Positions 1-64,000 of a stretch of DNA of 64,000 nucleotides are shown piece after piece. The DNA is from a virus. The notes under the pieces are model-generated. The model did no database searches, was not told where the DNA came from, and was given only the letters and a program-made list of their open reading frames with translations. The stretch spans positions 64,001 through 128,000 of the IMG/VR virus record IMGVR_UViG_3300031595_000166; one strand, given 5' to 3'. Position 1 is the first letter of the stretch. Each line of letters opens with the position of its first letter. A program made the translations under genes and the position numbers.

Positions 1-39
1 GTTTCTTTTTCTTTGACATTTTGTTTGGTTCCTTTATCG

Positions 40-111
40 TACGCCCGGCAAGATTCGAACTCGCATAAATCTCATTAGAACTGAGGTGCCCATCCATTAG
101 ACCACGGACGC
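40..111 (-). tRNA. tRNA-Arg(UCU)
   Basis: Cloverleaf on minus strand: acceptor GCGTCCG/CGGGCGT, D-loop GGAT, anticodon loop GT-TCT-AA, T-loop TTCGAAT; no encoded CCA. Confidence 0.85.
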
Positions 112-116
112 AACTG

Positions 117-308
117 TTATTGTATTTCCATAACTTCTAAAAACGATCCGTCTTCTTCGTAAGATTTTCCAGTCTGTTCAGTATAAATCTGTTCCATCAA
201 CAATCTTACGGCTTCTCCCGAAGAAGCATTTGGGAATAGATTTTCTGCCTCTAATACTTCTTCATCCGAGATTGGAATTGTAATTATTGCTTTGTATCTG
301 ATACTCAT
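117..308 (-). CDS. hypothetical acidic protein
   Basis: ORF in co-oriented gene run with GAAGGA-type RBS. Confidence 0.6.
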   Translation of the reverse strand: MSIRYKAIITIPISDEEVLEAENLFPNASSGEAVRLLMEQIYTEQTGKSYEEDGSFLEVMEIQ

Positions 309-317
309 TTCCTTCTC

Positions 318-641
318 CTATAATAGTAGTAAATACTTTTCCAGATCCTCAGGAGAGACAAACCTCTCCCATCGTTTTCCTTTGTATGCAATATCTTTAT
401 ACCAGTGTTGCTTCTTTGTTATACCAACACTCACTCGAACTCTATGATCGAATGGAAAATAATAACTGTTGAAGTTAGCGTAAGTGTATAATTTTCCAGA
501 CAGCTCAAACACATATATGATACTGATTTGTCCTGCACTACTGAATGGAGCCGTATCACGTAGTCTATGCCAATGTATCTTATGGTTAGCTTCCTTTGGC
601 GTCCGGCACATTGGTTCTTTGCAAGAAGGGCATCGTGTCAT
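318..641 (-). CDS. CPxC zinc-finger-like protein with C-terminal LLLL tag (divergent)
   Basis: N-terminal CPSC, C-terminus EDLEKYLLLL. Confidence 0.7.
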   Translation of the reverse strand: MTRCPSCKEPMCRTPKEANHKIHWHRLRDTAPFSSAGQISIIYVFELSGKLYTYANFNSYYFPFDHRVRVSVGITKKQHWYKDIAYKGKRWERFVSPEDLEKYLLLL

Positions 642-834
642 TTTCTTTTTTCGTCAGGAAAATACTTCCACAATATGAATAAACACAAGCCCCAATATAA
701 ACTTGCTTGAATAATACTATTCGCTAAATACCAATGTGCTCCATATGGGTTGCCATAAGTCATTTTGAGATATGATCTTCTACCATTTGCAATGAACAAC
801 ATCAATGACATTATGGAAAGAACAATGCGAGTTT

Positions 835-1047
835 TCATTTTTTGATAGCGGCGAAGTTCTGATCTTCCGTAATGTAATTTCCAAGTTCCAATCCTTGACA
901 CAACGCCCAACATTCATTGGCAGTATCCAGTTTGATTACTCGATCATAGATATTGATCATTGCAGGATATGTTTTTATTGCGCGAAGTTGAGCAATAACA
1001 TCATCAACCTTCAACATGTCGGTAATGATTTTGTATGATTCGCTCAT
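835..1047 (-). CDS. hypothetical protein
   Basis: ATGA-coupled ORF in minus-strand operon. Confidence 0.55.
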   Translation of the reverse strand: MSESYKIITDMLKVDDVIAQLRAIKTYPAMINIYDRVIKLDTANECWALCQGLELGNYITEDQNFAAIKK

Positions 1048-1274
1048 TCAATAACTCTTACTTTGAAGTCCGCATCGTCTATTTTCTTGACCCACAACAT
1101 CGCTTTGCCGTCAAACGACCTACACGCCAGCCAAACGCCCGGAGTCGCGCCACGATAGGGCTCCGTCGTTTCCTGCCGTAGGATCCAACGATCCCCGTGA
1201 TAGGAAGCCCGCTTCTTACCTTGTTCGTTTCGTGGAATGAGTTCTACGAATGTGAATTTTTTTTGACGAGCCAT
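1044..1274 (-). CDS. hypothetical protein
   Basis: Coupled ORF in minus-strand operon. Confidence 0.6.
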   Translation of the reverse strand: MARQKKFTFVELIPRNEQGKKRASYHGDRWILRQETTEPYRGATPGVWLACRSFDGKAMLWVKKIDDADFKVRVIE

Positions 1275-1531
1275 TACATCAACACCAATAGTTTTTTAAG
1301 TTTTTCCATTTGATTCAAAAACGGAATAAAATCGTCCTGCGTTAAAATAATTTGATTAGCGGGGATATTAATAGTAATCCCGTCTTCAACAAGACATTCT
1401 TTTCCATCAGTCCAATTTTCATCATCATCTTTAAATTGCACTGTTATTTGGTAAGTAGCATAATTGTCTAAAACCATTTTTTTGACAACCAATCTCGAAT
1501 CTTCGGTTAGATTCAATACGATGGTATTCAT
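1274..1531 (-). CDS. hypothetical protein with C-terminal tag
   Basis: Ends MEKLKKLLVLM. Confidence 0.65.
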   Translation of the reverse strand: MNTIVLNLTEDSRLVVKKMVLDNYATYQITVQFKDDDENWTDGKECLVEDGITINIPANQIILTQDDFIPFLNQMEKLKKLLVLM

Positions 1532-1869
1532 TACTTCCTACCCTTCACTTCCTTCACTGTATCAAGTGTGCCAGCATTCACAATTGGAATGATTGGCTCA
1601 TCCTTGATTTTTTCCATCATCTCTGGCATTCGTTTTCGATATGCTTCAATTTCTTCAAGTCGTTCATCATCAAGGCTATGTTCAATCTCAAACTCATTCC
1701 TATACTCGTCAATCTGATTTTGAATCCGTCTTTGACATTCGCGAGCTTCAACAAGCGAATCTTCAATCTCAACTAATTCCTTCTTCTTGGAGAGATATAT
1801 CACTGTGTAATGAGCAATATCATTTGTTGCGACGGCAAGTTGCGAATTGAGTTTTTCAATTTTGGTCAT
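1531..1869 (-). CDS. coiled-coil hypothetical protein
   Basis: Likely start MTKIEKL at ATGA overlap; heptad-rich. Confidence 0.55.
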   Translation of the reverse strand: MTKIEKLNSQLAVATNDIAHYTVIYLSKKKELVEIEDSLVEARECQRRIQNQIDEYRNEFEIEHSLDDERLEEIEAYRKRMPEMMEKIKDEPIIPIVNAGTLDTVKEVKGRK

Positions 1870-2779
1870 TTGATATTCCTTGGACAAACTACACAATGAA
1901 AATAGTATTCGTTTTTGCCATTCCTGCTTGTCGTGATGGTTGCCGGAATAATATGCACACCACGCTTGTCTTTGTCAATAGCAACATGCGGCGTTCCACA
2001 AGATTGGCAAACGAATAGACAAGTATCTAAAACACCATCTGCTTGAAACATTAGTTCCTACCATTACTACTAACGAACATCAATGTTTTACCGTTAGCTT
2101 TGGCAAGGTATGTCATCGCTTGTTCAATCTCGGCTTTGCTTGTTCCACGTTGAAACATTCGATGAACCATTGCTGATAGTTCATCCCGTTCTATACCAAC
2201 GGCAGTAGAGACTTTTTCAAGCCAACCATTTGGTATTGTTAGTTCTTGCGTCATAGTGATTTTATTTTGCCGGCAAACTTTTCAAACAAAAATGCACAAG
2301 TTAAGCACAACGGAATACAACCTAACGGCGCGGGCACCGTAATCATTTCATAATATACTACCGCTGGCTTATCACATAATTCACATTTGTCATCAATATG
2401 AATTAGCTTATCCATTGTATTGCTTGGGCTTAGTAGCCTTCTCACCTACACCGACGCCAGCAAACTTCTTTGGCTTTTCCTTCTTATCTCCATCCCACGG
2501 AAAAATAAACGCAATGTATGCTGCACCAAGAACTGTTGCAATCATGAGGCTAACAAGAAGAATGTGCATTTGAACTCTCCATAGCATTGGCAAGATTCAT
2601 TGTCTTGATACAAACTACAACACAAGCAATTAGCAACGCTGCATCAAGTCCAAGGAAGCAACCACTAATTGTCATATGACCACTATAAAACAAACACACA
2701 GCAACAATGCCAACAAACTTGGCACAGGCAAAAAGACTTCCTGCAACTCTGTTATTATGCTTGATGATTTGATCGTCTT

Positions 2780-3154
2780 TCATTTCACACCTTTGTAAAT
2801 GTCAATGAAGAATGTTTCAACATCTTTGCTTTCAGCAAACCCAAGTCGTTCCATTGTTTCTCTAACAACTTCCATTGAAACCAATGAATACCATTCATTC
2901 TCAATATCCAACGATGGAGTTAGATTGGGAAGAATATCATCAATGAAGATTGGACAATTTGGAATATGACCAAACTTATTCCAATAAGCAATGGGGGTAA
3001 GAATTACAACGCATTGACCTTTTGCTTTGACCAATGAACTTGGAAGAACGCAATAGTAAAACTCCCAAGGTAATGCGTCTTCGCACATCTCTTTATATGC
3101 ACTATCTTTGTCGGAAGTAGCATAATAAGTTTCGATGTTCTCCCAGTAATTCAT
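2780..3154 (-). CDS. hypothetical protein, paralog of 48780..49160
   Basis: Shared LTP.AY(W/F)...DILP...GF pattern. Confidence 0.65.
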   Translation of the reverse strand: MNYWENIETYYATSDKDSAYKEMCEDALPWEFYYCVLPSSLVKAKGQCVVILTPIAYWNKFGHIPNCPIFIDDILPNLTPSLDIENEWYSLVSMEVVRETMERLGFAESKDVETFFIDIYKGVK

Positions 3155-3155
3155 T

Positions 3156-3545
3156 TTACACCGCGGTTAGTTTATACTTCTTGCCATCAATCTCAACTTC
3201 TTTACCATCACAAGGATCGGGTCGCTTGTGTAGTTTTGCAACTTCAAGTTTCCAATTGGCTTCGGAATAATATATGCCATTGAGATACCAATATTTGGTA
3301 CCATTAGCAAGCTCAACAGCAGGACCATCTTTCCGATGATATTTGCCATTGAGATACCACCACTTGTTTCCATTAGCAATCTCAATAGCAGCAGGACCGT
3401 CTTCCCGATGATATCTGCCATTGAGATACCAGTGTTTGTCTCCATTAGCATTCTCAATGGCAGGTCCATCTTCCCGATGAAGATTGCCATCGAGATACCA
3501 TTCACGAGTTCCGTTGTCGTAAACCTTTACAGTGTATTCAATCAT
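3156..3545 (-). CDS. HREDGPA beta-hairpin repeat protein (untagged form)
   Basis: WYLNG.xHREDGPAIE repeats; ends GKEVEIDGKKYKLTAV rather than the tag. Confidence 0.85.
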   Translation of the reverse strand: MIEYTVKVYDNGTREWYLDGNLHREDGPAIENANGDKHWYLNGRYHREDGPAAIEIANGNKWWYLNGKYHRKDGPAVELANGTKYWYLNGIYYSEANWKLEVAKLHKRPDPCDGKEVEIDGKKYKLTAV

Positions 3546-3991
3546 TGTCCTTGCACTCCAACAACATTCAGTGGAAGATTACAATTCTCTTCCATAGAAC
3601 CCATAGTCTCTTCGCCAAGATCAAAATGTTCTTTACATAGGACAACATCAACTCCAACATTGAAGATCGTTCCTTCAACATCCTTCTTGACGAGTGATGC
3701 CTTTACCACACCAGAACCACCACAAAATCCGCAGTCTTTGCTACCTTTGCTCATTTGATTTTTCCTCGACTTTCGTGTCTCTCACAATAGCCACGCCAGA
3801 ACCGTTCGTCAAGCCTCGCATCCATGGCTTCCAGTAATGGCGCACACATCCTCTTACCTTGGATACTGCATTATCATCCGCTAAAAGAACGGCTATCACA
3901 ACGGAAAGATCAACATTCAATAGAACACTAACGCCCTTAGTTCCATAGATTTTGCTAAGGTCAATGGCTCGTTGTCTAATCTCTTCGGTTG

Positions 3992-4216
3992 TCATTTAAC
4001 ATACCCCGGCAGATCTTCCCAATTCAAAACTGGCTTGTCCAACGCAGCCATTGCCATCTTCAATACATCACGCATACTTTCCGCAGTATCTGAAACAAAA
4101 CGACACGGCTCGGAAGTGTATGACTCGACCTTACCGACATCATTGTAAAAAACCTCATACAAACCGAATGAATCATCAGTGTGCTTAATGATACGGTAAT
4201 TCCAATGCCTCTTCAT
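3992..4216 (-). CDS. conserved phage hypothetical protein
   Basis: WNYRII...YEVFY...ALDKPVL pattern. Confidence 0.6.
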   Translation of the reverse strand: MKRHWNYRIIKHTDDSFGLYEVFYNDVGKVESYTSEPCRFVSDTAESMRDVLKMAMAALDKPVLNWEDLPGYVK

Positions 4217-4909
4217 TTTATTTTCCCTTTGGTTCTAACTCCAACATGTCTTCCGAATACATGTACCGACCGGTCTTGTCCCATTGAACATAGTAATAGT
4301 TAGGATCATCATTACGATCTTTTGGAACTATATCGTATATAACACCAACAGCTTTTTCTTCCCCCACAAGAGATACACGATCGTGCCTCTTGAATTTATA
4401 TGGCGTAGCCATATTTATTTCTGACCCTTCGCCCAAGCAAGGATATTTTCAAGAGTTTCAATGCTAAGCGAAACTCCTTCTTTGCCTTGGCTGATATGAA
4501 TCGCCTTTTCATTATCAGTTGCTGCATCGTGTGTATTCGGAACTACTCGAATACGAGGCGACATATAATCTTTGCCACCAGTAATGCTAACATTATCACC
4601 AACGTTGCGCACAATTTCCACCACATTATTATCACTCATTGTCATTTTCCTTTTCGTTGTTGTCTTCTTTGATTAGAATCCAAGTGTCTTTGTGTCCGTC
4701 GCCAAGATAGTTGTAGTAAATTGCAATACGATCATTAGGTCTATCACAATATTTGTAATAACTATCATAGTAATTGGCAAAATTATATGCTTCAAGAGTT
4801 GCCCTAACTATACTATAAGCATTGCGATTATAGCTAATAACTTTATTCGTATCGTGTAATGACCCGTCAGGAAACACCTCATAAATACGATAGTCTGAAT
4901 AGTCTGGCA

Positions 4910-5392
4910 TTATGCTTTCTTCTTTTTCACAAGACCTTTGTTATTGTATGTATCGAAGTCGAGATCTTTTTCTTCAACAAGCGTTTTGCTTACTTCTTGC
5001 GAGCCGCCTTTACTAACAAGATATCCTCTGCCATCCCGAGTATATCTAACTTCGGTAATACCGTTATACATATCGAAGTCAAACTTTTCAATTGTTAGAT
5101 CTGGAATTGTTGGAACGCTGCTTTTCTTTTCAACAATAGCAATCTCTTTTGCTACAATTTGTTGTGGTAGATCATATGCAAGTTCGGTATATTCATACGA
5201 ATAGATCTTGCTATCAGTCCATTCAACCCATACATAATCTCTACCTACGCAACTACAAACCTTCTTATTGCAAGTCTTGCCGCCAGCGGTAGTCGCTCCA
5301 TAACAAGCAATGTATCTTACCTTGCCCGCAACTCTGCTACCACTCGTAGTCTTTACAATGTCATTCACTTTGAAGGAGTTCATCGTCATCAA
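4910..5392 (-). CDS. hypothetical protein with SH3-like N-terminus
   Basis: FKVNDIV...GKV...VWVEW...YEYTEL. Confidence 0.55.
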   Translation of the reverse strand: MMTMNSFKVNDIVKTTSGSRVAGKVRYIACYGATTAGGKTCNKKVCSCVGRDYVWVEWTDSKIYSYEYTELAYDLPQQIVAKEIAIVEKKSSVPTIPDLTIEKFDFDMYNGITEVRYTRDGRGYLVSKGGSQEVSKTLVEEKDLDFDTYNNKGLVKKKKA

Positions 5393-5689
5393 TCTTTCTT
5401 ATTCGCCAAGTATCTATTCGCCAATTGATTACAGCAGAAGTTTTCTTATGATCACTCCATTCTAAAATATAACCATTCATACCTTTGGTGAAACCATATA
5501 TCTGCTCAAACATCGATAGAATAATCGCATATCTATATATACTATCTAAATTGTAATATGAATCATCAAGATTGTATTTACGAAGCAATGTTTTCATTGC
5601 AATACTATCGTTCTGATCAACGCTTATTGTGCCGACTTCTTCTTCTCTACCATCGGGATAGAGCTCATATACAGCGAATGTTGTCATAT

Positions 5690-6064
5690 TTACAACGGGT
5701 TATACGAAGAACCTTTACACGACACACAAACTACATCACCATCTTCACCAGTGTTCAGGCAACGCTTACAATCTTTCCTGCTCATATAAACTCCACCAAT
5801 TCCCCAACCACGAATCTCTGTGCCTTTATCCACTTCAATCAATGCATATGCTTTTGCAATGACAACATCTACATGAGTTCCATCAATAAATCCCCACCAA
5901 CCTGGGGTTCCTCCGGACTTTGGGATGAATACCTTCTTTGTTGTTGTGCCAATGGATAGTTTCTTACATAGATCAATAGCAGTATCAATTACATAGCAAG
6001 TATGATCTGGATGACCGTTTCCAGAAACGAGTTCTGATCTTTCCCAAACCTCGTAATGTGCCAT
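5690..6064 (-). CDS. hypothetical protein with C-terminal CxxCxGxG zinc finger
   Basis: CKRCLNTG...CVSCKGS. Confidence 0.55.
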   Translation of the reverse strand: MAHYEVWERSELVSGNGHPDHTCYVIDTAIDLCKKLSIGTTTKKVFIPKSGGTPGWWGFIDGTHVDVVIAKAYALIEVDKGTEIRGWGIGGVYMSRKDCKRCLNTGEDGDVVCVSCKGSSYNPL

Positions 6065-6069
6065 TACTA

Positions 6070-6516
6070 TTATGCTCTGTTATGGCAGGAACAATCACAA
6101 GGAGTTTTTTTACAATATGGTCCATTATTACATTTTGCACAAGGAACCGGACAATGGGTGCACATTACATCACCACGACCATATATCGTCATCATATGAG
6201 TATCATCGCAGGTATTACAAACTGGCGACTCAACTTCTGTTGATTTGGCTTTGAGTTTTTCTAACTTGGAAACTACTTCGTATTGTTCAAACTTGATTAG
6301 CCTTGACATCGGATATACTTTGTCTTCATGATTAACCGAAAACACTGCAATGTATTCCATGTCATGACCACCAAGATCCATTAGGAATGAGTTGTTCAAT
6401 TCCAATGTGCTATCATCGTAGAACACAATACTAACATGTCGCTTGAAACGAGGATCATTGGCGTTGAGGTTCTTGCCATACTCTTTTACCAATTCAACTG
6501 CTTGATCGTAATTCAT
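6070..6516 (-). CDS. hypothetical protein with Cys-rich C-terminus
   Basis: Start re-assigned to MNYDQAV, downstream of promoter at 6542-6570 with GGGAGA RBS. Confidence 0.6.
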   Translation of the reverse strand: MNYDQAVELVKEYGKNLNANDPRFKRHVSIVFYDDSTLELNNSFLMDLGGHDMEYIAVFSVNHEDKVYPMSRLIKFEQYEVVSKLEKLKAKSTEVESPVCNTCDDTHMMTIYGRGDVMCTHCPVPCAKCNNGPYCKKTPCDCSCHNRA

Positions 6517-6541
6517 TGACAATCTCCCATGCGAAGGAACC

Positions 6542-6570
6542 AATCTAACCACCCGTCGCAGCCGTGTCAA
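6542..6570 (-). promoter_or_regulatory. sigma70-type early promoter
   Basis: TTGACA-17-TAGATT. Confidence 0.75.
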
Positions 6571-6946
6571 GACCCGCAAGAAAACTACACGACGCACAAA
6601 CGAACTTCTCACCTACATTGGGAGCGGCGTGGGGCGCTGGTAAATTACAACCAGAACATACCTGATTAGCATTGATTACAATATCTTCTATAATGTCAAC
6701 CATACATGTAGGCGAGACCCAATAAAACCAATTTATGTGATTGAACTCTTGTCCAAGAACAAAACCACCATTACACATATGCCTAAAATTACTATGAGAT
6801 CGATTCCAACTATTCATATCATCTGGTTTTACGTCCCAACCTAATAATGCATACCCACCAAAAAACTCCAACAAAACGCACGGATGAAGTGAGTATTCAC
6901 TAATGAATTGTGTCCCAACTGGAACATTTTTGATATAACAGTTCAT
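6545..6946 (-). CDS. variable-N / conserved C-terminal zinc-ribbon family protein
   Basis: C-terminal QVCSGCNLPAPHAAPN...FVCASC shared with four paralogs. Confidence 0.8.
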   Translation of the reverse strand: MNCYIKNVPVGTQFISEYSLHPCVLLEFFGGYALLGWDVKPDDMNSWNRSHSNFRHMCNGGFVLGQEFNHINWFYWVSPTCMVDIIEDIVINANQVCSGCNLPAPHAAPNVGEKFVCASCSFLAGLDTAATGG

Positions 6947-8016
6947 TTATACGCCAATAATTTCATAAGGTTATCAACCTGCATCTCTGCAAAATACTCC
7001 TTGAAAGAATGAACTTTTTTTGCTCGCAATGTAAATAACGCGCCAGAACACTTTGACTTTACGGCTTGCAGTGCGAATGCTTTTTGCTCTGGAATGTCCT
7101 TGATAGCGTCATATTCAGTTTCAAGTTCTGCAATTAGATTGTGCAGTCTGCTTTGTGCTTCATCGAACGCTGGCTTGTATTCAGGAAACGCAATCAACAC
7201 TTCCGGCATTTCTCCTGTTCGCGCAATCTCAACGATTGACTTCTGCGACATCAATCCGTCTTTGGCGTGATGCAACAAGACATAGCCTGGATGCTTGATC
7301 TTTACCCTATTGAACTTTGAATCAACAATAACATAACCTTCTTGTTCCAATGGATTCATTTGCTTGAATGACTCAATACAAGCATCGAAACTGTTCAACG
7401 GAAACTCTTTTACAATTGGGCAAGGGATATATTGTTGTGCTTCTTTTGCAGTTAGTTCCTGCAATGTAATTAGATTACGAGCGCCAAGCAATGTGAGGCT
7501 CGGTTCTTGGTATCGAACTACGATTCTATTTAGCTGTGATGTCAGTTCGAAAAAGAAGCAGATACCACAATTAGGATCTGGTAATTGATACTTGAATGTA
7601 TCCCAGAATAATTTTTGGAATGTAATACCAAAACCGTTGACATCACCGCCAGCGTCCGGCGTTCCAGTTGTTGAAACATGCCATTCACCATTATATGGCC
7701 AGAGACAACTCAAACTTCCATCCACTTTGCATTGAACACGAGCGGTATTCCAATCGATTGTTGCTGCGTGTCCTTCACCCCAGTTAAAAAACTTCTGAAA
7801 ACTCATACATCGGACTGCCCAATCAGCGTTCTCATCCAAAATAATTCCACGACACTCACGAACGATTTGTTCCGAGAACGGTGAATCGATTTGATTATAC
7901 TTGAACAAGACAAGATTGCCGTATGTTGAATGACGCTTTGCATCAATAAAATACTTGTCGGCTAATTCATCGAATGAATAACCGGAGCGAAGGAAGTTTT
8001 GAATTAATAATGTCAT
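6943..8016 (-). CDS. T4 Rnl1-like RNA ligase
   Basis: ECRGIIL, KFFN, motif I KVDGS, FEL, EGYVI, RVKIK. Confidence 0.9.
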   Translation of the reverse strand: MTLLIQNFLRSGYSFDELADKYFIDAKRHSTYGNLVLFKYNQIDSPFSEQIVRECRGIILDENADWAVRCMSFQKFFNWGEGHAATIDWNTARVQCKVDGSLSCLWPYNGEWHVSTTGTPDAGGDVNGFGITFQKLFWDTFKYQLPDPNCGICFFFELTSQLNRIVVRYQEPSLTLLGARNLITLQELTAKEAQQYIPCPIVKEFPLNSFDACIESFKQMNPLEQEGYVIVDSKFNRVKIKHPGYVLLHHAKDGLMSQKSIVEIARTGEMPEVLIAFPEYKPAFDEAQSRLHNLIAELETEYDAIKDIPEQKAFALQAVKSKCSGALFTLRAKKVHSFKEYFAEMQVDNLMKLLAYK

Positions 8017-8453
8017 ATCAGTATCAGATACTTTTGCAAGTTTTCTTTTCCATAGATTCGTTTGTTATCAAGTTGTGGAATGTGTTTATTATTGATATAG
8101 TAGTAAGTTCTACCATCATCAGCCCATTCACAAGCAGGTCCGTCTTCTCGATGATACTTGTTATTGAGAAACCAGTATTTGTTTCCGTTAGCATACTCAA
8201 CAGCATGACATGTCAATCCCGTTTCGGGATTGATGTCTTCTCGATGAAGTTTGCCATTGAGATACCAAAATTTGCTTCCATTAACATACTCAACAGCAGG
8301 TCCGTCTTCTCGATGAAGTTTGCCATTGAGAAACCAAGATTTGTCTCCATTAGAATACTCAACAGCAGGTCCGTCTTCTCGATGATATTTGTCATTGAGA
8401 TACCAAAATTTGTTTCCATTAGCATCAATTTTACATTCTGTAATATTAGGCAT
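8013..8453 (-). CDS. HREDGPA repeat protein with tagged tail
   Basis: Repeats plus IPQLDNKRIYGKENLQKYLILI. Confidence 0.85.
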   Translation of the reverse strand: MPNITECKIDANGNKFWYLNDKYHREDGPAVEYSNGDKSWFLNGKLHREDGPAVEYVNGSKFWYLNGKLHREDINPETGLTCHAVEYANGNKYWFLNNKYHREDGPACEWADDGRTYYYINNKHIPQLDNKRIYGKENLQKYLILI

Positions 8454-8472
8454 AATATCCTATACTTTTGCG

Positions 8473-8673
8473 ATGGACAATAGTAGTTTCTTCCATATTC
8501 TCAATGGCGCTGGTGCATTGATCGGCGTTATAATAGCATTTCTTTCTTACCGAAAATCTACTCAAAAAGGATCTGAGAAGCAGGTAGAATCAATTCAATT
8601 CACACTTAATCAACATAGCACGAAACTTGCGGTATTGGAAGAAAGATTGAATAACTTGAAAGATAGATTATAG
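8473..8673 (+). CDS. small membrane protein, TM plus coiled coil (holin/XhlA-like architecture)
   Basis: MDNSSFF...GALIGVIIAFLSY then LAVLEERL; fills the gap between minus-strand genes. Confidence 0.55.
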   Translation: MDNSSFFHILNGAGALIGVIIAFLSYRKSTQKGSEKQVESIQFTLNQHSTKLAVLEERLNNLKDRL

Positions 8674-9204
8674 TCATTCCTCCACAAAATCTACTTCATC
8701 ATACGAATAACTCGTATCATTATACTCCGAGGTAAATGAGCCCGAATCAATAAATCCTTGCACATCATTCAGGTGTGCTGGTGGATTATAGTTATCAGTG
8801 ATCCATTGCTTGCGTTTTGCTTCGTATTCTTGATGGGCTTGATTACGAAGTTGCTGAATGTTTCCACATTCTTTATTCCAAGCACTAAGACGAGCATTAT
8901 GTTCTTGTTGCAATCGCTTGTGAATTGCTTTTAGTTCGGGAGTTATTTTCTTGATTTTATTCAATTCAATATATTCAGGTGATGCAGATGGTTGCGCTGG
9001 CAATATATATGTTTTGTAAGCATCATAGGCATATGGTCTTACGTTTTCATTAAGTTGTTTTGCAAACGCACAGTTGAATTCTTGAAGTTCTTCAAGTTTC
9101 TTTACGATCTCTTTTGCCTTATCCTCACTGCGACAAACGCAAACATTCGATTCGGTATGATCGGAATAATCACCATGGGAATCGCTAACAACATAGACTT
9201 TCAT
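8674..9204 (-). CDS. hypothetical protein
   Basis: MKVYVV...GDYSD...EDKAKE phage-type N-terminus. Confidence 0.65.
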   Translation of the reverse strand: MKVYVVSDSHGDYSDHTESNVCVCRSEDKAKEIVKKLEELQEFNCAFAKQLNENVRPYAYDAYKTYILPAQPSASPEYIELNKIKKITPELKAIHKRLQQEHNARLSAWNKECGNIQQLRNQAHQEYEAKRKQWITDNYNPPAHLNDVQGFIDSGSFTSEYNDTSYSYDEVDFVEE

Positions 9205-9359
9205 TGGTTTTTCTCACATGAGGCGTCTTGTTCTGTTGGTTGTTTTGGCTTATTTTCCGGGTAATGTCCAGCAGTAATTTCATTTAGTGTTGGCTGGTTA
9301 GTAAAACTAACCGGCACACAACCAACGAAAAATAGAATGATTAGACATAGTTTCATCAT
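9201..9359 (-). CDS. small putative lipoprotein (not in ORF track)
   Basis: MMKLCLIILFFVGC..., ATGA-coupled at both ends. Confidence 0.5.
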   Translation of the reverse strand: MMKLCLIILFFVGCVPVSFTNQPTLNEITAGHYPENKPKQPTEQDASCEKNQ

Positions 9360-9604
9360 TGATTCTTCTCACAGGTTTTTAGATCATTAACACACAAGAC
9401 TGCCCAATCAGCGAATGTGCAATCAACATTTCCGCGACCATTGCAAAACGCAATTGGTTGATCATTTTTGAATGATGATATGCAGTAGTTCCAATTATGC
9501 CAACACACTGGATGAATATGTGCTCTGTGTGGATCGCGTGCTGGCTTTGAGCATGCAAGTATTGGTAGTAGAAGTAATGGTAGGAGTAGTGTTAGTTTTT
9601 TCAT
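9356..9604 (-). CDS. putative lipoprotein
   Basis: Hydrophobic signal with ILAC lipobox. Confidence 0.6.
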   Translation of the reverse strand: MKKLTLLLPLLLLPILACSKPARDPHRAHIHPVCWHNWNYCISSFKNDQPIAFCNGRGNVDCTFADWAVLCVNDLKTCEKNQ

Positions 9605-9798
9605 TGTGTGCTTTCTTTATGTTCGGGGTGAGTTTCGTTGCATGATTTAGTGTGGCATTTGTGATGGAACTTTGCGTGATACCATAGATGGGCTTTGCGG
9701 AAATAGTATCCGATGAATGGAAGCATTGCCATTAGAGCCATTGTTTCGTCGATGCACCAATGCATTTTCCTCAATCCTTTCATATACTTATGAATTTT

Positions 9799-10224
9799 TT
9801 ACCAAACCCTATTGCCATTCAACCAGCCACTATCCTCATCAACGAATAGAACATAGTCGGAATAATCACAAGACAGTTGCACCCAAGGATGTTCATCCTC
9901 AAGTTCTTGTTCTTCGCATTCATCGGATAGATCGCTGGACATTTTTTCAATTACGTACTTTATTGATTTACCGTCAAAACGACCATCAGTATATTCATCA
10001 ACGATATAACATTCGACTACGTCTTGATCGTTCATAACATCAAGCGGTTCAAAATCAATACCACCTCGCCCGCGAAGATACGACACGAAAATATCATCAA
10101 TAGTGGATGAGTTAGTAATTAATGTTTTCATTGCCTGAATGTTTGCAAGATCCATACCTTCGTGGGCGACCTTAGTCATTGCGAAAAAATTTCCAGACTT
10201 TACCAATAATGTTCCGCCAGTCAT
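9799..10224 (-). CDS. hypothetical acidic protein
   Basis: AAGGA RBS, in operon. Confidence 0.6.
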   Translation of the reverse strand: MTGGTLLVKSGNFFAMTKVAHEGMDLANIQAMKTLITNSSTIDDIFVSYLRGRGGIDFEPLDVMNDQDVVECYIVDEYTDGRFDGKSIKYVIEKMSSDLSDECEEQELEDEHPWVQLSCDYSDYVLFVDEDSGWLNGNRVW

Positions 10225-10236
10225 TGTCTTTATCCT

Positions 10237-10824
10237 TTATTGCGAGTTAGTTTTGATTATTAGTCGTTGCTTATCTACAATTGATTTGATTTCGTCGAGG
10301 TGATAGGGGAAGTAGTTGTTTCCATCTACGCCAACATCAAGCATATTGGGACGAAGTTTTGTTTCGGGAGTCGAATGAACGTGCCCGTGAAGGAGGAATT
10401 GATTTTCCTTATGCACCGGACGATAGTGTAGAAACCTCTTACCGAATTCATTTGGTTCTTCGTAAGGAAGATGATTCAATACGAATCCGTGCCAGTTTTC
10501 CAGTTGCTGATAGATACCGGCGAAACCATACATAAGATAGCGTTGTTTGGCTGCTTCCCATTTTTTATTTATTGGATGGCAGCGATCATGGTTGCCCGGA
10601 ATGAGAAACTTTTTTCCACTCAATCTCGGAAGAATGATTGGAACCGTTTTTTCATTCATCGAAAAATCGCCAAGACACCACAATTCATCCTCTGGCTTGA
10701 CCAATGAATTTATATTCGCAATCATTACCTCTTGCATATGCGACACATCTTTGAATGGTCGATTGCAATAGGTAATAATATTTCGATGATCCCAATGTGG
10801 ATCGCTATAAACCCATGTATTCAT
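10237..10824 (-). CDS. calcineurin-like metallophosphoesterase
   Basis: SDPH, LGDF, GNHD, HGHVH, DVGVD motifs. Confidence 0.9.
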   Translation of the reverse strand: MNTWVYSDPHWDHRNIITYCNRPFKDVSHMQEVMIANINSLVKPEDELWCLGDFSMNEKTVPIILPRLSGKKFLIPGNHDRCHPINKKWEAAKQRYLMYGFAGIYQQLENWHGFVLNHLPYEEPNEFGKRFLHYRPVHKENQFLLHGHVHSTPETKLRPNMLDVGVDGNNYFPYHLDEIKSIVDKQRLIIKTNSQ

Positions 10825-10837
10825 TGATCTTTTTACC

Positions 10838-11029
10838 TTACTGAATGCTTGCTTTCACAACTTTACCGCTCTCAATTTCAATGCAAACTCTATCATCTCT
10901 CACTTCGCTCGGGTAATCAAAAAACATTTCCTTATCAATCCTGACCAAGTGGAAAATCATATTCCTCTTCTCTGCAAGATCTTGGGCGCTCTTCTTACTA
11001 AGACCGATGAAGTCATTTGAGTTATGCAT
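10838..11029 (-). CDS. peptidase inhibitor I78/potato-inhibitor-like small protein
   Basis: IGLS..A...R.DRV.I.I..GKV pattern. Confidence 0.45.
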   Translation of the reverse strand: MHNSNDFIGLSKKSAQDLAEKRNMIFHLVRIDKEMFFDYPSEVRDDRVCIEIESGKVVKASIQ

Positions 11030-11123
11030 TGATGGCTCCGTTCTGTTATTGTTTCATTTGTTCCATGTCAAAAAACGCGTAAAAAAACTGCTTGATTTTC
11101 AATAGAAGTTTTGCCATCCAGAT

Positions 11124-11152
11124 ACTATAAGCACGCCTCGACCACCCGTCAA
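11124..11152 (-). promoter_or_regulatory. sigma70-type early promoter
   Basis: TTGACG-17-TATAGT. Confidence 0.75.
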
Positions 11153-11160
11153 GTGTAGCA

Positions 11161-11442
11161 TTATTGCCTACATGACGCCATACACTGAAAACTCTTTGTT
11201 TCGCCAGTGGTTCTATCAACAACCACAACACACATTACATCATCAACTCCTCTTGGAATTGACAATACCTGATAGCGATCATCATACTTCAATTCCGGTG
11301 ATATTGCAATTCTTTGCCCAGCAGATGGAACAATAGCAGATCCAACTTGCTTGTCTTCTCCCGAAGACCATATCATGGCAATAGCAAGAATTACAACGAA
11401 TATAACAGCAACACTAATAATCAATCTACCAACGGGGCTCAT
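11161..11442 (-). CDS. membrane-anchored hypothetical protein
   Basis: N-terminal TM helix. Confidence 0.55.
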   Translation of the reverse strand: MSPVGRLIISVAVIFVVILAIAMIWSSGEDKQVGSAIVPSAGQRIAISPELKYDDRYQVLSIPRGVDDVMCVVVVDRTTGETKSFQCMASCRQ

Positions 11443-11456
11443 TCCATAATGCAGAA

Positions 11457-11891
11457 TTATCCGAGTTCTTCCAACACCTTACACGATAGACATTGGAACT
11501 TATTGTCTGGCATGTTAGCTTTGCCATGAGGCGCTGGCATGTTGCAACCAACGCATATCTGATCTGTTTTTACAATTTGTTCAGCAGCCAACCAGACTTC
11601 TGTTAATGGAGATAGCCAGTAATAATACTTGAATGTTTTAGCAATTGGAATCACTATATAATTGCTATCTCCATCCCATTTTTCATATATATGATCGCTA
11701 ACTTTGTTGGCACAACGAGGATTTATCTGTGAATCATCGTTAAACCCAACACATACTTCTCCCGCAACATAACGCCCAATAACAATGACTGGTACTTTAT
11801 GTTCACCACTTGGGCTAATAAAATTATTATTATTGATTCCAATCAAAATTTCTGCACCTAATGGAACGCCTCCGGCTTGCATATCAACCAC
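11457..11891 (-). CDS. C-terminal zinc-ribbon family protein
   Basis: QICVGCNMPAPH...FQCLSC. Confidence 0.8.
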   Translation of the reverse strand: MVDMQAGGVPLGAEILIGINNNNFISPSGEHKVPVIVIGRYVAGEVCVGFNDDSQINPRCANKVSDHIYEKWDGDSNYIVIPIAKTFKYYYWLSPLTEVWLAAEQIVKTDQICVGCNMPAPHGKANMPDNKFQCLSCKVLEELG

Positions 11892-12330
11892 CTATATCCA
11901 ATAAAACTTTGCACGATATACATTGGAACTTATTGTCTGGCATATTTGCCTTGCAATGTGGTGCCGGAAGATTGCAACCAATACATGTTTGATTCGCACT
12001 GATTATTAGGCTCTCCACCAGTTGAACAATATAGTTAGAGCTAACCCAAGCGTAATACTTATACATGTTTATATTTTTTGACATATTGTATTTATCTGTA
12101 TTAGATTTCCATACTTTAACAGCATCTGCTACAAGATCGGAATAGGCAACATCAACGTCGCTCCATCCAATACATACATCCGAAGTATAAAATTTTCCTA
12201 CTACACAAACATTAAATGGTATTGTTCCAGTTATATCGATCTTACTGAGACGCATATTATTTTCTCTTGTTCGCTTGATTATAATTTCTGTATCAAGCGG
12301 AAGAGTTCCGATTTGAACTAAATTTGACAT
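11884..12330 (-). CDS. C-terminal zinc-ribbon family protein
   Basis: QTCIGCNLPAPH...FQCISC. Confidence 0.8.
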   Translation of the reverse strand: MSNLVQIGTLPLDTEIIIKRTRENNMRLSKIDITGTIPFNVCVVGKFYTSDVCIGWSDVDVAYSDLVADAVKVWKSNTDKYNMSKNINMYKYYAWVSSNYIVQLVESLIISANQTCIGCNLPAPHCKANMPDNKFQCISCKVLLDIGG

Positions 12331-12354
12331 TCTAATAATTCCTCATATTTATGT

Positions 12355-13566
12355 ATGAATAATTCTCAACTACTTAAAAGAACTAATGATTTTAGAAAAC
12401 TTGCCGAAGAACCATATAGCAAGATTTTCGGCGATGATTTGCTTTCTTATATACTATCATTATTAACTCCGGGTAAATTCAAACGAGAAGAACTTTCAAG
12501 TTATATTCAAACCAATCGAACAATACTGAATGAGATGCGTGGCGCTATTGCTTGGAAAGGTAAGAATCCAAAAGGTGATCTAAATGGAATAGATAGAAAC
12601 AATAACTTTATCTTACTATCCAAACAATCTACTCCTCCAAAAGAATATGAAACAAGATCGATGTCATTATTGAAAGGCGTTGGCGCAATTCCTACATTGT
12701 ATTTATACACAATGAAAGAGCATGAATATAAACCAAAAGATAGAGACTATCCGAAAGAACTTGGTCATTATTCTTTTGTAATGCAAGCGTTTTTAGAGAT
12801 GTTTCCTTGGTTGAAAAATGAGAGCAACGAAGAATATAAGAACAATATATTCGAGTTCATAGAAACCAATAAATCTAATATAGATCGATTACGAAAACAA
12901 TTTGATTATGAACCTACATACATTGGTTCTGGATCATCTGGATCAACATTTGCTGTTGGTAAGAACAGAATACTAAAACTATTCAAGGATCATTCAGAAT
13001 ATCAAGCGGCGTTAGCATCAATGGGAAGAGTATTCACTGGACACGGTATGGGTAAAACGGAAGCGTATATTGATGATGCCGGAATATTTGGAACCTTTTA
13101 CGACAATGTCGTGTATTATTATACACAAGAAAGAATGATTCCATTAGGAGGATTATTCGCAGATGATTTAGATGCTGGTGGATATATGAAACAGATCTTG
13201 GAAAATATACAACAACTGTTCCTAAAAAACAGAATCATATTAGATAGACTTCACAAAATGGTAAATCATCCAAGAGTGTTGGATGCTATCCGTATGGTTG
13301 CAAACCGCATGACAGAGAAGGTAAAACAAACGAACGGTAAGAAAATTACCTATGTTGGCAATCTAATGAATGAACGAGTTGGCATTAGAGAAGATTGGTT
13401 AGTTGTATTGATCGAGGAGATGATTACGAAGTATATAACAAACCGAACTGATTTACATTTTGGGAATGTTGGTATCTCTAATAGAGGCGGCGGAACATTA
13501 ATTTATTTTGATGCAGCCTTCCAAGAAAAAGAAGACAGACAAAGAGAAGATATGATTGCTGTCTAA
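12355..13566 (+). CDS. atypical protein-kinase-like protein
   Basis: Gly loop IGSGSSG, ILKLF lysine, DLHFGN catalytic loop, YFD metal-binding motif. Confidence 0.75.
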   Translation: MNNSQLLKRTNDFRKLAEEPYSKIFGDDLLSYILSLLTPGKFKREELSSYIQTNRTILNEMRGAIAWKGKNPKGDLNGIDRNNNFILLSKQSTPPKEYETRSMSLLKGVGAIPTLYLYTMKEHEYKPKDRDYPKELGHYSFVMQAFLEMFPWLKNESNEEYKNNIFEFIETNKSNIDRLRKQFDYEPTYIGSGSSGSTFAVGKNRILKLFKDHSEYQAALASMGRVFTGHGMGKTEAYIDDAGIFGTFYDNVVYYYTQERMIPLGGLFADDLDAGGYMKQILENIQQLFLKNRIILDRLHKMVNHPRVLDAIRMVANRMTEKVKQTNGKKITYVGNLMNERVGIREDWLVVLIEEMITKYITNRTDLHFGNVGISNRGGGTLIYFDAAFQEKEDRQREDMIAV

Positions 13567-13569
13567 TAT

Positions 13570-14094
13570 TTAGAGAAGGATTAGATACTTTGTGAGATTG
13601 TCTTTTCCATAAATGCGTTTGTTATCAAGTTGTGGAATGTATTTACCATTGATCCAGTATCGAGTTTTTCCATTAGAATACTCAATAGCAGGTCCGTCTT
13701 CCCGATGATATTTGCCATTGAGACACCACCACTTGTTTCCATTAGCATACTCAATAGCAGGTCCGTCTTCCCGGTGAAGATTGCCATTGAGATACCATTC
13801 TTTGGTTCCATTAGCAAACTCAACAGCAGGCATCGTCAATCCAGTTTCTGGATTGATATCTTCCCGATGAAGATTGTCATTGAGATACCAATATTTGGTT
13901 CCATCAGCACACTCAATAGCAGGTCCGTCTTCCCGGTGAAGATTGCCATTGAGATACCATTCTTTGGTTCCATCAGCACACTCAATAGCAGGACCATCTT
14001 TCCGATGAAACTCGTCATTGAGATACCAAAATTTGTTTCCATCAGTATGGATTCTACACTCAGATTTTTGAGAACTATCTATGACCGCCGCCAT
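13570..14094 (-). CDS. HREDGPA repeat protein with tagged tail
   Basis: Five repeats, ends YGKDNLTKYLILL; start uncertain. Confidence 0.8.
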   Translation of the reverse strand: MAAVIDSSQKSECRIHTDGNKFWYLNDEFHRKDGPAIECADGTKEWYLNGNLHREDGPAIECADGTKYWYLNDNLHREDINPETGLTMPAVEFANGTKEWYLNGNLHREDGPAIEYANGNKWWCLNGKYHREDGPAIEYSNGKTRYWINGKYIPQLDNKRIYGKDNLTKYLILL

Positions 14095-14719
14095 GACCAC
14101 CACCCCCATGTGAGCCACCAGCGCCCGCAGAATGCCCACCAGCGTGCGACTGTGGCGCTGAATGCTGTTGTGGCGCCGAGTGTTGCTGAGGAGTAGTATG
14201 CTGTTGAACTGAATGTTGTTGAACTGAATGTTGTTGAACTGAATGTTGTTGTGGTGCAGAGCGTTGCATATTATGTTGTGGTGCTACATGTTGTTCTGGC
14301 GTTCCATTGCGATGATACCCACCACCAGAGTTTCGTGCCCAACCATGAGACTCACCCCAACCGCGTTCATGATAGAACGAATTATAATGTTCATGATAGC
14401 CGGGGTAATATCCAGCATGATACCCATTGTTAGACCAATAGCCATGTGGTCCGAACCACATTCCATAATAAGAATCAAAATACAATACCCCACCATCGAC
14501 AACATAATAACTACCGCAGAACTCTCGTTCGCCGAAGCTATCAACAATTATTGTGCAACCTTCTGTCAATCCAGTAGATGGGAATACCGATCCATCAGTG
14601 CCAACCACAACCTCTTGTGCATGTAATGTTGCGGCACAACCAGTCATTGCTAATCCCATTGACAATGCTAACATCAATACCATATTCTTCATGTGATTAT
14701 TCTCCTGTATAGTTTTCAA
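14075..14719 (-). CDS. lipoprotein with Gly/His/Gln-rich tail
   Basis: MTGC lipobox; QQHSV/QQHSA repeats; GGGHGGGHR end. Confidence 0.7.
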   Translation of the reverse strand: MKTIQENNHMKNMVLMLALSMGLAMTGCAATLHAQEVVVGTDGSVFPSTGLTEGCTIIVDSFGEREFCGSYYVVDGGVLYFDSYYGMWFGPHGYWSNNGYHAGYYPGYHEHYNSFYHERGWGESHGWARNSGGGYHRNGTPEQHVAPQHNMQRSAPQQHSVQQHSVQQHSVQQHTTPQQHSAPQQHSAPQSHAGGHSAGAGGSHGGGGHGGGHR

Positions 14720-14884
14720 TCTCTACCACAATACCAAGATACGCCCCATCGATGACATCAAAAATCTCTTGCTCAATAATTATCTGATCTGCAATCACAA
14801 TGTTGCCATTCTTCAATAAGACTTTCCTATTGGGCGTTATCCATGTTTCGTGGTCGTTTATTGCATTGTATATTCGTAGTATTT

Positions 14885-15322
14885 TCATAGTGTTGCAAGA
14901 AACTTGCATGATGAACATACGAAGTTATTGCCATCATTTGGGGCAACATGCGGCGCCGGTAAATCGCAACCAGCACATTTCTGATCTGGGAATAATATTA
15001 CAGCATCAACAAGATGCTGCACAATAGTCCTTGCTCCCACCCACATACAATACTTGTGTTCCAGCATATCGCTCTCGTTCATAACTAAACAATCAGATTC
15101 TAAAAATCTTTTACGAGAAGATTTATTCATTGCATGTAATGTTACTATCTGATTGTGTTCTGGATTTTTCCAACCAATACATCGATCTTCATTATATGTT
15201 GCTATAATAGTGCCAATATGACTCGAATATCTATCATCCTTATGAACAGCGCCATACTCATCATATGAGAACTTAACCGAATCACCAATATTCAGTTTTG
15301 ATATTTCAACGAAATCGCTCAT
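14885..15322 (-). CDS. C-terminal zinc-ribbon family protein
   Basis: QKCAGCDLPAPH...FVCSSC. Confidence 0.8.
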   Translation of the reverse strand: MSDFVEISKLNIGDSVKFSYDEYGAVHKDDRYSSHIGTIIATYNEDRCIGWKNPEHNQIVTLHAMNKSSRKRFLESDCLVMNESDMLEHKYCMWVGARTIVQHLVDAVILFPDQKCAGCDLPAPHVAPNDGNNFVCSSCKFLATL

Positions 15323-15750
15323 AGTGTTCCTATAAACTCACAGGATTTACAAACATAAGTATCCGAGACATTAGGCTTAGCATGTGGCGCAGGAAGATTA
15401 CAACCAGCACATACTTGATTAGGCGATATGATACAATCAATAACTTTTACTCGAATATCTGCCCTAATCCATTTATAATAAGTATAGTCTTTACTTTCTG
15501 GTATCATTACATAACTTTCGGGATTTTTACTCCATCTGCCAAGCCCGTTTTTTACGTACGAAGCAATACCTCCAAGATCGTTATTCTCTTTCCATGCGAT
15601 ACACCTATCGGTATTGGCATATATACCAATCAATACGGCGTCTAATTGTTTATGGGACTCATTATATAAAACAATGTGGGGTCCATAGTTAATAATACTA
15701 ACATGTAGATGAGAACCTAATTCAACATCTTTTATTGCTGTTATTGTCAT
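15319..15750 (-). CDS. C-terminal zinc-ribbon family protein
   Basis: QVCAGCNLPAPH...YVCKSC. Confidence 0.8.
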   Translation of the reverse strand: MTITAIKDVELGSHLHVSIINYGPHIVLYNESHKQLDAVLIGIYANTDRCIAWKENNDLGGIASYVKNGLGRWSKNPESYVMIPESKDYTYYKWIRADIRVKVIDCIISPNQVCAGCNLPAPHAKPNVSDTYVCKSCEFIGTL

Positions 15751-15919
15751 ATTGATTTCTAAATTAGAGAACCGGGATTACAAGACTATAATCATCTGAA
15801 TTAACATCAATGATGTATGATACATGCGTCATATACAATCGAGCGTATACCCACGCTTCGGAAAAGAGATCGAATGTATCAATGAGTTTTCCGCGGCACA
15901 TTAGTTTATACATGTGGTA

Positions 15920-15948
15920 AATGTAGCCACGAATGTCTGGCTTGTCAA
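15920..15948 (-). promoter_or_regulatory. sigma70-type early promoter
   Basis: TTGACA-17-TACATT. Confidence 0.7.
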
Positions 15949-16002
15949 GATGTCGGACGATGTATGCAATGGGATGATATGGTATTATGTTAGGAGAATA
16001 CA

Positions 16003-16716
16003 ATGCACATAGCACTAATTTCACAATCAACACTTGTAAGTAATGCGGATGCTAAGACGATGGCAGATGCTTGTCAAAAACAATTGACGGATCATTTTCT
16101 TCCAGCATGGAATATGAAGGAAGGATTTTGCGCGTTTTATCCTGACAAGAGTGTCATACCGGCGAATTACTGGATTGTAAATCTCTTAGATAGCCCTACA
16201 CAAGCAGGAGCATTGGGATATCATTCAGTTGACAATGATGAGGTTGACGCATTTATTTTCGCCCAACCGGTATTGAGCAATGGAGGGGTGGTATTATACG
16301 ATCCATCTAATCCACAGAATGTTAGTGTTGCAAGTGTATGCAGTCATGAAATATGTGAGATGTTAAGTGATATTTATGCCAACACGTATTGTGATTTTGG
16401 CAATAAGAGTATCGCATTAGAAGCATGTGATCCAGTGCAAGGGAATAGTTATGTTATAAATGTTAATGGTCAGAATGTTTCTGTGTCAGACTTCGTTTAT
16501 CTATCGTATTTTGATCCAGAAGCCACCGCACAAGATATGCCGTTCAATCATTTGAATACTTTGACGGCACCATTTAGTATGGCGCCGGGTGGCTACATGA
16601 TTGTAAGAGGATCAGGTCCGGGAAGTGAAACGCAAGTCTTTGGTGATGCCATTCCTGAATGGGTGAAAGAAACTAAGAAAACTGCATTCGCTCGTTTTGC
16701 TCTAAGGACTAAATAA
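16003..16716 (+). CDS. zincin-like metallopeptidase-like protein
   Basis: AGGAG RBS; GALGYH, SHEICEMLSD, EACDPV. Confidence 0.65.
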   Translation: MHIALISQSTLVSNADAKTMADACQKQLTDHFLPAWNMKEGFCAFYPDKSVIPANYWIVNLLDSPTQAGALGYHSVDNDEVDAFIFAQPVLSNGGVVLYDPSNPQNVSVASVCSHEICEMLSDIYANTYCDFGNKSIALEACDPVQGNSYVINVNGQNVSVSDFVYLSYFDPEATAQDMPFNHLNTLTAPFSMAPGGYMIVRGSGPGSETQVFGDAIPEWVKETKKTAFARFALRTK

Positions 16717-18025
16717 GTTTTCGTAGAGACTGTTTGTAATCGTATTCCCAGATAGACACTACGTTATATCCCGCTTCTTTAAGCTTAGCTTCTCTATTTA
16801 TAGTTTTTTCATATACCTGACCGAATGTTTTTCTTTTAATATCGGGATGCATTTTGTTATGATCGAATAATTTTGGATTACCATGCCAATAATCTCCGTA
16901 AAATTCATAAATAGTATTGGTATTTTGATCGTAAGCATCAACTTTAAATGATTTATTATTTATAATAATAGATTTTTGTCTGTTAAGTTCTGGAATATCT
17001 AAGTGATCTAACCATTTAGTTTCTATTTTAGATATGGTGTGGGCGCATTTAGGACACGCGTGGCCGAATAAATGATTTGAGGGAAGCTGTTCCCACATAC
17101 CATGTTCTGGACATATTATTTTAACTTTATATTTATTAGATTTATAATCTACTAAACTATAATCATATTTATTATGATGTTTTAGTTTTGCTTTTCCAAT
17201 GAATTCCTCTGTGGTATATTTTTTATTTTCTATACCACATGCCATACATCCACGACCCGATAAATGATCCGAAGGGGCTTGATTGAATTTACCATGTGTA
17301 GGACATTCTATTATTACATATGATTTATTATTTATAAATATAACTAAACCATAACTATATTTATTACCATGTATAGCGATAGCATATTGAATAAATTCTT
17401 CTGTTGTTCTTCTATATACATTAGAACACTTAGCACATCCATGACCATCCGTATGATCGTTTATAAGTTGAACAAAAATCCCATGCTCCTTACATATAAT
17501 CTCTAATTTATCTTGCGATGAATTTACACTCACCAATGAGTAATCATATTTTTCGCCATGGACTAATTGTGCTCGTTGAAGAAACTCTTCCTTACTAAGT
17601 TTGTCGAATTTTTTATGTGAATAATCGGGACAACCGGATCCCTGAATATGTCTTGTTGCTTTTTGTTCGAATACTCCATGCTCTGGGCATATAATTTTTA
17701 CTTTTTCCTGTGAGCCTTTGTAATTCACTATACTATAATCATAGTAATCTTTATGAACTAATTTTGCTCTGACAATAAAACTCTCTTTCGTTGTATTAAC
17801 TCTTGTACCAGAGCCATGCGATCTATTTGGGCAACCGTATCCTGATAGATGGTTGGTCGCCATCTGTTCCCATACGCCATGTTCAGGACAACCAATTTTT
17901 ACTTTGACGAAGGCGCCCTTATACTCTGCTAGCGAATAGTCATACAACTCTCCGTGAACTTCTTTGGCTTTTTCTATAAATCTTTCCGTGGTTAACTTCT
18001 TGCTCATACCATATAATATATCCAT
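16709..18025 (-). CDS. free-standing homing-type endonuclease (repeated zinc-binding units plus Vsr/PD-(D/E)xK-like nuclease)
   Basis: Five F..KA..VHG..YDYS...CPEHG..CP.C repeats; VDAY, EFYGDYWHGNP, IWEYD. Confidence 0.8.
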   Translation of the reverse strand: MDILYGMSKKLTTERFIEKAKEVHGELYDYSLAEYKGAFVKVKIGCPEHGVWEQMATNHLSGYGCPNRSHGSGTRVNTTKESFIVRAKLVHKDYYDYSIVNYKGSQEKVKIICPEHGVFEQKATRHIQGSGCPDYSHKKFDKLSKEEFLQRAQLVHGEKYDYSLVSVNSSQDKLEIICKEHGIFVQLINDHTDGHGCAKCSNVYRRTTEEFIQYAIAIHGNKYSYGLVIFINNKSYVIIECPTHGKFNQAPSDHLSGRGCMACGIENKKYTTEEFIGKAKLKHHNKYDYSLVDYKSNKYKVKIICPEHGMWEQLPSNHLFGHACPKCAHTISKIETKWLDHLDIPELNRQKSIIINNKSFKVDAYDQNTNTIYEFYGDYWHGNPKLFDHNKMHPDIKRKTFGQVYEKTINREAKLKEAGYNVVSIWEYDYKQSLRKLI

Positions 18026-18056
18026 TTATTCTGGTATGTCAATCACCGTTAAATAG

Positions 18057-18092
18057 AAAAAGAGGTGAGCAGATTTCTCCGCCCACCTCTTT
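18057..18092. terminator. intrinsic terminator hairpin
   Basis: AAAGAGGTGAGC...GCCCACCTCTTT inverted repeat flanked by A/T tracts, downstream of the OmpA gene. Confidence 0.65.
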
Positions 18093-18125
18093 CATTTACT
18101 TCCGCTTTTCTTTGCTTACTATTTA

Positions 18126-19151
18126 CTATTGTTGAACTTTTACGAGACGAACAACAATCGTATCAACTCGACGATTGCTTGCATCGTTTGGCTCGCCAGT
18201 TGCACCGAATGCTACTGGATGAAGTTGTGCACGATCAACCTTGCCAGTTGTAGCAAGGAAGTCTGCTACTGCACGAGCGCGGTTATTTGCGAGAACAAGA
18301 TTAGCAGTGCTATCACCTTCTGCACTTGCATAACCTTCGATTACGAGCATGAAGCCCTTGGTTGCCGGAAGAGTGTTATACTCTTCTGCAAGAGAAGTTA
18401 GCGCTGTTTGTGCATCTGCACTAACAACGAAACTGCTCTTATCGAATTGAACTGATGGCATAACAAGTAGTGCTGTTCCGTCTACCGATTGTGCTGGAAC
18501 TGGAACTGGAACTGCAACTCGTTGCATTACTGTATGTTCTTGAACGACTGTTCGTGTTTGAACAACTGGTGCAACATGCTTTGATGGGAAGTCGAATGAA
18601 AGACTTAGACCAGCAGTACCAACGCTTGGATCTTCACGATTGAGCAGTGGTGTTTGCTTGTTTGCAGCATTGTATGTATCGAGAACTTTGTCCCAACCAA
18701 CATATACGCCGAGCCAAGTAGAATGCTCTTCATTTAGAGCAACATTGACGCCGACTTGTGTCATGAATGCTGGATTCCAGATTGTTCCTTGTTTGCCTGC
18801 GCCAAGTGAACCTTGAATGTAAGGATACCAACCGGCATTATGATTGCCTTGAACGCGTACGGTTCCATCGAATTGCCATAGAGTGCTTTCCTCTGTGTTT
18901 GGTGCTGATCGTGGAAGATATACGGCTGATACTGTTGGACCGATTGCGACATTTGGAAGTATAGCGAATAGACCGTCTACTTCACCTTGTGCGCCGAGAT
19001 TGAATGTATTACGATTTACGATGTCTCCGTTTGGAGCTCGTAGATTTACGGCTGGACCACCTTCAACATTAAGGGTGAGTCCTTCTGCCGAAGCAAAAGA
19101 AGCCATTGATGTGAGTGCTAATACTGATAGAACTGTTAGTGCTTTCTTCAT
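18126..19151 (-). CDS. OmpA-family outer membrane protein
   Basis: Signal peptide, beta-barrel-like N-terminus, VQFDKSS, EGYAS.EG..NL.LA..RA..V, NRRVD. Confidence 0.85.
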   Translation of the reverse strand: MKKALTVLSVLALTSMASFASAEGLTLNVEGGPAVNLRAPNGDIVNRNTFNLGAQGEVDGLFAILPNVAIGPTVSAVYLPRSAPNTEESTLWQFDGTVRVQGNHNAGWYPYIQGSLGAGKQGTIWNPAFMTQVGVNVALNEEHSTWLGVYVGWDKVLDTYNAANKQTPLLNREDPSVGTAGLSLSFDFPSKHVAPVVQTRTVVQEHTVMQRVAVPVPVPAQSVDGTALLVMPSVQFDKSSFVVSADAQTALTSLAEEYNTLPATKGFMLVIEGYASAEGDSTANLVLANNRARAVADFLATTGKVDRAQLHPVAFGATGEPNDASNRRVDTIVVRLVKVQQ

Positions 19152-19216
19152 TGTGTTTTTCTTTCTTTGTTTAGGTTAATTATTTTCAGAATAAGTTTTT
19201 CTACTCTGCGGTCAGT

Positions 19217-19245
19217 AATGTAAGGCTGGGTCAGACGGCTGTCAA
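19217..19245 (-). promoter_or_regulatory. sigma70-type promoter (duplicate of 21818-21846)
   Basis: TTGACA-17-TACATT. Confidence 0.75.
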
Positions 19246-19262
19246 GATCCAGCCATCAGTAT

Positions 19263-20645
19263 TTATACCGCTGCTCTTTTGCGAATGTTTTCGAGGCTGT
19301 CATCAACCAACAACTCACCGTTCTCATATACGGTTCTCATTACTGATAGGGAACACTGAATATCATTATTATTTGTCAATCTAACTGTTTCTAACTTTCC
19401 ATTAAGATTGATCAGATCTAATCTTCCCGATCTACTTCGTTTACCATGATCTGTAATTGGATCTTTGAAAACATCAACTTCATTTCCATCAACAATGGCG
19501 CTGCTACATTTCATTGCGAACTTATTTGTATCACGATCATGTTGTTGAAGCAACGCTCCTCCCATGCCGAACGCACAGTTTGATGCACTATAACCATTGG
19601 AAAGAAGTTTGTCAAGGATCTGAACGATCATTTCCTCATTGATACCATCGCCCTGAATAATACGAACGTTATTCAAGACGCGATATCCCTTTGTATTGAT
19701 TGTATGACCGAATGATTCATCAAGTAATTGTGCTGTTTTCAAAACAACATCAGGTGGATTACCAGAATCAGGACGAATAATAACTGTTGCTCCACTATTG
19801 ATTACTTCACCTTTTAGTTCACCGCCCCAATATTTACTGATAGCATTCCATAGGTTATAGCTATCACTAACTACTGCTACAAGAGCACCAGGCTTAGCGA
19901 ATTGTGTTAGCATATTACGATATGCATCACATTCTCTATCTTTGCCCCAACTTGTAATTGAAGAATGTTCCGCTGCTGGAATTGAAAATCCAGCCATATC
20001 AGAATGATAGTATTCATTAGCACATAGAATACCAGCGACTGTATCACTACCCATGAAGTTAACCAAGTGAGCAACATCACCAATCATTGCTGATTCTTGA
20101 CTTGAAACTCCACGACTTCCAAAATCATGAAGCTTGAATGGCAATTCAGCAGCAGTATTATCTGCTGATTTATCAAGAGCATTCTTGATTACATTCTTGA
20201 TTCTCCAACTAATTGTTGCGACATTGATCGGATACCATACTCTGAGAAACGAAGTTTCAATCCAAGAATAAATCCAAGGAACTTTTGGATCTGTCGACTC
20301 AACTGTAATCAGTGCGTTATGTGTTGGAACAACTGTTCCTTCTGGAACTGCACGAATACGAACTGGAATCTTACCGCCAAGATCTTTGGCAATATACATC
20401 CAGCCATCATAATTGAATACTCCCATGTGAGCTTTGAAAAACTTATTGGCTCGTTCAACTTCATCGACTGTGATGCGATGAGTTAGATATTCTTTGAGAT
20501 AGTATTGCAATCCGAAGAATACCGTTTCAGGATATTTACCACCGCGAGATTCAACGTAGCCGAATAGGCTTGTTGTATTTGGTGGATATTGATATGCGTG
20601 GCTTACTTTATAACTGTCTGTGTCGAATAGGATACTATATTTCAT
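19263..20645 (-). CDS. nadV: nicotinamide phosphoribosyltransferase (NAMPT)
   Basis: TDSYKVSH, LHDFGSRG, PAAEHS, VSDSY, IRPDSG, IQGDG, FGMGG. Confidence 0.95.
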   Translation of the reverse strand: MKYSILFDTDSYKVSHAYQYPPNTTSLFGYVESRGGKYPETVFFGLQYYLKEYLTHRITVDEVERANKFFKAHMGVFNYDGWMYIAKDLGGKIPVRIRAVPEGTVVPTHNALITVESTDPKVPWIYSWIETSFLRVWYPINVATISWRIKNVIKNALDKSADNTAAELPFKLHDFGSRGVSSQESAMIGDVAHLVNFMGSDTVAGILCANEYYHSDMAGFSIPAAEHSSITSWGKDRECDAYRNMLTQFAKPGALVAVVSDSYNLWNAISKYWGGELKGEVINSGATVIIRPDSGNPPDVVLKTAQLLDESFGHTINTKGYRVLNNVRIIQGDGINEEMIVQILDKLLSNGYSASNCAFGMGGALLQQHDRDTNKFAMKCSSAIVDGNEVDVFKDPITDHGKRSRSGRLDLINLNGKLETVRLTNNNDIQCSLSVMRTVYENGELLVDDSLENIRKRAAV

Positions 20646-20706
20646 TTGACTCTCCGTCTATTGTTTAATTCGGCGATCCCTCACTGGGATCGCTTTACTG
20701 TTTATT

Positions 20707-21732
20707 TCAGTTGCCATCATCCTGATGGATGAAGTTGTAAATTATATGCCAATGATCCTCAAAAAACTCTGAACTCCTTGCATAGTATTCCGCAAGAGGA
20801 AGCCAGAATGCTTTGTCTGCATCGCTATCACCCTTCACAATAGGGAGAGCTCCTACACCAAGATTCAATTTGAATGCCTGTGTAATTGTTCTTCCGCGAA
20901 GGGAACGGCGTGGATGATCGAATGTTTTCTCACCTTTGATAGCGGAAAACAATACTTGTTTATTGAGATCAATGCTTGTCTCCTCTTTTAGCTCTCTAAT
21001 GGATGCCTCTCTAAGAGTTTCGTTTTGTTCAACGAATCCACCTGGAAGAGCAAGCAATCCTCTACCATACTTAGCACGGCGTCTCACAAGAAGAATATGA
21101 CCCGATTTAATCACGACTGTATCAACTGTTTGGAATGTAGGAGGGAACGGCGCACCAACCCATGCATTTTTATATTCAGCAAGTTCGTCGAAACTGTCTT
21201 TCAGATATGTGAACTTGTTTGTTTTTTTGAACTCCTCCAACCACTTAGCGACATTTTCTGGAACATATTTTTTGTATGATACATCGTGCGTAAAATACAA
21301 TTCACGAATGTCAGTAGCATGAAGCTTGTGTTGTGTTTTGTAGTTGATGAACTCCCAGTCAGGGAACGAATCAAGATAGTATGAAGTAATATCTGACTTA
21401 TGCCCAACGAGTGCGACATGCTCAGAACGATTTGTAATATCAAGAACCTTTTGCTGGGCTTCGATTAGCCAAGTGTTTTCGTTATATAAATAGTCTCGAA
21501 TAGGAAGAACTATAACTCTTTCCTTTTGTTCTGGCGTGAGAACTGATTCAATAATATCGTGTCGTTCTTGTGAAGAAAACGGATCTCTTGGATCGGATGC
21601 CTTGTCGTGTGATCCAATAATCATAATCACACGATCACCAATAGATAGGGCAAGGTTCAGAAGTTCATTGTGAGCGTTATGGAATGGCTGAAACCTTCCA
21701 ATAACAACTGCATATTCGTAATCTAATTTCAT
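20707..21732 (-). CDS. nadM: bifunctional NMN adenylyltransferase / Nudix hydrolase
   Basis: GRFQPFHNAH, HATDIR, Nudix box PGGFVE..ETL..ASIRELKEET, FFEDH. Confidence 0.95.
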   Translation of the reverse strand: MKLDYEYAVVIGRFQPFHNAHNELLNLALSIGDRVIMIIGSHDKASDPRDPFSSQERHDIIESVLTPEQKERVIVLPIRDYLYNENTWLIEAQQKVLDITNRSEHVALVGHKSDITSYYLDSFPDWEFINYKTQHKLHATDIRELYFTHDVSYKKYVPENVAKWLEEFKKTNKFTYLKDSFDELAEYKNAWVGAPFPPTFQTVDTVVIKSGHILLVRRRAKYGRGLLALPGGFVEQNETLREASIRELKEETSIDLNKQVLFSAIKGEKTFDHPRRSLRGRTITQAFKLNLGVGALPIVKGDSDADKAFWLPLAEYYARSSEFFEDHWHIIYNFIHQDDGN

Positions 21733-21817
21733 TTTGACTCTCCGTCAGTTGAAGTAAATCCCCTCGCTGGGGATGCAAGAGAAACTACCTTGCAAGTAGA
21801 TGTTGTCTTATGCCCAT

Positions 21818-21846
21818 AATGTAAGGCTGGGTCAAACGGCTGTCAA
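21818..21846 (-). promoter_or_regulatory. sigma70-type promoter of NAD operon
   Basis: TTGACA-17-TACATT. Confidence 0.75.
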
Positions 21847-21850
21847 GCCC

Positions 21851-22150
21851 CTACATCAACAATTTTATCTGATCAATATACTTGAATATCTTTTCATCAG
21901 ATTGAAACTCATCAAAATACTTACTAATACCTTTCCCGCTAATATATCCCCAATTACCAAGTTCATCATCACAACGTCTAACTATAACGCAACTATCTAT
22001 TCTAACAACAATGTTATTGCTTACAAAATAATGATACTCGTGATCATCAGAACTATTACATCTGTTATATACAGAAGCATATGTTATAATTATTTTTTTA
22101 TCACATACGGGACAATCCATCAATATCCTCTTGGATTTAGATACTGCCAA
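21851..22150 (-). CDS. CPxC protein with divergent C-terminal tag
   Basis: MDCPVC...KYIDQIKLLM. Confidence 0.6.
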   Translation of the reverse strand: MAVSKSKRILMDCPVCDKKIIITYASVYNRCNSSDDHEYHYFVSNNIVVRIDSCVIVRRCDDELGNWGYISGKGISKYFDEFQSDEKIFKYIDQIKLLM

Positions 22151-22313
22151 GCAACTTTACCAGTCGCTTCTCTTTGACGATACCATGCTTCTTTCCAAGC
22201 GTTTCTGTCATCCAACACCTTCTTCAACTGCTCCTTCAAGCAATCAACTTCCGAATGATTATCAGAAACAATACTATGACATTTAACGCAACGATTTTCT
22301 TTTGCCATTGTAT

Positions 22314-22808
22314 TCATTTGAGATTTTCCTTTATCAGTTCTTTCGGACAAGTGGGATTATTCTTTTCGAGAAAATACATCAAGTACATATCGCCCATAAT
22401 AGCGGCGTAAGAAAGAATCTTTCTTCCTTCTGGATGCATTGCAATTCGACGATCATATTCTTTGAACTTTGTGATATCAGCGGTAAAAACTTTACCATCT
22501 GGTGATACTACTTCAAGTGTATCCTCATTCAGATTGACAATAGCATCTAAATCAGAACCATAATCTGGCGTATGAGATACATGATGATAGTAATCCGTCA
22601 TCATTGCGTCAAGGCTCGGATATCCTTTTATGCCGGCAGTCTTTTCGATCCAGAAACCAAGGTCGGTTGCATGAAGACGGAATGCGGTTCCATCCGTAAG
22701 AACAAACTTGCAGATTGCTTCCGATGCATTTGGTGGTTCAATTGCGGCGATTGTTTTGCCTTCGAGGAGGGATTGAAGTTCTTTGAACTCTTTATTATTA
22801 TTTGCCAT
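22314..22808 (-). CDS. hypothetical protein
   Basis: Likely start MANNNKEF after AAGGA RBS. Confidence 0.6.
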   Translation of the reverse strand: MANNNKEFKELQSLLEGKTIAAIEPPNASEAICKFVLTDGTAFRLHATDLGFWIEKTAGIKGYPSLDAMMTDYYHHVSHTPDYGSDLDAIVNLNEDTLEVVSPDGKVFTADITKFKEYDRRIAMHPEGRKILSYAAIMGDMYLMYFLEKNNPTCPKELIKENLK

Positions 22809-23027
22809 TGTTGTTTTCCTTTGTATCAATTCTATCGATCGTGTCCCCGCAGTGAATGCATATATCACATACATAGATATTGAGAATATAATAATCTCGT
22901 GTTAGCCCAGTATATCTAGCGTCAACAAAAGTTTTTATTACGTTTGGTATTTCTTTTTCATCATATCTTGCTTGATATTTATGAGAACCCGTCCAACTTG
23001 TGCATTGATTTGACATTTGTTATTTGC

Positions 23028-23234
23028 TCATTTTAGTAATAGAAGTTTTTCAATTCGTTCTTTGTCAAGATAGACAAAACCTTTAAGCGTTAATAGTCTT
23101 CCTTCTCCGGGCTTATATATCTCAACTGTGGTCAATCCATCTATACAATTATCATACCAGATAGTATATGGTGGCAGATCATGCGTGCAATGATGATCGT
23201 GCTTGATTATTTTGTTGCAGATTGGACAGTTCAT
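23028..23234 (-). CDS. CPxC cassette protein, tagged
   Basis: MNCPIC...LDKERIEKLLLLK. Confidence 0.85.
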   Translation of the reverse strand: MNCPICNKIIKHDHHCTHDLPPYTIWYDNCIDGLTTVEIYKPGEGRLLTLKGFVYLDKERIEKLLLLK

Positions 23235-23464
23235 TTTAACAATAGCAGTTTTTCAATTCGTTCTTTGTCAAGGTAAATCAATCCTTTGAATTCGAGAACT
23301 GCTACCCATTGAATTTTAATGTCAAACACGGCAGTACAATTTAAAATATGTGAGTATTGAACAATGTATTCGCCCATATAATGTTCGCATAGTTGACGCA
23401 ATGTTTTGTTGCATATCGGACATGAGGGAATGGGTGCGCTTGAATCGTAGATCTCGTAGATCAT
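23231..23464 (-). CDS. CPxC cassette protein, tagged
   Basis: CPIC...LDKERIEKLLLLK. Confidence 0.85.
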   Translation of the reverse strand: MIYEIYDSSAPIPSCPICNKTLRQLCEHYMGEYIVQYSHILNCTAVFDIKIQWVAVLEFKGLIYLDKERIEKLLLLK

Positions 23465-24237
23465 TTAGCATCGCCACAACAACGACAACCAGTAGTAGTA
23501 TCCGAATAAAATTGCCCATGACCGTATGTCATAGGTTCGCACCTATGCCTGCCCCCACCTGCGTGCCCTCCACTGAGAGTGGACGTCAGATGAAGACCGG
23601 ACGCTGGCGCATAGTATTCAGGAACACGCGTCCACTCATCGACCGACCCGATCATATTATGGATGCCAAACGGTGAAACACACTTAGGGTAGTCAGTAAT
23701 ACTGGAACTATAATCACAATTTTTCTTACCACATTTTTTAAATGGCTTATGTTCGATATCGCAGGCGCCTACATCTCTTGTGAAACCGTATGGGTATGGG
23801 TTATTCGCTTCGCCCTCACACGCAAACATCCATTCTGGATGACTACACAGCCTCATCCCCTGCTCACTACATCTCTTCTCACACTGCCCAAACGTCTGAT
23901 CATTCAGTGGCATCTTCGTCTCAGGGTTATACAACTCCTCAGTCGTAATACAATACTTCATTTTAACCGTCTTGACTAAACACTTAGCAGGTTGCTTATA
24001 TTCCGCACATCGTCTTGCAACCGAAGTAGGAGGATCGATCCAATGCAGACAAACCTCTTCTGGCTTCGGGCAGTAATTACCTTCAACCAATGTGCTTCCA
24101 ACATGACACACCTGCGGTTCCTTCGGCTCTTCTGGAACCACAATAGTAGTAGTCTTACTTGTATCTGCTGGGCTCTGAGCAGAACATAACAGTCCAACAA
24201 CACAAACAATTAGAATGAACGATAGTTTTGTTTTCAC
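23461..24237 (-). CDS. secreted FGE-sulfatase (SUMF1)-like domain protein
   Basis: Signal peptide; RLC..EWMFACEG...YPYG, SPFGIHNMIGSVDEW, GCRCC. Confidence 0.8.
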   Translation of the reverse strand: MKTKLSFILIVCVVGLLCSAQSPADTSKTTTIVVPEEPKEPQVCHVGSTLVEGNYCPKPEEVCLHWIDPPTSVARRCAEYKQPAKCLVKTVKMKYCITTEELYNPETKMPLNDQTFGQCEKRCSEQGMRLCSHPEWMFACEGEANNPYPYGFTRDVGACDIEHKPFKKCGKKNCDYSSSITDYPKCVSPFGIHNMIGSVDEWTRVPEYYAPASGLHLTSTLSGGHAGGGRHRCEPMTYGHGQFYSDTTTGCRCCGDAK

Positions 24238-24248
24238 GGATCGATTCC

Positions 24249-24467
24249 TTATTGCAACATTAGGAGTATTTCAATGCGTTGTTCGTTTTCAATTGGAATA
24301 AGTTTGTTAAGTTTTACTAGAAGCTGATCATCCAAACTAATCCATGTCTGCGGAGGAAGTCCGAATACTGTTCGCATATATTCAATTTTATATTTACCAA
24401 TGATATGGCAATGAAGTGGAAAAAAATCTATAATAACAGAATTGCAATTGGGACAATAATCATTCAT
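24249..24467 (-). CDS. CPxC cassette protein, tagged
   Basis: CPNC...PIENEQRIEILLMLQ. Confidence 0.85.
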   Translation of the reverse strand: MNDYCPNCNSVIIDFFPLHCHIIGKYKIEYMRTVFGLPPQTWISLDDQLLVKLNKLIPIENEQRIEILLMLQ

Positions 24468-24721
24468 TTTAGTAGCAACATTGTTTCAATGCGTTGTTCG
24501 TTTTCAATTGGAACAAGTCTATTGATTACTAGAACCTGAATATCCTTCTTAAGAAGACTAGTCTCATCAGGAACATTATCACCGGCACAAAAATAAAGTA
24601 CTTGATATTCGCCATACATATGGATATGAGATTTGATTTTATTAAGTCGGGCGGCACATACAGGACAACGATCATCCATTGTATGCAATCCATTTATACT
24701 TACCATCCTTGGACTTGGCAA
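24464..24721 (-). CDS. CPxC cassette protein, tagged
   Basis: CPVC...PIENEQRIETMLLLK; probable start MDDRCP. Confidence 0.8.
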   Translation of the reverse strand: MPSPRMVSINGLHTMDDRCPVCAARLNKIKSHIHMYGEYQVLYFCAGDNVPDETSLLKKDIQVLVINRLVPIENEQRIETMLLLK

Positions 24722-24893
24722 GGATCATTGATTGATGGCAATGGGAACATTTAAGAATCATCCCAGCGTGAGCCGATTCACTGCCATGTTCGTCAATAAA
24801 ATCCGAACAACAATTGAACACTCCCTCGCCGAAAACAACTTGAAAATCACTGACCTTACCAATAGTGCGCATAGGATTTTTTCTCCACGGAAC

Positions 24894-24921
24894 AACTTAA
24901 CCACGCCCCCAAGCGTGTCAA
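24894..24921 (-). promoter_or_regulatory. sigma70-type early promoter
   Basis: TTGACA-16-TAAGTT. Confidence 0.65.
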
Positions 24922-24949
24922 GATCCCCAGTGTGGTGAAGTGTAGGATA

Positions 24950-25168
24950 TTATTTCAATAGCGTTGGAACCGCCGAACAATCTGGTTGATTCATTGGCGG
25001 GAAGTTATGTGCAGATATAACACCAAACGATTGTAATATAAATAATAACACAATCACTAATGCTACAACATTTACAATAACTTTTATTTTAGTATCAACT
25101 TTTAGTAAAGAATTAAATAAGAATAAAGAAAAGCCTAAACAGGTTAGTATAACGAGGAATGTAATCAT
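24950..25168 (-). CDS. small two-TM membrane protein (Thivi_2564-like), paralog of 27750..27944
   Basis: D.KIK.I.NVV...LQSFG. Confidence 0.6.
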   Translation of the reverse strand: MITFLVILTCLGFSLFLFNSLLKVDTKIKVIVNVVALVIVLLFILQSFGVISAHNFPPMNQPDCSAVPTLLK

Positions 25169-25227
25169 TTTATTTCTCCAACCTAATACAAAATTGTGTA
25201 TAATAATACTTATTTTGGTATTAGATC

Positions 25228-25485
25228 ATGAACAATTATAACTACAAAACATTATTAGTCTCAGGAAAAGACTCAATCCTAATCGAATTAGACGGGGAAC
25301 CAAGAGAAGTTTCCGTTGAATTCAAAAAACAACATCACCATCATCGCAAACATCATAATGTCCCATGCAATCCACATCAAGATACATTGAAACACGCTAT
25401 CGTATGTGATGATGAACTATTCTTCCTCGGAATTGAATGGTCAGTTGCAGGAATAAGAGAAGTGATCTGGTCAGTTAAATACTAA
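25228..25485 (+). CDS. hypothetical His-rich protein
   Basis: First gene of plus-strand unit. Confidence 0.6.
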   Translation: MNNYNYKTLLVSGKDSILIELDGEPREVSVEFKKQHHHHRKHHNVPCNPHQDTLKHAIVCDDELFFLGIEWSVAGIREVIWSVKY

Positions 25486-25511
25486 ACAACTAAATAGTAA
25501 GAGGTAAGTGT

Positions 25512-26447
25512 ATGAATATATTGGTATTTGGATTCTATTCCCATATGAATGTGGGCGATAATCTTTTTACCGATGTCTTTCATAAACTATTCCCGCAGCA
25601 TTCATTTACATTTACCGATCATATTACAAACAATTTACTCAAAAACATATCCGCAGTATTCATTGGCGGCGGATCAATGTTATGCGACAAACCAAACATT
25701 GAAAACATCAAGAAACTAAAACTACTTCCAATATATTATATAGGAATTGGTTCTGAGACATTGATAAATCCAGTTCATTTAGATCTAATGAAGCAAGCAA
25801 AGCTAATAGCATTGCGTTCAGATCATAAACTATCTATTATTAGATCAATAAACCCTAATACAATAGTTATTCCTGACTTAGTCTATGCCTTGGCAACAGA
25901 TATAGTTCCAGATCCAATAAGTAAAACGGTTCTTGTGCTACCAAACATAGCAGTAGTCCCACAGAATAATGATCATCATTGGAAACATACTGCTTGGGAG
26001 TGGTTCAGGAATGAGTTTTCGCAGTTTTTAGATAGCATTATTGATCATGGATACAAAATATCCTTCCTATCTATGTGTCAAGACCATAAACTACACGATG
26101 ATTTTGCTTCACTTGGTATCATAAGTAGTATGAAGCACAGAGATATAGATTATATTATTGAATCGGATGATATAATAAAAACAATTTCAGAACATAGCAT
26201 TGTTATTACGCAGAGATATCATGGAATAATACTATCAGAGCTTGCAAGAACACCGTATGTTGCAATACATCATCATGATAAATTGAAAGAATCTTATTTT
26301 AATGCTGGGGCATTTGTTTCATACTACGGATTCAGTAAACAAACAATGAATGATAAGTTCAATCTTGCTATGAAGAAAGATTACAGTTATGATGTATCAG
26401 TATTTGAGAATATATTTAGAACATTAGTTAGCAAGGTGGGAATATGA
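25512..26447 (+). CDS. polysaccharide pyruvyl transferase family protein
   Basis: GFYSHMNVGDNL, IGGGS, LRSD, PDLVY, RYHGIILS. Confidence 0.85.
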   Translation: MNILVFGFYSHMNVGDNLFTDVFHKLFPQHSFTFTDHITNNLLKNISAVFIGGGSMLCDKPNIENIKKLKLLPIYYIGIGSETLINPVHLDLMKQAKLIALRSDHKLSIIRSINPNTIVIPDLVYALATDIVPDPISKTVLVLPNIAVVPQNNDHHWKHTAWEWFRNEFSQFLDSIIDHGYKISFLSMCQDHKLHDDFASLGIISSMKHRDIDYIIESDDIIKTISEHSIVITQRYHGIILSELARTPYVAIHHHDKLKESYFNAGAFVSYYGFSKQTMNDKFNLAMKKDYSYDVSVFENIFRTLVSKVGI

Positions 26448-27697
26448 GTGAAAGATTCGCTGGCATAAAGAATGGAAACATTCAGGTTGTATCAGATAAA
26501 ACATTTGCGTCTGCCATAAAGATTCCAAAAGAACTTGATAATGTATTAGCAGATGATTTGATTATTGATTATAGGTATAAGAATGGACAGTTCAAGAATA
26601 AGAGTAATGTATTACCAGTTGGAGAATTGAGAGTTGCATTTATAACTAATTGGCGTATGCATTGTGGAATTGCAATGTATGGTGAAAAACTTCATAACGA
26701 ACTGGTAAAGCATGTAAAAGACATTGTGGTATTCGCAGAGATTGGCGTTGATGATAAGAAAGAAGACGGAGTTATTAGATGTTGGAAACGTGGCGAATCA
26801 ATTATGGATTTGGTTAGGGCGGTAAAAGAATACGATCCAGATGTCATATTGATCAACCACGAATGGGGGTTGTTCAGTGATTCGAGATACTGGCTTGCAT
26901 TAATGAATCAATTGTCAGAGTATCGTATAATAGTTATTCAGCATTCCGTATTCCATCACAAAGACAAAACGATATGTGAAGCAGCAATGCCGGAAGTTAT
27001 TGTTCATTTAGCTGGTGCGAAGACTGTATTGAAAGAAGAAAAGAAGATATCCGGCAGTGTATATGTTATTCCGCACGGAAGTTCTCCTTGTGTTGCTGGT
27101 AAGTATTGGAATATGTATCATAGCGACAGAACATTTTTACAGATAGGTTATGGGTTCCATTATAAAGGATGGGAAAATTGTATTAAAGCAGTTGCCATAC
27201 TCAAAAAGAAGTATGATGATGTATTCTTCACTGGTATTTTTAGTGAGAGTCATTATGCTAAGTTAGATCATCAACTATACTACAATGAACTAATGATACT
27301 TGTTAGTGAGCTGGGCGTTGAAGAGAATGTTGGTATCATACGAGGATATCAATCAGATGAAACATTGGAGTCATATTTCAGAACGAATGTTGCAGCGGTA
27401 TTCCCATATGTTAGTTCGGCTGAGCACGAAGTATTTGGTGCAAGCGGTGCGGTAAGAACAGCTATGAGCAAGGGATTGCCAGTTATTACAACGAGCGTGA
27501 ATCATTTTAGTGATGTGCCAAGTATAAAGGCTGATACACCAGAAGAGATTGCTAATGCGTTAGAGAAGGTATTCGAGAATAAAGAATATCGAGAACTCCA
27601 AGTAAAGAAACAATGCGCTTATGTTGAGGAAACAAGTTGGGAAAATGTTGGAAAGATGTATTGTGATGTGTTGGAAAGGAAAACGACCACTACATAG
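26444..27697 (+). CDS. GT4-type glycosyltransferase
   Basis: CGIAMY, HEWGLF, VIPHG, YKGWE, VFPY...SGA...GLPVITT. Confidence 0.85.
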   Translation: MSERFAGIKNGNIQVVSDKTFASAIKIPKELDNVLADDLIIDYRYKNGQFKNKSNVLPVGELRVAFITNWRMHCGIAMYGEKLHNELVKHVKDIVVFAEIGVDDKKEDGVIRCWKRGESIMDLVRAVKEYDPDVILINHEWGLFSDSRYWLALMNQLSEYRIIVIQHSVFHHKDKTICEAAMPEVIVHLAGAKTVLKEEKKISGSVYVIPHGSSPCVAGKYWNMYHSDRTFLQIGYGFHYKGWENCIKAVAILKKKYDDVFFTGIFSESHYAKLDHQLYYNELMILVSELGVEENVGIIRGYQSDETLESYFRTNVAAVFPYVSSAEHEVFGASGAVRTAMSKGLPVITTSVNHFSDVPSIKADTPEEIANALEKVFENKEYRELQVKKQCAYVEETSWENVGKMYCDVLERKTTTT

Positions 27698-27749
27698 GGA
27701 GGATGTAGTAGTCGTATTCGGACGCTGAACTGATTTTAGATGATTAGTT

Positions 27750-27944
27750 TCAGCGAAGTCTTGGGAATGTTGTAGTGCCGAGAAGTCCGAACGCCGATAA
27801 GACATATAATAAAACACAGATAACAACTACTACATTTATGATTGTTTTGATTCTGGCGTCCATTGGGATCATCGTGTTGACGAGCCAAAGTGCGATTCCG
27901 ATCACTATTAAAACAACTATTAATCCAATCATTTTGATGATCAT
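27750..27944 (-). CDS. Thivi_2564-like small membrane protein
   Basis: LWLVNTMIPMDARIKTIINVVVVI..LL..LSAFG. Confidence 0.7.
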   Translation of the reverse strand: MIIKMIGLIVVLIVIGIALWLVNTMIPMDARIKTIINVVVVICVLLYVLSAFGLLGTTTFPRLR

Positions 27945-28047
27945 TTCTTATAGAGAATGGTGTTCCGATATTGGAATGATCATCTCTATCAACACAATAC
28001 TTCAATGTGCATACCCAATCTGACATAAGTATATAAGGAATATCAAC

Positions 28048-28347
28048 ATGGATCCAACATTAGCAACAATTCTCGTAGCATTCTTCACTGCCATGCCACC
28101 AACGATAGCAGCAATTACTGCTCTAATGGTATCATTACATAACACACAAAAGATTCAAGATCTCCATGTATCAATGGATGGCAGACTATCTCAACTATTG
28201 ACAGCATCACTTGCACAAGGCAGACAGAATGAACGCGACGATCAACGAGATGGTTATAGTGTAGCACCAACAGCTCCAACTGCAACCCCAATTGGAACTA
28301 CTACAACAGTATCAACATTCGTTCCAGCATTTACAATAGATAAGTAA
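28048..28347 (+). CDS. TM plus coiled-coil membrane protein (holin-like)
   Basis: AAGGA RBS; hydrophobic N-terminus; paralog of 28408..28632. Confidence 0.55.
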   Translation: MDPTLATILVAFFTAMPPTIAAITALMVSLHNTQKIQDLHVSMDGRLSQLLTASLAQGRQNERDDQRDGYSVAPTAPTATPIGTTTTVSTFVPAFTIDK

Positions 28348-28407
28348 AAGAAAAGAGCCTAACGAGATCAACTCGAAGGCTCATATTCTACACTTATATT
28401 TTACTAA

Positions 28408-28632
28408 TTAGATATGATATCCATCTTGGGTATTGTTTTGTTCAGCGTTTTGTTCTTGAACTCTTCCAGTATCTACCTTAGAACTAACTAATTCATCCAT
28501 TCTTTTAGTTAATAGCGTTTGAACCCAAGTGATTTTTTTACTATTCTTGGTTGCGGCAATTATGCTTCCGATCGCCAAGATCGTAATAAATATCGATACA
28601 CATGCTGCTGCAATCAAGATTGATATTGGCAT
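28408..28632 (-). CDS. TM plus coiled-coil membrane protein
   Basis: Shares N..KI......R..L......GR..E...DGY with 28048..28347. Confidence 0.55.
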   Translation of the reverse strand: MPISILIAAACVSIFITILAIGSIIAATKNSKKITWVQTLLTKRMDELVSSKVDTGRVQEQNAEQNNTQDGYHI

Positions 28633-28638
28633 TTGATT

Positions 28639-29031
28639 CTATTTGCCGCCGTCAGCAATATATGCTTGAAGGTTCTTTTGGACTAATTGTAAGTGTGCCA
28701 TTTGTGCTGGTGTTAATTTTGCCGCCGTTTGACCTAAAATTGGAGCACCTGATTCGGTATATTGAACCGTAGTAGGAGTGGTAGCAGATGCGAGTAGTGA
28801 GTTAACTATACCCAAAGCCGAAGTAGCAGTTGCACCGACGCAACCGGTTAGAAGTAATGCTGGATCGGTTATTCCACCATTGAAGAGTTGATTGACTTCG
28901 CATGATGCAATTGGTGATAATGCTGATTCAACTTGTGTTGATGTAGGTGATGTGCAACCAATAGCCGTTAAGCCAATGACTGCAAGCAAGCCTGTTATAA
29001 TTGTTCGTTTCATTTGTTCCTTATAGGACAC
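28639..29031 (-). CDS. putative lipoprotein
   Basis: MKRTII...AIGC lipobox. Confidence 0.65.
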   Translation of the reverse strand: MSYKEQMKRTIITGLLAVIGLTAIGCTSPTSTQVESALSPIASCEVNQLFNGGITDPALLLTGCVGATATSALGIVNSLLASATTPTTVQYTESGAPILGQTAAKLTPAQMAHLQLVQKNLQAYIADGGK

Positions 29032-29066
29032 GACCTTCGTGTATCACAATACCGTAATGGGTATCA

Positions 29067-29774
29067 TCATTTTTTGATATGACCGAACTTATACTTGAAC
29101 AACTTATTGGAATTGATATTCCCAATCAAAAACATATAGACGCCAGACAGCACATACTTCAATGCAGTAGTAATTCTTCCATCCTCATCCAGCCTACGAA
29201 CGCTAACAGGTATTTTATGAGATTTCAATACAGCAAACTTACATATCTTAGCCGCTCGTTGAACATAATCAGAATCTTCCCCTAACATAATTCGTTCATC
29301 AAAGCCAAAGATACTATTATGCACAATTCTCTTAGCGAAAATACAGAAGCCCGGAGCATAAGGAAACATATGAGATGATAATACAATGAAAACATTATAT
29401 GCTTCGTGCATTATATGGTCGATTTTCCTATCAGATAACGGTTCAATCTGACAAGTAGCAATGCCTAACCCCGCATAAACAAACTCATTTATTGAATCTT
29501 TCAAGAAGTCTTTTGGCAATATAACATCTGCATCTAAAAATAGTATTAGTTCCCCAGTTGCTATCTTGGCACCAGCGTTTCTACCAGCACCGGGCAATCC
29601 ACCAGTTGTTATTATTGCATTGTATTCTTTTGCTATCTCTAATGTATCATCAGAAGAATGATTGTCTGCAATTATAATCTCATAATCAGAATATGATTGT
29701 TTTTTGATTGATTCTAATAGTAATGGAAGACACTCTTCCTCATTGAATGTTGGTATAACTATGGATAATTGCAT
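29067..29774 (-). CDS. GT2 family glycosyltransferase
   Basis: SIVIPTFNEE, D..S.D.T, GRNAGA, FLDAD, GEDSD. Confidence 0.9.
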   Translation of the reverse strand: MQLSIVIPTFNEEECLPLLLESIKKQSYSDYEIIIADNHSSDDTLEIAKEYNAIITTGGLPGAGRNAGAKIATGELILFLDADVILPKDFLKDSINEFVYAGLGIATCQIEPLSDRKIDHIMHEAYNVFIVLSSHMFPYAPGFCIFAKRIVHNSIFGFDERIMLGEDSDYVQRAAKICKFAVLKSHKIPVSVRRLDEDGRITTALKYVLSGVYMFLIGNINSNKLFKYKFGHIKK

Positions 29775-30161
29775 TTGATTCTACCAGATATGTAGGAATA
29801 CGATGAACAATACTACTACCATTATTACTATGACTCCTAAGACTAACATTACATCCGCCTCATGAACCATGTGAAGATTAGAATTGCCACGAGTAGTGAT
29901 ACAGCAAAGAATAACATTGGAGTTTCCTATTCTAATAGATTAGATATCTATCTATATAATATGGTATTGTGTATTCTATTTCACCTTCGCTGGATATTTC
30001 TAACGAAACTATCTGATTCGTTGATATAATACAGGTATGTATATCATAAAATGGTTCGGCAACAATGGATGAGCCATATTATGGTATTGAGGCAGACAAC
30101 AACAAAACAGTTTCAACCATAGAGGGGGCTGGGACTGATCCTGGTAGTAAAAAGGATACCT

Positions 30162-31133
30162 ATGGCAACAAGATCTAAAAAATATCAATACATTTTCGCA
30201 GAAGTTTCAGTAAAAGATAGTCTATTAGATAGCAATATAAGCAATATTGCTGGCACGCCATTCAACTTGGCTCAAAAGATATATGCAGAAGAGTCAAGAC
30301 TGTCTAATTACCTTGATAAGGTATTAGAAAAAGGGTTCTCGGCAATTCAACAAGATACCGCACACCTATTGAAACAAGGATTAACAACAATAGAGATAGC
30401 AAAATTACGCGGAGTGAATGTTAGTTCCGTAATCAAGTGCATCAATGGTCAAGGCAAGAAGGGCGGGGGATTGAAGAAGCGTTCTATTACGTTGATTAAA
30501 GAGAATAAATCTACGCTAATAATCTTCATCAATAAGATCAAGAATCTATTACCAGAATCATATGATGACTTGAATCTACCAACATTTAGGCTTGTATCCA
30601 GCGTATTGATGGCGGACGATGATGCACAAAATTGCATTGGTATACGACAATCAGGTCGTCAAACAAGGAACAAAATGATTAAACTAAGTTGGACAGCCAG
30701 CACATCACAAGTTTCGGGATACAATGTATACCGCGACCACAATACAACGCCACTAAACGGTAATGTTCCAGTAGCAGGAACAACATTCACTGACAATTCT
30801 GCATTACCCGGTAAGGTCTATAACTACGAGGTAAAAGCAGTATTCAATGGCGTAGAATCACAAGCAATATCGCTATCGTCATCCGATACACATGCCAAAG
30901 CATTTGCTCTTGGCAAGATTATTCAGGATGCAACAGGTCATTTTCATGAGGCAACGGTTGCTGGAACAACGGGGGCAACGCTTCCCAAGTTCGCAACTGC
31001 ATTGGGCTCGACAACCAAAGATGGTTCAGTCGTCTGGACAGTAAAATCAAGCGGTGCTACTCCAATAGCATTACTAAAATCAGGACAAAGCCCCGCGGCA
31101 CCAAGCAATCTTTTGATTGTTGCTCGTAGCTAA
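30162..31133 (+). CDS. HTH-containing protein fused in frame to an Fn3-like domain (possible internal start at 30675)
   Basis: GLTTIEIAKLRGVNVSSV HTH; LSWTAS..GYNVYR...YEVKAV Fn3 signature. Confidence 0.6.
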   Translation: MATRSKKYQYIFAEVSVKDSLLDSNISNIAGTPFNLAQKIYAEESRLSNYLDKVLEKGFSAIQQDTAHLLKQGLTTIEIAKLRGVNVSSVIKCINGQGKKGGGLKKRSITLIKENKSTLIIFINKIKNLLPESYDDLNLPTFRLVSSVLMADDDAQNCIGIRQSGRQTRNKMIKLSWTASTSQVSGYNVYRDHNTTPLNGNVPVAGTTFTDNSALPGKVYNYEVKAVFNGVESQAISLSSSDTHAKAFALGKIIQDATGHFHEATVAGTTGATLPKFATALGSTTKDGSVVWTVKSSGATPIALLKSGQSPAAPSNLLIVARS

Positions 31134-31161
31134 TCAATTTTATATAAATTGACTCATACTT

Positions 31162-31198
31162 TCCCCGCCCGAGGCGACTTGTTGGCGGGGATTTTTTT
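31162..31198 (+). terminator. intrinsic terminator
   Basis: TCCCCGCC...GGCGGGGA followed by T7. Confidence 0.8.
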
Positions 31199-31206
31199 GT
31201 AGGTTA

Positions 31207-31413
31207 TTATAGGAGGAGAAGTAGTTTCTCGATTTTTTCTTCGGTTAATGGAATTAGTTGATCATATATTCTTAGTAAGATTTTTGTTATCTCTGGGTTG
31301 CAAACGAAGGTTATGTTTTTCAGGAGGTTGTATACAACCATATATTTGCCATGTGTATGATAGCAACATGCTGAATTTAGTTTTGTTTCGGAATTACAGA
31401 TAGGGCAATTCAT
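31207..31413 (-). CDS. CPxC cassette protein, tagged
   Basis: Start MNCPIC at ATGA overlap; LTEEKIEKLLLLL. Confidence 0.85.
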   Translation of the reverse strand: MNCPICNSETKLNSACCYHTHGKYMVVYNLLKNITFVCNPEITKILLRIYDQLIPLTEEKIEKLLLLL

Positions 31414-31685
31414 TTTAGTAATAGTATTGTGTTGATACGATCCTCGGTTAGCCGAAACCATTTATTACGTAGAGTTATAAGAAGATGAATACTAATTTTG
31501 CCATTTGATATAAATGGATCTTTCACAGAATCATCATACACGGATATTCTATTTGAAACAGAATCGATTCTTTGATAGACAATATGATATTTTCCTATTC
31601 TATGAGAATGCCACCATACTCTTCCTTGTTGGGCAGTTCCAATAATTAATTGATCACATTCAGGACAGGGGATAGGATTATTCAT
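31410..31685 (-). CDS. CPxC cassette protein, tagged
   Basis: CPEC...LTEDRINTILLLK. Confidence 0.85.
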   Translation of the reverse strand: MNNPIPCPECDQLIIGTAQQGRVWWHSHRIGKYHIVYQRIDSVSNRISVYDDSVKDPFISNGKISIHLLITLRNKWFRLTEDRINTILLLK

Positions 31686-31888
31686 TTTAGCAATAGCATA
31701 ATTTCAATTCGATCTTCATCAAGAAAAACATGCCCTTTACAATTTAAAATTGATTCACCCCATGGATTATTCGTATAAACATAAGTTCCATGTAGGAAAA
31801 TATTCTCATCGCGATATGAAACCTCATATTTACCAAGTGTATGCCAATGTGAGGCATAAATTATTTCATTGCAGATGGGGCAGTTCAT
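31682..31888 (-). CDS. CPxC cassette protein, tagged
   Basis: CPIC...LDEDRIEIMLLLK. Confidence 0.85.
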   Translation of the reverse strand: MNCPICNEIIYASHWHTLGKYEVSYRDENIFLHGTYVYTNNPWGESILNCKGHVFLDEDRIEIMLLLK

Positions 31889-32154
31889 TGTAGCAATAAC
31901 AATTTCTCTATTCGTTCTTCATCTAATACAACAAAACCATTCAATGTCATCTTAGTTTCCCAACCATAACTATCATCCTTGCCAGTGTATTTTAATTGTA
32001 TTAAAGTTTTCATTTGATCACCATTGCGCGAATCGAATGCAATATATGCAATATACACCACTCGATACTTACCATATCGATGCAACGTATGACCTTGCCA
32101 GCCGATATAACTTTTACATATGGGACACAGAGGAATTTCTATTATATTATTCAT
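31885..32154 (-). CDS. CPxC cassette protein, tagged
   Basis: CPIC...LDEERIEKLLLLQ. Confidence 0.85.
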   Translation of the reverse strand: MNNIIEIPLCPICKSYIGWQGHTLHRYGKYRVVYIAYIAFDSRNGDQMKTLIQLKYTGKDDSYGWETKMTLNGFVVLDEERIEKLLLLQ

Positions 32155-32354
32155 TGTAATAACAATAGTTTCTCTATTCGTTCCTCATCCAATAATACTA
32201 ATCTATCAATTCTAAGTATCCTTTTATTGTTAGGGTATTTTCCAGCCCAAACTGTTACAACATTATCAGAATAGTAATATACTCTATACTTTCCAATATC
32301 ATGAGGGCACATATATCCAATTGGATTATTGCAGATTGGACATCTAGCATTCAT
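32151..32354 (-). CDS. CPxC cassette protein, tagged
   Basis: CPIC...LDEERIEKLLLLQ. Confidence 0.85.
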   Translation of the reverse strand: MNARCPICNNPIGYMCPHDIGKYRVYYYSDNVVTVWAGKYPNNKRILRIDRLVLLDEERIEKLLLLQ

Positions 32355-32779
32355 TGTAATAACAATAATTTCTCTATTCGTTCTTCATCTAACAATACTA
32401 ATTTATTTAGAGCCAATATTTTATTACGATTTGAATATTCCCCAGTCCAAACAACAGTCTCATCATTATAATAATACACACGATATTTTCCCGCATCATG
32501 CTTGCAATAAGCATCAATACCTATACCGCATATAGGGCAATCAACATGAATATCATTACAGAGTATTTCACAATTCATTTTATTCATTGTAATAAACAAT
32601 AATTTCTCTATTCGTTCTTTATCAAGAAACACAAGCCTATCTTTTATACATAATACATTTAGTTCATAAGTAGTATCTACACATATTGTTATAGGATCAA
32701 TAAGATAATATACAGTATATTTTTCATAAATATGAAAACAACAATCATGTATTTCTTCATTACAGATAGGACAGTTCAT
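32351..32779 (-). CDS. two CPxC cassettes fused by a 1-nt insertion
   Basis: Two CPIC units; junction ERIEKLLFITMN has one extra base compared with neighbouring junctions. Confidence 0.75.
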   Translation of the reverse strand: MNCPICNEEIHDCCFHIYEKYTVYYLIDPITICVDTTYELNVLCIKDRLVFLDKERIEKLLFITMNKMNCEILCNDIHVDCPICGIGIDAYCKHDAGKYRVYYYNDETVVWTGEYSNRNKILALNKLVLLDEERIEKLLLLQ

Positions 32780-33027
32780 TTCACGGGTTCGCAATAGCCT
32801 CCGTCAGAATACATTTCACAATACAATGTAATTGTTTTTCCATTAACATTTACAATGCAATTAGTATCTTCCCCCAATTCAACTGGTAATGTATAGCATT
32901 GCACACTCGAACTTCCGGTCAATGATGCACTGATATATTGCATTGCATATGGTATTGCCCAATCACTTTTACTTGTATTGTTTTCGCAAGGTACAAAAAA
33001 CATTGACAAAAGATATAATAATATCAT
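32776..33027 (-). CDS. small Cys-containing secreted protein
   Basis: Hydrophobic N-terminus; ATGA-coupled. Confidence 0.5.
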   Translation of the reverse strand: MILLYLLSMFFVPCENNTSKSDWAIPYAMQYISASLTGSSSVQCYTLPVELGEDTNCIVNVNGKTITLYCEMYSDGGYCEPVK

Positions 33028-33231
33028 GGTTCATCCGAATATAAAATATCTTGATATTGTTCTTGTTGTATTCGTATATTACTATAATGCATTGCACAAG
33101 AAACCAATGCCGGTATAGTAATGAATGCTACTATGATTGTTAGCAACAATGTTATATGACCGTTTATGTTTTGCCTTTGTGTGTTAGTTCCCATACCTGC
33201 TCATATATCAGGCATGTTGTATTAGTGAAAA

Positions 33232-33465
33232 TTATTTTAGGAGCAGGATTGTGTTGATTCGTTTCTCATCCAATAAGACATGCCTATCAAAATCCAATAC
33301 TCTACGCCATACCGTATCAGATTTATCATATACTACTGTAATCTTAGATAGATATCTTATGACATATATCCCAGAAACCTCATCATGAATAAACTGATGT
33401 TCATCCAAGCATATGGGGCAAGTGAATATATACAGGTCAAGTTCATCGCCTTTGCGTTCTATCAT
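33232..33465 (-). CDS. CPxC cassette protein, tagged
   Basis: CPIC...LDEKRINTILLLK. Confidence 0.85.
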   Translation of the reverse strand: MIERKGDELDLYIFTCPICLDEHQFIHDEVSGIYVIRYLSKITVVYDKSDTVWRRVLDFDRHVLLDEKRINTILLLK

Positions 33466-33686
33466 TTCAATACCAATAGTTTCTCAATTCGTTCAATATC
33501 AATCCACCCATCAACACTTAGTATCTCTTCGCCAGTATTATGCTTGTCATTAGAAGAATAAACTACGGTTCTATTTTCCTGAAAATAATCATAATATACA
33601 ATATACTTGCCAAAATAATGACAGCAATATGTAGGATCTTTCATCATCTTATTGCATACAGGGCATCGCAATTCTAATGTTTTCAT
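33462..33686 (-). CDS. CPxC cassette protein, tagged
   Basis: CPVC...IERIEKLLVLK. Confidence 0.85.
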   Translation of the reverse strand: MKTLELRCPVCNKMMKDPTYCCHYFGKYIVYYDYFQENRTVVYSSNDKHNTGEEILSVDGWIDIERIEKLLVLK

Positions 33687-33904
33687 TGTAGTAATAGGAG
33701 TTTTTCAATACGCTCCTTCGTATCCAGTAAGATTAACTTTTTCAATCGCAAAATTATGATATAATCATCAGCATGATCGCGGGCGAAAACGAATGTTTCT
33801 ACTGGCTCATCGAAGTAGCGAACAAGATATTTATCTACTTTGTGTTGACAACAATCATTCTTATCAAGAACCCGAATACGTTCATTGCATTTCGGGCAGT
33901 TCAT
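33683..33904 (-). CDS. CPxC cassette protein, tagged
   Basis: CPKC...KERIEKLLLLQ. Confidence 0.85.
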   Translation of the reverse strand: MNCPKCNERIRVLDKNDCCQHKVDKYLVRYFDEPVETFVFARDHADDYIIILRLKKLILLDTKERIEKLLLLQ

Positions 33905-34110
33905 TGTAGTAATAGGAGTTTCTCAATACGCTCTTCATCAAGAAAGATTCGTTTTTTAAAACGAAGGATATAATCTCCCGATGTACCAACATATACAATT
34001 GTTTTGTATGTAGTCAGTTCATAACATACGACTTCGTATTTGCCTGCTGCATGGACATGAAAAATACGTAAGTTTTTATTGCATACTGGGCAAGTAGAAC
34101 TGTTGTTCAT
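33901..34110 (-). CDS. CPxC cassette protein, tagged
   Basis: CPVC...LDEERIEKLLLLQ. Confidence 0.85.
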   Translation of the reverse strand: MNNSSTCPVCNKNLRIFHVHAAGKYEVVCYELTTYKTIVYVGTSGDYILRFKKRIFLDEERIEKLLLLQ

Positions 34111-34316
34111 TTTAATAAAAATAATTGTTCAATGCGTTCTAATGTCAATGGGATTATATTTTTTAGTCTCAATAACAACAGATCTCCTTTGCTATGAAAA
34201 CTAAAAAACCAAACCATAGTGTTATTGCCCGTAGTGTCATACTCAACATCGTATTTATCTATTGCATGCCAGTGGTGCTTACTTTCTAAGACATCAGAAC
34301 AGATAGGGCAGATCAT
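34107..34316 (-). CDS. CPxC cassette protein, tagged
   Basis: CPIC...LTLERIEQLFLLK. Confidence 0.85.
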   Translation of the reverse strand: MICPICSDVLESKHHWHAIDKYDVEYDTTGNNTMVWFFSFHSKGDLLLLRLKNIIPLTLERIEQLFLLK

Positions 34317-34317
34317 T

Positions 34318-34527
34318 TTATTTCAGTAGGAGGAGTTTCTCAATACGTTCTATTGTCAATACGGCTAACTGACCAAACAATCGCAACAATAGATTTTGTA
34401 TATCAAGATCCCAGACATAAGTATTTGTTCTATTATAGTTAATATAGTTAATATAATACTTTCCGATCCTATGCCAGCACATAGGATTCAACTTTTCGTG
34501 GCAGACTGGGCAAGTGTGTTCTAACAT
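34318..34527 (-). CDS. CPxC cassette protein, tagged
   Basis: CPVC...LTIERIEKLLLLK. Confidence 0.85.
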   Translation of the reverse strand: MLEHTCPVCHEKLNPMCWHRIGKYYINYINYNRTNTYVWDLDIQNLLLRLFGQLAVLTIERIEKLLLLK

Positions 34528-34534
34528 TTTCTTT

Positions 34535-34753
34535 TTATTTCAATAATAGTAATTGTTCTATACGATCGAATGTTAGATGAACAAGACCGGCAAAACGCAA
34601 CACATAACTATTACCATCCCATACATTGGTATTATACCGCTCATGCATAACATATTCTACCCCATACGATTTCACATCATTATTAACGATATGACTGTGT
34701 GGATCGTGGTGGAGATTGTTTCCTAGATCATTGGAACAGATTGGGCAGAGCAT
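34535..34753 (-). CDS. CPxC cassette protein, tagged
   Basis: CPIC...LTFDRIEQLLLLK. Confidence 0.85.
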   Translation of the reverse strand: MLCPICSNDLGNNLHHDPHSHIVNNDVKSYGVEYVMHERYNTNVWDGNSYVLRFAGLVHLTFDRIEQLLLLK

Positions 34754-34762
34754 TTTTTGCCT

Positions 34763-35023
34763 TTATTTGAGTAGTGAGAGTTTCTCAATTCGTTCTTCAT
34801 CTAACACAACGAAGCCATCAAGCCTGAATAATTCTTTCCAATAAGAAGTAGTAGTATATTTGAGCCCAAGACTCATTCCTTCAATGTATGAAGTATCATC
34901 AGAAAGCTTAATGTAAATTAGTGTTTTGCGTTCCTTCGCCACGTAGACGATTTCATATTTTCCAAGAACATGTTCGTGCGAAAGATCTCCACTAAAATCA
35001 ACATTACAGATAGGGCAGATCAT
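34763..35023 (-). CDS. CPxC cassette protein, tagged
   Basis: CPIC...LDEERIEKLSLLK. Confidence 0.85.
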   Translation of the reverse strand: MICPICNVDFSGDLSHEHVLGKYEIVYVAKERKTLIYIKLSDDTSYIEGMSLGLKYTTTSYWKELFRLDGFVVLDEERIEKLSLLK

Positions 35024-35024
35024 T

Positions 35025-35285
35025 TTATTTCAGTAGTGAGAGTTTCTCAATTCGTTCATCATCCAATACAATCAGACCATCCATAACTAATACTAGATTT
35101 GTTATAGGTGGTACTATATCTTGTCCGGTAAAAACCACAGTTTTGTCCATTTCATCCTCAACAAGATATCTAATCTGATGACGAACGAGAATATGACGAT
35201 GATATACATGGAATACTATATGACACATTGGGCATTCACGCGTGTTATCCATTGTAGTTACCTCAACAATAATAGTTTTTGCCAT
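35025..35285 (-). CDS. CPxC cassette protein, tagged
   Basis: CPMC...LDDERIEKLSLLK. Confidence 0.85.
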   Translation of the reverse strand: MAKTIIVEVTTMDNTRECPMCHIVFHVYHRHILVRHQIRYLVEDEMDKTVVFTGQDIVPPITNLVLVMDGLIVLDDERIEKLSLLK

Positions 35286-35494
35286 CGATCATAAACATTC
35301 GGTCGTTTGTTTTTTAGATATGATATAAGTGTCCTATCAGATTCAAAAAAATAGTCAAGAAACGAATCATGTAATAGGATCTCTATTAGATCTTCGTCTG
35401 ATCTTAATGCAAACTCTATTCTGAATATTGTGGGCGTCAAGGCTCCCACACCAAGCACAAGCAAACCAAGGAGGGCGTATCCAATGTTTTTCAT
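35258..35494 (-). CDS. small helical protein with tag (paralog of 49242..49415)
   Basis: SDEDLIE.LL...YLK..RP.VYDRWQKLLLLR. Confidence 0.7.
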   Translation of the reverse strand: MKNIGYALLGLLVLGVGALTPTIFRIEFALRSDEDLIEILLHDSFLDYFFESDRTLISYLKNKRPNVYDRWQKLLLLR

Positions 35495-35877
35495 TTGGGA
35501 CTCTTCGTGTGTTTTGGTATTCCGTAAGTATAATCGGGATAAATAAAATCACGATACCAATGAACATATGTATATGATTTATATGTTCCACCGATTGATA
35601 CTACTGCCTTGCGCCATTCTTTACCATGTCCCGACTCATCTACAAGTAAATGTGCTGCTTCATGCAACAATAGCAGACGCTCTTTCAACATACTCTTACG
35701 AGATAGACATATCCACCCAGTATATTTATACATCGTGTGAGCATGAGCAGCACTTTTTTTGTCAATGATATCGTCTTGATCCACGCATCCGCCAACGGAT
35801 ATTCCCATAACTTCTTTTATGTCGCGAAGACATGGCGGGAAGTGGAATGGATTTTTGATTAGATACTTTTGCTTCAT
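35491..35877 (-). CDS. SprT-like/zincin metalloprotease-like protein
   Basis: LLHEAAHL...GHGKEW. Confidence 0.7.
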   Translation of the reverse strand: MKQKYLIKNPFHFPPCLRDIKEVMGISVGGCVDQDDIIDKKSAAHAHTMYKYTGWICLSRKSMLKERLLLLHEAAHLLVDESGHGKEWRKAVVSIGGTYKSYTYVHWYRDFIYPDYTYGIPKHTKSPK

Positions 35878-35885
35878 ATCAACAA

Positions 35886-36365
35886 TTAAATTAGTATAAG
35901 CATTTTCCTAATGCGATCCATTGACATCGTAAAATCCATACCAGATAGATCTATTTTAGAATGCTTATTGAGAACATTGATTATGTAATCGTTGTAATCA
36001 CTCATAGCTGTATATCTTGAACCAAGGTATATGTATCCTTGCTCACGATAGAAAAAATCACTATCATCGCAGTCATTAGACATCTTCAATTCAGTTTCAG
36101 GATCTGCACCATCAATAAAATCAAAAAGAGTGTTGGCTAATGTTTTAAAATACTTTGCGTTGCTTTCTATATTGTCTGTGCTAAAATGGATGTCGTAAGA
36201 ATAATAACTATTCACATCCCAAATAAAATGTGAAACGAATGTTTCTCGATATAGAAACTTGGGACTATCTTCTGGTGATGGAGGAAAAAGATCACGGAAT
36301 ACACCACGACCAAGCTCATACATTGTATGATTGTTCGTATTGACGAGAGTGTATTCGATACCCAT
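35886..36365 (-). CDS. hypothetical protein with C-terminal tag
   Basis: Ends MDRIRKMLILI. Confidence 0.7.
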   Translation of the reverse strand: MGIEYTLVNTNNHTMYELGRGVFRDLFPPSPEDSPKFLYRETFVSHFIWDVNSYYSYDIHFSTDNIESNAKYFKTLANTLFDFIDGADPETELKMSNDCDDSDFFYREQGYIYLGSRYTAMSDYNDYIINVLNKHSKIDLSGMDFTMSMDRIRKMLILI

Positions 36366-36371
36366 TTTAAT

Positions 36372-36674
36372 TTACCTTTTGATTGAACATTTAGGACAAT
36401 TGCATCCTAATTTATTAGGACCCCAGTAATCGTTAGTTAGTTCTTCACCGCGCTGGATATCTTTCAATGCCAGCATATCAAAATTGGGATTGATTGGGCG
36501 TATGGTTGGCTCACAAGAATGATTGACTCCGCCACTATCACCATATACATGAAAACCAAGCGATGGCGTTTTGATTATAGAACCTTTTGGAATGAAGCAT
36601 TTAGCGAAGATTCCAATGCCATGGATCTTGCTTGGTAAGTTTTCTTTGTAGTGGAGCCAGTTATACGTTTTCAT
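36372..36674 (-). CDS. SET domain protein-lysine methyltransferase-like
   Basis: SKIHGIGIFA..FIPKG, NHSCEP, ALKDIQRGEELTNDY, post-SET CNCPKC. Confidence 0.85.
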   Translation of the reverse strand: MKTYNWLHYKENLPSKIHGIGIFAKCFIPKGSIIKTPSLGFHVYGDSGGVNHSCEPTIRPINPNFDMLALKDIQRGEELTNDYWGPNKLGCNCPKCSIKR

Positions 36675-36938
36675 TTATTGAAGGAGGAGTAGTTTCTCAA
36701 TTCGTTGTTCATCTAATACTACCCAGTCATTCAAGTCTATGACACGAACATATCGACTGTCATGAAATAATGTCTGAAAATCAGGATTATCAATCCATAC
36801 GCTAATGGCTGATAGACCTTCTACTGTATGATAGACTGCTATATATTTACCGAATTTATGATCGTGGCTGGAATAACTATCACGGGATGACAAGAAACAC
36901 TTATGGCATATGGGGCATTGTTGTTCTGTCATAGACAT
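36675..36938 (-). CDS. CPxC cassette protein, tagged
   Basis: CPIC...LDEQRIEKLLLLQ. Confidence 0.85.
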   Translation of the reverse strand: MSMTEQQCPICHKCFLSSRDSYSSHDHKFGKYIAVYHTVEGLSAISVWIDNPDFQTLFHDSRYVRVIDLNDWVVLDEQRIEKLLLLQ

Positions 36939-36947
36939 TGGAATGCT

Positions 36948-37268
36948 TTATTCTTTTTCTTTCAATAGTTTCTTTATGTCATTCGGTAATATATTATGGG
37001 CAGTTGCATCTTCCCATCTTGATATTTCCCAAGCGATACATTGATCCAATGTGAGTTTTATATCTATTTTGACTTCCGACAACACTAATTGACATAACTT
37101 GAATTGCTTTGCCTTCTCGACAAGGTTATCATAAGCAAGTCTTTCGTTGAGAAACTCTTGTGGAAGTTCGCCGAAGACGAGCTTATACTTGTCTTGCGAT
37201 ATCCTCCAAGGATGTTTCTTGCGAACGTTGATTGTTATTTGTTGGAGGAGATCGGCTTTTGATGTCAT
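36948..37268 (-). CDS. hypothetical protein
   Basis: ORF in operon. Confidence 0.55.
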   Translation of the reverse strand: MTSKADLLQQITINVRKKHPWRISQDKYKLVFGELPQEFLNERLAYDNLVEKAKQFKLCQLVLSEVKIDIKLTLDQCIAWEISRWEDATAHNILPNDIKKLLKEKE

Positions 37269-37331
37269 TTTCGTAGTGTCATTGTGTTCCTTATGTTGTT
37301 ATGCGGTTGCGATCATGCGCAGTAGTATATT

Positions 37332-37724
37332 TTATGGATATTGTCTACCGCGCCCTATTGCTTTGTCTTTTAGTCTTCGTGATATGCTCTTTTGCTGACT
37401 TTTATTAAAAATAGAATAATCAGCAACCGAGTGAGCGCTATTATTGTGTTGACTGTCGTCCCACACATCTATACGCTCATTATTAAACTCTTGCAGAGAT
37501 ATAGCCCACGTACTATCAGCACGGTAGCCGTTGGCAATAAAAAGATTGTACGCATTCTGCGCTGACGTCTTATTACCTGCGTCCAATGACAAACAACAAT
37601 TATCCTTTGGCATAGGACAAAAAGACTGTGAAGATGGTTGACCAGTATTAGGATCAACTTCAGCGTGTCTATAAAATATTAGATTAGGATTACCGGTAAT
37701 TTTTGACCCAGTTTTCATACACAT
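37332..37724 (-). CDS. putative ART/RES-like fold protein
   Basis: YR..., SSQSF.P.PKD...LS, late H (SAHSVADY) pattern. Confidence 0.45.
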   Translation of the reverse strand: MCMKTGSKITGNPNLIFYRHAEVDPNTGQPSSQSFCPMPKDNCCLSLDAGNKTSAQNAYNLFIANGYRADSTWAISLQEFNNERIDVWDDSQHNNSAHSVADYSIFNKSQQKSISRRLKDKAIGRGRQYP

Positions 37725-37747
37725 TTATTTGCTTTCAATAAAAACTG

Positions 37748-38287
37748 TTAAATATGTTTTGAGATCCATGCACTAATTGCCTGGGAATCATTTACGTTAC
37801 AGCAAACAACATCATCTGGATCAAAAGAAGTTAGGTTGGTTGCTTCAATACTTACGGTTGTTGAGTCAAAACAAACATCTGTTGCCCAAGTATCTGATAC
37901 CCATTCAGCTTGAATGTTACCTTCTGGTGTGGTAAATATAGAAGGAATAGGAACATTAGAATTGGCTGTAAGTACTGCCATTAGTACCGTAACGGCGGCG
38001 CGAGCAATTGTACCAGTTACAACACCAGAAGACGTAAACTCATTAATACGGTTACACATCAATGTAATTCGCGCATCACGAGTAACGGCTGGAGCACTAA
38101 CAACATCTTGACGCAGTGTGTCAAACGGATCCTTAGCTGCTGTTGGTTGTTGTGGTGGTTGTTCCATATCATTCTCGATCTTAGTGTTCTTATATACCAA
38201 TGCAAGATTATTCCTATCTGCGGAACGAGATGGAGCAGATGGAGCAGATGGAGCAGATGGAGCAGATTGTTCGGATAGATTCGACAT
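37748..38287 (-). CDS. hypothetical partner protein
   Basis: GAGG RBS before MSNLSEQ; PSIFTTPEGNIQAEW; (SAP)4 repeat. Confidence 0.6.
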   Translation of the reverse strand: MSNLSEQSAPSAPSAPSAPSRSADRNNLALVYKNTKIENDMEQPPQQPTAAKDPFDTLRQDVVSAPAVTRDARITLMCNRINEFTSSGVVTGTIARAAVTVLMAVLTANSNVPIPSIFTTPEGNIQAEWVSDTWATDVCFDSTTVSIEATNLTSFDPDDVVCCNVNDSQAISAWISKHI

Positions 38288-38303
38288 TTTAACCTCAGCA
38301 TAC

Positions 38304-38331
38304 AATATAACCACACAAAAACCAATGTCAA
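38304..38331 (-). promoter_or_regulatory. sigma70-type promoter
   Basis: TTGACA-16-TATATT. Confidence 0.7.
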
Positions 38332-38553
38332 GCCCTTGGCTCAAGTTTTATCCTACACAAGATACACTGGTGGAATATCGGGGGCGATGTAGGATACGCC
38401 GTTCCGTTTACCCTATCCCAATTTAATTAAATCCTATTGGGGATACAACGTTTAATTAACGGTTAGTTTTAACTATAAGGATGTGCGTAAGTCCTTATCT
38501 AATTTTGGATTATTGATAGATTTCGGAAACTATTTTCAATTAGAATAAATTAA

Positions 38554-38748
38554 TTATATTAATTGAATTGATTCAATATAATCTATATCAATTCTTAATT
38601 CGCTTGGAGTATTAAGATTAATACCAATAGATCTTTCATCTATATTGGGGCGAATGTCTTCTATGGTTCCTCTATGTTGAGAACCGCTAATCATTGTTAT
38701 GAGAACATTCTTATTAATAAAGCTTTTAGCTACTGTTGCGTGTTTCAT
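38554..38748 (-). CDS. Sm/LSm-like small protein
   Basis: FINKNVLITMISG....GTI...IDIDYIESI. Confidence 0.45.
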   Translation of the reverse strand: MKHATVAKSFINKNVLITMISGSQHRGTIEDIRPNIDERSIGINLNTPSELRIDIDYIESIQLI

Positions 38749-38854
38749 AGTATTTTACTTTCTGGTATAATACATTTATATACCTTCTATCATTCCACAA
38801 AATATAAACATCTCAATCTTTTTCACAACACCCACCTAAAACATTTTAATATCT

Positions 38855-39103
38855 CTACGGCTTCCCAAAATCTAATTCACAACACCATACCTCTTCTCGT
38901 GTCCACGGCGAAAATACCCCCTTATCCTCGCACGTCGTATCGAGATTTAGTGCAGTGGGATTAGTGTCTTGTGTGCAGAGCCACTCATCTCGGCAGTCGC
39001 TGTAATTGCCGTTGTGCTGTGTGCAGTATGGAATATCTGCTGTCGCTTGAAAACAAGCTGATAAAAAGAGAGAAGATACAATTAGCATTATTGCGTGTTT
39101 CAT
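38855..39103 (-). CDS. Cys-rich lipoprotein
   Basis: LSAC lipobox. Confidence 0.6.
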   Translation of the reverse strand: MKHAIMLIVSSLFLSACFQATADIPYCTQHNGNYSDCRDEWLCTQDTNPTALNLDTTCEDKGVFSPWTREEVWCCELDFGKP

Positions 39104-39112
39104 TTTTGATTC

Positions 39113-40018
39113 CTATCGTTGATAAACTCTAACATAATCAATCATCATTTCCTTTGGCAGAATGGTTCTACCATCAGGATTGCCAGGCATGTTTCCACCA
39201 ACCGCTACATTTAGCAGGATGTAAAACGGATGGTCATTAAATACCCACGTAGATCCGCGTGGCATATCTTGTGGCGTCTTAGTATGATACAGCATGTTGT
39301 CTACATAGAACCTAACAACATTAGGTTCCCACTCTACTGAATAGATATGGTAAGTATCTGATAGCAAGCTCCTGCGAAGGAGTGGCAACGAAAATGTTCC
39401 AGTCATTGGATGACTGCTATGATAACCTGGCCCATGCATTGAACCGTGATTAGTCTTTGGTTCTCTGCCAATATTTTCCATGATATCGATCTCGCCACAA
39501 TTTGGCCAGCCAACCTCTTGAATGTTAGCTCCAAGCATCCAGAATGCGCTCCAGATACCTTGTGTTTTTGGAATCATAATGCGTGCCTCAACACGACCAT
39601 AGGTAAACTCAAACTTCTTAGCAGTAGTAAGACGAGCGGAAGTATATTGCATTCCCTGATAGTCTTCGCGTTGAGCGCGAATAGCAAGATGTCCATCACC
39701 TGTTAGGTGGGCATTTTCAATGCGGTCAGTGTAGTATTCGAGCTCGTTATTTCCCCAGCCATTGCCACCCGTTGCATGATTCCATTTAGATGGATCAGGA
39801 GGAGTATTAGCTTGCCCGTTGAAGTCATCCGACCATACAAGTTTCCAAGACGGATCTGCAATTTCAAGTTTTCCAGAAGGTGTGAGTAATCCCATTTGAA
39901 TCTCGTTAGTTTTAGTTTTAGTGTTAGTGTTAGTGTTAGTGTTAGTGTTATATTGATATTGCGTTGTTGCAATACAACCAGTTAGTAAGGCGAGTAATAG
40001 TGTTGATATTTTTTTCAT
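39113..40018 (-). CDS. GH16 beta-glucanase lipoprotein
   Basis: LTGC lipobox; LVWSDDF, GWGNNELEYY, YTSARL, WP.CGEIDIME, DYVRVYQ. Confidence 0.95.
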   Translation of the reverse strand: MKKISTLLLALLTGCIATTQYQYNTNTNTNTNTKTKTNEIQMGLLTPSGKLEIADPSWKLVWSDDFNGQANTPPDPSKWNHATGGNGWGNNELEYYTDRIENAHLTGDGHLAIRAQREDYQGMQYTSARLTTAKKFEFTYGRVEARIMIPKTQGIWSAFWMLGANIQEVGWPNCGEIDIMENIGREPKTNHGSMHGPGYHSSHPMTGTFSLPLLRRSLLSDTYHIYSVEWEPNVVRFYVDNMLYHTKTPQDMPRGSTWVFNDHPFYILLNVAVGGNMPGNPDGRTILPKEMMIDYVRVYQR

Positions 40019-41766
40019 CTTAGAATATAATCCGATTTATGATCTTTAGTCCAGCCAGTGAAGCCATTGGTTAAATTATACTCCGGCTTAGCATACCAAG
40101 ATATCCAAAACCACCCCAACGGAATATCACCCTTAGTAATAGAGCGCCAGCAACAAGATACGAATCGCCTGATACGATACAAAATAGCGATTCGCTGAGC
40201 GCGTGATGCAATCAACGTACGGGTTGGATAAAATTTAACATTGCACCCATTTAGAAAAATGTCTTCACACACTCCAACGAATGTTGTCATACTATAAAAC
40301 ACAAACATAAATACATGTGTAATAGGAATAAAAATCGCTGTAAGAAAAAGATGTGTAAATTGTTCTTTTTTCTCTTCAAAAAACCATACCATGAAAAGAT
40401 ACAAAAATTGCATAGTATATGTAATCATATAGATGAACATCAATCCGTCGAGAACAGACTTGTCATGCCATGCCAAGAATGGCAGCAACATATAGAACAC
40501 AACGGCGTGAAACGACCAGTAAACACATCGTAAATAATCACCATAAAAGGGAATGGCAATACTCCAATAAAACAAAAACCCCTTGAAGAAACGACCGCTT
40601 GTTTCAACGCGGCACGCCATCCAACGTTTTCGTTGCGAGAACAAAGATTTTAGTGTTGGCGGTGTAAACGTATATACTTTAGCTGATTGCTCAAAACCTT
40701 GAATACGTTCAATAAACGAATCAAAAATAAATCTAACAAAAGAATGCAACGGAGTAGGAGGAGGATCCCAAGACAGTTTACCATTTTTACCCCAATGAGA
40801 CATTGCAACAAAAACAGCCAAAGAACTGTCATCTGTATTTCCGCAAAGGGCCTGCGGAATTTCTTCACCATCATATTCTGAAAACTTCGGCAAACTTTTT
40901 CCGAACCACCACTTAATATAGTCGCTATACTTGATAGTTTCAAGCCACCCCATAAACTTAGGAGCAGTGATAATCATATCTGACCACGATACGTAAAGTT
41001 GTCCTAGTAGGATTGGCATAGGAAGTATGTTGATATTTTCTTGCATTGCGCTAAAACTAAAGAAGTTTCGTGCAACGAAAAGATAATTTTGACCAGCAAT
41101 AGTAAAAAATGAACGCCAGCCCTTCCACATATCGCCTTTATTTATACAAACTTGACCACAAACGACTTTTCTATAATTACCAGTTAGCCAATGTTTGGTC
41201 ATTAATTTTTCAACTAACTTTTGAAGAGAACCATTAGAAACAGTTTCATCAGCGTCAACACTAAAATAGACCACAGGCATAGACGACAGTTTACCGCTTT
41301 TGATGAGATTTTTCATATAATTAATGGCAGCATACACCGCTACTAATTTTCCCTGTCTTACCTCATTGTAAGAAGTATGCAAGTGAATATTTTTAGAATA
41401 GTTGCAAGAATTAACCCAATTCACGAGTTTTTGATATACGGTGGGATTTTCCGAACGACCATCAGCAGATGCAATAATATGCAGTTCACCCGGATAATTA
41501 TTAGTAGCACAGCTATCAACTGCCCTAATAATTTCCTTTAGATCGTATTCGTCTCGAAGAAGAGATGGAACAATAACCATACCCGATGGAAAATTATTCC
41601 GATCTACATCGGATGTAAATGGAAATACTTTATTAAAGAGTTTTTTAAAAGGATACACTACGTATATAAATTGTGTGTAAAATAATCCAATTAAAAACGC
41701 ACTAATAATAATCCACCCAAGATTAAATCCATTACCACTGAGTAGTCTTACCGCTGCATTAATCAT
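40015..41766 (-). CDS. processive GT2 polysaccharide synthase-like membrane protein
   Basis: D, DAD, TDD and QRKRW motifs; N- and C-terminal TM helices. Confidence 0.8.
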   Translation of the reverse strand: MINAAVRLLSGNGFNLGWIIISAFLIGLFYTQFIYVVYPFKKLFNKVFPFTSDVDRNNFPSGMVIVPSLLRDEYDLKEIIRAVDSCATNNYPGELHIIASADGRSENPTVYQKLVNWVNSCNYSKNIHLHTSYNEVRQGKLVAVYAAINYMKNLIKSGKLSSMPVVYFSVDADETVSNGSLQKLVEKLMTKHWLTGNYRKVVCGQVCINKGDMWKGWRSFFTIAGQNYLFVARNFFSFSAMQENINILPMPILLGQLYVSWSDMIITAPKFMGWLETIKYSDYIKWWFGKSLPKFSEYDGEEIPQALCGNTDDSSLAVFVAMSHWGKNGKLSWDPPPTPLHSFVRFIFDSFIERIQGFEQSAKVYTFTPPTLKSLFSQRKRWMACRVETSGRFFKGFLFYWSIAIPFYGDYLRCVYWSFHAVVFYMLLPFLAWHDKSVLDGLMFIYMITYTMQFLYLFMVWFFEEKKEQFTHLFLTAIFIPITHVFMFVFYSMTTFVGVCEDIFLNGCNVKFYPTRTLIASRAQRIAILYRIRRFVSCCWRSITKGDIPLGWFWISWYAKPEYNLTNGFTGWTKDHKSDYILR

Positions 41767-41795
41767 TTTTCAATCCCTCACGGTTAATAATTAAC

Positions 41796-42881
41796 TTATG
41801 GACGAAGACGTAAAATCTTTGATCGCATAGCTTCTGACTTCACATCCAATGTGATATATCTACCACGTGATTGACTACTAGACATTGGATCAATCAACAC
41901 AGTCTCGCCAACAATAATGTCTTTAACCGTGCCTACGTTTTTACAAGCGAACAAGCCCCAGATACAATCATATACTGGTGTTCCCGTAGAAGCATTATCT
42001 GCTTGCTCGTAAGGAAGAAATGCAACATTCACGTTGCTATTAATAGCTGAAAATACCGGGCGCGACATTACTTGCTTTTCCAACACCGCAATATCAGCCA
42101 ATTCAGATTGAACACGTTCCTTTTCAGCCAGTCCAGTCTTCATCAAACCATCAATTTGCAATCGTTGAATCTCGATTCTACCCATAAGATCGGCAGCCGT
42201 TAGAATAGCTGGCATTGGCATACTATTATTGCCATTCTTATTACCAGTCAACGACTGCAATCCCAACGTAGCCTGACTAAGCAAAACATCAGTCTGAATC
42301 TTGACATGATCGTTGGAGAACAATGCGATCTGAATGTTATCCAACGCTTGTTGTTGCAATTGATACTCTGGCAACTTTAGAATACCAGCCTCATAATTCC
42401 TCTTGGCTTCCGCAGTCAATGCAGTCTGACGCCCTAGCATCACTTGCAATGCTTTCTTTTGCTCAGCAAGGGTAGCAATATCGGTTCCACCAATCGCAAC
42501 CTGTTGATTAGTAGTAGTATCAGTGAATGCCAACGCATGTTCGCCAAGCTCCTTTAGCTTATCCAGTTTAATTAGTGCTAGCTCGCCATCTTCCAACTGA
42601 GCCTCAATACTCTTTTGCTCGGACAACGCACGACCCTTTTCAAGTTTCACCTCTGCCATTTTCAATGCAGACTGAACAACCATATCATTGTCTGGCCCAA
42701 GTATGAATGGTGCACAAAACCCATCCGTGGCAATATAATAACCTTCACGCGAAGCATATCCGCATGATCCAACAAGACTGGCGAGGGCTACAAAAGAAAA
42801 TACCCTAGTTTTCCAGTGCTTGATCTTTGGCTGAACGTTAGTTGCTTCCATTGTCGTTTCATTTCCCATTGTAGTATCCAT
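41796..42881 (-). CDS. membrane-fusion/periplasmic adaptor-like protein
   Basis: N-terminal TM, long coiled coil, beta-rich C-terminus; operon context. Confidence 0.5.
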   Translation of the reverse strand: MDTTMGNETTMEATNVQPKIKHWKTRVFSFVALASLVGSCGYASREGYYIATDGFCAPFILGPDNDMVVQSALKMAEVKLEKGRALSEQKSIEAQLEDGELALIKLDKLKELGEHALAFTDTTTNQQVAIGGTDIATLAEQKKALQVMLGRQTALTAEAKRNYEAGILKLPEYQLQQQALDNIQIALFSNDHVKIQTDVLLSQATLGLQSLTGNKNGNNSMPMPAILTAADLMGRIEIQRLQIDGLMKTGLAEKERVQSELADIAVLEKQVMSRPVFSAINSNVNVAFLPYEQADNASTGTPVYDCIWGLFACKNVGTVKDIIVGETVLIDPMSSSQSRGRYITLDVKSEAMRSKILRLRP

Positions 42882-42883
42882 GA

Positions 42884-43996
42884 TTATTTTCCTTCTCCAT
42901 AAAACTTGTTGAGTTCAGTTAGCATACCGACAATCAATTCCTTATTGCTTTCCGCATCCATGATCTGAAGTTGAATCAATGCATCTGAATTCAATGCAGT
43001 CGGAGCATCCAAGTGAGCCTGCAAACTATTATGTGTTGTAGTCAACTGAGCAATCTGTGTTTCAGTCAATGTCAACTGACGTTTGAGATCATTCATATTA
43101 GCAACAATGCTATCACGGAACCTTGTCAACTGACCAGTCAATTCATAACGAGCATTCCTAAGCTCTCGACTACGAACATCAAGGTATTGGTTCTCATTAT
43201 GAATCAATGGAATACCACCGAAGTTATACGAGACGCTAACATAACCAGCCCAAGTCCAAGTATCACTTGTTCCAGCCATTGGGGGAATGCCACCAATCTC
43301 AATATTAGTTTTCCATGCATCGAACCTATGAAGGTTGCTTGCGCGACGTTCAAACTCCATACTGCTATTCTGAACGTGAGACATCAATTCTTCAAACGAG
43401 TTTTGCTTGGCAACATATTGCTTCGCATGCAATACATCCAACTGACCTTGTGCCTGCAATCGCTTCAGCTCCAATGAAGTAGCCAATTGTTGTAGCATAG
43501 TAATATCAGTAATGGTAGCAACACCAGCGGTCAATCGCTTATTAGCTTGCGACAAAAGATCATTAGCATGATCCTTATGCTCATTGAGATATGTCAATGT
43601 ATTATTGTAGGCAGTTTCCTTGCCAACATCGTTAAGATATTCAAGCGCTTGTTGCGCCTGAACCATTGCAACTTGCTGATTGCAATTAGCATCAGCTAGC
43701 TTACGAACAAGAGTAGATCTGAATGCATCCAATGGAGACCAAGAAAGAGAAGCTCTTGCCTGATATCCATTTTTTGAGATAGACCCGCCAATCGATGCAA
43801 TACCAGAACTGCTGGGATAGTGAATACCCTCAACAACAATAGCAGGAAACAATAGCAACGATGCATCACCAGCCCCACGAGCCCTAATAGCTTCACAATC
43901 TTTTGATTGCGTTGCAGTTTGAGCCATGACAGAACTTGCCATCAACACACTTGCCAATCCGATTCCTAACGAACTAAATACCTTCTTCATTTGCAC
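42884..43996 (-). CDS. TolC-like outer membrane efflux-like protein
   Basis: Signal peptide; duplicated helical halves with ASLSWSPL and VSVSYNF strands; RL.AG.AT..D motif. Confidence 0.5.
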   Translation of the reverse strand: MQMKKVFSSLGIGLASVLMASSVMAQTATQSKDCEAIRARGAGDASLLLFPAIVVEGIHYPSSSGIASIGGSISKNGYQARASLSWSPLDAFRSTLVRKLADANCNQQVAMVQAQQALEYLNDVGKETAYNNTLTYLNEHKDHANDLLSQANKRLTAGVATITDITMLQQLATSLELKRLQAQGQLDVLHAKQYVAKQNSFEELMSHVQNSSMEFERRASNLHRFDAWKTNIEIGGIPPMAGTSDTWTWAGYVSVSYNFGGIPLIHNENQYLDVRSRELRNARYELTGQLTRFRDSIVANMNDLKRQLTLTETQIAQLTTTHNSLQAHLDAPTALNSDALIQLQIMDAESNKELIVGMLTELNKFYGEGK

Positions 43997-44337
43997 AAAC
44001 CTTCCGCAATGTTAGTATTACCTTCAACCACAATACACCCAAGATTACAAGGGAAACCAAGGTCAGTATGCTCATCACACCAACCATTACTTGCACGAAC
44101 TTCACCATCAGGGATATCAAAATACGATATACCGATTCCACTATCCCCACCGCCACCACAATTCACTACATAGGTGCCAGCATCAGTCTCGCAAGTGATA
44201 GTCGTGCCAGTGAAGCCAGCATCGACACTCGCCTCACCGTGCCCGCCATCCGTCGCATTGACCCCTGCAACGGTCGTCAAGCAACCAGCAGACTGCACAC
44301 CAATGGCAGTCGCAAACATCATAATCAATCGATTCAT
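43987..44337 (-). CDS. Cys-rich putative lipoprotein
   Basis: SAGC lipobox; DAG motifs. Confidence 0.55.
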   Translation of the reverse strand: MNRLIMMFATAIGVQSAGCLTTVAGVNATDGGHGEASVDAGFTGTTITCETDAGTYVVNCGGGGDSGIGISYFDIPDGEVRASNGWCDEHTDLGFPCNLGCIVVEGNTNIAEGLCK

Positions 44338-44601
44338 TGTGAATTATTCTCCGTTTTCAACCGAATACACTTCAACATTAGCCATCTCACCACGGCTAAC
44401 AACAAGGTCAAACTCAACACGAGTTCCACGACCAAGATTCAATTCCCTAACCCTATCAGTCGCTCGCATAACAATGCGTTCGGCATAAGAGCCTTTTGAT
44501 GGAACCGGACTCACAACAAAATGTGAGCCAACCATGTCTGCAACAATGTGATGATCGTAGGTATTCATTTGATTTTCCTCACCCGTTTTTCAGGTACCGA
44601 C

Positions 44602-44630
44602 ATTATAAGCACCCTGACTTCCCGCGTCAA
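44602..44630 (-). promoter_or_regulatory. sigma70-type promoter
   Basis: TTGACG-17-TATAAT upstream of the polysaccharide operon. Confidence 0.8.
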
Positions 44631-44655
44631 GGGGGCACGCTGCTTTTTCAGGTAG

Positions 44656-44727
44656 CTCTGGATGTAGGACTTGAACCTACGACCCGACGGTTAACAGCCG
44701 TCTGCTCTACCACTGAGCTAATCCAGA
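44656..44727 (-). tRNA. tRNA-Asn(GUU)
   Basis: TCTGGAT acceptor, GACGG-CT-GTT-AA-CCGTC anticodon arm, GTTCAAGT T-loop, G73. Confidence 0.95.
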
Positions 44728-44742
44728 ATAATTTTCAGTGTG

Positions 44743-44814
44743 AGTAGGAGGTGAGGATTGAACTCACGCATGAGACTTTTGCAGAGTCTTGCCTTTCCAC
44801 TTGGCTACACCTAC
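44743..44814 (-). tRNA. tRNA-Cys(GCA)
   Basis: AGACT-CT-GCA-AA-AGTCT anticodon arm, U73 discriminator. Confidence 0.9.
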
Positions 44815-45056
44815 AATCTAACTAAATCTCTAAGGACTCTAAACCTTTTTCAAGCCTAAAATCTCTAAGCTTTTTAGCCAACAATTTGATTGCCTTTTGT
44901 TCTTTCTCAGAAAGATTGAATGCAACATAATGCACACAATGCCTATTGTATTCAATAATCTCTCTTGAAAGATCTTCAATCAATTTGCTGGCGTTTTCAA
45001 TACGCCGTGCTTTCATTTGATAGTCTATCATTGTTTCCTTCCCTCGAAGCCCCGAA

Positions 45057-45085
45057 AATATAAGCACTCCAACGCCACGTGTCAA
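45057..45085 (-). promoter_or_regulatory. sigma70-type promoter
   Basis: TTGACA-17-TATATT. Confidence 0.8.
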
Positions 45086-45116
45086 GAGGCTCAGCCGTTG
45101 CCTACACCAACCTACA

Positions 45117-45329
45117 TTACTTCAATAGCATCAACATATCTATATACTCTTCATCCAATCGTTTTGGACTATTCAATGTAATCCTACTATTCTTATCCGA
45201 GTAATTTGCTTGTATATAGATACGAACCTCAGTATCCCAATATACGAACACAAGATACTTACCAACAGTATGACTGCATGAAGCATAATCATATAGACAG
45301 TAATCACAAACTGGACAAGTATAGCTCAT
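45117..45329 (-). CDS. CPxC cassette protein, tagged (EYIDM subtype)
   Basis: CPVC...PKRLDEEYIDMLMLLK. Confidence 0.85.
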   Translation of the reverse strand: MSYTCPVCDYCLYDYASCSHTVGKYLVFVYWDTEVRIYIQANYSDKNSRITLNSPKRLDEEYIDMLMLLK

Positions 45330-45556
45330 TTCAATAACAATAACCCTTCAATACGCTCCTCATTCAGCAACGTTAATTTTTTAATACTCAGTAGTAATGG
45401 TGAGAGACGTTCTCTTGGATATATGTCAATCAATTCATTGGGAGAATCTACACCATAATAACCCACGCCATAATACACATCGTATTTACCATATCTATGA
45501 AAACAACACGATGACGATGACAGATACATATGACAATCTGGGCAAGTATAATTCAT
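45326..45556 (-). CDS. CPxC cassette protein, tagged
   Basis: CPDC...LNEERIEGLLLLK. Confidence 0.85.
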   Translation of the reverse strand: MNYTCPDCHMYLSSSSCCFHRYGKYDVYYGVGYYGVDSPNELIDIYPRERLSPLLLSIKKLTLLNEERIEGLLLLK

Positions 45557-45918
45557 TTCAATAACAATACCATATCAATATACTCTTCACTCAATCTCTT
45601 TGGAGACTTCAATGTTAGTAAAAAACCATTCGTGTCTCCGGCTTTATTAGCTCTATACACATTAACATAACCACCAATAAGAACAAACACAACATACTTA
45701 TTGAGGGTGTGTCTACATCTAACATTTGTCATATCTCTTGAATCAAAAAACTAACTAATCTTGAATAGGATCTTGCTCCAATTATTGATATAACATTTGA
45801 CTGACATATCACTGTATATAAGAACACCATATTTACCTATGCTATGATGACAATATAATACGCTTGGATCAGTATAAGATTCCTTATACATAATGAGATT
45901 ACAGTTAGGACATTTCAT
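45553..45918 (-). pseudogene. two partial CPxC cassettes joined across an in-frame TAG
   Basis: MKCPNC...ILFKIS-TAG(45751-45753)-FFDSRD...PKRLSEEYIDMVLLLK. Confidence 0.65.
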
Positions 45919-46157
45919 TTCAATAACAGCATCATATCAATATACTCTTCATCCAAGCGCTTTGGAGATTTCAATCTCAAAATACGACTGGACCTTATTG
46001 TTATTGGGTATAAATATACTCCAACTGCACCGTCGGAAAATGTTATGATATAGTATTTACCAATATCATGTTCACACAGAACATCACACAGAACATCAAA
46101 CTGGTCTTCATCAAAAAAACTTGTATTCTTATCACAGACCGGACAGGTATAACTCAT
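45915..46157 (-). CDS. CPxC cassette protein, tagged (EYIDM subtype)
   Basis: CPVC...PKRLDEEYIDMMLLLK. Confidence 0.85.
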   Translation of the reverse strand: MSYTCPVCDKNTSFFDEDQFDVLCDVLCEHDIGKYYIITFSDGAVGVYLYPITIRSSRILRLKSPKRLDEEYIDMMLLLK

Positions 46158-46369
46158 TTTAGCAACAGCATCTTATCGATATAATCTTCACTCAATGTCT
46201 TTGGACTATTGAGTGTTAGTATTCGCATTGGGGATGGATCGGTAGTTTTATTATTCCAAACATTCACACTTCCGGTATCATAAATATGGACTGAGTATCT
46301 ACCAATCAGATGATGATGGTATCTTGGCAAGGGCGAGCTATTATTACAGACGGGGCAGATATAACTCAT
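46154..46369 (-). CDS. CPxC cassette protein, tagged (EYIDM subtype)
   Basis: CPVC...LSEDYIDKMLLLK. Confidence 0.85.
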   Translation of the reverse strand: MSYICPVCNNSSPLPRYHHHLIGRYSVHIYDTGSVNVWNNKTTDPSPMRILTLNSPKTLSEDYIDKMLLLK

Positions 46370-46560
46370 TTTAGCAACAGCATCATATCAATATACTTTT
46401 CACTCAATCTTTTTGGAAAAGACAGGTTCAACAAGCATCTTTCTCCATCGTAGATGTAAGCCTCGCCATCAAAATGAATATAAGCAGTATATAAACCAAC
46501 GGTATGTTCATGCAGTAGCATCGTTATAATATAATTACAGACGGGACAAGTATAATTCAT
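46366..46560 (-). CDS. CPxC cassette protein, tagged (EYIDM subtype)
   Basis: CPVC...LSEKYIDMMLLLK. Confidence 0.85.
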   Translation of the reverse strand: MNYTCPVCNYIITMLLHEHTVGLYTAYIHFDGEAYIYDGERCLLNLSFPKRLSEKYIDMMLLLK

Positions 46561-46763
46561 TTTAGTAGCAATATCATATCAATATATGTTTCATCTAAAC
46601 GTTTTGGACGTTCTAGTCTAACAACAAACTTCCCAGTATACCAGATAGAAATCAGACCGTCGTTATACACATAAGCAGTATATTTACCCAGCCTATGCGT
46701 ACATGTCTTTTCAATGTATTTTGATTGAAAATCTTCATTGCAGACGGGACAGATATAATTCAT
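46557..46763 (-). CDS. CPxC cassette protein, tagged (EYIDM subtype)
   Basis: CPVC...LDETYIDMILLLK. Confidence 0.85.
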   Translation of the reverse strand: MNYICPVCNEDFQSKYIEKTCTHRLGKYTAYVYNDGLISIWYTGKFVVRLERPKRLDETYIDMILLLK

Positions 46764-46796
46764 TTCAATACCAATAATAATCCAGCATAATCATAT

Positions 46797-47972
46797 ATGC
46801 ATTACGGTGATTTATACATTCAAGCAAAACTCTTTTACAAGATGGCAGAGGAAACTCTCGACATTCTTCCGGGGAACTTGTATAAATTCGTTATGTACAA
46901 AACACAAGGGAAAATTACACCGGAAGTAGCAGATAATTTCGTCGTTGCAAACAAGACAACATTGTCTAAACTTAAGTTCGTTGATTGGAGTGGTAATTTC
47001 GAAAAGAATGGTAGTAAATTATTTGGTGAAGATGGAGATGGAGAACGATATATGATCTCAACTGAATCTACACCGCCGAAGAACTCACATGTCAAACAAT
47101 CATATATACTGCAAGGGAAACATCCAATACCAACACTTTATGTATTCAGATATGAGCGTGGTAGCGATGTAGAGTTTCCAAAAGAACTCGGACATTACTT
47201 GTTTCTAATGCCAGCGTTATGCGATATGTTCGATGTTGCGTATCCATATTACTTTCAAGATCCAGATCATATGAATGACTTTGTCAAGTTCGTTCAAGAA
47301 AATAAGGCTAAGATTGATTCCATTCGATCTCGATTCCAACACGAGCCAAAACCATTAGGAAGCGGATCAGATGGCTTTGTTTTTGCGATTGGCAAGGATA
47401 GGATATTGAAGATATTCAAACAGCAATTCTCATATCAAGCGGCAAAAGAATCTGCAAACCGAATATGGAAACAACACGGCATAGCAGGAACCGAAGCATA
47501 CATTGATGACATTGGTCAGATTGGAAACTTCGGAGAACACCCGGTATATTATTATATACAAGAACGAATGGAAACCGTGTTCAATTTCTTGAAGAATGAT
47601 GTTGACTTCAATGGAAATAGAAGAGACAGAAAAATGTCTCAAATAACAGACTTCATGAAAGATATAGCAAAAACTATTAAGAACGATCCAAACTATCCTG
47701 CTATATACAGGAACAAAAACAATCCAAGAATTGGTAATGCGATCAGGTCATTAGCGGAGAGAGTGTATAATCGAATTGTCTATTTTGTAAACGAAGAGAT
47801 TACTGATGATTTCGCTGGTAAATTACAACCTGATTGGATGCTAAAACTAATTGAAGAGATGGCTGGAAAACTAATCACGGACAGAATGGATTTGCGATCA
47901 TATAATGTTGGGATTACAGGGAACGGTTATTTGAGATTCTTTGATCCTGCATTTGATCCAAAAGAATTATAG
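46797..47972 (+). CDS. atypical protein-kinase-like protein, paralog of 12355..13566
   Basis: LGSGSDG, RILKIF, TEAYIDD, YY.QERM, DLRSYNVG, FFDPAF. Confidence 0.75.
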   Translation: MHYGDLYIQAKLFYKMAEETLDILPGNLYKFVMYKTQGKITPEVADNFVVANKTTLSKLKFVDWSGNFEKNGSKLFGEDGDGERYMISTESTPPKNSHVKQSYILQGKHPIPTLYVFRYERGSDVEFPKELGHYLFLMPALCDMFDVAYPYYFQDPDHMNDFVKFVQENKAKIDSIRSRFQHEPKPLGSGSDGFVFAIGKDRILKIFKQQFSYQAAKESANRIWKQHGIAGTEAYIDDIGQIGNFGEHPVYYYIQERMETVFNFLKNDVDFNGNRRDRKMSQITDFMKDIAKTIKNDPNYPAIYRNKNNPRIGNAIRSLAERVYNRIVYFVNEEITDDFAGKLQPDWMLKLIEEMAGKLITDRMDLRSYNVGITGNGYLRFFDPAFDPKEL

Positions 47973-48191
47973 TAGCAACAGCATCTTTTCAATATACTCT
48001 ATGTTCAGTTTATCGTATGATAATACTTCAAAAATGAACTGATGACCATAATACACGCGCGACACACCATCATCATAAACAACAACAACATATGGACTAA
48101 TGTTATGCTGGTTCGTACAAAACTTTCTATCTGGACGCTGATTTGATATAATCATATCGTCTGCATTACAGACCGGACATCTTTTACTCAT
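47967..48191 (-). CDS. CPxC cassette protein, tagged
   Basis: CPVC...LNIEYIEKMLLLL. Confidence 0.85.
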   Translation of the reverse strand: MSKRCPVCNADDMIISNQRPDRKFCTNQHNISPYVVVVYDDGVSRVYYGHQFIFEVLSYDKLNIEYIEKMLLLL

Positions 48192-48460
48192 ATCAATAAC
48201 ATCAACTTATCTAAACGATCTTTGCCAATTCTATTTTCAAGATAGGTAATCAGTTGATCTCTGAACACACCTGCTTTGGTATCTCCAATGAACTCAATGA
48301 TCTCTATTGTGTCTCTACCGTCAAGAATGATTTTATTACTGCGATCAAACTCTTTTTTTGTTAGAGGTTCCCATTCATTGAATCCAATACCGGGCTTCAA
48401 CTTACTACATGCAAGGCTAATATCTAAATGCAGTTCGCCCTTTTTGTTATACCTAAACAT
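48188..48460 (-). CDS. hypothetical protein with C-terminal tag
   Basis: Ends GKDRLDKLMLLI. Confidence 0.7.
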   Translation of the reverse strand: MFRYNKKGELHLDISLACSKLKPGIGFNEWEPLTKKEFDRSNKIILDGRDTIEIIEFIGDTKAGVFRDQLITYLENRIGKDRLDKLMLLI

Positions 48461-48499
48461 CTTTGTCTTTGAGTTTCTTTTCTGTATTTATTATTGAAA

Positions 48500-48775
48500 C
48501 TATTTGCTTCTAACAGTGCACCCTTTGAAAGACATCAGACCACCACAACACACAAGCATATTAACTTTGCGACCTGCTGGATTAGTTGCATTGGCGTGAT
48601 ACCAGTTTTGATCTTTTTGATCGCAACCCATAAACTGTGCTCCAAAAAAACCACGATTTGTAATCGTGATGTCATTGAAACCATTATCCGACAATGCCTT
48701 TACGGCTTCGTCATCATTCGTGGCACAAGCAACGATTGTAATAGACATGATTGCGAACATGAATAGATTTTTCAT
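48500..48775 (-). CDS. phage lipoprotein
   Basis: Start MKNLFMF after GGAGGAG; IVAC lipobox; ATNPAG..V..LVCCG...KGCTVR. Confidence 0.7.
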   Translation of the reverse strand: MKNLFMFAIMSITIVACATNDDEAVKALSDNGFNDITITNRGFFGAQFMGCDQKDQNWYHANATNPAGRKVNMLVCCGGLMSFKGCTVRSK

Positions 48776-48779
48776 TTGA

Positions 48780-49160
48780 CTAAACTCCTCCGCACAGATC
48801 AGTGAAGTCTGCGTTCGTCTTAAACCCAACGCTAACCAAGTCATCAAGAACTTCCTTTGCAGTGGCAGGTGAAGTATCTTGTTCGCACATCCAAACGCCT
48901 TCCATCTCATCATTCTCAGCAACATACTCGGGAAGAATGTCAGCGAGATCCATGTGCTGATCAAACATATATCCTTCCCTGTCGAAGTAAGCACACGGCG
49001 TGAGATACACCATCTTATTTTCATCAACAGCGACATAAAAATCAGACGGCAACGATTGACTGCACAACTTATCAAAAGTCTCGCGGTCGTCATCAAGATC
49101 AAGAATCTCTTCAATGTTTCCCCAAGACACATCAACATCGCTTGCTAGTAGATTAGTCAT
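48780..49160 (-). CDS. hypothetical protein, paralog of 2780..3154
   Basis: Start MTNLLAS downstream of promoter. Confidence 0.65.
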   Translation of the reverse strand: MTNLLASDVDVSWGNIEEILDLDDDRETFDKLCSQSLPSDFYVAVDENKMVYLTPCAYFDREGYMFDQHMDLADILPEYVAENDEMEGVWMCEQDTSPATAKEVLDDLVSVGFKTNADFTDLCGGV

Positions 49161-49199
49161 TGTTATATCCATTCTTTCTGCCTGCTTTGAGGCGCCAGT

Positions 49200-49228
49200 A
49201 ATATAACCACGAACGCACAAGCCGTCAA
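49200..49228 (-). promoter_or_regulatory. sigma70-type promoter
   Basis: TTGACG-17-TATATT. Confidence 0.75.
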
Positions 49229-49241
49229 CTGCGATAGTATC

Positions 49242-49415
49242 CTACATCAGCAACAATATATTTTCCCACCGTCTATATACTTGTGGCTTATATTTTTTGA
49301 GGTATCTAATGTTTTCGCTACGAGCATCGTACGAGATATAATAATGCTTAGCCCTCAATAAATGTTCAATTATTTCTTCGTCGCTTGCAGTTTCAATCCA
49401 AGATTTTGTTCCCAT
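49242..49415 (-). CDS. 57-aa helical protein with tag (not in ORF track)
   Basis: MGTKSWIETASDEEIIEHLL...YLKKYKPQVYRRWENILLLM. Confidence 0.7.
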   Translation of the reverse strand: MGTKSWIETASDEEIIEHLLRAKHYYISYDARSENIRYLKKYKPQVYRRWENILLLM

Positions 49416-49418
49416 ATA

Positions 49419-49655
49419 TTATCTCAATAGTAAGAATTTTTCAATTCGTTCTTCATCAAGAAAGACCAACTTACTAAATTGAAGCAGAACAATACTTTGT
49501 TCTACAACTAGTAGTACTCTTGTCATATATTCACCGGACATACTTACATTATCGTATAATACTTTATATTTTCCTACTAAATGATCGCAATATGGAACAC
49601 CATTGCCAGACGCAGACATATTGTAATCACAGATTGGGCAATGTAATGTCTTCAT
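49419..49655 (-). CDS. CPxC cassette protein, tagged
   Basis: CPIC...LDEERIEKFLLLR. Confidence 0.85.
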   Translation of the reverse strand: MKTLHCPICDYNMSASGNGVPYCDHLVGKYKVLYDNVSMSGEYMTRVLLVVEQSIVLLQFSKLVFLDEERIEKFLLLR

Positions 49656-49867
49656 TTTAGTAGTAGTAATTTCTCTATGCGCTCTTCATCCAAGAGACAC
49701 TGTTTTTCAAGATACAATACAAAAATGTTTTCGCACCAAACATTTATCCATTCAACACAATAATAGACAGTATATTTGCTATACATATGACGGCAAAAAT
49801 ACTTTGTACTACTCCAATACAATTCTTTATTACAGTGGGGGCAATTCATTTTAGTAGTAGGATACAC
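49652..49867 (-). CDS. CPxC cassette protein, tagged
   Basis: CPHC...LDEERIEKLLLLK. Confidence 0.85.
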   Translation of the reverse strand: MYPTTKMNCPHCNKELYWSSTKYFCRHMYSKYTVYYCVEWINVWCENIFVLYLEKQCLLDEERIEKLLLLK

Positions 49868-49896
49868 AGGTATTGACTTCGGGACAGTTGAACATA

Positions 49897-50847
49897 TTAA
49901 TATTTACTGCCAGTAAACGGCTTCACCAAACCGGACGCAACATCAGATTGAAACTTCTGCCAGTAGTTTTTGGAAGTCTTCTCATAGAGTTTTAGAACTT
50001 CGGGAATATGTTCATAGCAATATTTTCTGAACCAGCCGGACGTGATACTAGAACATACCTTAGAATATGCGAAGCGGAAACTTTTGTCTGGCGACCATAC
50101 ACCGGGATTGCTAATTTGTGAGCGTTCTAATGCCAGCGTAAGCCCTTCTTCTAAGGCACCAGCAAGTCTAATGTCTTCGGACACTGCGAAGAACTTCTCT
50201 TTACTGCATTTAACTTGCTCTCCATCAGAAAGGTAATTTTCGTATGCCGGACGGGAACCCAGCATTACAGAACGATGCAGATCATCATGATCAAAAATAT
50301 ACCGAACTGAATCGTCCTTGAAAAAATAATCCTTACTAACATTCAATTTAGGATGCTTTTGTGTTGCATAACTTTCTTGTTCGCGCAACTTATGAAACTC
50401 AACAAGCTCTGGACGGATCGTTGCACCCATATGCTTCATTAGATACCAGTCGCTTGCGTGCTTCCAAAATGTTGCGTCCGAAGTGTTTCCAAACTTCTTA
50501 TACTTGTGAGCGTCCTTCGTCGTCCACAATAAATCGATCGATGGAACCATCCCAAAACTCGTCTCCATATAATCTCCGTCTTCCTTCACCAAGTCAATCA
50601 ACAATTCATCGCTACTACCCGGCACCGCAATATCAAACTCCACCATCGTATCTCCCTCTACGATGACCTTGCGTCCATTATTCTCTTCATATACTCGGCG
50701 CCCTCCAACACGATCATAGTTAGATGCAATCCAAGCATTGGCTTCGTCTCTTGATGAAACAACGAAGTCAAAATCAAGTGGCGCTCGTTTCATTGCTGAA
50801 CCAAGTCTGAGCTTCATAGCACGCGAACCAATCAAGACTAAACTCAT
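49897..50847 (-). CDS. phage nucleotidyltransferase-like protein
   Basis: Pol-beta-like LIGSRA...DFD motif; C-terminal DHDDLH, EE..LALER, ITSGWFR. Confidence 0.6.
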   Translation of the reverse strand: MSLVLIGSRAMKLRLGSAMKRAPLDFDFVVSSRDEANAWIASNYDRVGGRRVYEENNGRKVIVEGDTMVEFDIAVPGSSDELLIDLVKEDGDYMETSFGMVPSIDLLWTTKDAHKYKKFGNTSDATFWKHASDWYLMKHMGATIRPELVEFHKLREQESYATQKHPKLNVSKDYFFKDDSVRYIFDHDDLHRSVMLGSRPAYENYLSDGEQVKCSKEKFFAVSEDIRLAGALEEGLTLALERSQISNPGVWSPDKSFRFAYSKVCSSITSGWFRKYCYEHIPEVLKLYEKTSKNYWQKFQSDVASGLVKPFTGSKY

Positions 50848-50856
50848 TTGATTATC

Positions 50857-51102
50857 CTATATGAGGAGTAAGAGTTTTTCAATTCGTTCTTCGTCAATAA
50901 AAACTAAGTCATTCATTATAGTAATTAGTCTCAATAATCTTCTGTGTTTTTTATTAGAAGTAAATTCATACAATCTCGTTGTTGTTGAGCCGTCATCGTT
51001 CAGATCATAAACTGCTCTATATTTAGAACCAATATAGTGGGCGCACCAATCACGATTGCGATCATCTTTTCTCATCACGAAACCACATACAGGACAATTC
51101 AT
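50857..51102 (-). CDS. CPxC cassette protein, tagged
   Basis: CPVC...IDEERIEKLLLLI. Confidence 0.85.
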   Translation of the reverse strand: MNCPVCGFVMRKDDRNRDWCAHYIGSKYRAVYDLNDDGSTTTRLYEFTSNKKHRRLLRLITIMNDLVFIDEERIEKLLLLI

Positions 51103-51299
51103 GTTAGCAACAACAGTTTTTCAATTCGTTCTTCATCAACCAGAATCGACCTTGGGAAAAACCCTTTGAACTGAAAACCTTTTGATGGTAGCAATTCGAA
51201 TATAGTCGTACCACCACCAGAATACATAACAAGGTATTTACCAACAAAATGCTCGCAGTAATCGTTGTGCATATATAATTTACAGATAGAGCAATTCAT
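51099..51299 (-). CDS. CPxC cassette protein, tagged
   Basis: CSIC...VDEERIEKLLLLT. Confidence 0.85.
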   Translation of the reverse strand: MNCSICKLYMHNDYCEHFVGKYLVMYSGGGTTIFELLPSKGFQFKGFFPRSILVDEERIEKLLLLT

Positions 51300-51514
51300 G
51301 TTAGCAACAATAGTTTTTCAATTCGTTCCCAACTAATCAACCCACTCATTTTTAGTAGTGGGCGCACATGCTGTATATCAGTTGAAAACACCTCCGTCGA
51401 ACAAGAACCATCCGCTCTGTAATCGTAGCATACTTTTATGGATCGATGGTTGTCTGCCCAATGATCGCAATAATTAGGAGCGCGTATTTCACGATCACAG
51501 ATAGGACAATTCAT
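51296..51514 (-). CDS. CPxC cassette protein, tagged
   Basis: CPIC...WERIEKLLLLT. Confidence 0.85.
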   Translation of the reverse strand: MNCPICDREIRAPNYCDHWADNHRSIKVCYDYRADGSCSTEVFSTDIQHVRPLLKMSGLISWERIEKLLLLT

Positions 51515-51847
51515 TTCTTGTTTTTCTTATCGCTTAGAATAGCGAATAGAGAAACGATTACCGCTACAATACCAATACTACAAGCAATAACCCCAGAAAC
51601 ATCAAGGATAGTTTGAAGCATTATCGACACTCAACAACGCTACAATCATTATCGCTTCTACAACGCATTGTGCAAGCAACGGTTCTATCAGCAGAATAGT
51701 TCCATACCGTGTGCTCAACAACACGATGCTCTCGTGCTGCCTTTTCGCTTGCGGCATTAGACATACAAACGCTATCAGAACACTGCTGACTTAGTGATGA
51801 CGCACAACCAGAACAGACAAACAACATTGCGATTAGCGTTTTCATAA

Positions 51848-52075
51848 TCAGTCTCCCGCGCACCAAGAACTACTTGACCAACCAATATCCGTGCCATCAA
51901 CATCGAAAAATGGCTTTACAGCATCCTTGATATCGTTCCAGTCGCTAAACGATCGAGGATTGATTGATGCTTTATCAGCAATTTCTTTTGCTTCATTCAA
52001 TGCTTTGATTGCTTCTGCAACCTTAGCATTCAATTCTTCAATGAGACCGTCGTAAGTCAATTCTAAATCAGTCAT
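51848..52075 (-). CDS. small helical protein with GWxSSxxC-type end
   Basis: LNAKV.EA...GWSSSSWC. Confidence 0.7.
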   Translation of the reverse strand: MTDLELTYDGLIEELNAKVAEAIKALNEAKEIADKASINPRSFSDWNDIKDAVKPFFDVDGTDIGWSSSSWCAGD

Positions 52076-52088
52076 ATCGACTTTCTAC

Positions 52089-52334
52089 TCAACAATCTGC
52101 GGTCATAGTTGATGTCTGCCAACCAGCTTGATCAAGAGAACCAATAATGGGATCAAAATCAATCAATTCTCCAAGTTTTTTGACATCACCAGTATAACAA
52201 TGAGGGTAAGCATAACATTTCACGCCAACCGATTTTGCAAGAGCATTTGCTTGCTTGATCAGTTCTCCTGCCTCTTTGATCTTTGCGTTGATTTGATCTG
52301 CAACCGACTGAAAATCCTTTTCGATGTCGCTCAT
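52089..52334 (-). CDS. small helical protein with GWxTS..C-type end
   Basis: Start MSDIEKD; QINAKIKEA...AGWQTSTMTADC. Confidence 0.7.
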   Translation of the reverse strand: MSDIEKDFQSVADQINAKIKEAGELIKQANALAKSVGVKCYAYPHCYTGDVKKLGELIDFDPIIGSLDQAGWQTSTMTADC

Positions 52335-52344
52335 AGTAATTCCC

Positions 52345-52614
52345 TTAGCAACCAATTGAACTTGTGTGCCAACCAGCCTTATCCAACTCACCAAACAACG
52401 GATAGATATTGACCTTGCCCCTGAACTCGTCAATCTTATCCTGCTCTTCTTCGGTATCAGCGCTGTCATCATCATACTCATCGTATGTAAGAGATGATAG
52501 TCCCGCTGCCTTAGCAAGAGCATTGGCTTGCTTCATTGCTTCCGCTGCCTCTTTGATCTTTGCGTTGATCTGATTTGCAAGTTCGGTAAAATCCGTTTCA
52601 ATTTTAGTGCTCAT
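52345..52614 (-). CDS. small helical protein with GWxTSSxxC-type end
   Basis: QINAKIKEA...AGWHTSSIGC. Confidence 0.7.
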   Translation of the reverse strand: MSTKIETDFTELANQINAKIKEAAEAMKQANALAKAAGLSSLTYDEYDDDSADTEEEQDKIDEFRGKVNIYPLFGELDKAGWHTSSIGC

Positions 52615-52802
52615 TTGTTTTTCTCCTTGAATGCGTACCTATTATACAGATGATTATACAAAAATCCAAGCGTAAAACCAATCAAAAACCTATAACCAAC
52701 ACCAACATGATGCGGGATCAATACCAATTCACTGAATGAGATCCACACAATCATGATTAGAAAAAATCCAACCCAAAAAGAAACTTTATTGAATGCAAAC
52801 AT
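52611..52802 (-). CDS. small two-TM membrane protein
   Basis: AGGAG RBS; hydrophobic. Confidence 0.55.
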   Translation of the reverse strand: MFAFNKVSFWVGFFLIMIVWISFSELVLIPHHVGVGYRFLIGFTLGFLYNHLYNRYAFKEKNK

Positions 52803-53096
52803 ATTGTTATCTCCTTTTCTTAAACCAATCAGTAATAGATATTATCAACATTCCAACTACACAGAATGCTGACATGAGAAACCATCCATTCATACCGCCA
52901 AACTCGACCATATCTAAGCCATTTTACCTTGCTCATTAAGCAAGAAACCGTATAGTAAATACGGACCGTTATGCGGATTGCAATCGCTAAGATATTGCTT
53001 CCACATAACAGCACGATCATACTCGGTGAATGCACAACTGCAATCTTCACCCTTATTATTCTGGATGAACCACACTTCAAACTTTTTCATATAGAC

Positions 53097-53125
53097 AATA
53101 TAAGGCTCGCGAGCCAGCTTGTCAA
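53097..53125 (-). promoter_or_regulatory. sigma70-type promoter
   Basis: TTGACA-17-TATATT. Confidence 0.75.
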
Positions 53126-53309
53126 GTGGTCGGGAAACTGCCTACATGGCTCTACTTGTGGGTAGACGAATAATATGTCCCATGCGAATTGCCAACTACT
53201 TTTCCATGAACAGATGGTTGTAATGTACAGCCACTTAGTAATCCTGCTAATGATATGATGAGCAATGTTTTCATATGGAACCTTATAGAATATCGCTTGT
53301 TTCTTGCGT

Positions 53310-54035
53310 CTACTTCTTATCTGGCGTCAAGAACGACTTGATATTATCCAAGTCTACACATAATCCAACACCGGGAACAGTCGTCAAAATTGATTCTGCT
53401 ACGCCAACAATGTTGCCGTCTTTATCGAATAATGCCCCACCAGAGTTTCCTCCAAAAATATGCCCGTCCAATTGAACATAATTTGCTTTGCGATCATCCT
53501 GAGGAATTTTACTACGATAGTTAGCAACAGTATGTTCCATATACGACCAATACAATCCATGTGTCTGACCAACAGTAAACACATGTTCGCCAATCATAGG
53601 AGTGTATTTAGCGATGCTTGCAATATCATGATCTGGAACGGTTCCAACAGTTTCAAGTACGGCTAAGTCAAGATCAAAACTTGTTTTGACAGCCACAGCA
53701 TTATGCATTGCCTTAGGCTCTTCGTTGATACCAACGACTTCGTCTTCAACAATGTATTGAATGGATGTACCAACAGGATCTTTTCGTTCTTGTTTTTCTG
53801 CCATGTGTTCTATACAATGAGACGCAGTCAGTATTGTATTGCTACTAATAAATGTTCCAGTGCAATATGGTCGGGTATCGCCGTCGTTATTCCTAACGAC
53901 TAACGCAACCGTAGCACGACCAATATGCTCTTGCAGAGCTGGCTTTCTTGGATATCTAAGTGGAGCAGGAGGGGGAGTGGAAGAACAACTTACAACAAAA
54001 ACTGATAGAACCAAGAGAGCGAATAGTTTGTGCAT
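53310..54035 (-). CDS. trypsin-like serine protease lipoprotein
   Basis: VVSC lipobox; LTASHC, DLAVL, GGNSGG triad. Confidence 0.9.
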   Translation of the reverse strand: MHKLFALLVLSVFVVSCSSTPPPAPLRYPRKPALQEHIGRATVALVVRNNDGDTRPYCTGTFISSNTILTASHCIEHMAEKQERKDPVGTSIQYIVEDEVVGINEEPKAMHNAVAVKTSFDLDLAVLETVGTVPDHDIASIAKYTPMIGEHVFTVGQTHGLYWSYMEHTVANYRSKIPQDDRKANYVQLDGHIFGGNSGGALFDKDGNIVGVAESILTTVPGVGLCVDLDNIKSFLTPDKK

Positions 54036-54056
54036 TTATATATACGAGATTATGCC

Positions 54057-54467
54057 TTATACCAACAGCAAAAACTTTTGCAGGTTTTCTTTTCCATAGA
54101 TGTGTTTGTTATCAAGTTGTGGAATGTAATTGCCATTGATCCAGTATCGAGTTTCTCCATTAGCAAACTCAGTAGCAGGTCCGTCTTCTCGATGAAGTTT
54201 GCCATTGATATACCAGTATTTGCTTCCATTAGCAAGCTCAATAGCAGGTCCGTCTTCTCGATGACGATTGTCGTTGAGATACCAGCGTTTGTCTCCATTA
54301 AAATACTCAATAGCAGGACCATCTTTCCGATGATATTTGCCATTGAGATACCAATATTTGCTTCCATCAGCATACTCAATAGCAGGACCGTCTTTACGGT
54401 GAAGTTTGCCATTGAGATACCAGTGTTTGTCTCCATTAGCATGGACTTTACATTCAGGCTTATTCAT
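54057..54467 (-). CDS. HREDGPA repeat protein with tagged tail
   Basis: Ends YGKENLQKFLLLV. Confidence 0.85.
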   Translation of the reverse strand: MNKPECKVHANGDKHWYLNGKLHRKDGPAIEYADGSKYWYLNGKYHRKDGPAIEYFNGDKRWYLNDNRHREDGPAIELANGSKYWYINGKLHREDGPATEFANGETRYWINGNYIPQLDNKHIYGKENLQKFLLLV

Positions 54468-54739
54468 ATCAGGAGTAAAAACTTTTGCAAGTTTTCTTTT
54501 CCATAGATATGTTTGTTATCGAGTTGTGGAATGTAATTGCCATTGATCCAGTATCGAGTTTCTCCATTAGCAAACTCAGTAGCAGGTCCGTCTTCTCGAT
54601 GAAGTTCGCCATTGAGATACCAGTATTTGATTCCATTAGCATACTCAACAGCAGGACCATCTTCTCGATGAAGATTGCCGTTTAGATGCCAGTGTTTGTC
54701 TCCATTAGCATGGACTTTACATTCAGGCTTACCGTTCAT
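54464..54739 (-). CDS. HREDGPA repeat protein with tagged tail
   Basis: Start MNGKPECK; ends YGKENLQKFLLLI. Confidence 0.85.
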   Translation of the reverse strand: MNGKPECKVHANGDKHWHLNGNLHREDGPAVEYANGIKYWYLNGELHREDGPATEFANGETRYWINGNYIPQLDNKHIYGKENLQKFLLLI

Positions 54740-55497
54740 AGACACTGACATGCTGATTCGCTAAACACTTTTTGTACTCTATAACCATCAATTTCTTCGG
54801 TATATGCTTCGCACAGATCCCCAATCTCTTGACTAACAGTATAATAACCAGTATAGTTATCAGGGTCAGTACTGGACTCAGCTAATTCGTGAGAGATTAC
54901 TTCATCAACAAAATCATAATTAGAGTTGTATTGAATGATAGCGAAGGTATATCGATTGCTACCATATGCCGTATGACTATGGTATCCATTCCAACTATTA
55001 CTTACCATTGTAGTTGTAATGACATTCGGCGGAAGCATAATGACATAGATTGTATTGTCATTTGGGAATGGAATAGTTCCAGCGAGAATATTATTGTTGA
55101 TATCGGCAACAAGAATGCTATCATCAACAGTGATTTGTTTTGAGATTAGATTGAACCCCGAGTTTACATCAAGTTTAGGTTCGCTATAATGATCAACTGG
55201 GTCAAGCGTTCCAGACTCAATACCATACTCGCTCAATCGTTGAAGCACGGTTCCAAGATCAAGCATATTATGCCACGCGTTTTGATAGTATTGTGGCTCA
55301 ATGAAGTTAGTGCCAGTCGTCCAATAACTACCATCGTAAATAAAATGCATCTCGGGTGTTTTTAGAAGCCAACCCGATGGATCATGGCGATAGACTTCAT
55401 ATTGACATGAAGGATTTGGATCAGTGTTTACTACCTGATCAATGTTTCCGGCACAACCAATGAATGAGAGGAGGATGATTGGGAGGAGGAGTTTCAT
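54736..55497 (-). CDS. lipoprotein with zincin-like HExxE motif
   Basis: FIGC lipobox; GYHS, SHELAESSTDP, EIGDLC. Confidence 0.65.
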   Translation of the reverse strand: MKLLLPIILLSFIGCAGNIDQVVNTDPNPSCQYEVYRHDPSGWLLKTPEMHFIYDGSYWTTGTNFIEPQYYQNAWHNMLDLGTVLQRLSEYGIESGTLDPVDHYSEPKLDVNSGFNLISKQITVDDSILVADINNNILAGTIPFPNDNTIYVIMLPPNVITTTMVSNSWNGYHSHTAYGSNRYTFAIIQYNSNYDFVDEVISHELAESSTDPDNYTGYYTVSQEIGDLCEAYTEEIDGYRVQKVFSESACQCL

Positions 55498-55509
55498 TTT
55501 GGTGCTTAT

Positions 55510-55538
55510 ATAGTAAGCATCCGCGAGTCGGCTGTCAA
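55510..55538 (-). promoter_or_regulatory. sigma70-type promoter
   Basis: TTGACA-17-TACTAT. Confidence 0.75.
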
Positions 55539-55585
55539 CCGGTATGGAGGTGTAGGTAAATCATTAAACGTAAGGGACTAAGTAG

Positions 55586-55908
55586 TGGTCGATGTGGGAG
55601 TCGAACCCACACTCCGGTTAAGGAACCTGATCTTCGTCATAGACACTTACTTTCGTAAGCCGCAACATTTGTTGCTTGCTATGCTGGACTATGCCTTTCC
55701 CATGATCAATTATTTGATTTTAGGGACTGCCCGTCTAGTCTCTACACCTTCCCCAATAATAAATTGGGGCTTGGCTCGGCGTTGTCATATGCATATTGCA
55801 TTTAGAGTTTCACCGAGTTTGAGCAGTTCTACATTCTAAGTTTCCTTAGACGCACTCAATTTTATTATACGCTGAGCCAGGCGCTTCTGCCAATTTAGCC
55901 AATCGACC
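55586..55908 (-). tRNA. tRNA-Leu(CAA), intron-containing (exons 55874-55908 and 55586-55634)
   Basis: GGTCGAT/ATCGACC acceptor, A73, long variable arm; anticodon arm CCTGG-CTC^AAGA-TCAGG after splicing. Confidence 0.85.
55635..55873 (-). ncRNA. group I intron (IC3-like) without ORF
   Basis: P AAACTCGGTGAAAC, Q AACGCCGAGCC, R GTGTAGAGACTAGA, S AAGGCATAGTCC; terminal G. Confidence 0.85.
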
Positions 55909-55968
55909 ATAACAATAAGTTAAGAAAAAAGAAAAATGCTAAGCTAAGAAAATCAATCTAATTTAGTA

Positions 55969-57863
<1,895 letters not shown>

Positions 57864-57910
57864 AGTTTAGTTTCCTTTTCAGTTTTTTGTTAGTAATTTA
57901 CTGTCCCCAT

Positions 57911-57939
57911 AATGTAATCATGGAGCAGTGTCTTGTCAA
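57911..57939 (-). promoter_or_regulatory. sigma70-type promoter
   Basis: TTGACA-17-TACATT. Confidence 0.75.
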
Positions 57940-57957
57940 TGTAGTCAGATGTAGGCG

Positions 57958-58215
57958 TTATGCCAACTGATCCACAGTGAAACTTGTTGAAAATTGTGCG
58001 TTATACCACTCAACCAATAGAGCAGCGCTGTCTCGGAACTTAAGATTCTGATCCTGAGCCTTTTGCATTACTGCAAGTGCCGCTGGTGTTGCGACTGGTG
58101 CAGAGTCAAGACCGTTATTCATCACGAACTCAATAAGAACATTTGGGTTCGTTCGAATGTATGTTAGTTGTGCGAGATGTTCTTCGTTTGTAAGGTTAGT
58201 AATTTTCAGATCCAT
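57958..58215 (-). CDS. hypothetical protein
   Basis: Strong AAGGAG RBS. Confidence 0.65.
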   Translation of the reverse strand: MDLKITNLTNEEHLAQLTYIRTNPNVLIEFVMNNGLDSAPVATPAALAVMQKAQDQNLKFRDSAALLVEWYNAQFSTSFTVDQLA

Positions 58216-58280
58216 TTTCGTTTCTCCTTTTTTGATGTTGTTTGTAGTACCATTTTTCTGATTTGAATAATCCTCTTCAC

Positions 58281-58646
58281 TTATAGCAGTAATAATGTTA
58301 TTGCAAGTTTCTCTTTACCATAGATTCGTTTGTTATCGAGTTGTGGAATGCGTTTATCATTGATATAGTATTCAGTTGTTCCATCAGAACACTCAATAGC
58401 GGGACCATCTTCTCGATGACATTTGCCATTGAGATACCATTCTTTGTATCCATTAGCATACTCAATAGCAGGACATGTCAATCCCGTTTCGGGATTGATG
58501 TCTTCTCGATGACGTTTGCCATTGAGATACCAACATTTGGTTCCATCAGCATACTCAATAGCAGGTCCATTTTCCCGATGAAGATTGCCATTGAGATACC
58601 AGCGTTTGGTTCCATTAACATCAATTTTACATTCAGGCTTACTCAT
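58281..58646 (-). CDS. HREDGPA repeat protein with tagged tail
   Basis: Ends YGKEKLAITLLLL. Confidence 0.85.
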   Translation of the reverse strand: MSKPECKIDVNGTKRWYLNGNLHRENGPAIEYADGTKCWYLNGKRHREDINPETGLTCPAIEYANGYKEWYLNGKCHREDGPAIECSDGTTEYYINDKRIPQLDNKRIYGKEKLAITLLLL

Positions 58647-59005
58647 ATTAGTAGTAGTAATTTTTGCAAGTTTTCTTTACCATAGATACGTTTGTTATCA
58701 AGTTGATGAATGTATTTGCCATTGATATAGTAGTAAGTTCTACCATCAGCAAACTCAACAACAGGTCCGTCTTCTCGATGAAGATTGCCATTGAGATACC
58801 AAGTTTTGGTTCCATCAGCATCCTCAATAGCAGGTCCGTCTTCTCGATGAAGCTTGCCATTGAGATACCAAGATTTATTTCCATTAGCATACTCAATAGC
58901 AGGACCATCTTCTCGATGAAACCTGTCATTGATATACCAATATTTGTCTCTATTTTTGTAGAGTTTGTAATATGGCTTGCCAAGTAGTTTGTTTAGCCAG
59001 TTCAT
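58643..59005 (-). CDS. HREDGPA repeat protein with tagged tail
   Basis: Ends YGKENLQKLLLLI. Confidence 0.85.
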   Translation of the reverse strand: MNWLNKLLGKPYYKLYKNRDKYWYINDRFHREDGPAIEYANGNKSWYLNGKLHREDGPAIEDADGTKTWYLNGNLHREDGPVVEFADGRTYYYINGKYIHQLDNKRIYGKENLQKLLLLI

Positions 59006-59298
59006 ATCAGTATCAGATACTTTTGCAAGTTTTCTTTTCCATAGATATGTTTGTTATCGAGTTGTGGAATGTAATTGCCATTGATCCAGTATCGAGTTTC
59101 TCCATTAGCATACTCAATAGCAGGACCATCTTCCCGATGAAGTTTGCCATTGAGACACCAGTATTTGTCTCCATTAGCATACTCAACAGCAGGCATCGTC
59201 AATCCAGTTTCTGGATTGATTTCTTCTCGATGCCATTTGCCATTGAGAAACCAGCGTTTGTTTCCATTAGCATCAATTTTACATTTAGACTTATTCAT
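59002..59298 (-). CDS. HREDGPA repeat protein with tagged tail
   Basis: Ends YGKENLQKYLILI. Confidence 0.85.
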   Translation of the reverse strand: MNKSKCKIDANGNKRWFLNGKWHREEINPETGLTMPAVEYANGDKYWCLNGKLHREDGPAIEYANGETRYWINGNYIPQLDNKHIYGKENLQKYLILI

Positions 59299-59783
59299 AT
59301 CAGTATCAGATACTTTTGCAAGTTTTCTTTTCCATAGATGTGTTTGTTATCAAGCTGACAGATGTGATTACCATTGATCCAATATCGAGTTCTTCTATCA
59401 ATGTATTCAACTGCTGGACCATCATCATTATGAAGTTTGCCATCTAAGAACCATCGTTTGGTTCCGGTATTATACTCAACAATCAATCCATCTTCTCGAT
59501 TAAGTTTACCATTGAGATACCATTCTTTTGTTCCATCTCCAAGCTCGATAGCTGGACCATCGTCTCTATGAAGCTCGTTATGTTGATACCAATATTTATC
59601 TCCATTAGCAACAACAACAACAGCGGGTCCATTTCTGCGATGAATCTTATTATTCATATACCAGATTTTAGTTCCGTTAGGAAACTCAATAGCCGGACCA
59701 TCTTCGCGATGACGCTTATCATCAACGCGCCAATGTTTGACTCCGTAAAAATCAATTCTGAATTGATGAACCCCCGTCTCCAT
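59295..59783 (-). CDS. HREDGPA repeat protein with tagged tail
   Basis: Ends YGKENLQKYLILI. Confidence 0.85.
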   Translation of the reverse strand: METGVHQFRIDFYGVKHWRVDDKRHREDGPAIEFPNGTKIWYMNNKIHRRNGPAVVVVANGDKYWYQHNELHRDDGPAIELGDGTKEWYLNGKLNREDGLIVEYNTGTKRWFLDGKLHNDDGPAVEYIDRRTRYWINGNHICQLDNKHIYGKENLQKYLILI

Positions 59784-59806
59784 GACGCTACATACCTTTG
59801 TTTGTA

Positions 59807-60046
59807 TTATATGACATCGAAGCCTCTATCATCATACAAGTATTCACAGCAAGGATACTTACGCCCCAAGTCATCAACATCTTCCTCACCAGAATCTGGG
59901 TTAATATTACAATTACAGCCTCTTTTTATACAAGCATCGCAATAATAACGATCTTTTTCTTTCCTACCACTCGGGGCATACATCCATATTGCAAGTTCAG
60001 AACATTCGCAACAAGTATGCTTTGGGATGTAATCAACTACCTTCAT
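59807..60046 (-). CDS. Cys-rich hypothetical protein
   Basis: C..C...A.W.Y.P...CDAC..RGCNC...GRKYPCCEY. Confidence 0.65.
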   Translation of the reverse strand: MKVVDYIPKHTCCECSELAIWMYAPSGRKEKDRYYCDACIKRGCNCNINPDSGEEDVDDLGRKYPCCEYLYDDRGFDVI

Positions 60047-60302
60047 TTTATTCTCTTAGCGATTATAGTATCGCGTCTATTTGTGTAGTGCATAATCATA
60101 CTATTACAATAATCGATTGCTGCATCGCTTGCTGCAATGTATGTTTCATATAATGCATTCTCATAATGACCGCCATCATCATCTGAATCTACATCATACC
60201 AAAAATGCGGATCTCTGGTATAACCATTGTCAAGTGTGGCTTCTTTTACTTCGCCATCTTTGATGTAGAACCAATGTTTTTTCATTGCGTTTTCCTACGA
60301 AC

Positions 60303-60331
60303 AATCTAAGCACGCCAACGCGTCGTGTCAA
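60303..60331 (-). promoter_or_regulatory. sigma70-type promoter
   Basis: TTGACA-17-TAGATT. Confidence 0.75.
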
Positions 60332-60343
60332 GTGCCAGGCGGA

Positions 60344-60808
60344 CTACAATAACAACAAGGCGGCTGCAAGATTCTCTTTACCATAGATAGTTCTGTTGTC
60401 TAATTTCTGAATGTATTTACCATCAATCCAGTATTGCTTTATACCATTCGGATTCTCAATGGCTGGACCATCATCTCTATGCCTTAGATTATTCTTATAC
60501 CAATATCCAGAACCATCAGGATATGTCATAGCAGGAAGACTCAATCCAGTTTCAGGATCAATTTCATCTCGATGAGTTTTGCCATGCATATACCAATCTT
60601 TTGATCCGTCATTCCATTCAATAGCTGGAAGCAATAGACCAGTTTTTAGATCTACTTCAAAACGATGACATTGATTATTGATATACCAGCATTTTGTTCC
60701 ATCCACGAACTCAATGGCTGGACCATGTTCATTATGAAGCTTGCCATCCAACTTCCAGCGCTTATCACCATACTCATCAATTACACAAACAGGTCGTTTA
60801 ATACCCAT
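60344..60808 (-). CDS. HREDGPA repeat protein with tagged tail
   Basis: Ends YGKENLAAALLLL. Confidence 0.85.
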   Translation of the reverse strand: MGIKRPVCVIDEYGDKRWKLDGKLHNEHGPAIEFVDGTKCWYINNQCHRFEVDLKTGLLLPAIEWNDGSKDWYMHGKTHRDEIDPETGLSLPAMTYPDGSGYWYKNNLRHRDDGPAIENPNGIKQYWIDGKYIQKLDNRTIYGKENLAAALLLL

Positions 60809-60852
60809 ATCTTTCCAGTAAAATACCCAGCTAAGGGCGTGATATTATTATA

Positions 60853-61158
60853 CTAAATTAGGAGCAATGCTGCTGCGAGTTTATTTTTACCGTAGATATA
60901 CTTGTTATCTAACTGCTGGATACGATTATCGTTGATCCAGTATTGAGTTTTTATTCCACCACCAGCGAACTCAACGGCTGGCCCATCAATTCGATGCCGC
61001 CGATTATTGATGAACCATGACTTGAATCCGTAGTTATCAACATATGCTGGAAGAGATAGACCAGTTTCAGGATCAATTTCATCACGATGGAAGTGTCGAT
61101 CTCTTCCTTCCAGTTGCCAATATGTTGAAGTTGGAGTGGTTATTTTGATTGATTTCAT
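60853..61158 (-). CDS. HREDGPA repeat protein with tagged tail
   Basis: Ends YGKNKLAAALLLI. Confidence 0.85.
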   Translation of the reverse strand: MKSIKITTPTSTYWQLEGRDRHFHRDEIDPETGLSLPAYVDNYGFKSWFINNRRHRIDGPAVEFAGGGIKTQYWINDNRIQQLDNKYIYGKNKLAAALLLI

Positions 61159-61189
61159 AGCTTGGATTGAGATTATATCCCTTGTTTAA

Positions 61190-62758
61190 TTAGTTGAGAA
61201 AACTATACGCGGAATTAGTAAAAAACTCCTGAAAATTTGGATCCAAAACTGATTTTGTAAAAAACTCTTTTGCTTCTTGAAACTTACCAGTGTCAAAACG
61301 ATCACCAACTTCGCTTTGAATGATGAGCATTTCTTCATCAATAGTTTTGAGTAGCAGTTCTTTCGTCAATACCGTGTCATCAATTATACAGTTATGATAT
61401 AGCCAACTCCAAGTAAGCCCAAAATTAATCTGATATGTCGCTGCGTCTTCCATCAAGTTATAAATTGCTACTGCTCCAATACCACGCAACCATGATTCAA
61501 GATACTGAATTGCTACACGGATATTACTACGAAGACCGCTCATAGTTATAGCACCACGATGAGGTTCCAGCAACTCTTCTTCGGTAATTACATAATTACA
61601 ATACCGGTCCATCTGATTATTTTGTGGCATCAACCAGTCGAATACTTGGCGGACAACATTAACTAACCCAGGATGTGCAATCCAGGCTGCTGATGCTCCA
61701 AGTCTTATTTCACGCATCTTGTCTAATCTAACTTTTTCCATTGCTTCTTCGTTAGCAAGCTTATCTCCCTTGACTGGGATCTGTGCCGCCATTCCACCGA
61801 TAGCCATAATACCACGTTTATGACAAGTCTGAACAAGCAATTTACAATAAGCATTTAGAAACGCTTTGTCCATCGTAATCTGTGATCTGTCTGGCAAAAT
61901 CATATCAGAACGGTTAGAAAACTTCTTGATGAACGAATATACATAATCATACCGAGCCATATTCATACCGACGATATAATCTTTCAATGCCCATACCACT
62001 TCGTCCATCTCAAACGCTAATGTAATCGTCTCAACTAAAACGGTAGCCTTGATCGTTCCAGTCTTCAATTTGAACTTTTCCTCAGCAAACCAAAATATAT
62101 CAGACCACAAGCGAGCCTCTTCCCAATTCTCCATCTTCGGAAGATAGAAGTATGCACTCGTTCCATTATCCATCAACTCTTTGATGTTATGGTAAAAATA
62201 CAATCCAAAATCCATCAATGCAGCAGGAATAGGTTCACCGTCAATCGTGAAGTGTTTCTCAATCATATGCCAGCCGCGAGGACGAACCATCAACACGGCA
62301 GTCTTGTCATTCAACTTGTATTCCTTGGCATCCGTCTTGAATGTAATTGTCTTTCTAACCGCATCCATCAAGTTGATCTGACCCTGAACAATGTTACCCC
62401 ATGTAGGAGAATTACTGTCTTCAAGATCTGCCATGAATACATTAGCACCAGAGTTCAACGCATTGATGATCATCTTCCTATCAGTCGGACCAGTGATCTC
62501 TACTCGTCTATCTTTCAAGTCTGCTGGAATAGGCGCTGCAATGTATCTCGAATTACGAACCCATTCCGTATCCTTTCGGAAGTGTGGAAGCAATCCGACA
62601 TCGAAGAGACTTTGTTTCACATGTCGAGCGGTAAGTAGTTCTTTTACTCTTGGAGAGAATTGCTGAACCAATGATGCAATGAACTCTATTGCACCGTTTG
62701 TGAATACTCGATTGTGTTTTTCTAAGTCTTTGATGTCGATTTTCATAATTGCCTTCAT
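61190..62758 (-). CDS. aceB: malate synthase A
   Basis: DRRVEITGP, ALNSGA..FMADLED, VRPRGWH, YLPKME, GGMAAQIP, LMEDAAT. Confidence 0.95.
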   Translation of the reverse strand: MKAIMKIDIKDLEKHNRVFTNGAIEFIASLVQQFSPRVKELLTARHVKQSLFDVGLLPHFRKDTEWVRNSRYIAAPIPADLKDRRVEITGPTDRKMIINALNSGANVFMADLEDSNSPTWGNIVQGQINLMDAVRKTITFKTDAKEYKLNDKTAVLMVRPRGWHMIEKHFTIDGEPIPAALMDFGLYFYHNIKELMDNGTSAYFYLPKMENWEEARLWSDIFWFAEEKFKLKTGTIKATVLVETITLAFEMDEVVWALKDYIVGMNMARYDYVYSFIKKFSNRSDMILPDRSQITMDKAFLNAYCKLLVQTCHKRGIMAIGGMAAQIPVKGDKLANEEAMEKVRLDKMREIRLGASAAWIAHPGLVNVVRQVFDWLMPQNNQMDRYCNYVITEEELLEPHRGAITMSGLRSNIRVAIQYLESWLRGIGAVAIYNLMEDAATYQINFGLTWSWLYHNCIIDDTVLTKELLLKTIDEEMLIIQSEVGDRFDTGKFQEAKEFFTKSVLDPNFQEFFTNSAYSFLN

Positions 62759-63051
62759 ATCAGTAGTAGTAATTTTTGCAGGTTTTCTTTTCCATAGATA
62801 CGTTTGTTATCAAGTTGTGGAATGTGATTACCATTGATATAGTAGTAAGTTCTACCATCAGCAAGCTCAACAGCAGGTCCGTCTTCTCGATGACATTTGC
62901 CATTGAGACACCATTCTTTGTATCCATTAGCATACTCAATAGCAGGACATGTCAATCCCGTTTCGGGATTGATGTCTTCTCGATGAAGTTTGCCATTGAG
63001 ATACCAACATTTGGCTCCATTAGCACTGACTTTATATTCAGGCTTACTCAT
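62755..63051 (-). CDS. HREDGPA repeat protein with tagged tail
   Basis: Ends YGKENLQKLLLLI. Confidence 0.85.
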   Translation of the reverse strand: MSKPEYKVSANGAKCWYLNGKLHREDINPETGLTCPAIEYANGYKEWCLNGKCHREDGPAVELADGRTYYYINGNHIPQLDNKRIYGKENLQKLLLLI

Positions 63052-63416
63052 ATTAGTATAAGATACTTTTGCAGGTTTTCTTTTCCATAAATTCGTTTGT
63101 TATCAAGTTGTGGAATGTGTTTATCATTCATCCAGTAGTAAGTTCTACCATCAGCACACTCAACGGCAGGACCATCTTCTCGATGGAGCCTGTCATTGAC
63201 ATACCAATATTTGGTTCCATTAGCATGTTCAATGGCAGGTCCATCTTCTCGATGACGTTTGTCATTGAGATACCAGCATTTGGTTCCATCAGCATTCTCA
63301 CCAGCAGGTCCGTCTTCCCGATGAAGTTTGCCATTGAGATACCAATGTAAGCTTACGTTTTTGTAGCGTTCGTAATATGGCTTACCAAGTAGTTTGTTTA
63401 GCCAATTCGTAAGCAT
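63048..63416 (-). CDS. HREDGPA repeat protein with tagged tail
   Basis: Ends YGKENLQKYLILI. Confidence 0.85.
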   Translation of the reverse strand: MLTNWLNKLLGKPYYERYKNVSLHWYLNGKLHREDGPAGENADGTKCWYLNDKRHREDGPAIEHANGTKYWYVNDRLHREDGPAVECADGRTYYWMNDKHIPQLDNKRIYGKENLQKYLILI

Positions 63417-64000
63417 TATGGCTTGGTTGTAATCCCGAGGTCGCGTGCAGCCTTGACTGATAGCATATCAATCAACCCATTATTGAGACCAGTGGTAGAC
63501 GAGCCTCCACCCATAACAACATCTGGCGTCTGTCGTTGTGCACCATAAGCTGATGCCCACGCTTTTTGCGATTCAAGCCAAGCATTCAATCGATCTTGGA
63601 AGTTGTTATTAGCACGCAACGCAAGACGTTTAGCATCTGCATCTGCCTTTGCTTCTGCAATCGTTTGTTGAGCAGCAAGCTTTGCAGTGTCAAGCGACAG
63701 TTGTGCAACTTCCTTGTTCTTTTCTGCTTGCGTAACCGCAACTGCTTTCTCTTGTTCTGCTGCCGTGACTGCCGTTGCTTTCTGAACCTCTTGATCCCAC
63801 TTCGCTTTTGCAGCGGCAGCCTTACCTTGTTGTTCAACCGTCAATGTATCTTGCTCTGCACGCTTTGCATTTACAATGCTTTGTTGCACAGCACTGATGG
63901 ATTCCTGCTGTTGTTTGATTTGTTGTTCAACAACCGGATCATAATCAATTCCGTTGATTGTAATGTTGCTCGCGCCCAATGAATACTTCTGAATAGGGCT
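63416..64000 (-). CDS. SPFH/band-7 family protein, C-terminal part (runs off window)
   Basis: I.GIDY...VEQQI, Ala/Glu-rich coiled coil, P.VVMGG tail. Confidence 0.7.
   Translation of the reverse strand, partial: SPIQKYSLGASNITINGIDYDPVVEQQIKQQQESISAVQQSIVNAKRAEQDTLTVEQQGKAAAAKAKWDQEVQKATAVTAAEQEKAVAVTQAEKNKEVAQLSLDTAKLAAQQTIAEAKADADAKRLALRANNNFQDRLNAWLESQKAWASAYGAQRQTPDVVMGGGSSTTGLNNGLIDMLSVKAARDLGITTKP

Follow-up and report, generated by a model that had tools for sequence, protein, structure and literature searches.

Why do so many dissimilar small proteins of one giant phage end in the same ten residues? The DNA comes from an uncultured giant phage of soil, of which a contig of 157,262 bp represents a fragment, and the window analyzed here is the 64,000-nucleotide stretch covering its bases 64001-128000. 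An earlier note on the window had described a common C-terminal tail on about 50 proteins from unrelated families and proposed that all of them plug into a single hub.

Results

The tail, a ten-residue C-terminal helix with the consensus [DE]-x-[ILV]-[EDQ]-K-[LYF]-L-[LIMV]-L-x-stop, proved real and more widespread than claimed: it closes 51 ORFs in the window (Table 1) and 91 on the contig (~27% of ORFs), and the pattern spans the entire 157,262 bp. Every ORF that the note had named holds, except that the one at 21851 is merely a weak variant. Tails were scored with a position matrix over the last 12 residues (cut-off ≥10 bits), which matched 82 of the 325 codon-scored contig genes and nine more real ORFs previously removed by the gene filter. 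Since these same termini served to train the matrix, the valid controls are internal positions (1 match in 43,079 on the contig) and the remaining 753 off-frame ORFs of the contig (none), and the C-terminal enrichment expected by the note is thus borne out. The sole internal match (window 32351-32794) marks the seam where two CPxC units are naturally fused. The motif is a strictly terminal one, and we found no comparable shared tags in jumbo phages in print.

Table 1. Window ORFs with the tail or relevant to it (window positions; all on the minus strand)
Position	Protein	C-terminal end	Remarks
318..641	107-aa CxxC singleton	EDLEKYLLLL	matrix 22 bits
1274..1531	85-aa singleton	EKLKKLLVLM	
3156..3545	HREDGPA-repeat	..DGKKYKLTAV	contrast case: tail-less, other module
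8013..8453	HREDGPA-repeat	ENLQKYLILI	
13570..14139	189-aa ORF	IYGKDNLTKYLILL	repeat-family tail module
21851..22150	CPVC protein, borderline	IDQIKLLM	weak tail variant; matrix 1.2 bits
23028..23234	CPxC	KERIEKLLLLK	
23231..23464	CPxC	KERIEKLLLLK	
24249..24467	CPxC	EQRIEILLMLQ	
24464..24721	CPxC	EQRIETMLLLK	
31207..31461	CPxC	EEKIEKLLLLL	true start probably ATG at 31413, overlapping upstream stop
31410..31685	CPxC	EDRINTILLLK	
31682..31888	CPxC	EDRIEIMLLLK	
31885..32154	CPxC	EERIEKLLLLQ	
32151..32354	CPxC	EERIEKLLLLQ	
32351..32794	natural fusion, two CPxC units	EERIEKLLLLQ	internal tail DKERIEKLLFIT
33232..33465	CPxC	EKRINTILLLK	
33462..33686	CPxC	IERIEKLLVLK	
33683..33904	CPxC	KERIEKLLLLQ	
33901..34110	CPxC	EERIEKLLLLQ	
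34107..34316	CPxC	LERIEQLFLLK	
34318..34527	CPxC	IERIEKLLLLK	
34535..34753	CPxC	FDRIEQLLLLK	
34763..35023	CPxC	EERIEKLSLLK	
35025..35285	CPxC	DERIEKLSLLK	
35258..35494	78-aa protein	DRWQKLLLLR	N-terminal segment hydrophobic
35886..36365	159-aa singleton	DRIRKMLILI	
36675..36938	CPxC	EQRIEKLLLLQ	
45117..45329	CPxC	EEYIDMLMLLK	
45326..45556	CPxC	EERIEGLLLLK	
45553..45732	CPxC family	EEYIDMVLLLK	short at N-terminus
45915..46157	CPxC	EEYIDMMLLLK	
46154..46369	CPxC	EDYIDKMLLLK	
46366..46560	CPxC	EKYIDMMLLLK	
46557..46763	CPxC	ETYIDMILLLK	
47967..48191	CPxC	IEYIEKMLLLL	
48188..48460	90-aa singleton	DRLDKLMLLI	
49242..49415	57-aa helical protein	RRWENILLLM	partner in the 35258 pair
49419..49655	CPxC	EERIEKFLLLR	
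49652..49867	CPxC	EERIEKLLLLK	AlphaFold2-folded; pLDDT 89, helix 61-70 ~96
50857..51102	CPxC	EERIEKLLLLI	
51099..51299	CPxC	EERIEKLLLLT	
51296..51514	CPxC	WERIEKLLLLT	
54057..54467	HREDGPA-repeat	ENLQKFLLLV	
54464..54751	HREDGPA-repeat	ENLQKFLLLI	
58281..58646	HREDGPA-repeat	EKLAITLLLL	
58643..59005	HREDGPA-repeat	ENLQKLLLLI	
59002..59298	HREDGPA-repeat	ENLQKYLILI	
59295..59783	HREDGPA-repeat	ENLQKYLILI	
60344..60808	HREDGPA-repeat	ENLAAALLLL	
60853..61158	HREDGPA-repeat	NKLAAALLLI	
62755..63051	HREDGPA-repeat	ENLQKLLLLI	
63048..63416	HREDGPA-repeat	ENLQKYLILI	

Carriers in the window comprise 33 CPxC ORFs, 12 HREDGPA-repeat ORFs, the pair 35258/49242 and the singletons 318, 1274, 35886 and 48188. 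Across the genomes compared, carriers are all small (44-229 aa), and the tail is confined to small proteins of no assigned function. It is absent from structural proteins and, in agreement with the note, from enzymes, the DNA ligase and helicases included. The four large carrier families (CPxC, HREDGPA-repeat, family 2 and CERH) appear mutually unrelated, as had been claimed, with hhalign probabilities of at most 1.2% after tail removal. Over five genomes, tail-bearing bodies fall into at least 44 clusters. The tail and the HREDGPA repeat array are separable, since in four paralogues the array ends in another C-terminal module.

The same tail occurs in a 406-kb, 95%-complete relative (G001) and in three further metagenomic phages. 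In G001, 58 of 586 termini match, against 3 of 116,596 internal positions, and its 100-220-kb block, which encodes large proteins (up to 2,286 aa) and adjoins the portal and terminase genes, contains no tails. The bodies diverge far more quickly than the tail, in keeping with the note's picture of variable domains: identity is 39% in bodies and 67% in tails for best cross-genome family matches, 26% and 62% among CPxC paralogues, and 27% and 59% among family 2 paralogues, so that tails are about twice as well conserved. Position -2 is Leu in 173/173 tails (scored without that position) and never I, V, M or F; this lack of exchange is unlike ordinary core positions, which are expected to swap L, I, V and M. 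Position -6 is Lys in 145/185 tails and is kept in 39 of the 44 body clusters, and position -10 is acidic in 145/181. The invariant K, Y and L of family 2 all lie within the tail. Among metagenomic homologues, the stop falls exactly one residue past Leu -2 in 28/30 family 2 and 24/25 repeat-family proteins, and no longer or fused forms were found.

AlphaFold2 predicts the tail as the final helix of a compact domain in both a CPxC protein (pLDDT 89, helix ~96) and family 2 (pLDDT 94, pTM 0.87), with no linker before the helix in either of these unrelated folds. The tail is thus predicted to be an integral last helix rather than a floppy tag, and the core-element reading, which the note had set against its own proposal, is partly borne out. 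Carrier folds are otherwise unlike (zinc ribbon plus beta-meander; beta-hairpin repeats; beta3-alpha4).

The single hub, for which a protease or chaperone had been suggested, fared less well. No recognizable ClpP/Clp, Lon, Hsp70, chaperonin, S41/tail-specific protease or sliding clamp was found in the 95%-complete relative, where AAA matches amount to one, weak. All five genomes compared share one consensus, and as the cross-family genome-to-genome shift is absent (3.95 vs 3.97 identities per 10 residues), there is no co-evolution signal pointing to a reader.

Discussion

We tentatively read the tail as a docking helix for one common, probably host, partner, a reading that we consider a real possibility, somewhat short of probable. 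A portable ten-residue C-terminal alpha-helix would be used by many small, fast-evolving accessory proteins of a giant-phage clade. Its face at -8, -5 and -4 would pack against the carrier's own small domain, and the invariant Leu -2, a nearly invariant Lys -6, acidic residues at -10 and -7 and the adjoining chain terminus would together present an unvarying surface to one pocket of the partner, shared by all carriers. Given that the near-complete relative has no recognizable protease, chaperone or clamp, a host protein is the most likely partner; a novel protein of the phage, or the inside of its capsid or scaffold, is possible. The bodies might conceivably form the library of target-binding domains that the note had imagined, and docking might end in degradation, sequestration, localization or packaging. 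Docking is suggested by the terminal-only position, the unrelated carriers, a tail that outlasts the body and a fixed register to the chain end, and also by the specific side chains, the modularity and the distribution on small proteins only. Against it, the tail is predicted as the last helix of compact domains without a linker, whereas known docking tails usually sit on flexible linkers, and a core helix requires no reader. The missing candidate reader, the unshifted consensus and a codon bias that points beyond the peptide (see below) also count against docking.

Alternatively, the tail could be a very stable, self-contained C-terminal core or capping helix that lets tiny, fast-evolving domains fold and has no partner. 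Acidic residues would lie near the helix N-terminus, Glu -10 and the terminal carboxylate may be pairing partners of Lys -6, and duplication and mosaic recombination would have spread the helix among families. The integral, highly confident helix in two unrelated folds fits such a role, as do the lack of a reader and of genome-specific drift, and in the repeat family, where an alternative cap module exists, the helix could cap the solenoid. However, ten helical residues do not fold as a unit of their own, unrelated folds would not all require identical side chains, and a cap explains poorly the unexchanged Leu -2, the polar Lys -6 kept across clusters or conservation about twice that of the remaining protein; we regard it as unlikely, if worth keeping in view. 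We think it quite unlikely that the tail is a turnover timer whose apolar C-terminus targets early proteins, after brief action, to a host AAA+ or tail-specific protease (ClpXP, ClpAP, FtsH or Lon). In E. coli, apolar C-terminal pentapeptides reportedly destabilize proteins (Parsell, Silber and Sauer, 1990), the ssrA tag has the same effect, and the tail offers a free, strictly terminal apolar pentapeptide on small accessory proteins only; yet a degron needs no conserved helix, would put no constraint on Glu -10, Glu -7, Lys -6 or the aliphatic residue at -8, and sits uneasily with a final residue that is often Lys or Gln and with a tail predicted as folded into the domain. Tail-tail pairing into dimers or mixed oligomers would suit the internal tail retained in the two-CPxC-unit fusion and a Leu-rich helix whose apolar surface may exceed what one small domain can bury, but ten residues are short for a zipper, ~90 different proteins mixing via one sticky helix seems hard to control, and the monomer models are already compact and confident, making such association very unlikely.

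At the codon level, the tails use all six Leu codons and 30 CPxC tails are encoded by 29 different 15-nt strings, so conservation acts on the peptide, as the note had argued; the note needs one correction, as the codons are not free to vary. At codons -4 to -1, T-ending codons are almost never seen and third positions are 72-94% purine, also without a close downstream gene (~42% in bodies), a bias that implies selection on something besides the peptide. During termination the last ten residues occupy the ribosomal tunnel, and together with the last four codons they could influence, in cis, either termination itself or re-initiation at an overlapping next start. The fixed distance to the stop codon and the purine bias are consistent with this, and start/stop coupling is commoner in tailed genes than in other small ORFs (56% vs 31%, 52% vs 35%), although the comparison set includes spurious ORFs. 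The two tRNAs common to the phage and its relative decode AAA and AUA, which are the most frequent final codons among coupled tails. We nevertheless give a translation-level element the least credence: about one-fifth of tails lack a gene start within 25 nt and look the same, 63 untagged genes are coupled without a tail, and the residues are kept as a helix fitting each fold.

Several known systems resemble parts of this arrangement. In T4, the C-terminal tails of gp43, gp33 and gp55 bind the sliding clamp gp45 (PMC2988020, PMC7892883); there too, several dissimilar phage proteins share one short, partly hydrophobic C-terminal peptide, which docks on a single hub. However, T4 has a handful of replication and transcription proteins, a known hub and extended tails, whereas here ~90 small proteins end in a predicted folded helix, DNA ligase and helicases are untailed and no clamp gene was recognized in the relative. 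T4 internal proteins carry an N-terminal capsid targeting sequence cleaved by the prohead protease (PMC3012670), likewise a short, unvarying terminal peptide, which serves there as the address label of small phage proteins that are otherwise polymorphic; the present tail is C-terminal and has no shared cleavage motif. It also resembles terminal amphipathic helices or C-terminal peptides used for loading. Bacterial microcompartment encapsulation peptides and encapsulin cargo-loading peptides load unlike cargo onto one shell protein, and encapsulin shells have the HK97 fold, as do phage capsids. Those peptides sit on enzymes, on flexible linkers and with another consensus, in contrast to small non-enzymes with the helix inside the predicted fold. 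The SspB-type adaptor tail (ClpX-binding LRVVK-COOH) and the ssrA C-terminal degron are read by an AAA+ machine in extended form; they too are aliphatic-rich extreme C-terminal peptides, sometimes Lys-ending, and an adaptor library would fit the earlier idea, but there is no sequence match beyond this general character, and no phage Clp or Lon was recognized in the relative. Poxvirus ankyrin-repeat proteins likewise combine large paralogous variable-repeat families with one constant module at the C-terminus, which docks on a hub of the host. That PRANC/F-box-like module is ~30-50 residues long, has Skp1 as partner and belongs to one family, unlike the decapeptide on at least 44 body clusters here. 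Roughly one gene in four on this phage fragment encodes the shared tail, which has the look of a common handle for some partner.

Results

Many small proteins of this phage end in one ten-residue helical motif, the tail, whose positions are counted back from the stop (−1 is the last residue). With a 12-residue position matrix trained on termini, 82 of the 325 codon-scored genes on the contig (the whole 157,262-bp record) reached 10 bits or more, and nine further ORFs, dropped by the codon filter yet plain family members, score too, which brings the contig to 91 tails, of which the window contains 51. In the controls, the matrix matched 1/43,079 internal positions and 0/753 remaining off-frame ORFs; the sole internal tail on the contig belongs to a natural in-frame fusion of two CPxC units (see table). 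The consensus, [DE]-x-[ILV]-[EDQ]-K-[LYF]-L-[LIMV]-L-x-stop, occupies the extreme C-terminus in every carrier. Across five genomes, with the tested position left out of the score, Leu was present at −2 in 173/173 tails, Lys at −6 in 145/185 and an acidic residue at −10 in 145/181. ORF translation bore out the counts of the earlier note (33 CPxC proteins, 12 repeat proteins, one pair and singletons); ORF 21851, which it also listed as a carrier, has a tail-like ending, in a weak variant only.

The window spans bases 64001–128000 of the record and has a G+C content of 38%, with nearly all genes on the minus strand. The record is 32% complete (CheckV) and shows no virion genes. It encodes NAMPT, an NMNAT-Nudix fusion, a T4-type RNA ligase, an NAD-dependent DNA ligase, helicases, a GltX-like synthetase, malate synthase and isocitrate lyase. 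The NAD-salvage pair and the GltX-like aminoacyl-tRNA synthetase are typical of very large phages. A syntenic IMG/VR record of 406,470 bp (G001), 95% complete, encodes a portal, a terminase and a PhuZ-like tubulin, and the window therefore derives from a jumbo phage of ~400 kb. Metagenomes containing its DNA come from the rhizosphere; no RNA datasets containing the stretch are listed, and no close GenBank phage was found. The malate synthase, searched as a lead to the host, matched one Acidobacteriota MAG at 51% identity, too distant to name a host.

The tail extends to these relatives. G001 has 58 tails among 586 genes versus 3 matches at 116,596 internal positions, and none of its carriers (all 44–229 aa) falls within the 100–220-kb stretch where its very large proteins are encoded. 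In a 120-kb record (G003, 33% G+C) and in two further distant contigs (L012 and L014), the tail is borne by several families, some of them CPxC-like. A pattern scan of IMG/VR gave true matches only in the 406-kb and 120-kb relatives; G002, G004, G005, G006, L020 and L023 were rejected as carriers, their hits being chance matches in non-coding frames. A tblastn search with one CPxC protein from the window found no match in the GenBank phage collection searched, and no description of the tail was found in the searchable literature, using exact tail strings and general terms. The CPxC expansion is comparable in kind to that of zinc ribbons in Bacillus phage G, of which ~35 copies are reported (PMC7824862).

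The carriers are proteins of 44–229 aa without Pfam families and are not recognisable enzymes. After removal of the last 12 residues, BLAST grouped them into 20 clusters on the contig and 44 over the five genomes. Profile-profile comparison of the four large families (CPxC, HREDGPA-repeat, family 2 with MF..DTDF..KYxDEVEKYLLLI, and CERHxxLLILQ, or CERH), none of which has a Pfam family, gave a highest pairwise probability of 1.2% once tails were removed. Tails are about twice as conserved as bodies (the proteins minus their tails). Cross-family tail identity was 3.95/10 within genomes versus 3.97/10 between genomes, and this comparison revealed no genome-specific shift of the consensus and no in-step change between genomes. 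Among 5.8 billion proteins, 42 are homologues of family 2, and 28 of the 30 inspected end with the tail exactly in register. When the last 36 residues of the repeat family served as the query of an exhaustive profile search, 38 proteins were returned, of which 24/25 inspected end in register. Expansions differ by phage, with CPxC and repeat proteins here and CERH and family 2 in G001. No fused or longer forms of family 2 hinting at a partner ('Rosetta stone') were found, which is weak evidence. Four HREDGPA-repeat paralogues carry a different C-terminal module after the repeat array; tail and array are therefore separable. The HREDGPA repeats presumably resemble MORN-type hairpin repeats; the MORN Pfam family gave no match in these carriers at E up to 1, and two repeat proteins match DUF6745 alone, below the cut-off (E 5e-5 and 6e-4). 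Outside the tail system, four ~145-aa paralogues end in a conserved CxxC. Larger tandem paralogues with an MSMRGI core adjoin a family 2 gene in both phages; the three checked had no Pfam or PHROG match, and the one searched had no PDB match.

AlphaFold2 models were built on paralogue or homologue alignments. The CPxC model (mean pLDDT 89) begins like a zinc ribbon, continues as a four-strand meander and ends in a helix at residues 61–70 (pLDDT ~96), whereas that of family 2 (mean pLDDT 94, pTM 0.87) has four helices, of which the last spans residues 87–100, and three short strands. Searches of the PDB (Foldseek and VIA-align) and of BFVD matched neither model to a known fold, with no hit above Z 5 or E 0.001, and a protein atlas search gave no lead. 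On a helical wheel, −8, −5, −4 and −1 form an apolar face bordered by −2, with −10, −7, −6 and −3 opposite. The earlier note had held that a buried core helix would speak against its proposed common hub, and the two models go part of the way towards one: the tail continues the fold directly, without a linker, as the last helix of a compact predicted structure.

All six Leu codons are used in tails, the 30 CPxC tails contain 29 different 15-nt strings, the tail holds no Shine-Dalgarno sequence and it is also present where no gene follows; the conserved object is therefore the peptide, as originally proposed. The variety of 15-nt strings rules out a recombination cassette, and the tail was rejected as a ribosome-binding site for the next gene because it lacks GGAG, because GGAG/AGGA is intergenic where genes do not overlap, and because it persists without a following gene. 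The synonymous variation of the tail codons is constrained, however. CTT accounts for 3% of Leu codons in tails versus 26% in the corresponding bodies (p = 4e-16), T at third positions of codons −4 to −1 falls to 7, 2, 1 and 5% versus 43% in bodies, and Ile at −3 is ATA in 11/13. The third-position bias also occurs in G001 and remains at non-overlapping next starts (72–94% purine) and where no gene lies close by downstream. Avoidance of T runs is no explanation, as the bias holds at −2, mostly before codons starting with A or C. No separate (UAG)n-type complementary RNA was found, the sole matches being the antisense of the tails themselves, and a promoter scan of the CPxC region gave no excess versus shuffles. 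Only two tRNAs are common to this phage and G001, and the codons that they read, ATA and AAA, are the ones that most often come last in tailed genes ahead of an overlapping ATGA junction.

Features of the contig and of its 406-kb relative G001 (L001, L002, L005 and L006 are pieces of the contig)
Feature	Location	Strand	Details
In-frame fusion of two CPxC units	window 32351-32794	-	first unit's tail DKERIEKLLFIT now internal
HREDGPA-repeat proteins with another C-terminal module replacing the tail (n=4)	window 3156-3545; L006:4583-4969, 6679-7092, 7336-7746	-	..EANWKLEVAKL..DPCDGKEVEIDGKKYKLTAI; ..DGKKYKLTAI
Examples of biased last codons	window 23028-23042, 49652-49666		
tRNA-Ile(UAU) and tRNA-Lys(UUU)	contig 46753-46828, 150258-150332; G001 372830-372903, 1488-1562		
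Four-gene cluster	window 39113-43996	-	lipoprotein; 583-aa membrane protein with QRKRW, no Walker A (synthase-like glycosyltransferase); HlyD-like; TolC-like
Four ~145-aa CxxC paralogues	window 11457-12330 and 14885-15750	-	..FQCLSCKVL.., ..FVCSSCKFL..
Four to five tandem ~470-560-aa paralogues	contig 17747-24249 (L001/L002); G001 338647-346464		invariant ..MSMRGI.SCQSW.. core
Tubulin/PhuZ-like protein	G001 103740-105152	-	PF00091, 1.2e-16
NAMPT and NMNAT-Nudix fusion; GltX-like synthetase	window 19263-21732; L002:16114-17538	-	
Glyoxylate-shunt enzymes: malate synthase and isocitrate lyase	window 61190-62758 and L005:4182-5444 (= contig 132182-133444)	-	Pfam 2e-97 and 1.3e-80

Discussion

The idea of a phage-encoded hub that reads the tail found no backing in the records G000, G001 and G003: no recognisable protease, chaperone or clamp is present, with no match to ClpP, Hsp70, Lon, chaperonin, S41 protease, beta clamp or T4 clamp and one weak match to AAA. 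A sliding clamp was sought by PF02916 and PF00712, which had no match in G000, the 95%-complete G001 or G003, although a divergent clamp could escape; no standalone BRCT protein was found, the only BRCT lying inside the DNA ligase. The reader, if it exists, would be encoded either by the host or by a phage gene that escaped recognition. We rejected a type I secretion signal since the neighbouring cluster of TolC-like and HlyD-like genes has no ABC exporter, its QRKRW glycosyltransferase-like membrane protein lacking a Walker A motif. Pfam had no match for the 583-aa and 370-aa proteins of this cluster, nor PDB for the former.

Among described systems, two come closest, namely the C-termini by which T4 gp43, gp33 and gp55 bind the clamp (PMC2988020, PMC7892883) and, in T4 internal proteins, the N-terminal capsid targeting sequence (PMC3012670); the tail lacks defining features of both. 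Clamp-binding termini in T4 sit on replication and late-transcription proteins, whereas here the NAD-ligase, helicases and RNA ligase have no tail. The capsid targeting sequence is N-terminal, and the prohead protease removes it by cleavage at a Glu; the tail, by contrast, is C-terminal, and neither the repeat family nor family 2 shows a shared L/I-x-E site upstream of it. Encapsulation peptides of microcompartments and cargo-loading peptides of encapsulins are joined to enzyme cargo by a flexible linker, in contrast to a predicted helix that continues the fold of carriers not recognisable as enzymes. Such peptides bind a shell protein, for which no candidate was found here.

We tentatively rank first the reading that the tail is a docking helix for one common partner. 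A purely structural cap spread by mosaic evolution, ranked second, is in keeping with the linker-free final helix of both models and nevertheless seems rather unlikely, as it would not obviously require that a second face, and the exact position of the chain end, be conserved across families. A C-terminal degron, in third place, is distinctly unlikely. Such a tail, like that of a ClpX adaptor, would be read by a AAA+ protease or its N-domain, and no recognisable phage ClpP, Lon or AAA+ unfoldase was found. Association of tails with one another (fourth) is very doubtful, and the homodimer prediction of one CPxC protein, which gave no support, counts neither way. Least probable is a cis role in termination or re-initiation (fifth), which would account for the excess start/stop coupling (56% versus 31%) as well as for the codon bias but leaves unexplained the fifth of tails without a downstream gene. 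The strong third-position purine bias of the last four codons also hints that, where phage operons are tightly packed, protein ends and translation may be linked.

The docking reading has a bolder extension, unlikely as it stands: an 'adaptor library' in a giant-phage clade, in which more than 40 small, rapidly diversifying binder families would plug, via a C-terminal helix with an invariant leucine, into a single host or phage hub (unfoldase, protease or packaging site). If true, it would allow programmable destruction, sequestration or relocation of many host proteins.

Large phages are rich in small genes without a known function, and here one ten-residue ending joins about a quarter of the genes, across unrelated folds and several phage genomes. 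The common tail turns its carriers into a single experimental problem, namely what reads the helix. If nothing does, the tail would be an unusual reuse of one minimal structural helix by many unrelated folds. A reader, if one exists, would reveal how the many fast-evolving accessory proteins of a giant phage are organised, and would provide a ready-made, transferable tag for that system.

Follow-up and report, generated by a model that had tools for sequence, protein, structure and literature searches.

Between positions 23028 and 51514 of the window (the whole stretch of 64,000 nucleotides analyzed here, part of a 157,262-bp contig) there are 35 small genes, all on the minus strand, that we refer to as units. 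They do not form a single array; unrelated genes separate them into eight blocks of 2, 2, 16, 1, 8, 1, 2 and 3 units. The preliminary description of this DNA had counted about 35 CPxC cassettes, and all eight of its blocks are present where it had placed them. The length that it gave, 64-90 aa, has to be widened slightly, to 55-91 aa when two partial units are included. The features are given below, together with the counterparts in L004, a related locus.

23028..23234, minus strand, unit of 68 aa, tail LDKERIEKLLLLK (profile E=2.4e-24)
23231..23464, minus strand, unit of 77 aa, ATGA-coupled to an FGE-sulfatase-like gene upstream and to a unit downstream (E=1.2e-23)
24249..24467, minus strand, unit of 72 aa, tail variant PIENEQRIE (profile E=1.1e-18)
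24464..24721, minus strand, unit listed with 85 aa (from a TTG; a later ATG is the likely start), tail variant PIENEQRIE (E=9.4e-20)
31207..31413, minus strand, unit of 68 aa from the ATG overlapping the stop of the upstream unit; a longer ORF reaches 31461
31410..31685, minus strand, unit of 91 aa with a long beta3-beta4 loop (profile E=3.1e-19)
31682..31888, minus strand, unit of 68 aa (profile E=3.4e-25)
31885..32154, minus strand, unit of 89 aa (profile E=6.7e-21)
32151..32354, minus strand, unit of 67 aa, modelled with a zinc knuckle, four strands and a C-terminal helix (pLDDT 94.9)
32351..32587, minus strand, unit forming the downstream half of a fused ORF of 147 aa (two profile domains)
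32588..32794, minus strand, unit forming the upstream half of the fused ORF, with an extra T in its tail (…TTGTTTATTACAATGA)
33232..33465, minus strand, unit of 77 aa, tail RINTILLLK (profile E=1.6e-18)
33462..33686, minus strand, unit of 74 aa (profile E=4.2e-23)
33683..33904, minus strand, unit of 73 aa (profile E=4.2e-22)
33901..34110, minus strand, unit of 69 aa; a 1-residue variant (P0005) occurs in other assemblies
34107..34316, minus strand, unit of 69 aa (profile E=4.4e-22)
34318..34527, minus strand, unit of 69 aa (profile E=3.7e-23)
34535..34753, minus strand, unit of 72 aa (profile E=8.5e-19)
34763..35023, minus strand, unit of 86 aa with an insertion of ~20 residues within the beta3-beta4 loop (profile match)
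35025..35285, minus strand, unit listed with 86 aa, probably starting at Met12 (profile match)
35258-35494, unrelated gene upstream of the preceding unit, with the same C-terminal tag (WQKLLLLR)
36675..36938, minus strand, solitary unit of 87 aa (profile E=1.6e-22)
45117..45329, minus strand, unit of 70 aa, tail PKRLDEEYID, no L004 counterpart
45326..45556, minus strand, unit of 76 aa, L004 ortholog 87% identical
45553..45732, minus strand, head-less unit of 59 aa without CPxC; its L004 homolog (3188-3424) is intact
45751..45918, minus strand, tail-less unit of 55 aa, no L004 counterpart
45915..46157, minus strand, unit of 80 aa, no L004 counterpart
46154..46369, minus strand, unit of 71 aa, L004 ortholog 93% identical
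46366..46560, minus strand, unit of 64 aa, L004 ortholog 98% identical
46557..46763, minus strand, unit of 68 aa, L004 ortholog identical; modelled from a separate alignment with the same topology (pLDDT 88)
46764..46800, minus strand, relic tail of a tagged gene (…AGLLLVLK, stop, ATGA overlap) with stop codons upstream
47967..48191, minus strand, solitary unit of 74 aa; a different unit occupies the slot in L004
49419..49655, minus strand, unit of 78 aa, L004 ortholog with a 10-residue internal duplication
49652..49867, minus strand, unit of 71 aa when read from GTG (more probably 65 aa, from the ATG at 49849), preceded by a relic tail (…ILLLK, stop) where L004 has six additional units
50857..51102, minus strand, unit of 81 aa, L004 ortholog 99% identical
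51099..51299, minus strand, unit of 66 aa, with CSIC where L004 has CPIC
51296..51514, minus strand, unit of 72 aa, no L004 counterpart (309-bp indel)

A family profile built from 31 units matched 36 ORFs of the window at E <= 1e-7 and 38 ORFs of the whole contig at E <= 2.3e-6, the best unrelated ORF of the contig reaching only E = 0.4. The 35 ORFs, intact or near-intact, matched it with E values from 1e-7 to 1e-26. Beyond the window, at least four further zinc units lie elsewhere on the contig, for about 40 copies in total. Intact units are 33/35; two units are truncated, and two are fused via a 1-nt insertion. Owing to the extra T in its tail, unit 32588..32794 has lost its stop and is joined in frame to the next one, which may be a genuine fusion or else a sequencing error in a homopolymer. 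The head-less and the tail-less unit (45553-45732 and 45751-45918) appear to result from a deletion spanning a single junction. The units are genuine genes that are translated, and they make up a single protein family, not described before, from an uncultured huge phage. Searches of Pfam, PHROGs, PDB sequences, the ESM Atlas, GenBank phages and a fold library gave no match, Foldseek against PDB and BFVD retrieved nothing at E <= 0.001, and the best VIA-align score (Z 4.7) was inside the noise range stated for the tool. The family was found in metagenomes only, where the profile search recovered 277 clusters (50% identity); 119 of the 156 top cluster representatives were less than 70% identical to any unit here.

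The pattern proposed for these proteins, CPxC...[C/H]xH...GKY, was borne out by 190 distinct members, with ligands that are near-invariant. C5 and C8 were found in 189/189 aligned sequences, H18 in 190/190 members, C or H at position 16 in 183/190 and the complete set of four ligands in 182/190. P6 was kept in 94% and the Y of GKY in 95%, the first knuckle being CPxC in 94-100% of members, while the spacer separating the ligand pairs varied from 4 to 21 residues. The four predicted ligands probably bind zinc. Following a suggestion of the preliminary description, two units were modelled with AlphaFold2 from separate alignments (32151..32354, pLDDT 94.9 with pTM 0.80; 46557..46763, pLDDT 88.0). 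Both models have the same topology, with the same beta-bridge: CPxC, [C/H]xH, a four-stranded antiparallel beta-meander and a C-terminal helix. Among known folds, zinc-ribbon and knuckle proteins such as Elf1 (6ir9_M) have in common with the units the small size, the CPxC knuckle and ligands on beta strands. In its ligands the classical zinc ribbon does not fit, since the second pair is [C/H]xH in strand 1 of the model and not a second CxxC knuckle; zinc-ribbon models in Pfam came to a best E of 0.03-0.2, short of their cut-offs. The C2H2 finger (beta-beta-alpha) was discarded, given the spacer of 4-21 residues and last two ligands that are one residue apart and in a beta strand.

Along the strands, positions of low entropy (0.4-1.6 bits) alternate with others of near-maximal entropy (3.6-4.0 bits). 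Variation is located on one face of the sheet and in three loops, in which the indels are also found, and tyrosine is enriched 2.3-fold in the unit cores. The entropy profile and the models thus support the earlier idea of a fixed zinc-type scaffold with a hypervariable surface. The variable, tyrosine-rich face, opposite the one under the C-terminal helix, and the three loops differ in almost every copy. Such a layout on a fixed scaffold is how a binder is built. The CPxC knuckle is common to many nucleic-acid-binding fingers, and the units might be small regulators or RNA/DNA binders, each with its own target sequence. The weak top matches go in the same direction: C2H2 designs in the PDB profile search (~19 residues only, E = 0.0015) and Elf1 in VIA-align (Z 4.2, a weak match within the noise range). 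However, no resemblance in structure or sequence is significant, the pI is scattered from 4.7 to 9.7 (12 acidic and 13 basic among 39 units) with no conserved basic patch among the units, and forty co-transcribed regulators would be unprecedented. We find this explanation quite unlikely.

The common tail (…E-R-I-E-K-L-L-L-L-x) is predicted to be an amphipathic helix that, in the models, lies over the sheet on its conserved side. The block-specific variants noted before, PIENEQRIE, PKRL[DS]ExYID and LDEERIEK, were all recognized. The tail is conserved as protein, with all six Leu codons in use and only 45% of the same-residue codon pairs sharing the codon. Part of this conservation may be purely structural, because the helix is confidently packed in the models. 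Over the contig, 59 ORFs end in the common tail, where chance would give 2.1; the zinc-family profile does not include 21 of these ORFs. Hence, of the constant ends formerly ascribed to the units, the C-terminal one is indeed shared by them, but it is also present on these 21 non-profile ORFs. Candidate readers of the tail (ClpP, AAA+, PDZ) were not found on the 157-kb contig, which represents ~32% of the genome.

That ~21 non-profile proteins carry the tail, together with protein-level selection on it, would suit a sorting signal, the zinc units being one class of cargo among several, for example packaged in the large capsid for ejection with the DNA or admitted to a phage-made compartment; the variability of the units would then reflect their role after delivery. 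There is a precedent in T4, whose internal proteins bear a common N-terminal capsid-targeting sequence that is cleaved, at least one of them being an anti-restriction factor. As in the units, one short constant peptide is placed on variable small proteins at a polymorphic locus. However, the T4 signal is N-terminal and cleaved, and its carriers are few genes, with neither a 40-member paralogous family nor a zinc site. Besides, the 157-kb contig fragment has no structural, protease or compartment genes, and the helix is packed on the domain in the models, not free, so that we consider a sorting signal unlikely. Alternatively, the leucine-rich tail might oligomerize the tagged proteins into mixed bundles or a lattice decorated by the zinc domains. 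Judging from sequence, four consecutive leucines would span more than one helix face, and ATGA coupling would give neighbours roughly equal co-expression. Against this, the confident models are monomers with the helix on the sheet, and we regard assembly as doubtful.

The units were said to be mostly ATGA-coupled, and so they are: the overlap was found at 19 listed junctions, or at 20 of the ~26 within blocks when unit 31207 is taken to begin at an internal ATG. The near-identical junctions of 35-40 bp described before could not be reproduced, the junction DNA being only ~62-69% identical. The last 36 nt of the units had a mean pairwise identity of 66%, the longest exact run at junctions had a median of 7 nt and a maximum of 26 nt, and the junction repeat families were 60-89% identical to their own reference copy. 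Tandem Repeats Finder detected no array of unit length, and promoter-like sites were at chance level (39 vs 38.1). Blocks of small genes with modular shuffling have been described in the hyperplastic regions of T4-type phages (Arbiol et al. 2010, PMC2839356; Comeau et al. 2014, PMC4122927). There, as in the units, small accessory genes with no known function are inserted, deleted or replaced between otherwise near-identical phages, and the exchange points are short conserved sequences by gene boundaries (seen here in the comparison with L004). In T4-type phages, however, the conserved boundaries consist of promoter/stem-loop cassettes that do not code, and the genes being shuffled have no relation to one another. 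The units overlap by ATGA and leave no intergenic space, and what is conserved at their boundaries is coding sequence, the head and tail of a single paralogous family. The intergenic promoter and stem-loop cassettes of PeSL-mediated shuffling do not fit the units, most of which overlap by ATGA, with promoter-like sites at the chance level given above.

Between all paralogs, pS was 0.73-0.78, a synonymous saturation that affects head, core and tail alike, and the tree was star-like with a median tip length of 0.74 substitutions per site. Both indicate that the duplications are old, contrary to the rapid diversification initially claimed. Local amplification, also claimed, is supported by the tree, in which units of one block tend to group together (22 label changes, whereas shuffling gave a mean of 31.6 and came down to 22 in 0/200 shuffles).

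Turnover was assessed against one relative locus, L004, with shared flanks 85-98% identical. As expected from the preliminary description, array content differs by whole units: 9 are common to both, 7 are found only in L004 and 5 only in the window, and a 309-bp indel corresponds to one unit. The boundaries of the identity segments were within 35 nt of a unit end in 5/8 cases. The family evolves by birth and death, units being gained, lost, truncated, fused or swapped. The pooled dN/dS of the nine orthologous units was 0.41, within the range of five neighbouring genes (0.11-0.57), and no non-synonymous excess was detectable in these nine units against this one relative. The retained copies are under purifying selection. 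A dN/dS analysis, proposed site-wise as a check and made here on the pooled units, gave no signal of positive selection, and since no excess of non-synonymous change was detected, the arms-race repertoire inferred earlier is not demonstrated.

Truncated, fused and relic copies, and a content that differs between relatives, could also be expected if the expansion were functionless or selfish and the duplicates were filler, left to drift and decay. But nearly all units remain intact despite synonymous saturation, ligands and tail are near-invariant in the 190 members and the orthologs have the dN/dS mentioned above, which makes this very improbable. In slot 47967..48191, L004 carries another unit, with <=37% identity to any unit here, between flanks that are 97-98% identical. 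The replacement is exact, affecting the cassette from its ATG up to its last 6 codons. Such variability, sharply bounded by identical flanks at one locus, might suggest that targeted hypermutation of the diversity-generating retroelement type makes the variable cores. Yet the 157-kb contig has no reverse transcriptase, the swapped cassette differs by indels and by all base classes rather than only at adenines, and the remaining orthologs are 87-100% identical. Hypermutation is thus hardly credible. As for the units being targets of a diversity-generating retroelement, this is largely refuted, with no RVT_1 match on the 157-kb contig (~32% of the genome) and no adenine specificity.

The explanation that we favour, with about even confidence, is a birth-and-death library of cytoplasmic binders that share one docking helix. 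The zinc site (Cys-Pro-x-Cys, then Cys/His-x-His) would clamp the four-stranded sheet of a cytoplasmic protein of ~65-90 residues, with the C-terminal amphipathic helix packing over the conserved face. The family expanded through old local duplications followed by birth-and-death turnover, and most of the segment boundaries between the window and L004 fall at conserved gene ends. During infection each unit may have its own target inside the cell, host proteins (defence or housekeeping factors, for instance) being the most plausible. Through the helix that they share, and that is present also on non-profile proteins, all of them would be linked to one common partner, possibly a docking hub, a protease or a compartment. 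Diverged tandem paralogs with copies gained and lost between isolates are also found in African swine fever virus, where the multigene families MGF 110/360/505 form tandem arrays in variable regions. The proteins are unrelated, though, the host belongs to a different domain, and the MGFs have no tag common to other families.

A more specific version of this library, which we hold to be possible but on balance improbable, is a combinatorial set of adaptors in which the units recognize different host proteins, for instance a component of a defence system, and the helix, which other proteins of the phage also carry, delivers each bound protein to an effector common to all (a protease, an unfoldase or a phage-made compartment, for example). 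Poxviruses have ankyrin/F-box (PRANC) substrate adaptors (PMC4353913, PMC9414399) that, in the same way, put a variable binding module together with a constant C-terminal element, with many paralogs per genome and copy sets that vary among related viruses. The analogy would be one of design only, with no relation in sequence or fold: the constant part is a ~12-residue helix in the units and an F-box-like domain in PRANC proteins, and the Pfam search of the units gave no PRANC or F-box match. To our knowledge, bacteria have no SCF ubiquitin system. If the adaptor library were true, it would be the counterpart in a bacterial virus of the poxviral ANK/F-box substrate adaptors, and its tail would be a first for phages, a linear 'address' motif of this kind.

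The preliminary description had placed about 35 tandem CPxC zinc-finger cassettes in several blocks between 23028 and 51514. ORF listing and a pattern scan recovered each of these blocks, all on the minus strand. With a 31-unit profile as the query, 36 window ORFs were retrieved at E <= 1e-7, the first unrelated ORF appearing at E = 0.4. The span holds 35 units when the 147-aa ORF 32351-32794 is counted as two (a 1-nt insertion at 32588 fuses two units), and the 16 units announced for 31207-35285 are exactly 16. At least four more are found downstream on the contig (window-equivalent positions 73084, 75089, 75295 and 76188; units are named here by their start coordinates), and the family takes up about a quarter of the coding capacity of the 28-kb stretch. 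The 16-unit block is interrupted at 32776-33194 by two small non-family genes, one of 83 aa with a hydrophobic N-terminus and several cysteines, ATGA-coupled to the next zinc unit, and the other of 56 aa with one predicted membrane helix.

The head-to-tail ATGA coupling was also borne out, with 19 listed junctions overlapping and a 20th when unit 31207 is taken to begin at the ATG overlapping the stop codon of unit 31410. Since units are coupled in the same way to unrelated upstream genes (the FGE-like gene, ORF 32776-33027 and ORF 48188-48460), this is a habit of the genome and not of the zinc family. The final sense codon has an A as its third base in 35 of 37 units, in keeping with the overlap, as this base is the first of the next ATG; it also explains why the hydrophobic C-terminal tag (the tail, of the …ERIEKLLLL type) stops one residue before the stop codon. 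A scan for sigma-70 promoters gave promoter-like counts at chance level. At minus-strand 35022-35050 and 34315-34343 the tail plus stop reads TTGAGA-17 nt-TAAAAT, a 10/12 sigma-70-like match; both are coding sequence, at two junctions with 1 nt spacing and no overlap.

The window belongs to a single contig of 157,262 bp with 38% G+C. CheckV estimated the completeness of the IMG/VR record at 32%, which, if correct, would imply a complete genome of roughly 0.5 Mb. The recognisable genes are of the kinds typical of the accessory and replication regions of large phages.

Recognisable genes encoded on the contig
Nicotinamide phosphoribosyltransferase, RnlA-type RNA ligase, HNH endonuclease
NAD-dependent DNA ligase, helicases
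Three tRNAs
Glycosyltransferases, pyruvyl transferase, FGE-sulfatase-like protein, DUF7275 protein
Malate synthase, trypsin-like peptidase, OmpA-like protein

No capsid or terminase genes were detected among the ORFs tested, and no reverse transcriptase, ClpP, AAA or PDZ genes in the 157-kb contig. Its DNA ligase is at most 32% identical to any GenBank phage sequence, indicating that there is no cultured close relative. The trypsin-like serine peptidase (Trypsin_2, E = 1.6e-18; 241 aa, window 53310-54035) lacks a PDZ domain and lies near tagged genes.

As judged from these searches, the zinc family does not appear to be a known one. Pfam and PHROGs queried with single units, and Pfam queried with all 33 aligned units, returned only sub-threshold zinc-knuckle noise, and PDB sequences gave no significant match to the family profile. 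Foldseek against PDB and BFVD found no matching fold, nor did the ESM Atlas, and an exhaustive VIA-align run over 48,161 chains reached a best Z of 4.7, below the noise level stated for the tool. GenBank phages gave no match by blastn or tblastn, protein-based and DNA-pattern scans of IMG/VR and a pattern scan of GTDB gave chance matches only, and a search of the literature for phage zinc-finger paralog arrays brought up nothing relevant. Actually, the family is found in metagenomes: a profile search of 1.84 billion representative proteins gave 277 clusters at E <= 0.001 and 115 at <= 1e-10, with sequences coming from JGI, ENA and Logan assemblies. One high-ranking match, P0003 (1157 aa), was discarded as a false positive driven by Ig-like repeats. 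Among the 156 top representatives listed without it, CPxC is present in 145 and the hydrophobic tail in 147, and 119 are less than 70% identical to any unit of the contig or of L004, a related phage locus with its own unit array. Roughly 20 other contigs encode family proteins, the longest of 160,591 bp. A profile stripped of the tail and aimed at tail-less relatives brought back tagged members only, with a tool of limited sensitivity.

Conservation was analyzed over 190 distinct members from the contig, L004 and the database representatives, and the four presumed metal ligands are all present in 182 of them.

Conserved positions of the family
C5 and C8, in 189 of 189 aligned sequences
P6, in 94% of members
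Position 16, C in 136 and H in 47
H18, in 190 of 190 members
Y23, in 95% of members
I60, in 96% of members
L66, in 98% of members

In the AlphaFold2 model of unit 32151-32354 (pLDDT 94.9, pTM 0.80, from an alignment of 33 paralogs) a short beta bridge forms at the CPxC knuckle, residues 15-20, 23-28, 33-37 and 44-49 make up the strands, and 57-66 are helical. That of unit 46557-46763, obtained with an independent alignment of 14 sequences from the PKRL/YID subfamily, reached a pLDDT of 88 with the same order of elements, and this agreement indicates that the units share a fold, a point on which the preliminary description had made its reading depend. Positions of low entropy (0.4-2.3 bits) take turns with positions of near-maximal entropy (3.6-4.0 bits) along strands 2-4, and length varies only in the loop between the ligand pairs (4-21 residues), in the turn from beta2 to beta3 and in the loop from beta3 to beta4. 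The variable surface is thus one face of the sheet plus three loops, the other face being constant. The constant face probably packs against the helix, the burial of the helix and the ligand geometry being deduced from the secondary structure and confidence values of the models. In the variable core tyrosine is enriched 2.3-fold, and alanine, glutamate, glutamine and methionine are depleted. Besides, in L004:6864-7130, the ortholog of 49419-49655, a 10-residue stretch of strand 2 is duplicated in tandem (KYKVLYDNV twice), a small in-frame slip inside a unit.

The isoelectric points of the units span 4.7 to 9.7. The units may be nucleic-acid binders, or may form a self-assembling set. The likeliest function, to which we give an even chance, is a repertoire of small binders in the cytoplasm, tied by their common helix to one partner; that they are cytoplasmic is suggested by zinc sites built on cysteines and by the lack of signal peptides.

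The preliminary description had proposed local tandem amplification followed by rapid diversification, and only the first half agrees with the data. In the maximum-likelihood tree the units group with others of their block (22 label changes, where shuffling gave a mean of 31.6 and none of 200 shuffles came as low), as fits local duplication long ago. The tree has the shape of a star, and its tips have a median length of 0.74 substitutions per site. Among paralogs the proportions of synonymous differences are 0.77 for the head (the CPxC end), 0.73 for the core and 0.78 for the tail, saturated throughout, and even the closest pair, 32151 and 32351, has a core pS of 0.74; the paralog dN/dS was abandoned for this reason. 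The non-synonymous proportions are 0.47, 0.57 and 0.27. The diversity is therefore old, and instead of arising by fast point mutation it is re-dealt via gain, loss and swapping of units.

Synonymous saturation in the tail also indicates that gene conversion or recent copying does not maintain it. Its leucine positions use all six codons, and where two units have the same residue, they share the codon in only 45% of pairs. At the nucleotide level, aligned codons agree best in the five head codons (identity 0.69), less in the tail (0.62) and least in the core (0.39). The longest exact match in register between two tails is 7 nt at the median and reaches 20 nt or more in only 7 of 528 pairs. The near-identical junctions reported earlier are wrong as a general statement, the repeat search giving junction families 60-89% identical and Tandem Repeats Finder no unit-period array.

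The turnover of units was seen by comparing the window with L004 (Ga0265336_10001535, 10,377 bp), the single useful locus from the metagenome scan and the only relative locus compared. It runs collinear with the window from 44.7 to 52.0 kb, the matching segments being 85.7, 98.0, 93.9, 90.0 and 98.3% identical. Array content differs by whole units. Nine of the 16 L004 units are orthologs of window units (68-100% amino-acid identity), the other seven have no contig counterpart above 49% identity, and five window units (45117, 45751, 45915, 47967 and 51296) are absent from L004. Unit 47967 and L004 unit 5440 occupy one slot with flanks 97-98% identical, and identity is lost exactly at codon 2 and comes back only at the last six codons, with indels between; this is a cassette swap. 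A 309-bp indel takes out unit 51296 in L004, which in turn has six additional units, bounded by the DUF7275 gene on one side and the unit 49652 ortholog on the other. Both L004 units flanking this stretch begin with an identical CTAAAATGATTTAC junction, and the window keeps a relic tail at the site (…ILLLK, then a stop). Tail-less 45751 and head-less 45553 of the window correspond to one intact unit in L004, and a relic tail with stops upstream precedes unit 46557. Five of eight identity-segment ends lie no more than 35 nt from where a unit starts or stops, with about one expected at random by a rough estimate, although conservation of heads and tails can itself draw alignment ends there. A hypermutation or DGR origin of the cores is essentially excluded, given the indels in the swapped cassette and a contig without reverse transcriptase.

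Other differences from L004 involve neighbouring genes. L004:1493-2677 (minus strand) is a TnpB / IS605 OrfB-type gene of 394 aa with a Cas12f1-like TNB domain (E = 1.7e-21); roughly 2.8 kb around it have no match in the 157-kb contig, and in the window the tRNA-Asn/Cys pair lies directly beside the matching point. The DUF7275/DUF7277 gene within the array (49897-50847, against L004:8626-9558) has a protein identity of only 62% and a dS of about 1, between flanking genes 93-98% identical. Only its 5' part (50315-50847) aligns by blastn, at 90%, and the gene is a mosaic with an internal crossover.

An arms race had been suggested; the units may also, with low probability, be junk. dN/dS could be run on the nine orthologous pairs of window and L004, pooled over 614 codons, with dS 0.085, dN 0.035 and dN/dS 0.41 (by Nei-Gojobori, a coarse method, on small counts), and no excess of amino-acid change was seen in these retained units. 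Five neighbouring non-family genes range from 0.11 to 0.57, so the constraint on the retained units is that of ordinary genes. On these data the family is real, old and protein-coding, its architecture is binder-like, and it evolves through birth and death and whole-cassette exchange.

Of the constant ends described earlier, the tail is indeed constant but not private to the zinc family. The tag pattern is found at the C-terminus of 59 contig ORFs, where its frequency inside proteins would predict 2.1; zinc units account for 38 of them and other ORFs for 21, although a few of the latter are short and may be chance, and at least one (73386-73655) has a weak zinc-profile match. These others are mainly a repeated family beginning KPECKV…NGTKRWYLNGKLHRE, plus several singletons. 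This second expansion, of about 10 copies, has a MORN-like repeat look and a weak DUF6745 match, and every copy has the C-terminal tag of the zinc units, here in the form …NLQKFLLLI.

Copies of the KPECKV…NGTKRWYLNGKLHRE family
54057-54751, window
58643-59005, window
62755-63051, window
58712-60236, contig positions
62266-62676, contig positions
136374-136718, contig positions

The tail may be an address label, for packaging or a compartment. The closest parallels are the hyperplastic regions of T4-type phages (PMC2839356, PMC4122927) and the poxviral ANK/F-box adaptors (PMC4353913, PMC9414399), as analogies of design and dynamics and not of membership.

In huge phages, hundreds of genes still defy interpretation. 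The engineering logic of the present family is clear: the zinc-clamped scaffold is fixed, one face is hypervariable and the tail is constant. The family has no entry in Pfam, PHROGs, PDB or GenBank phages, comprises at least 277 metagenome clusters and changes in content from one near-identical genome to another. Should the units be binders, they would provide a natural library of small, stable affinity domains and direct access to the host targets of such phages. If the tail is a docking or address signal, the way in which large phages sort or dispose of many proteins at once would become testable with a 12-residue peptide.
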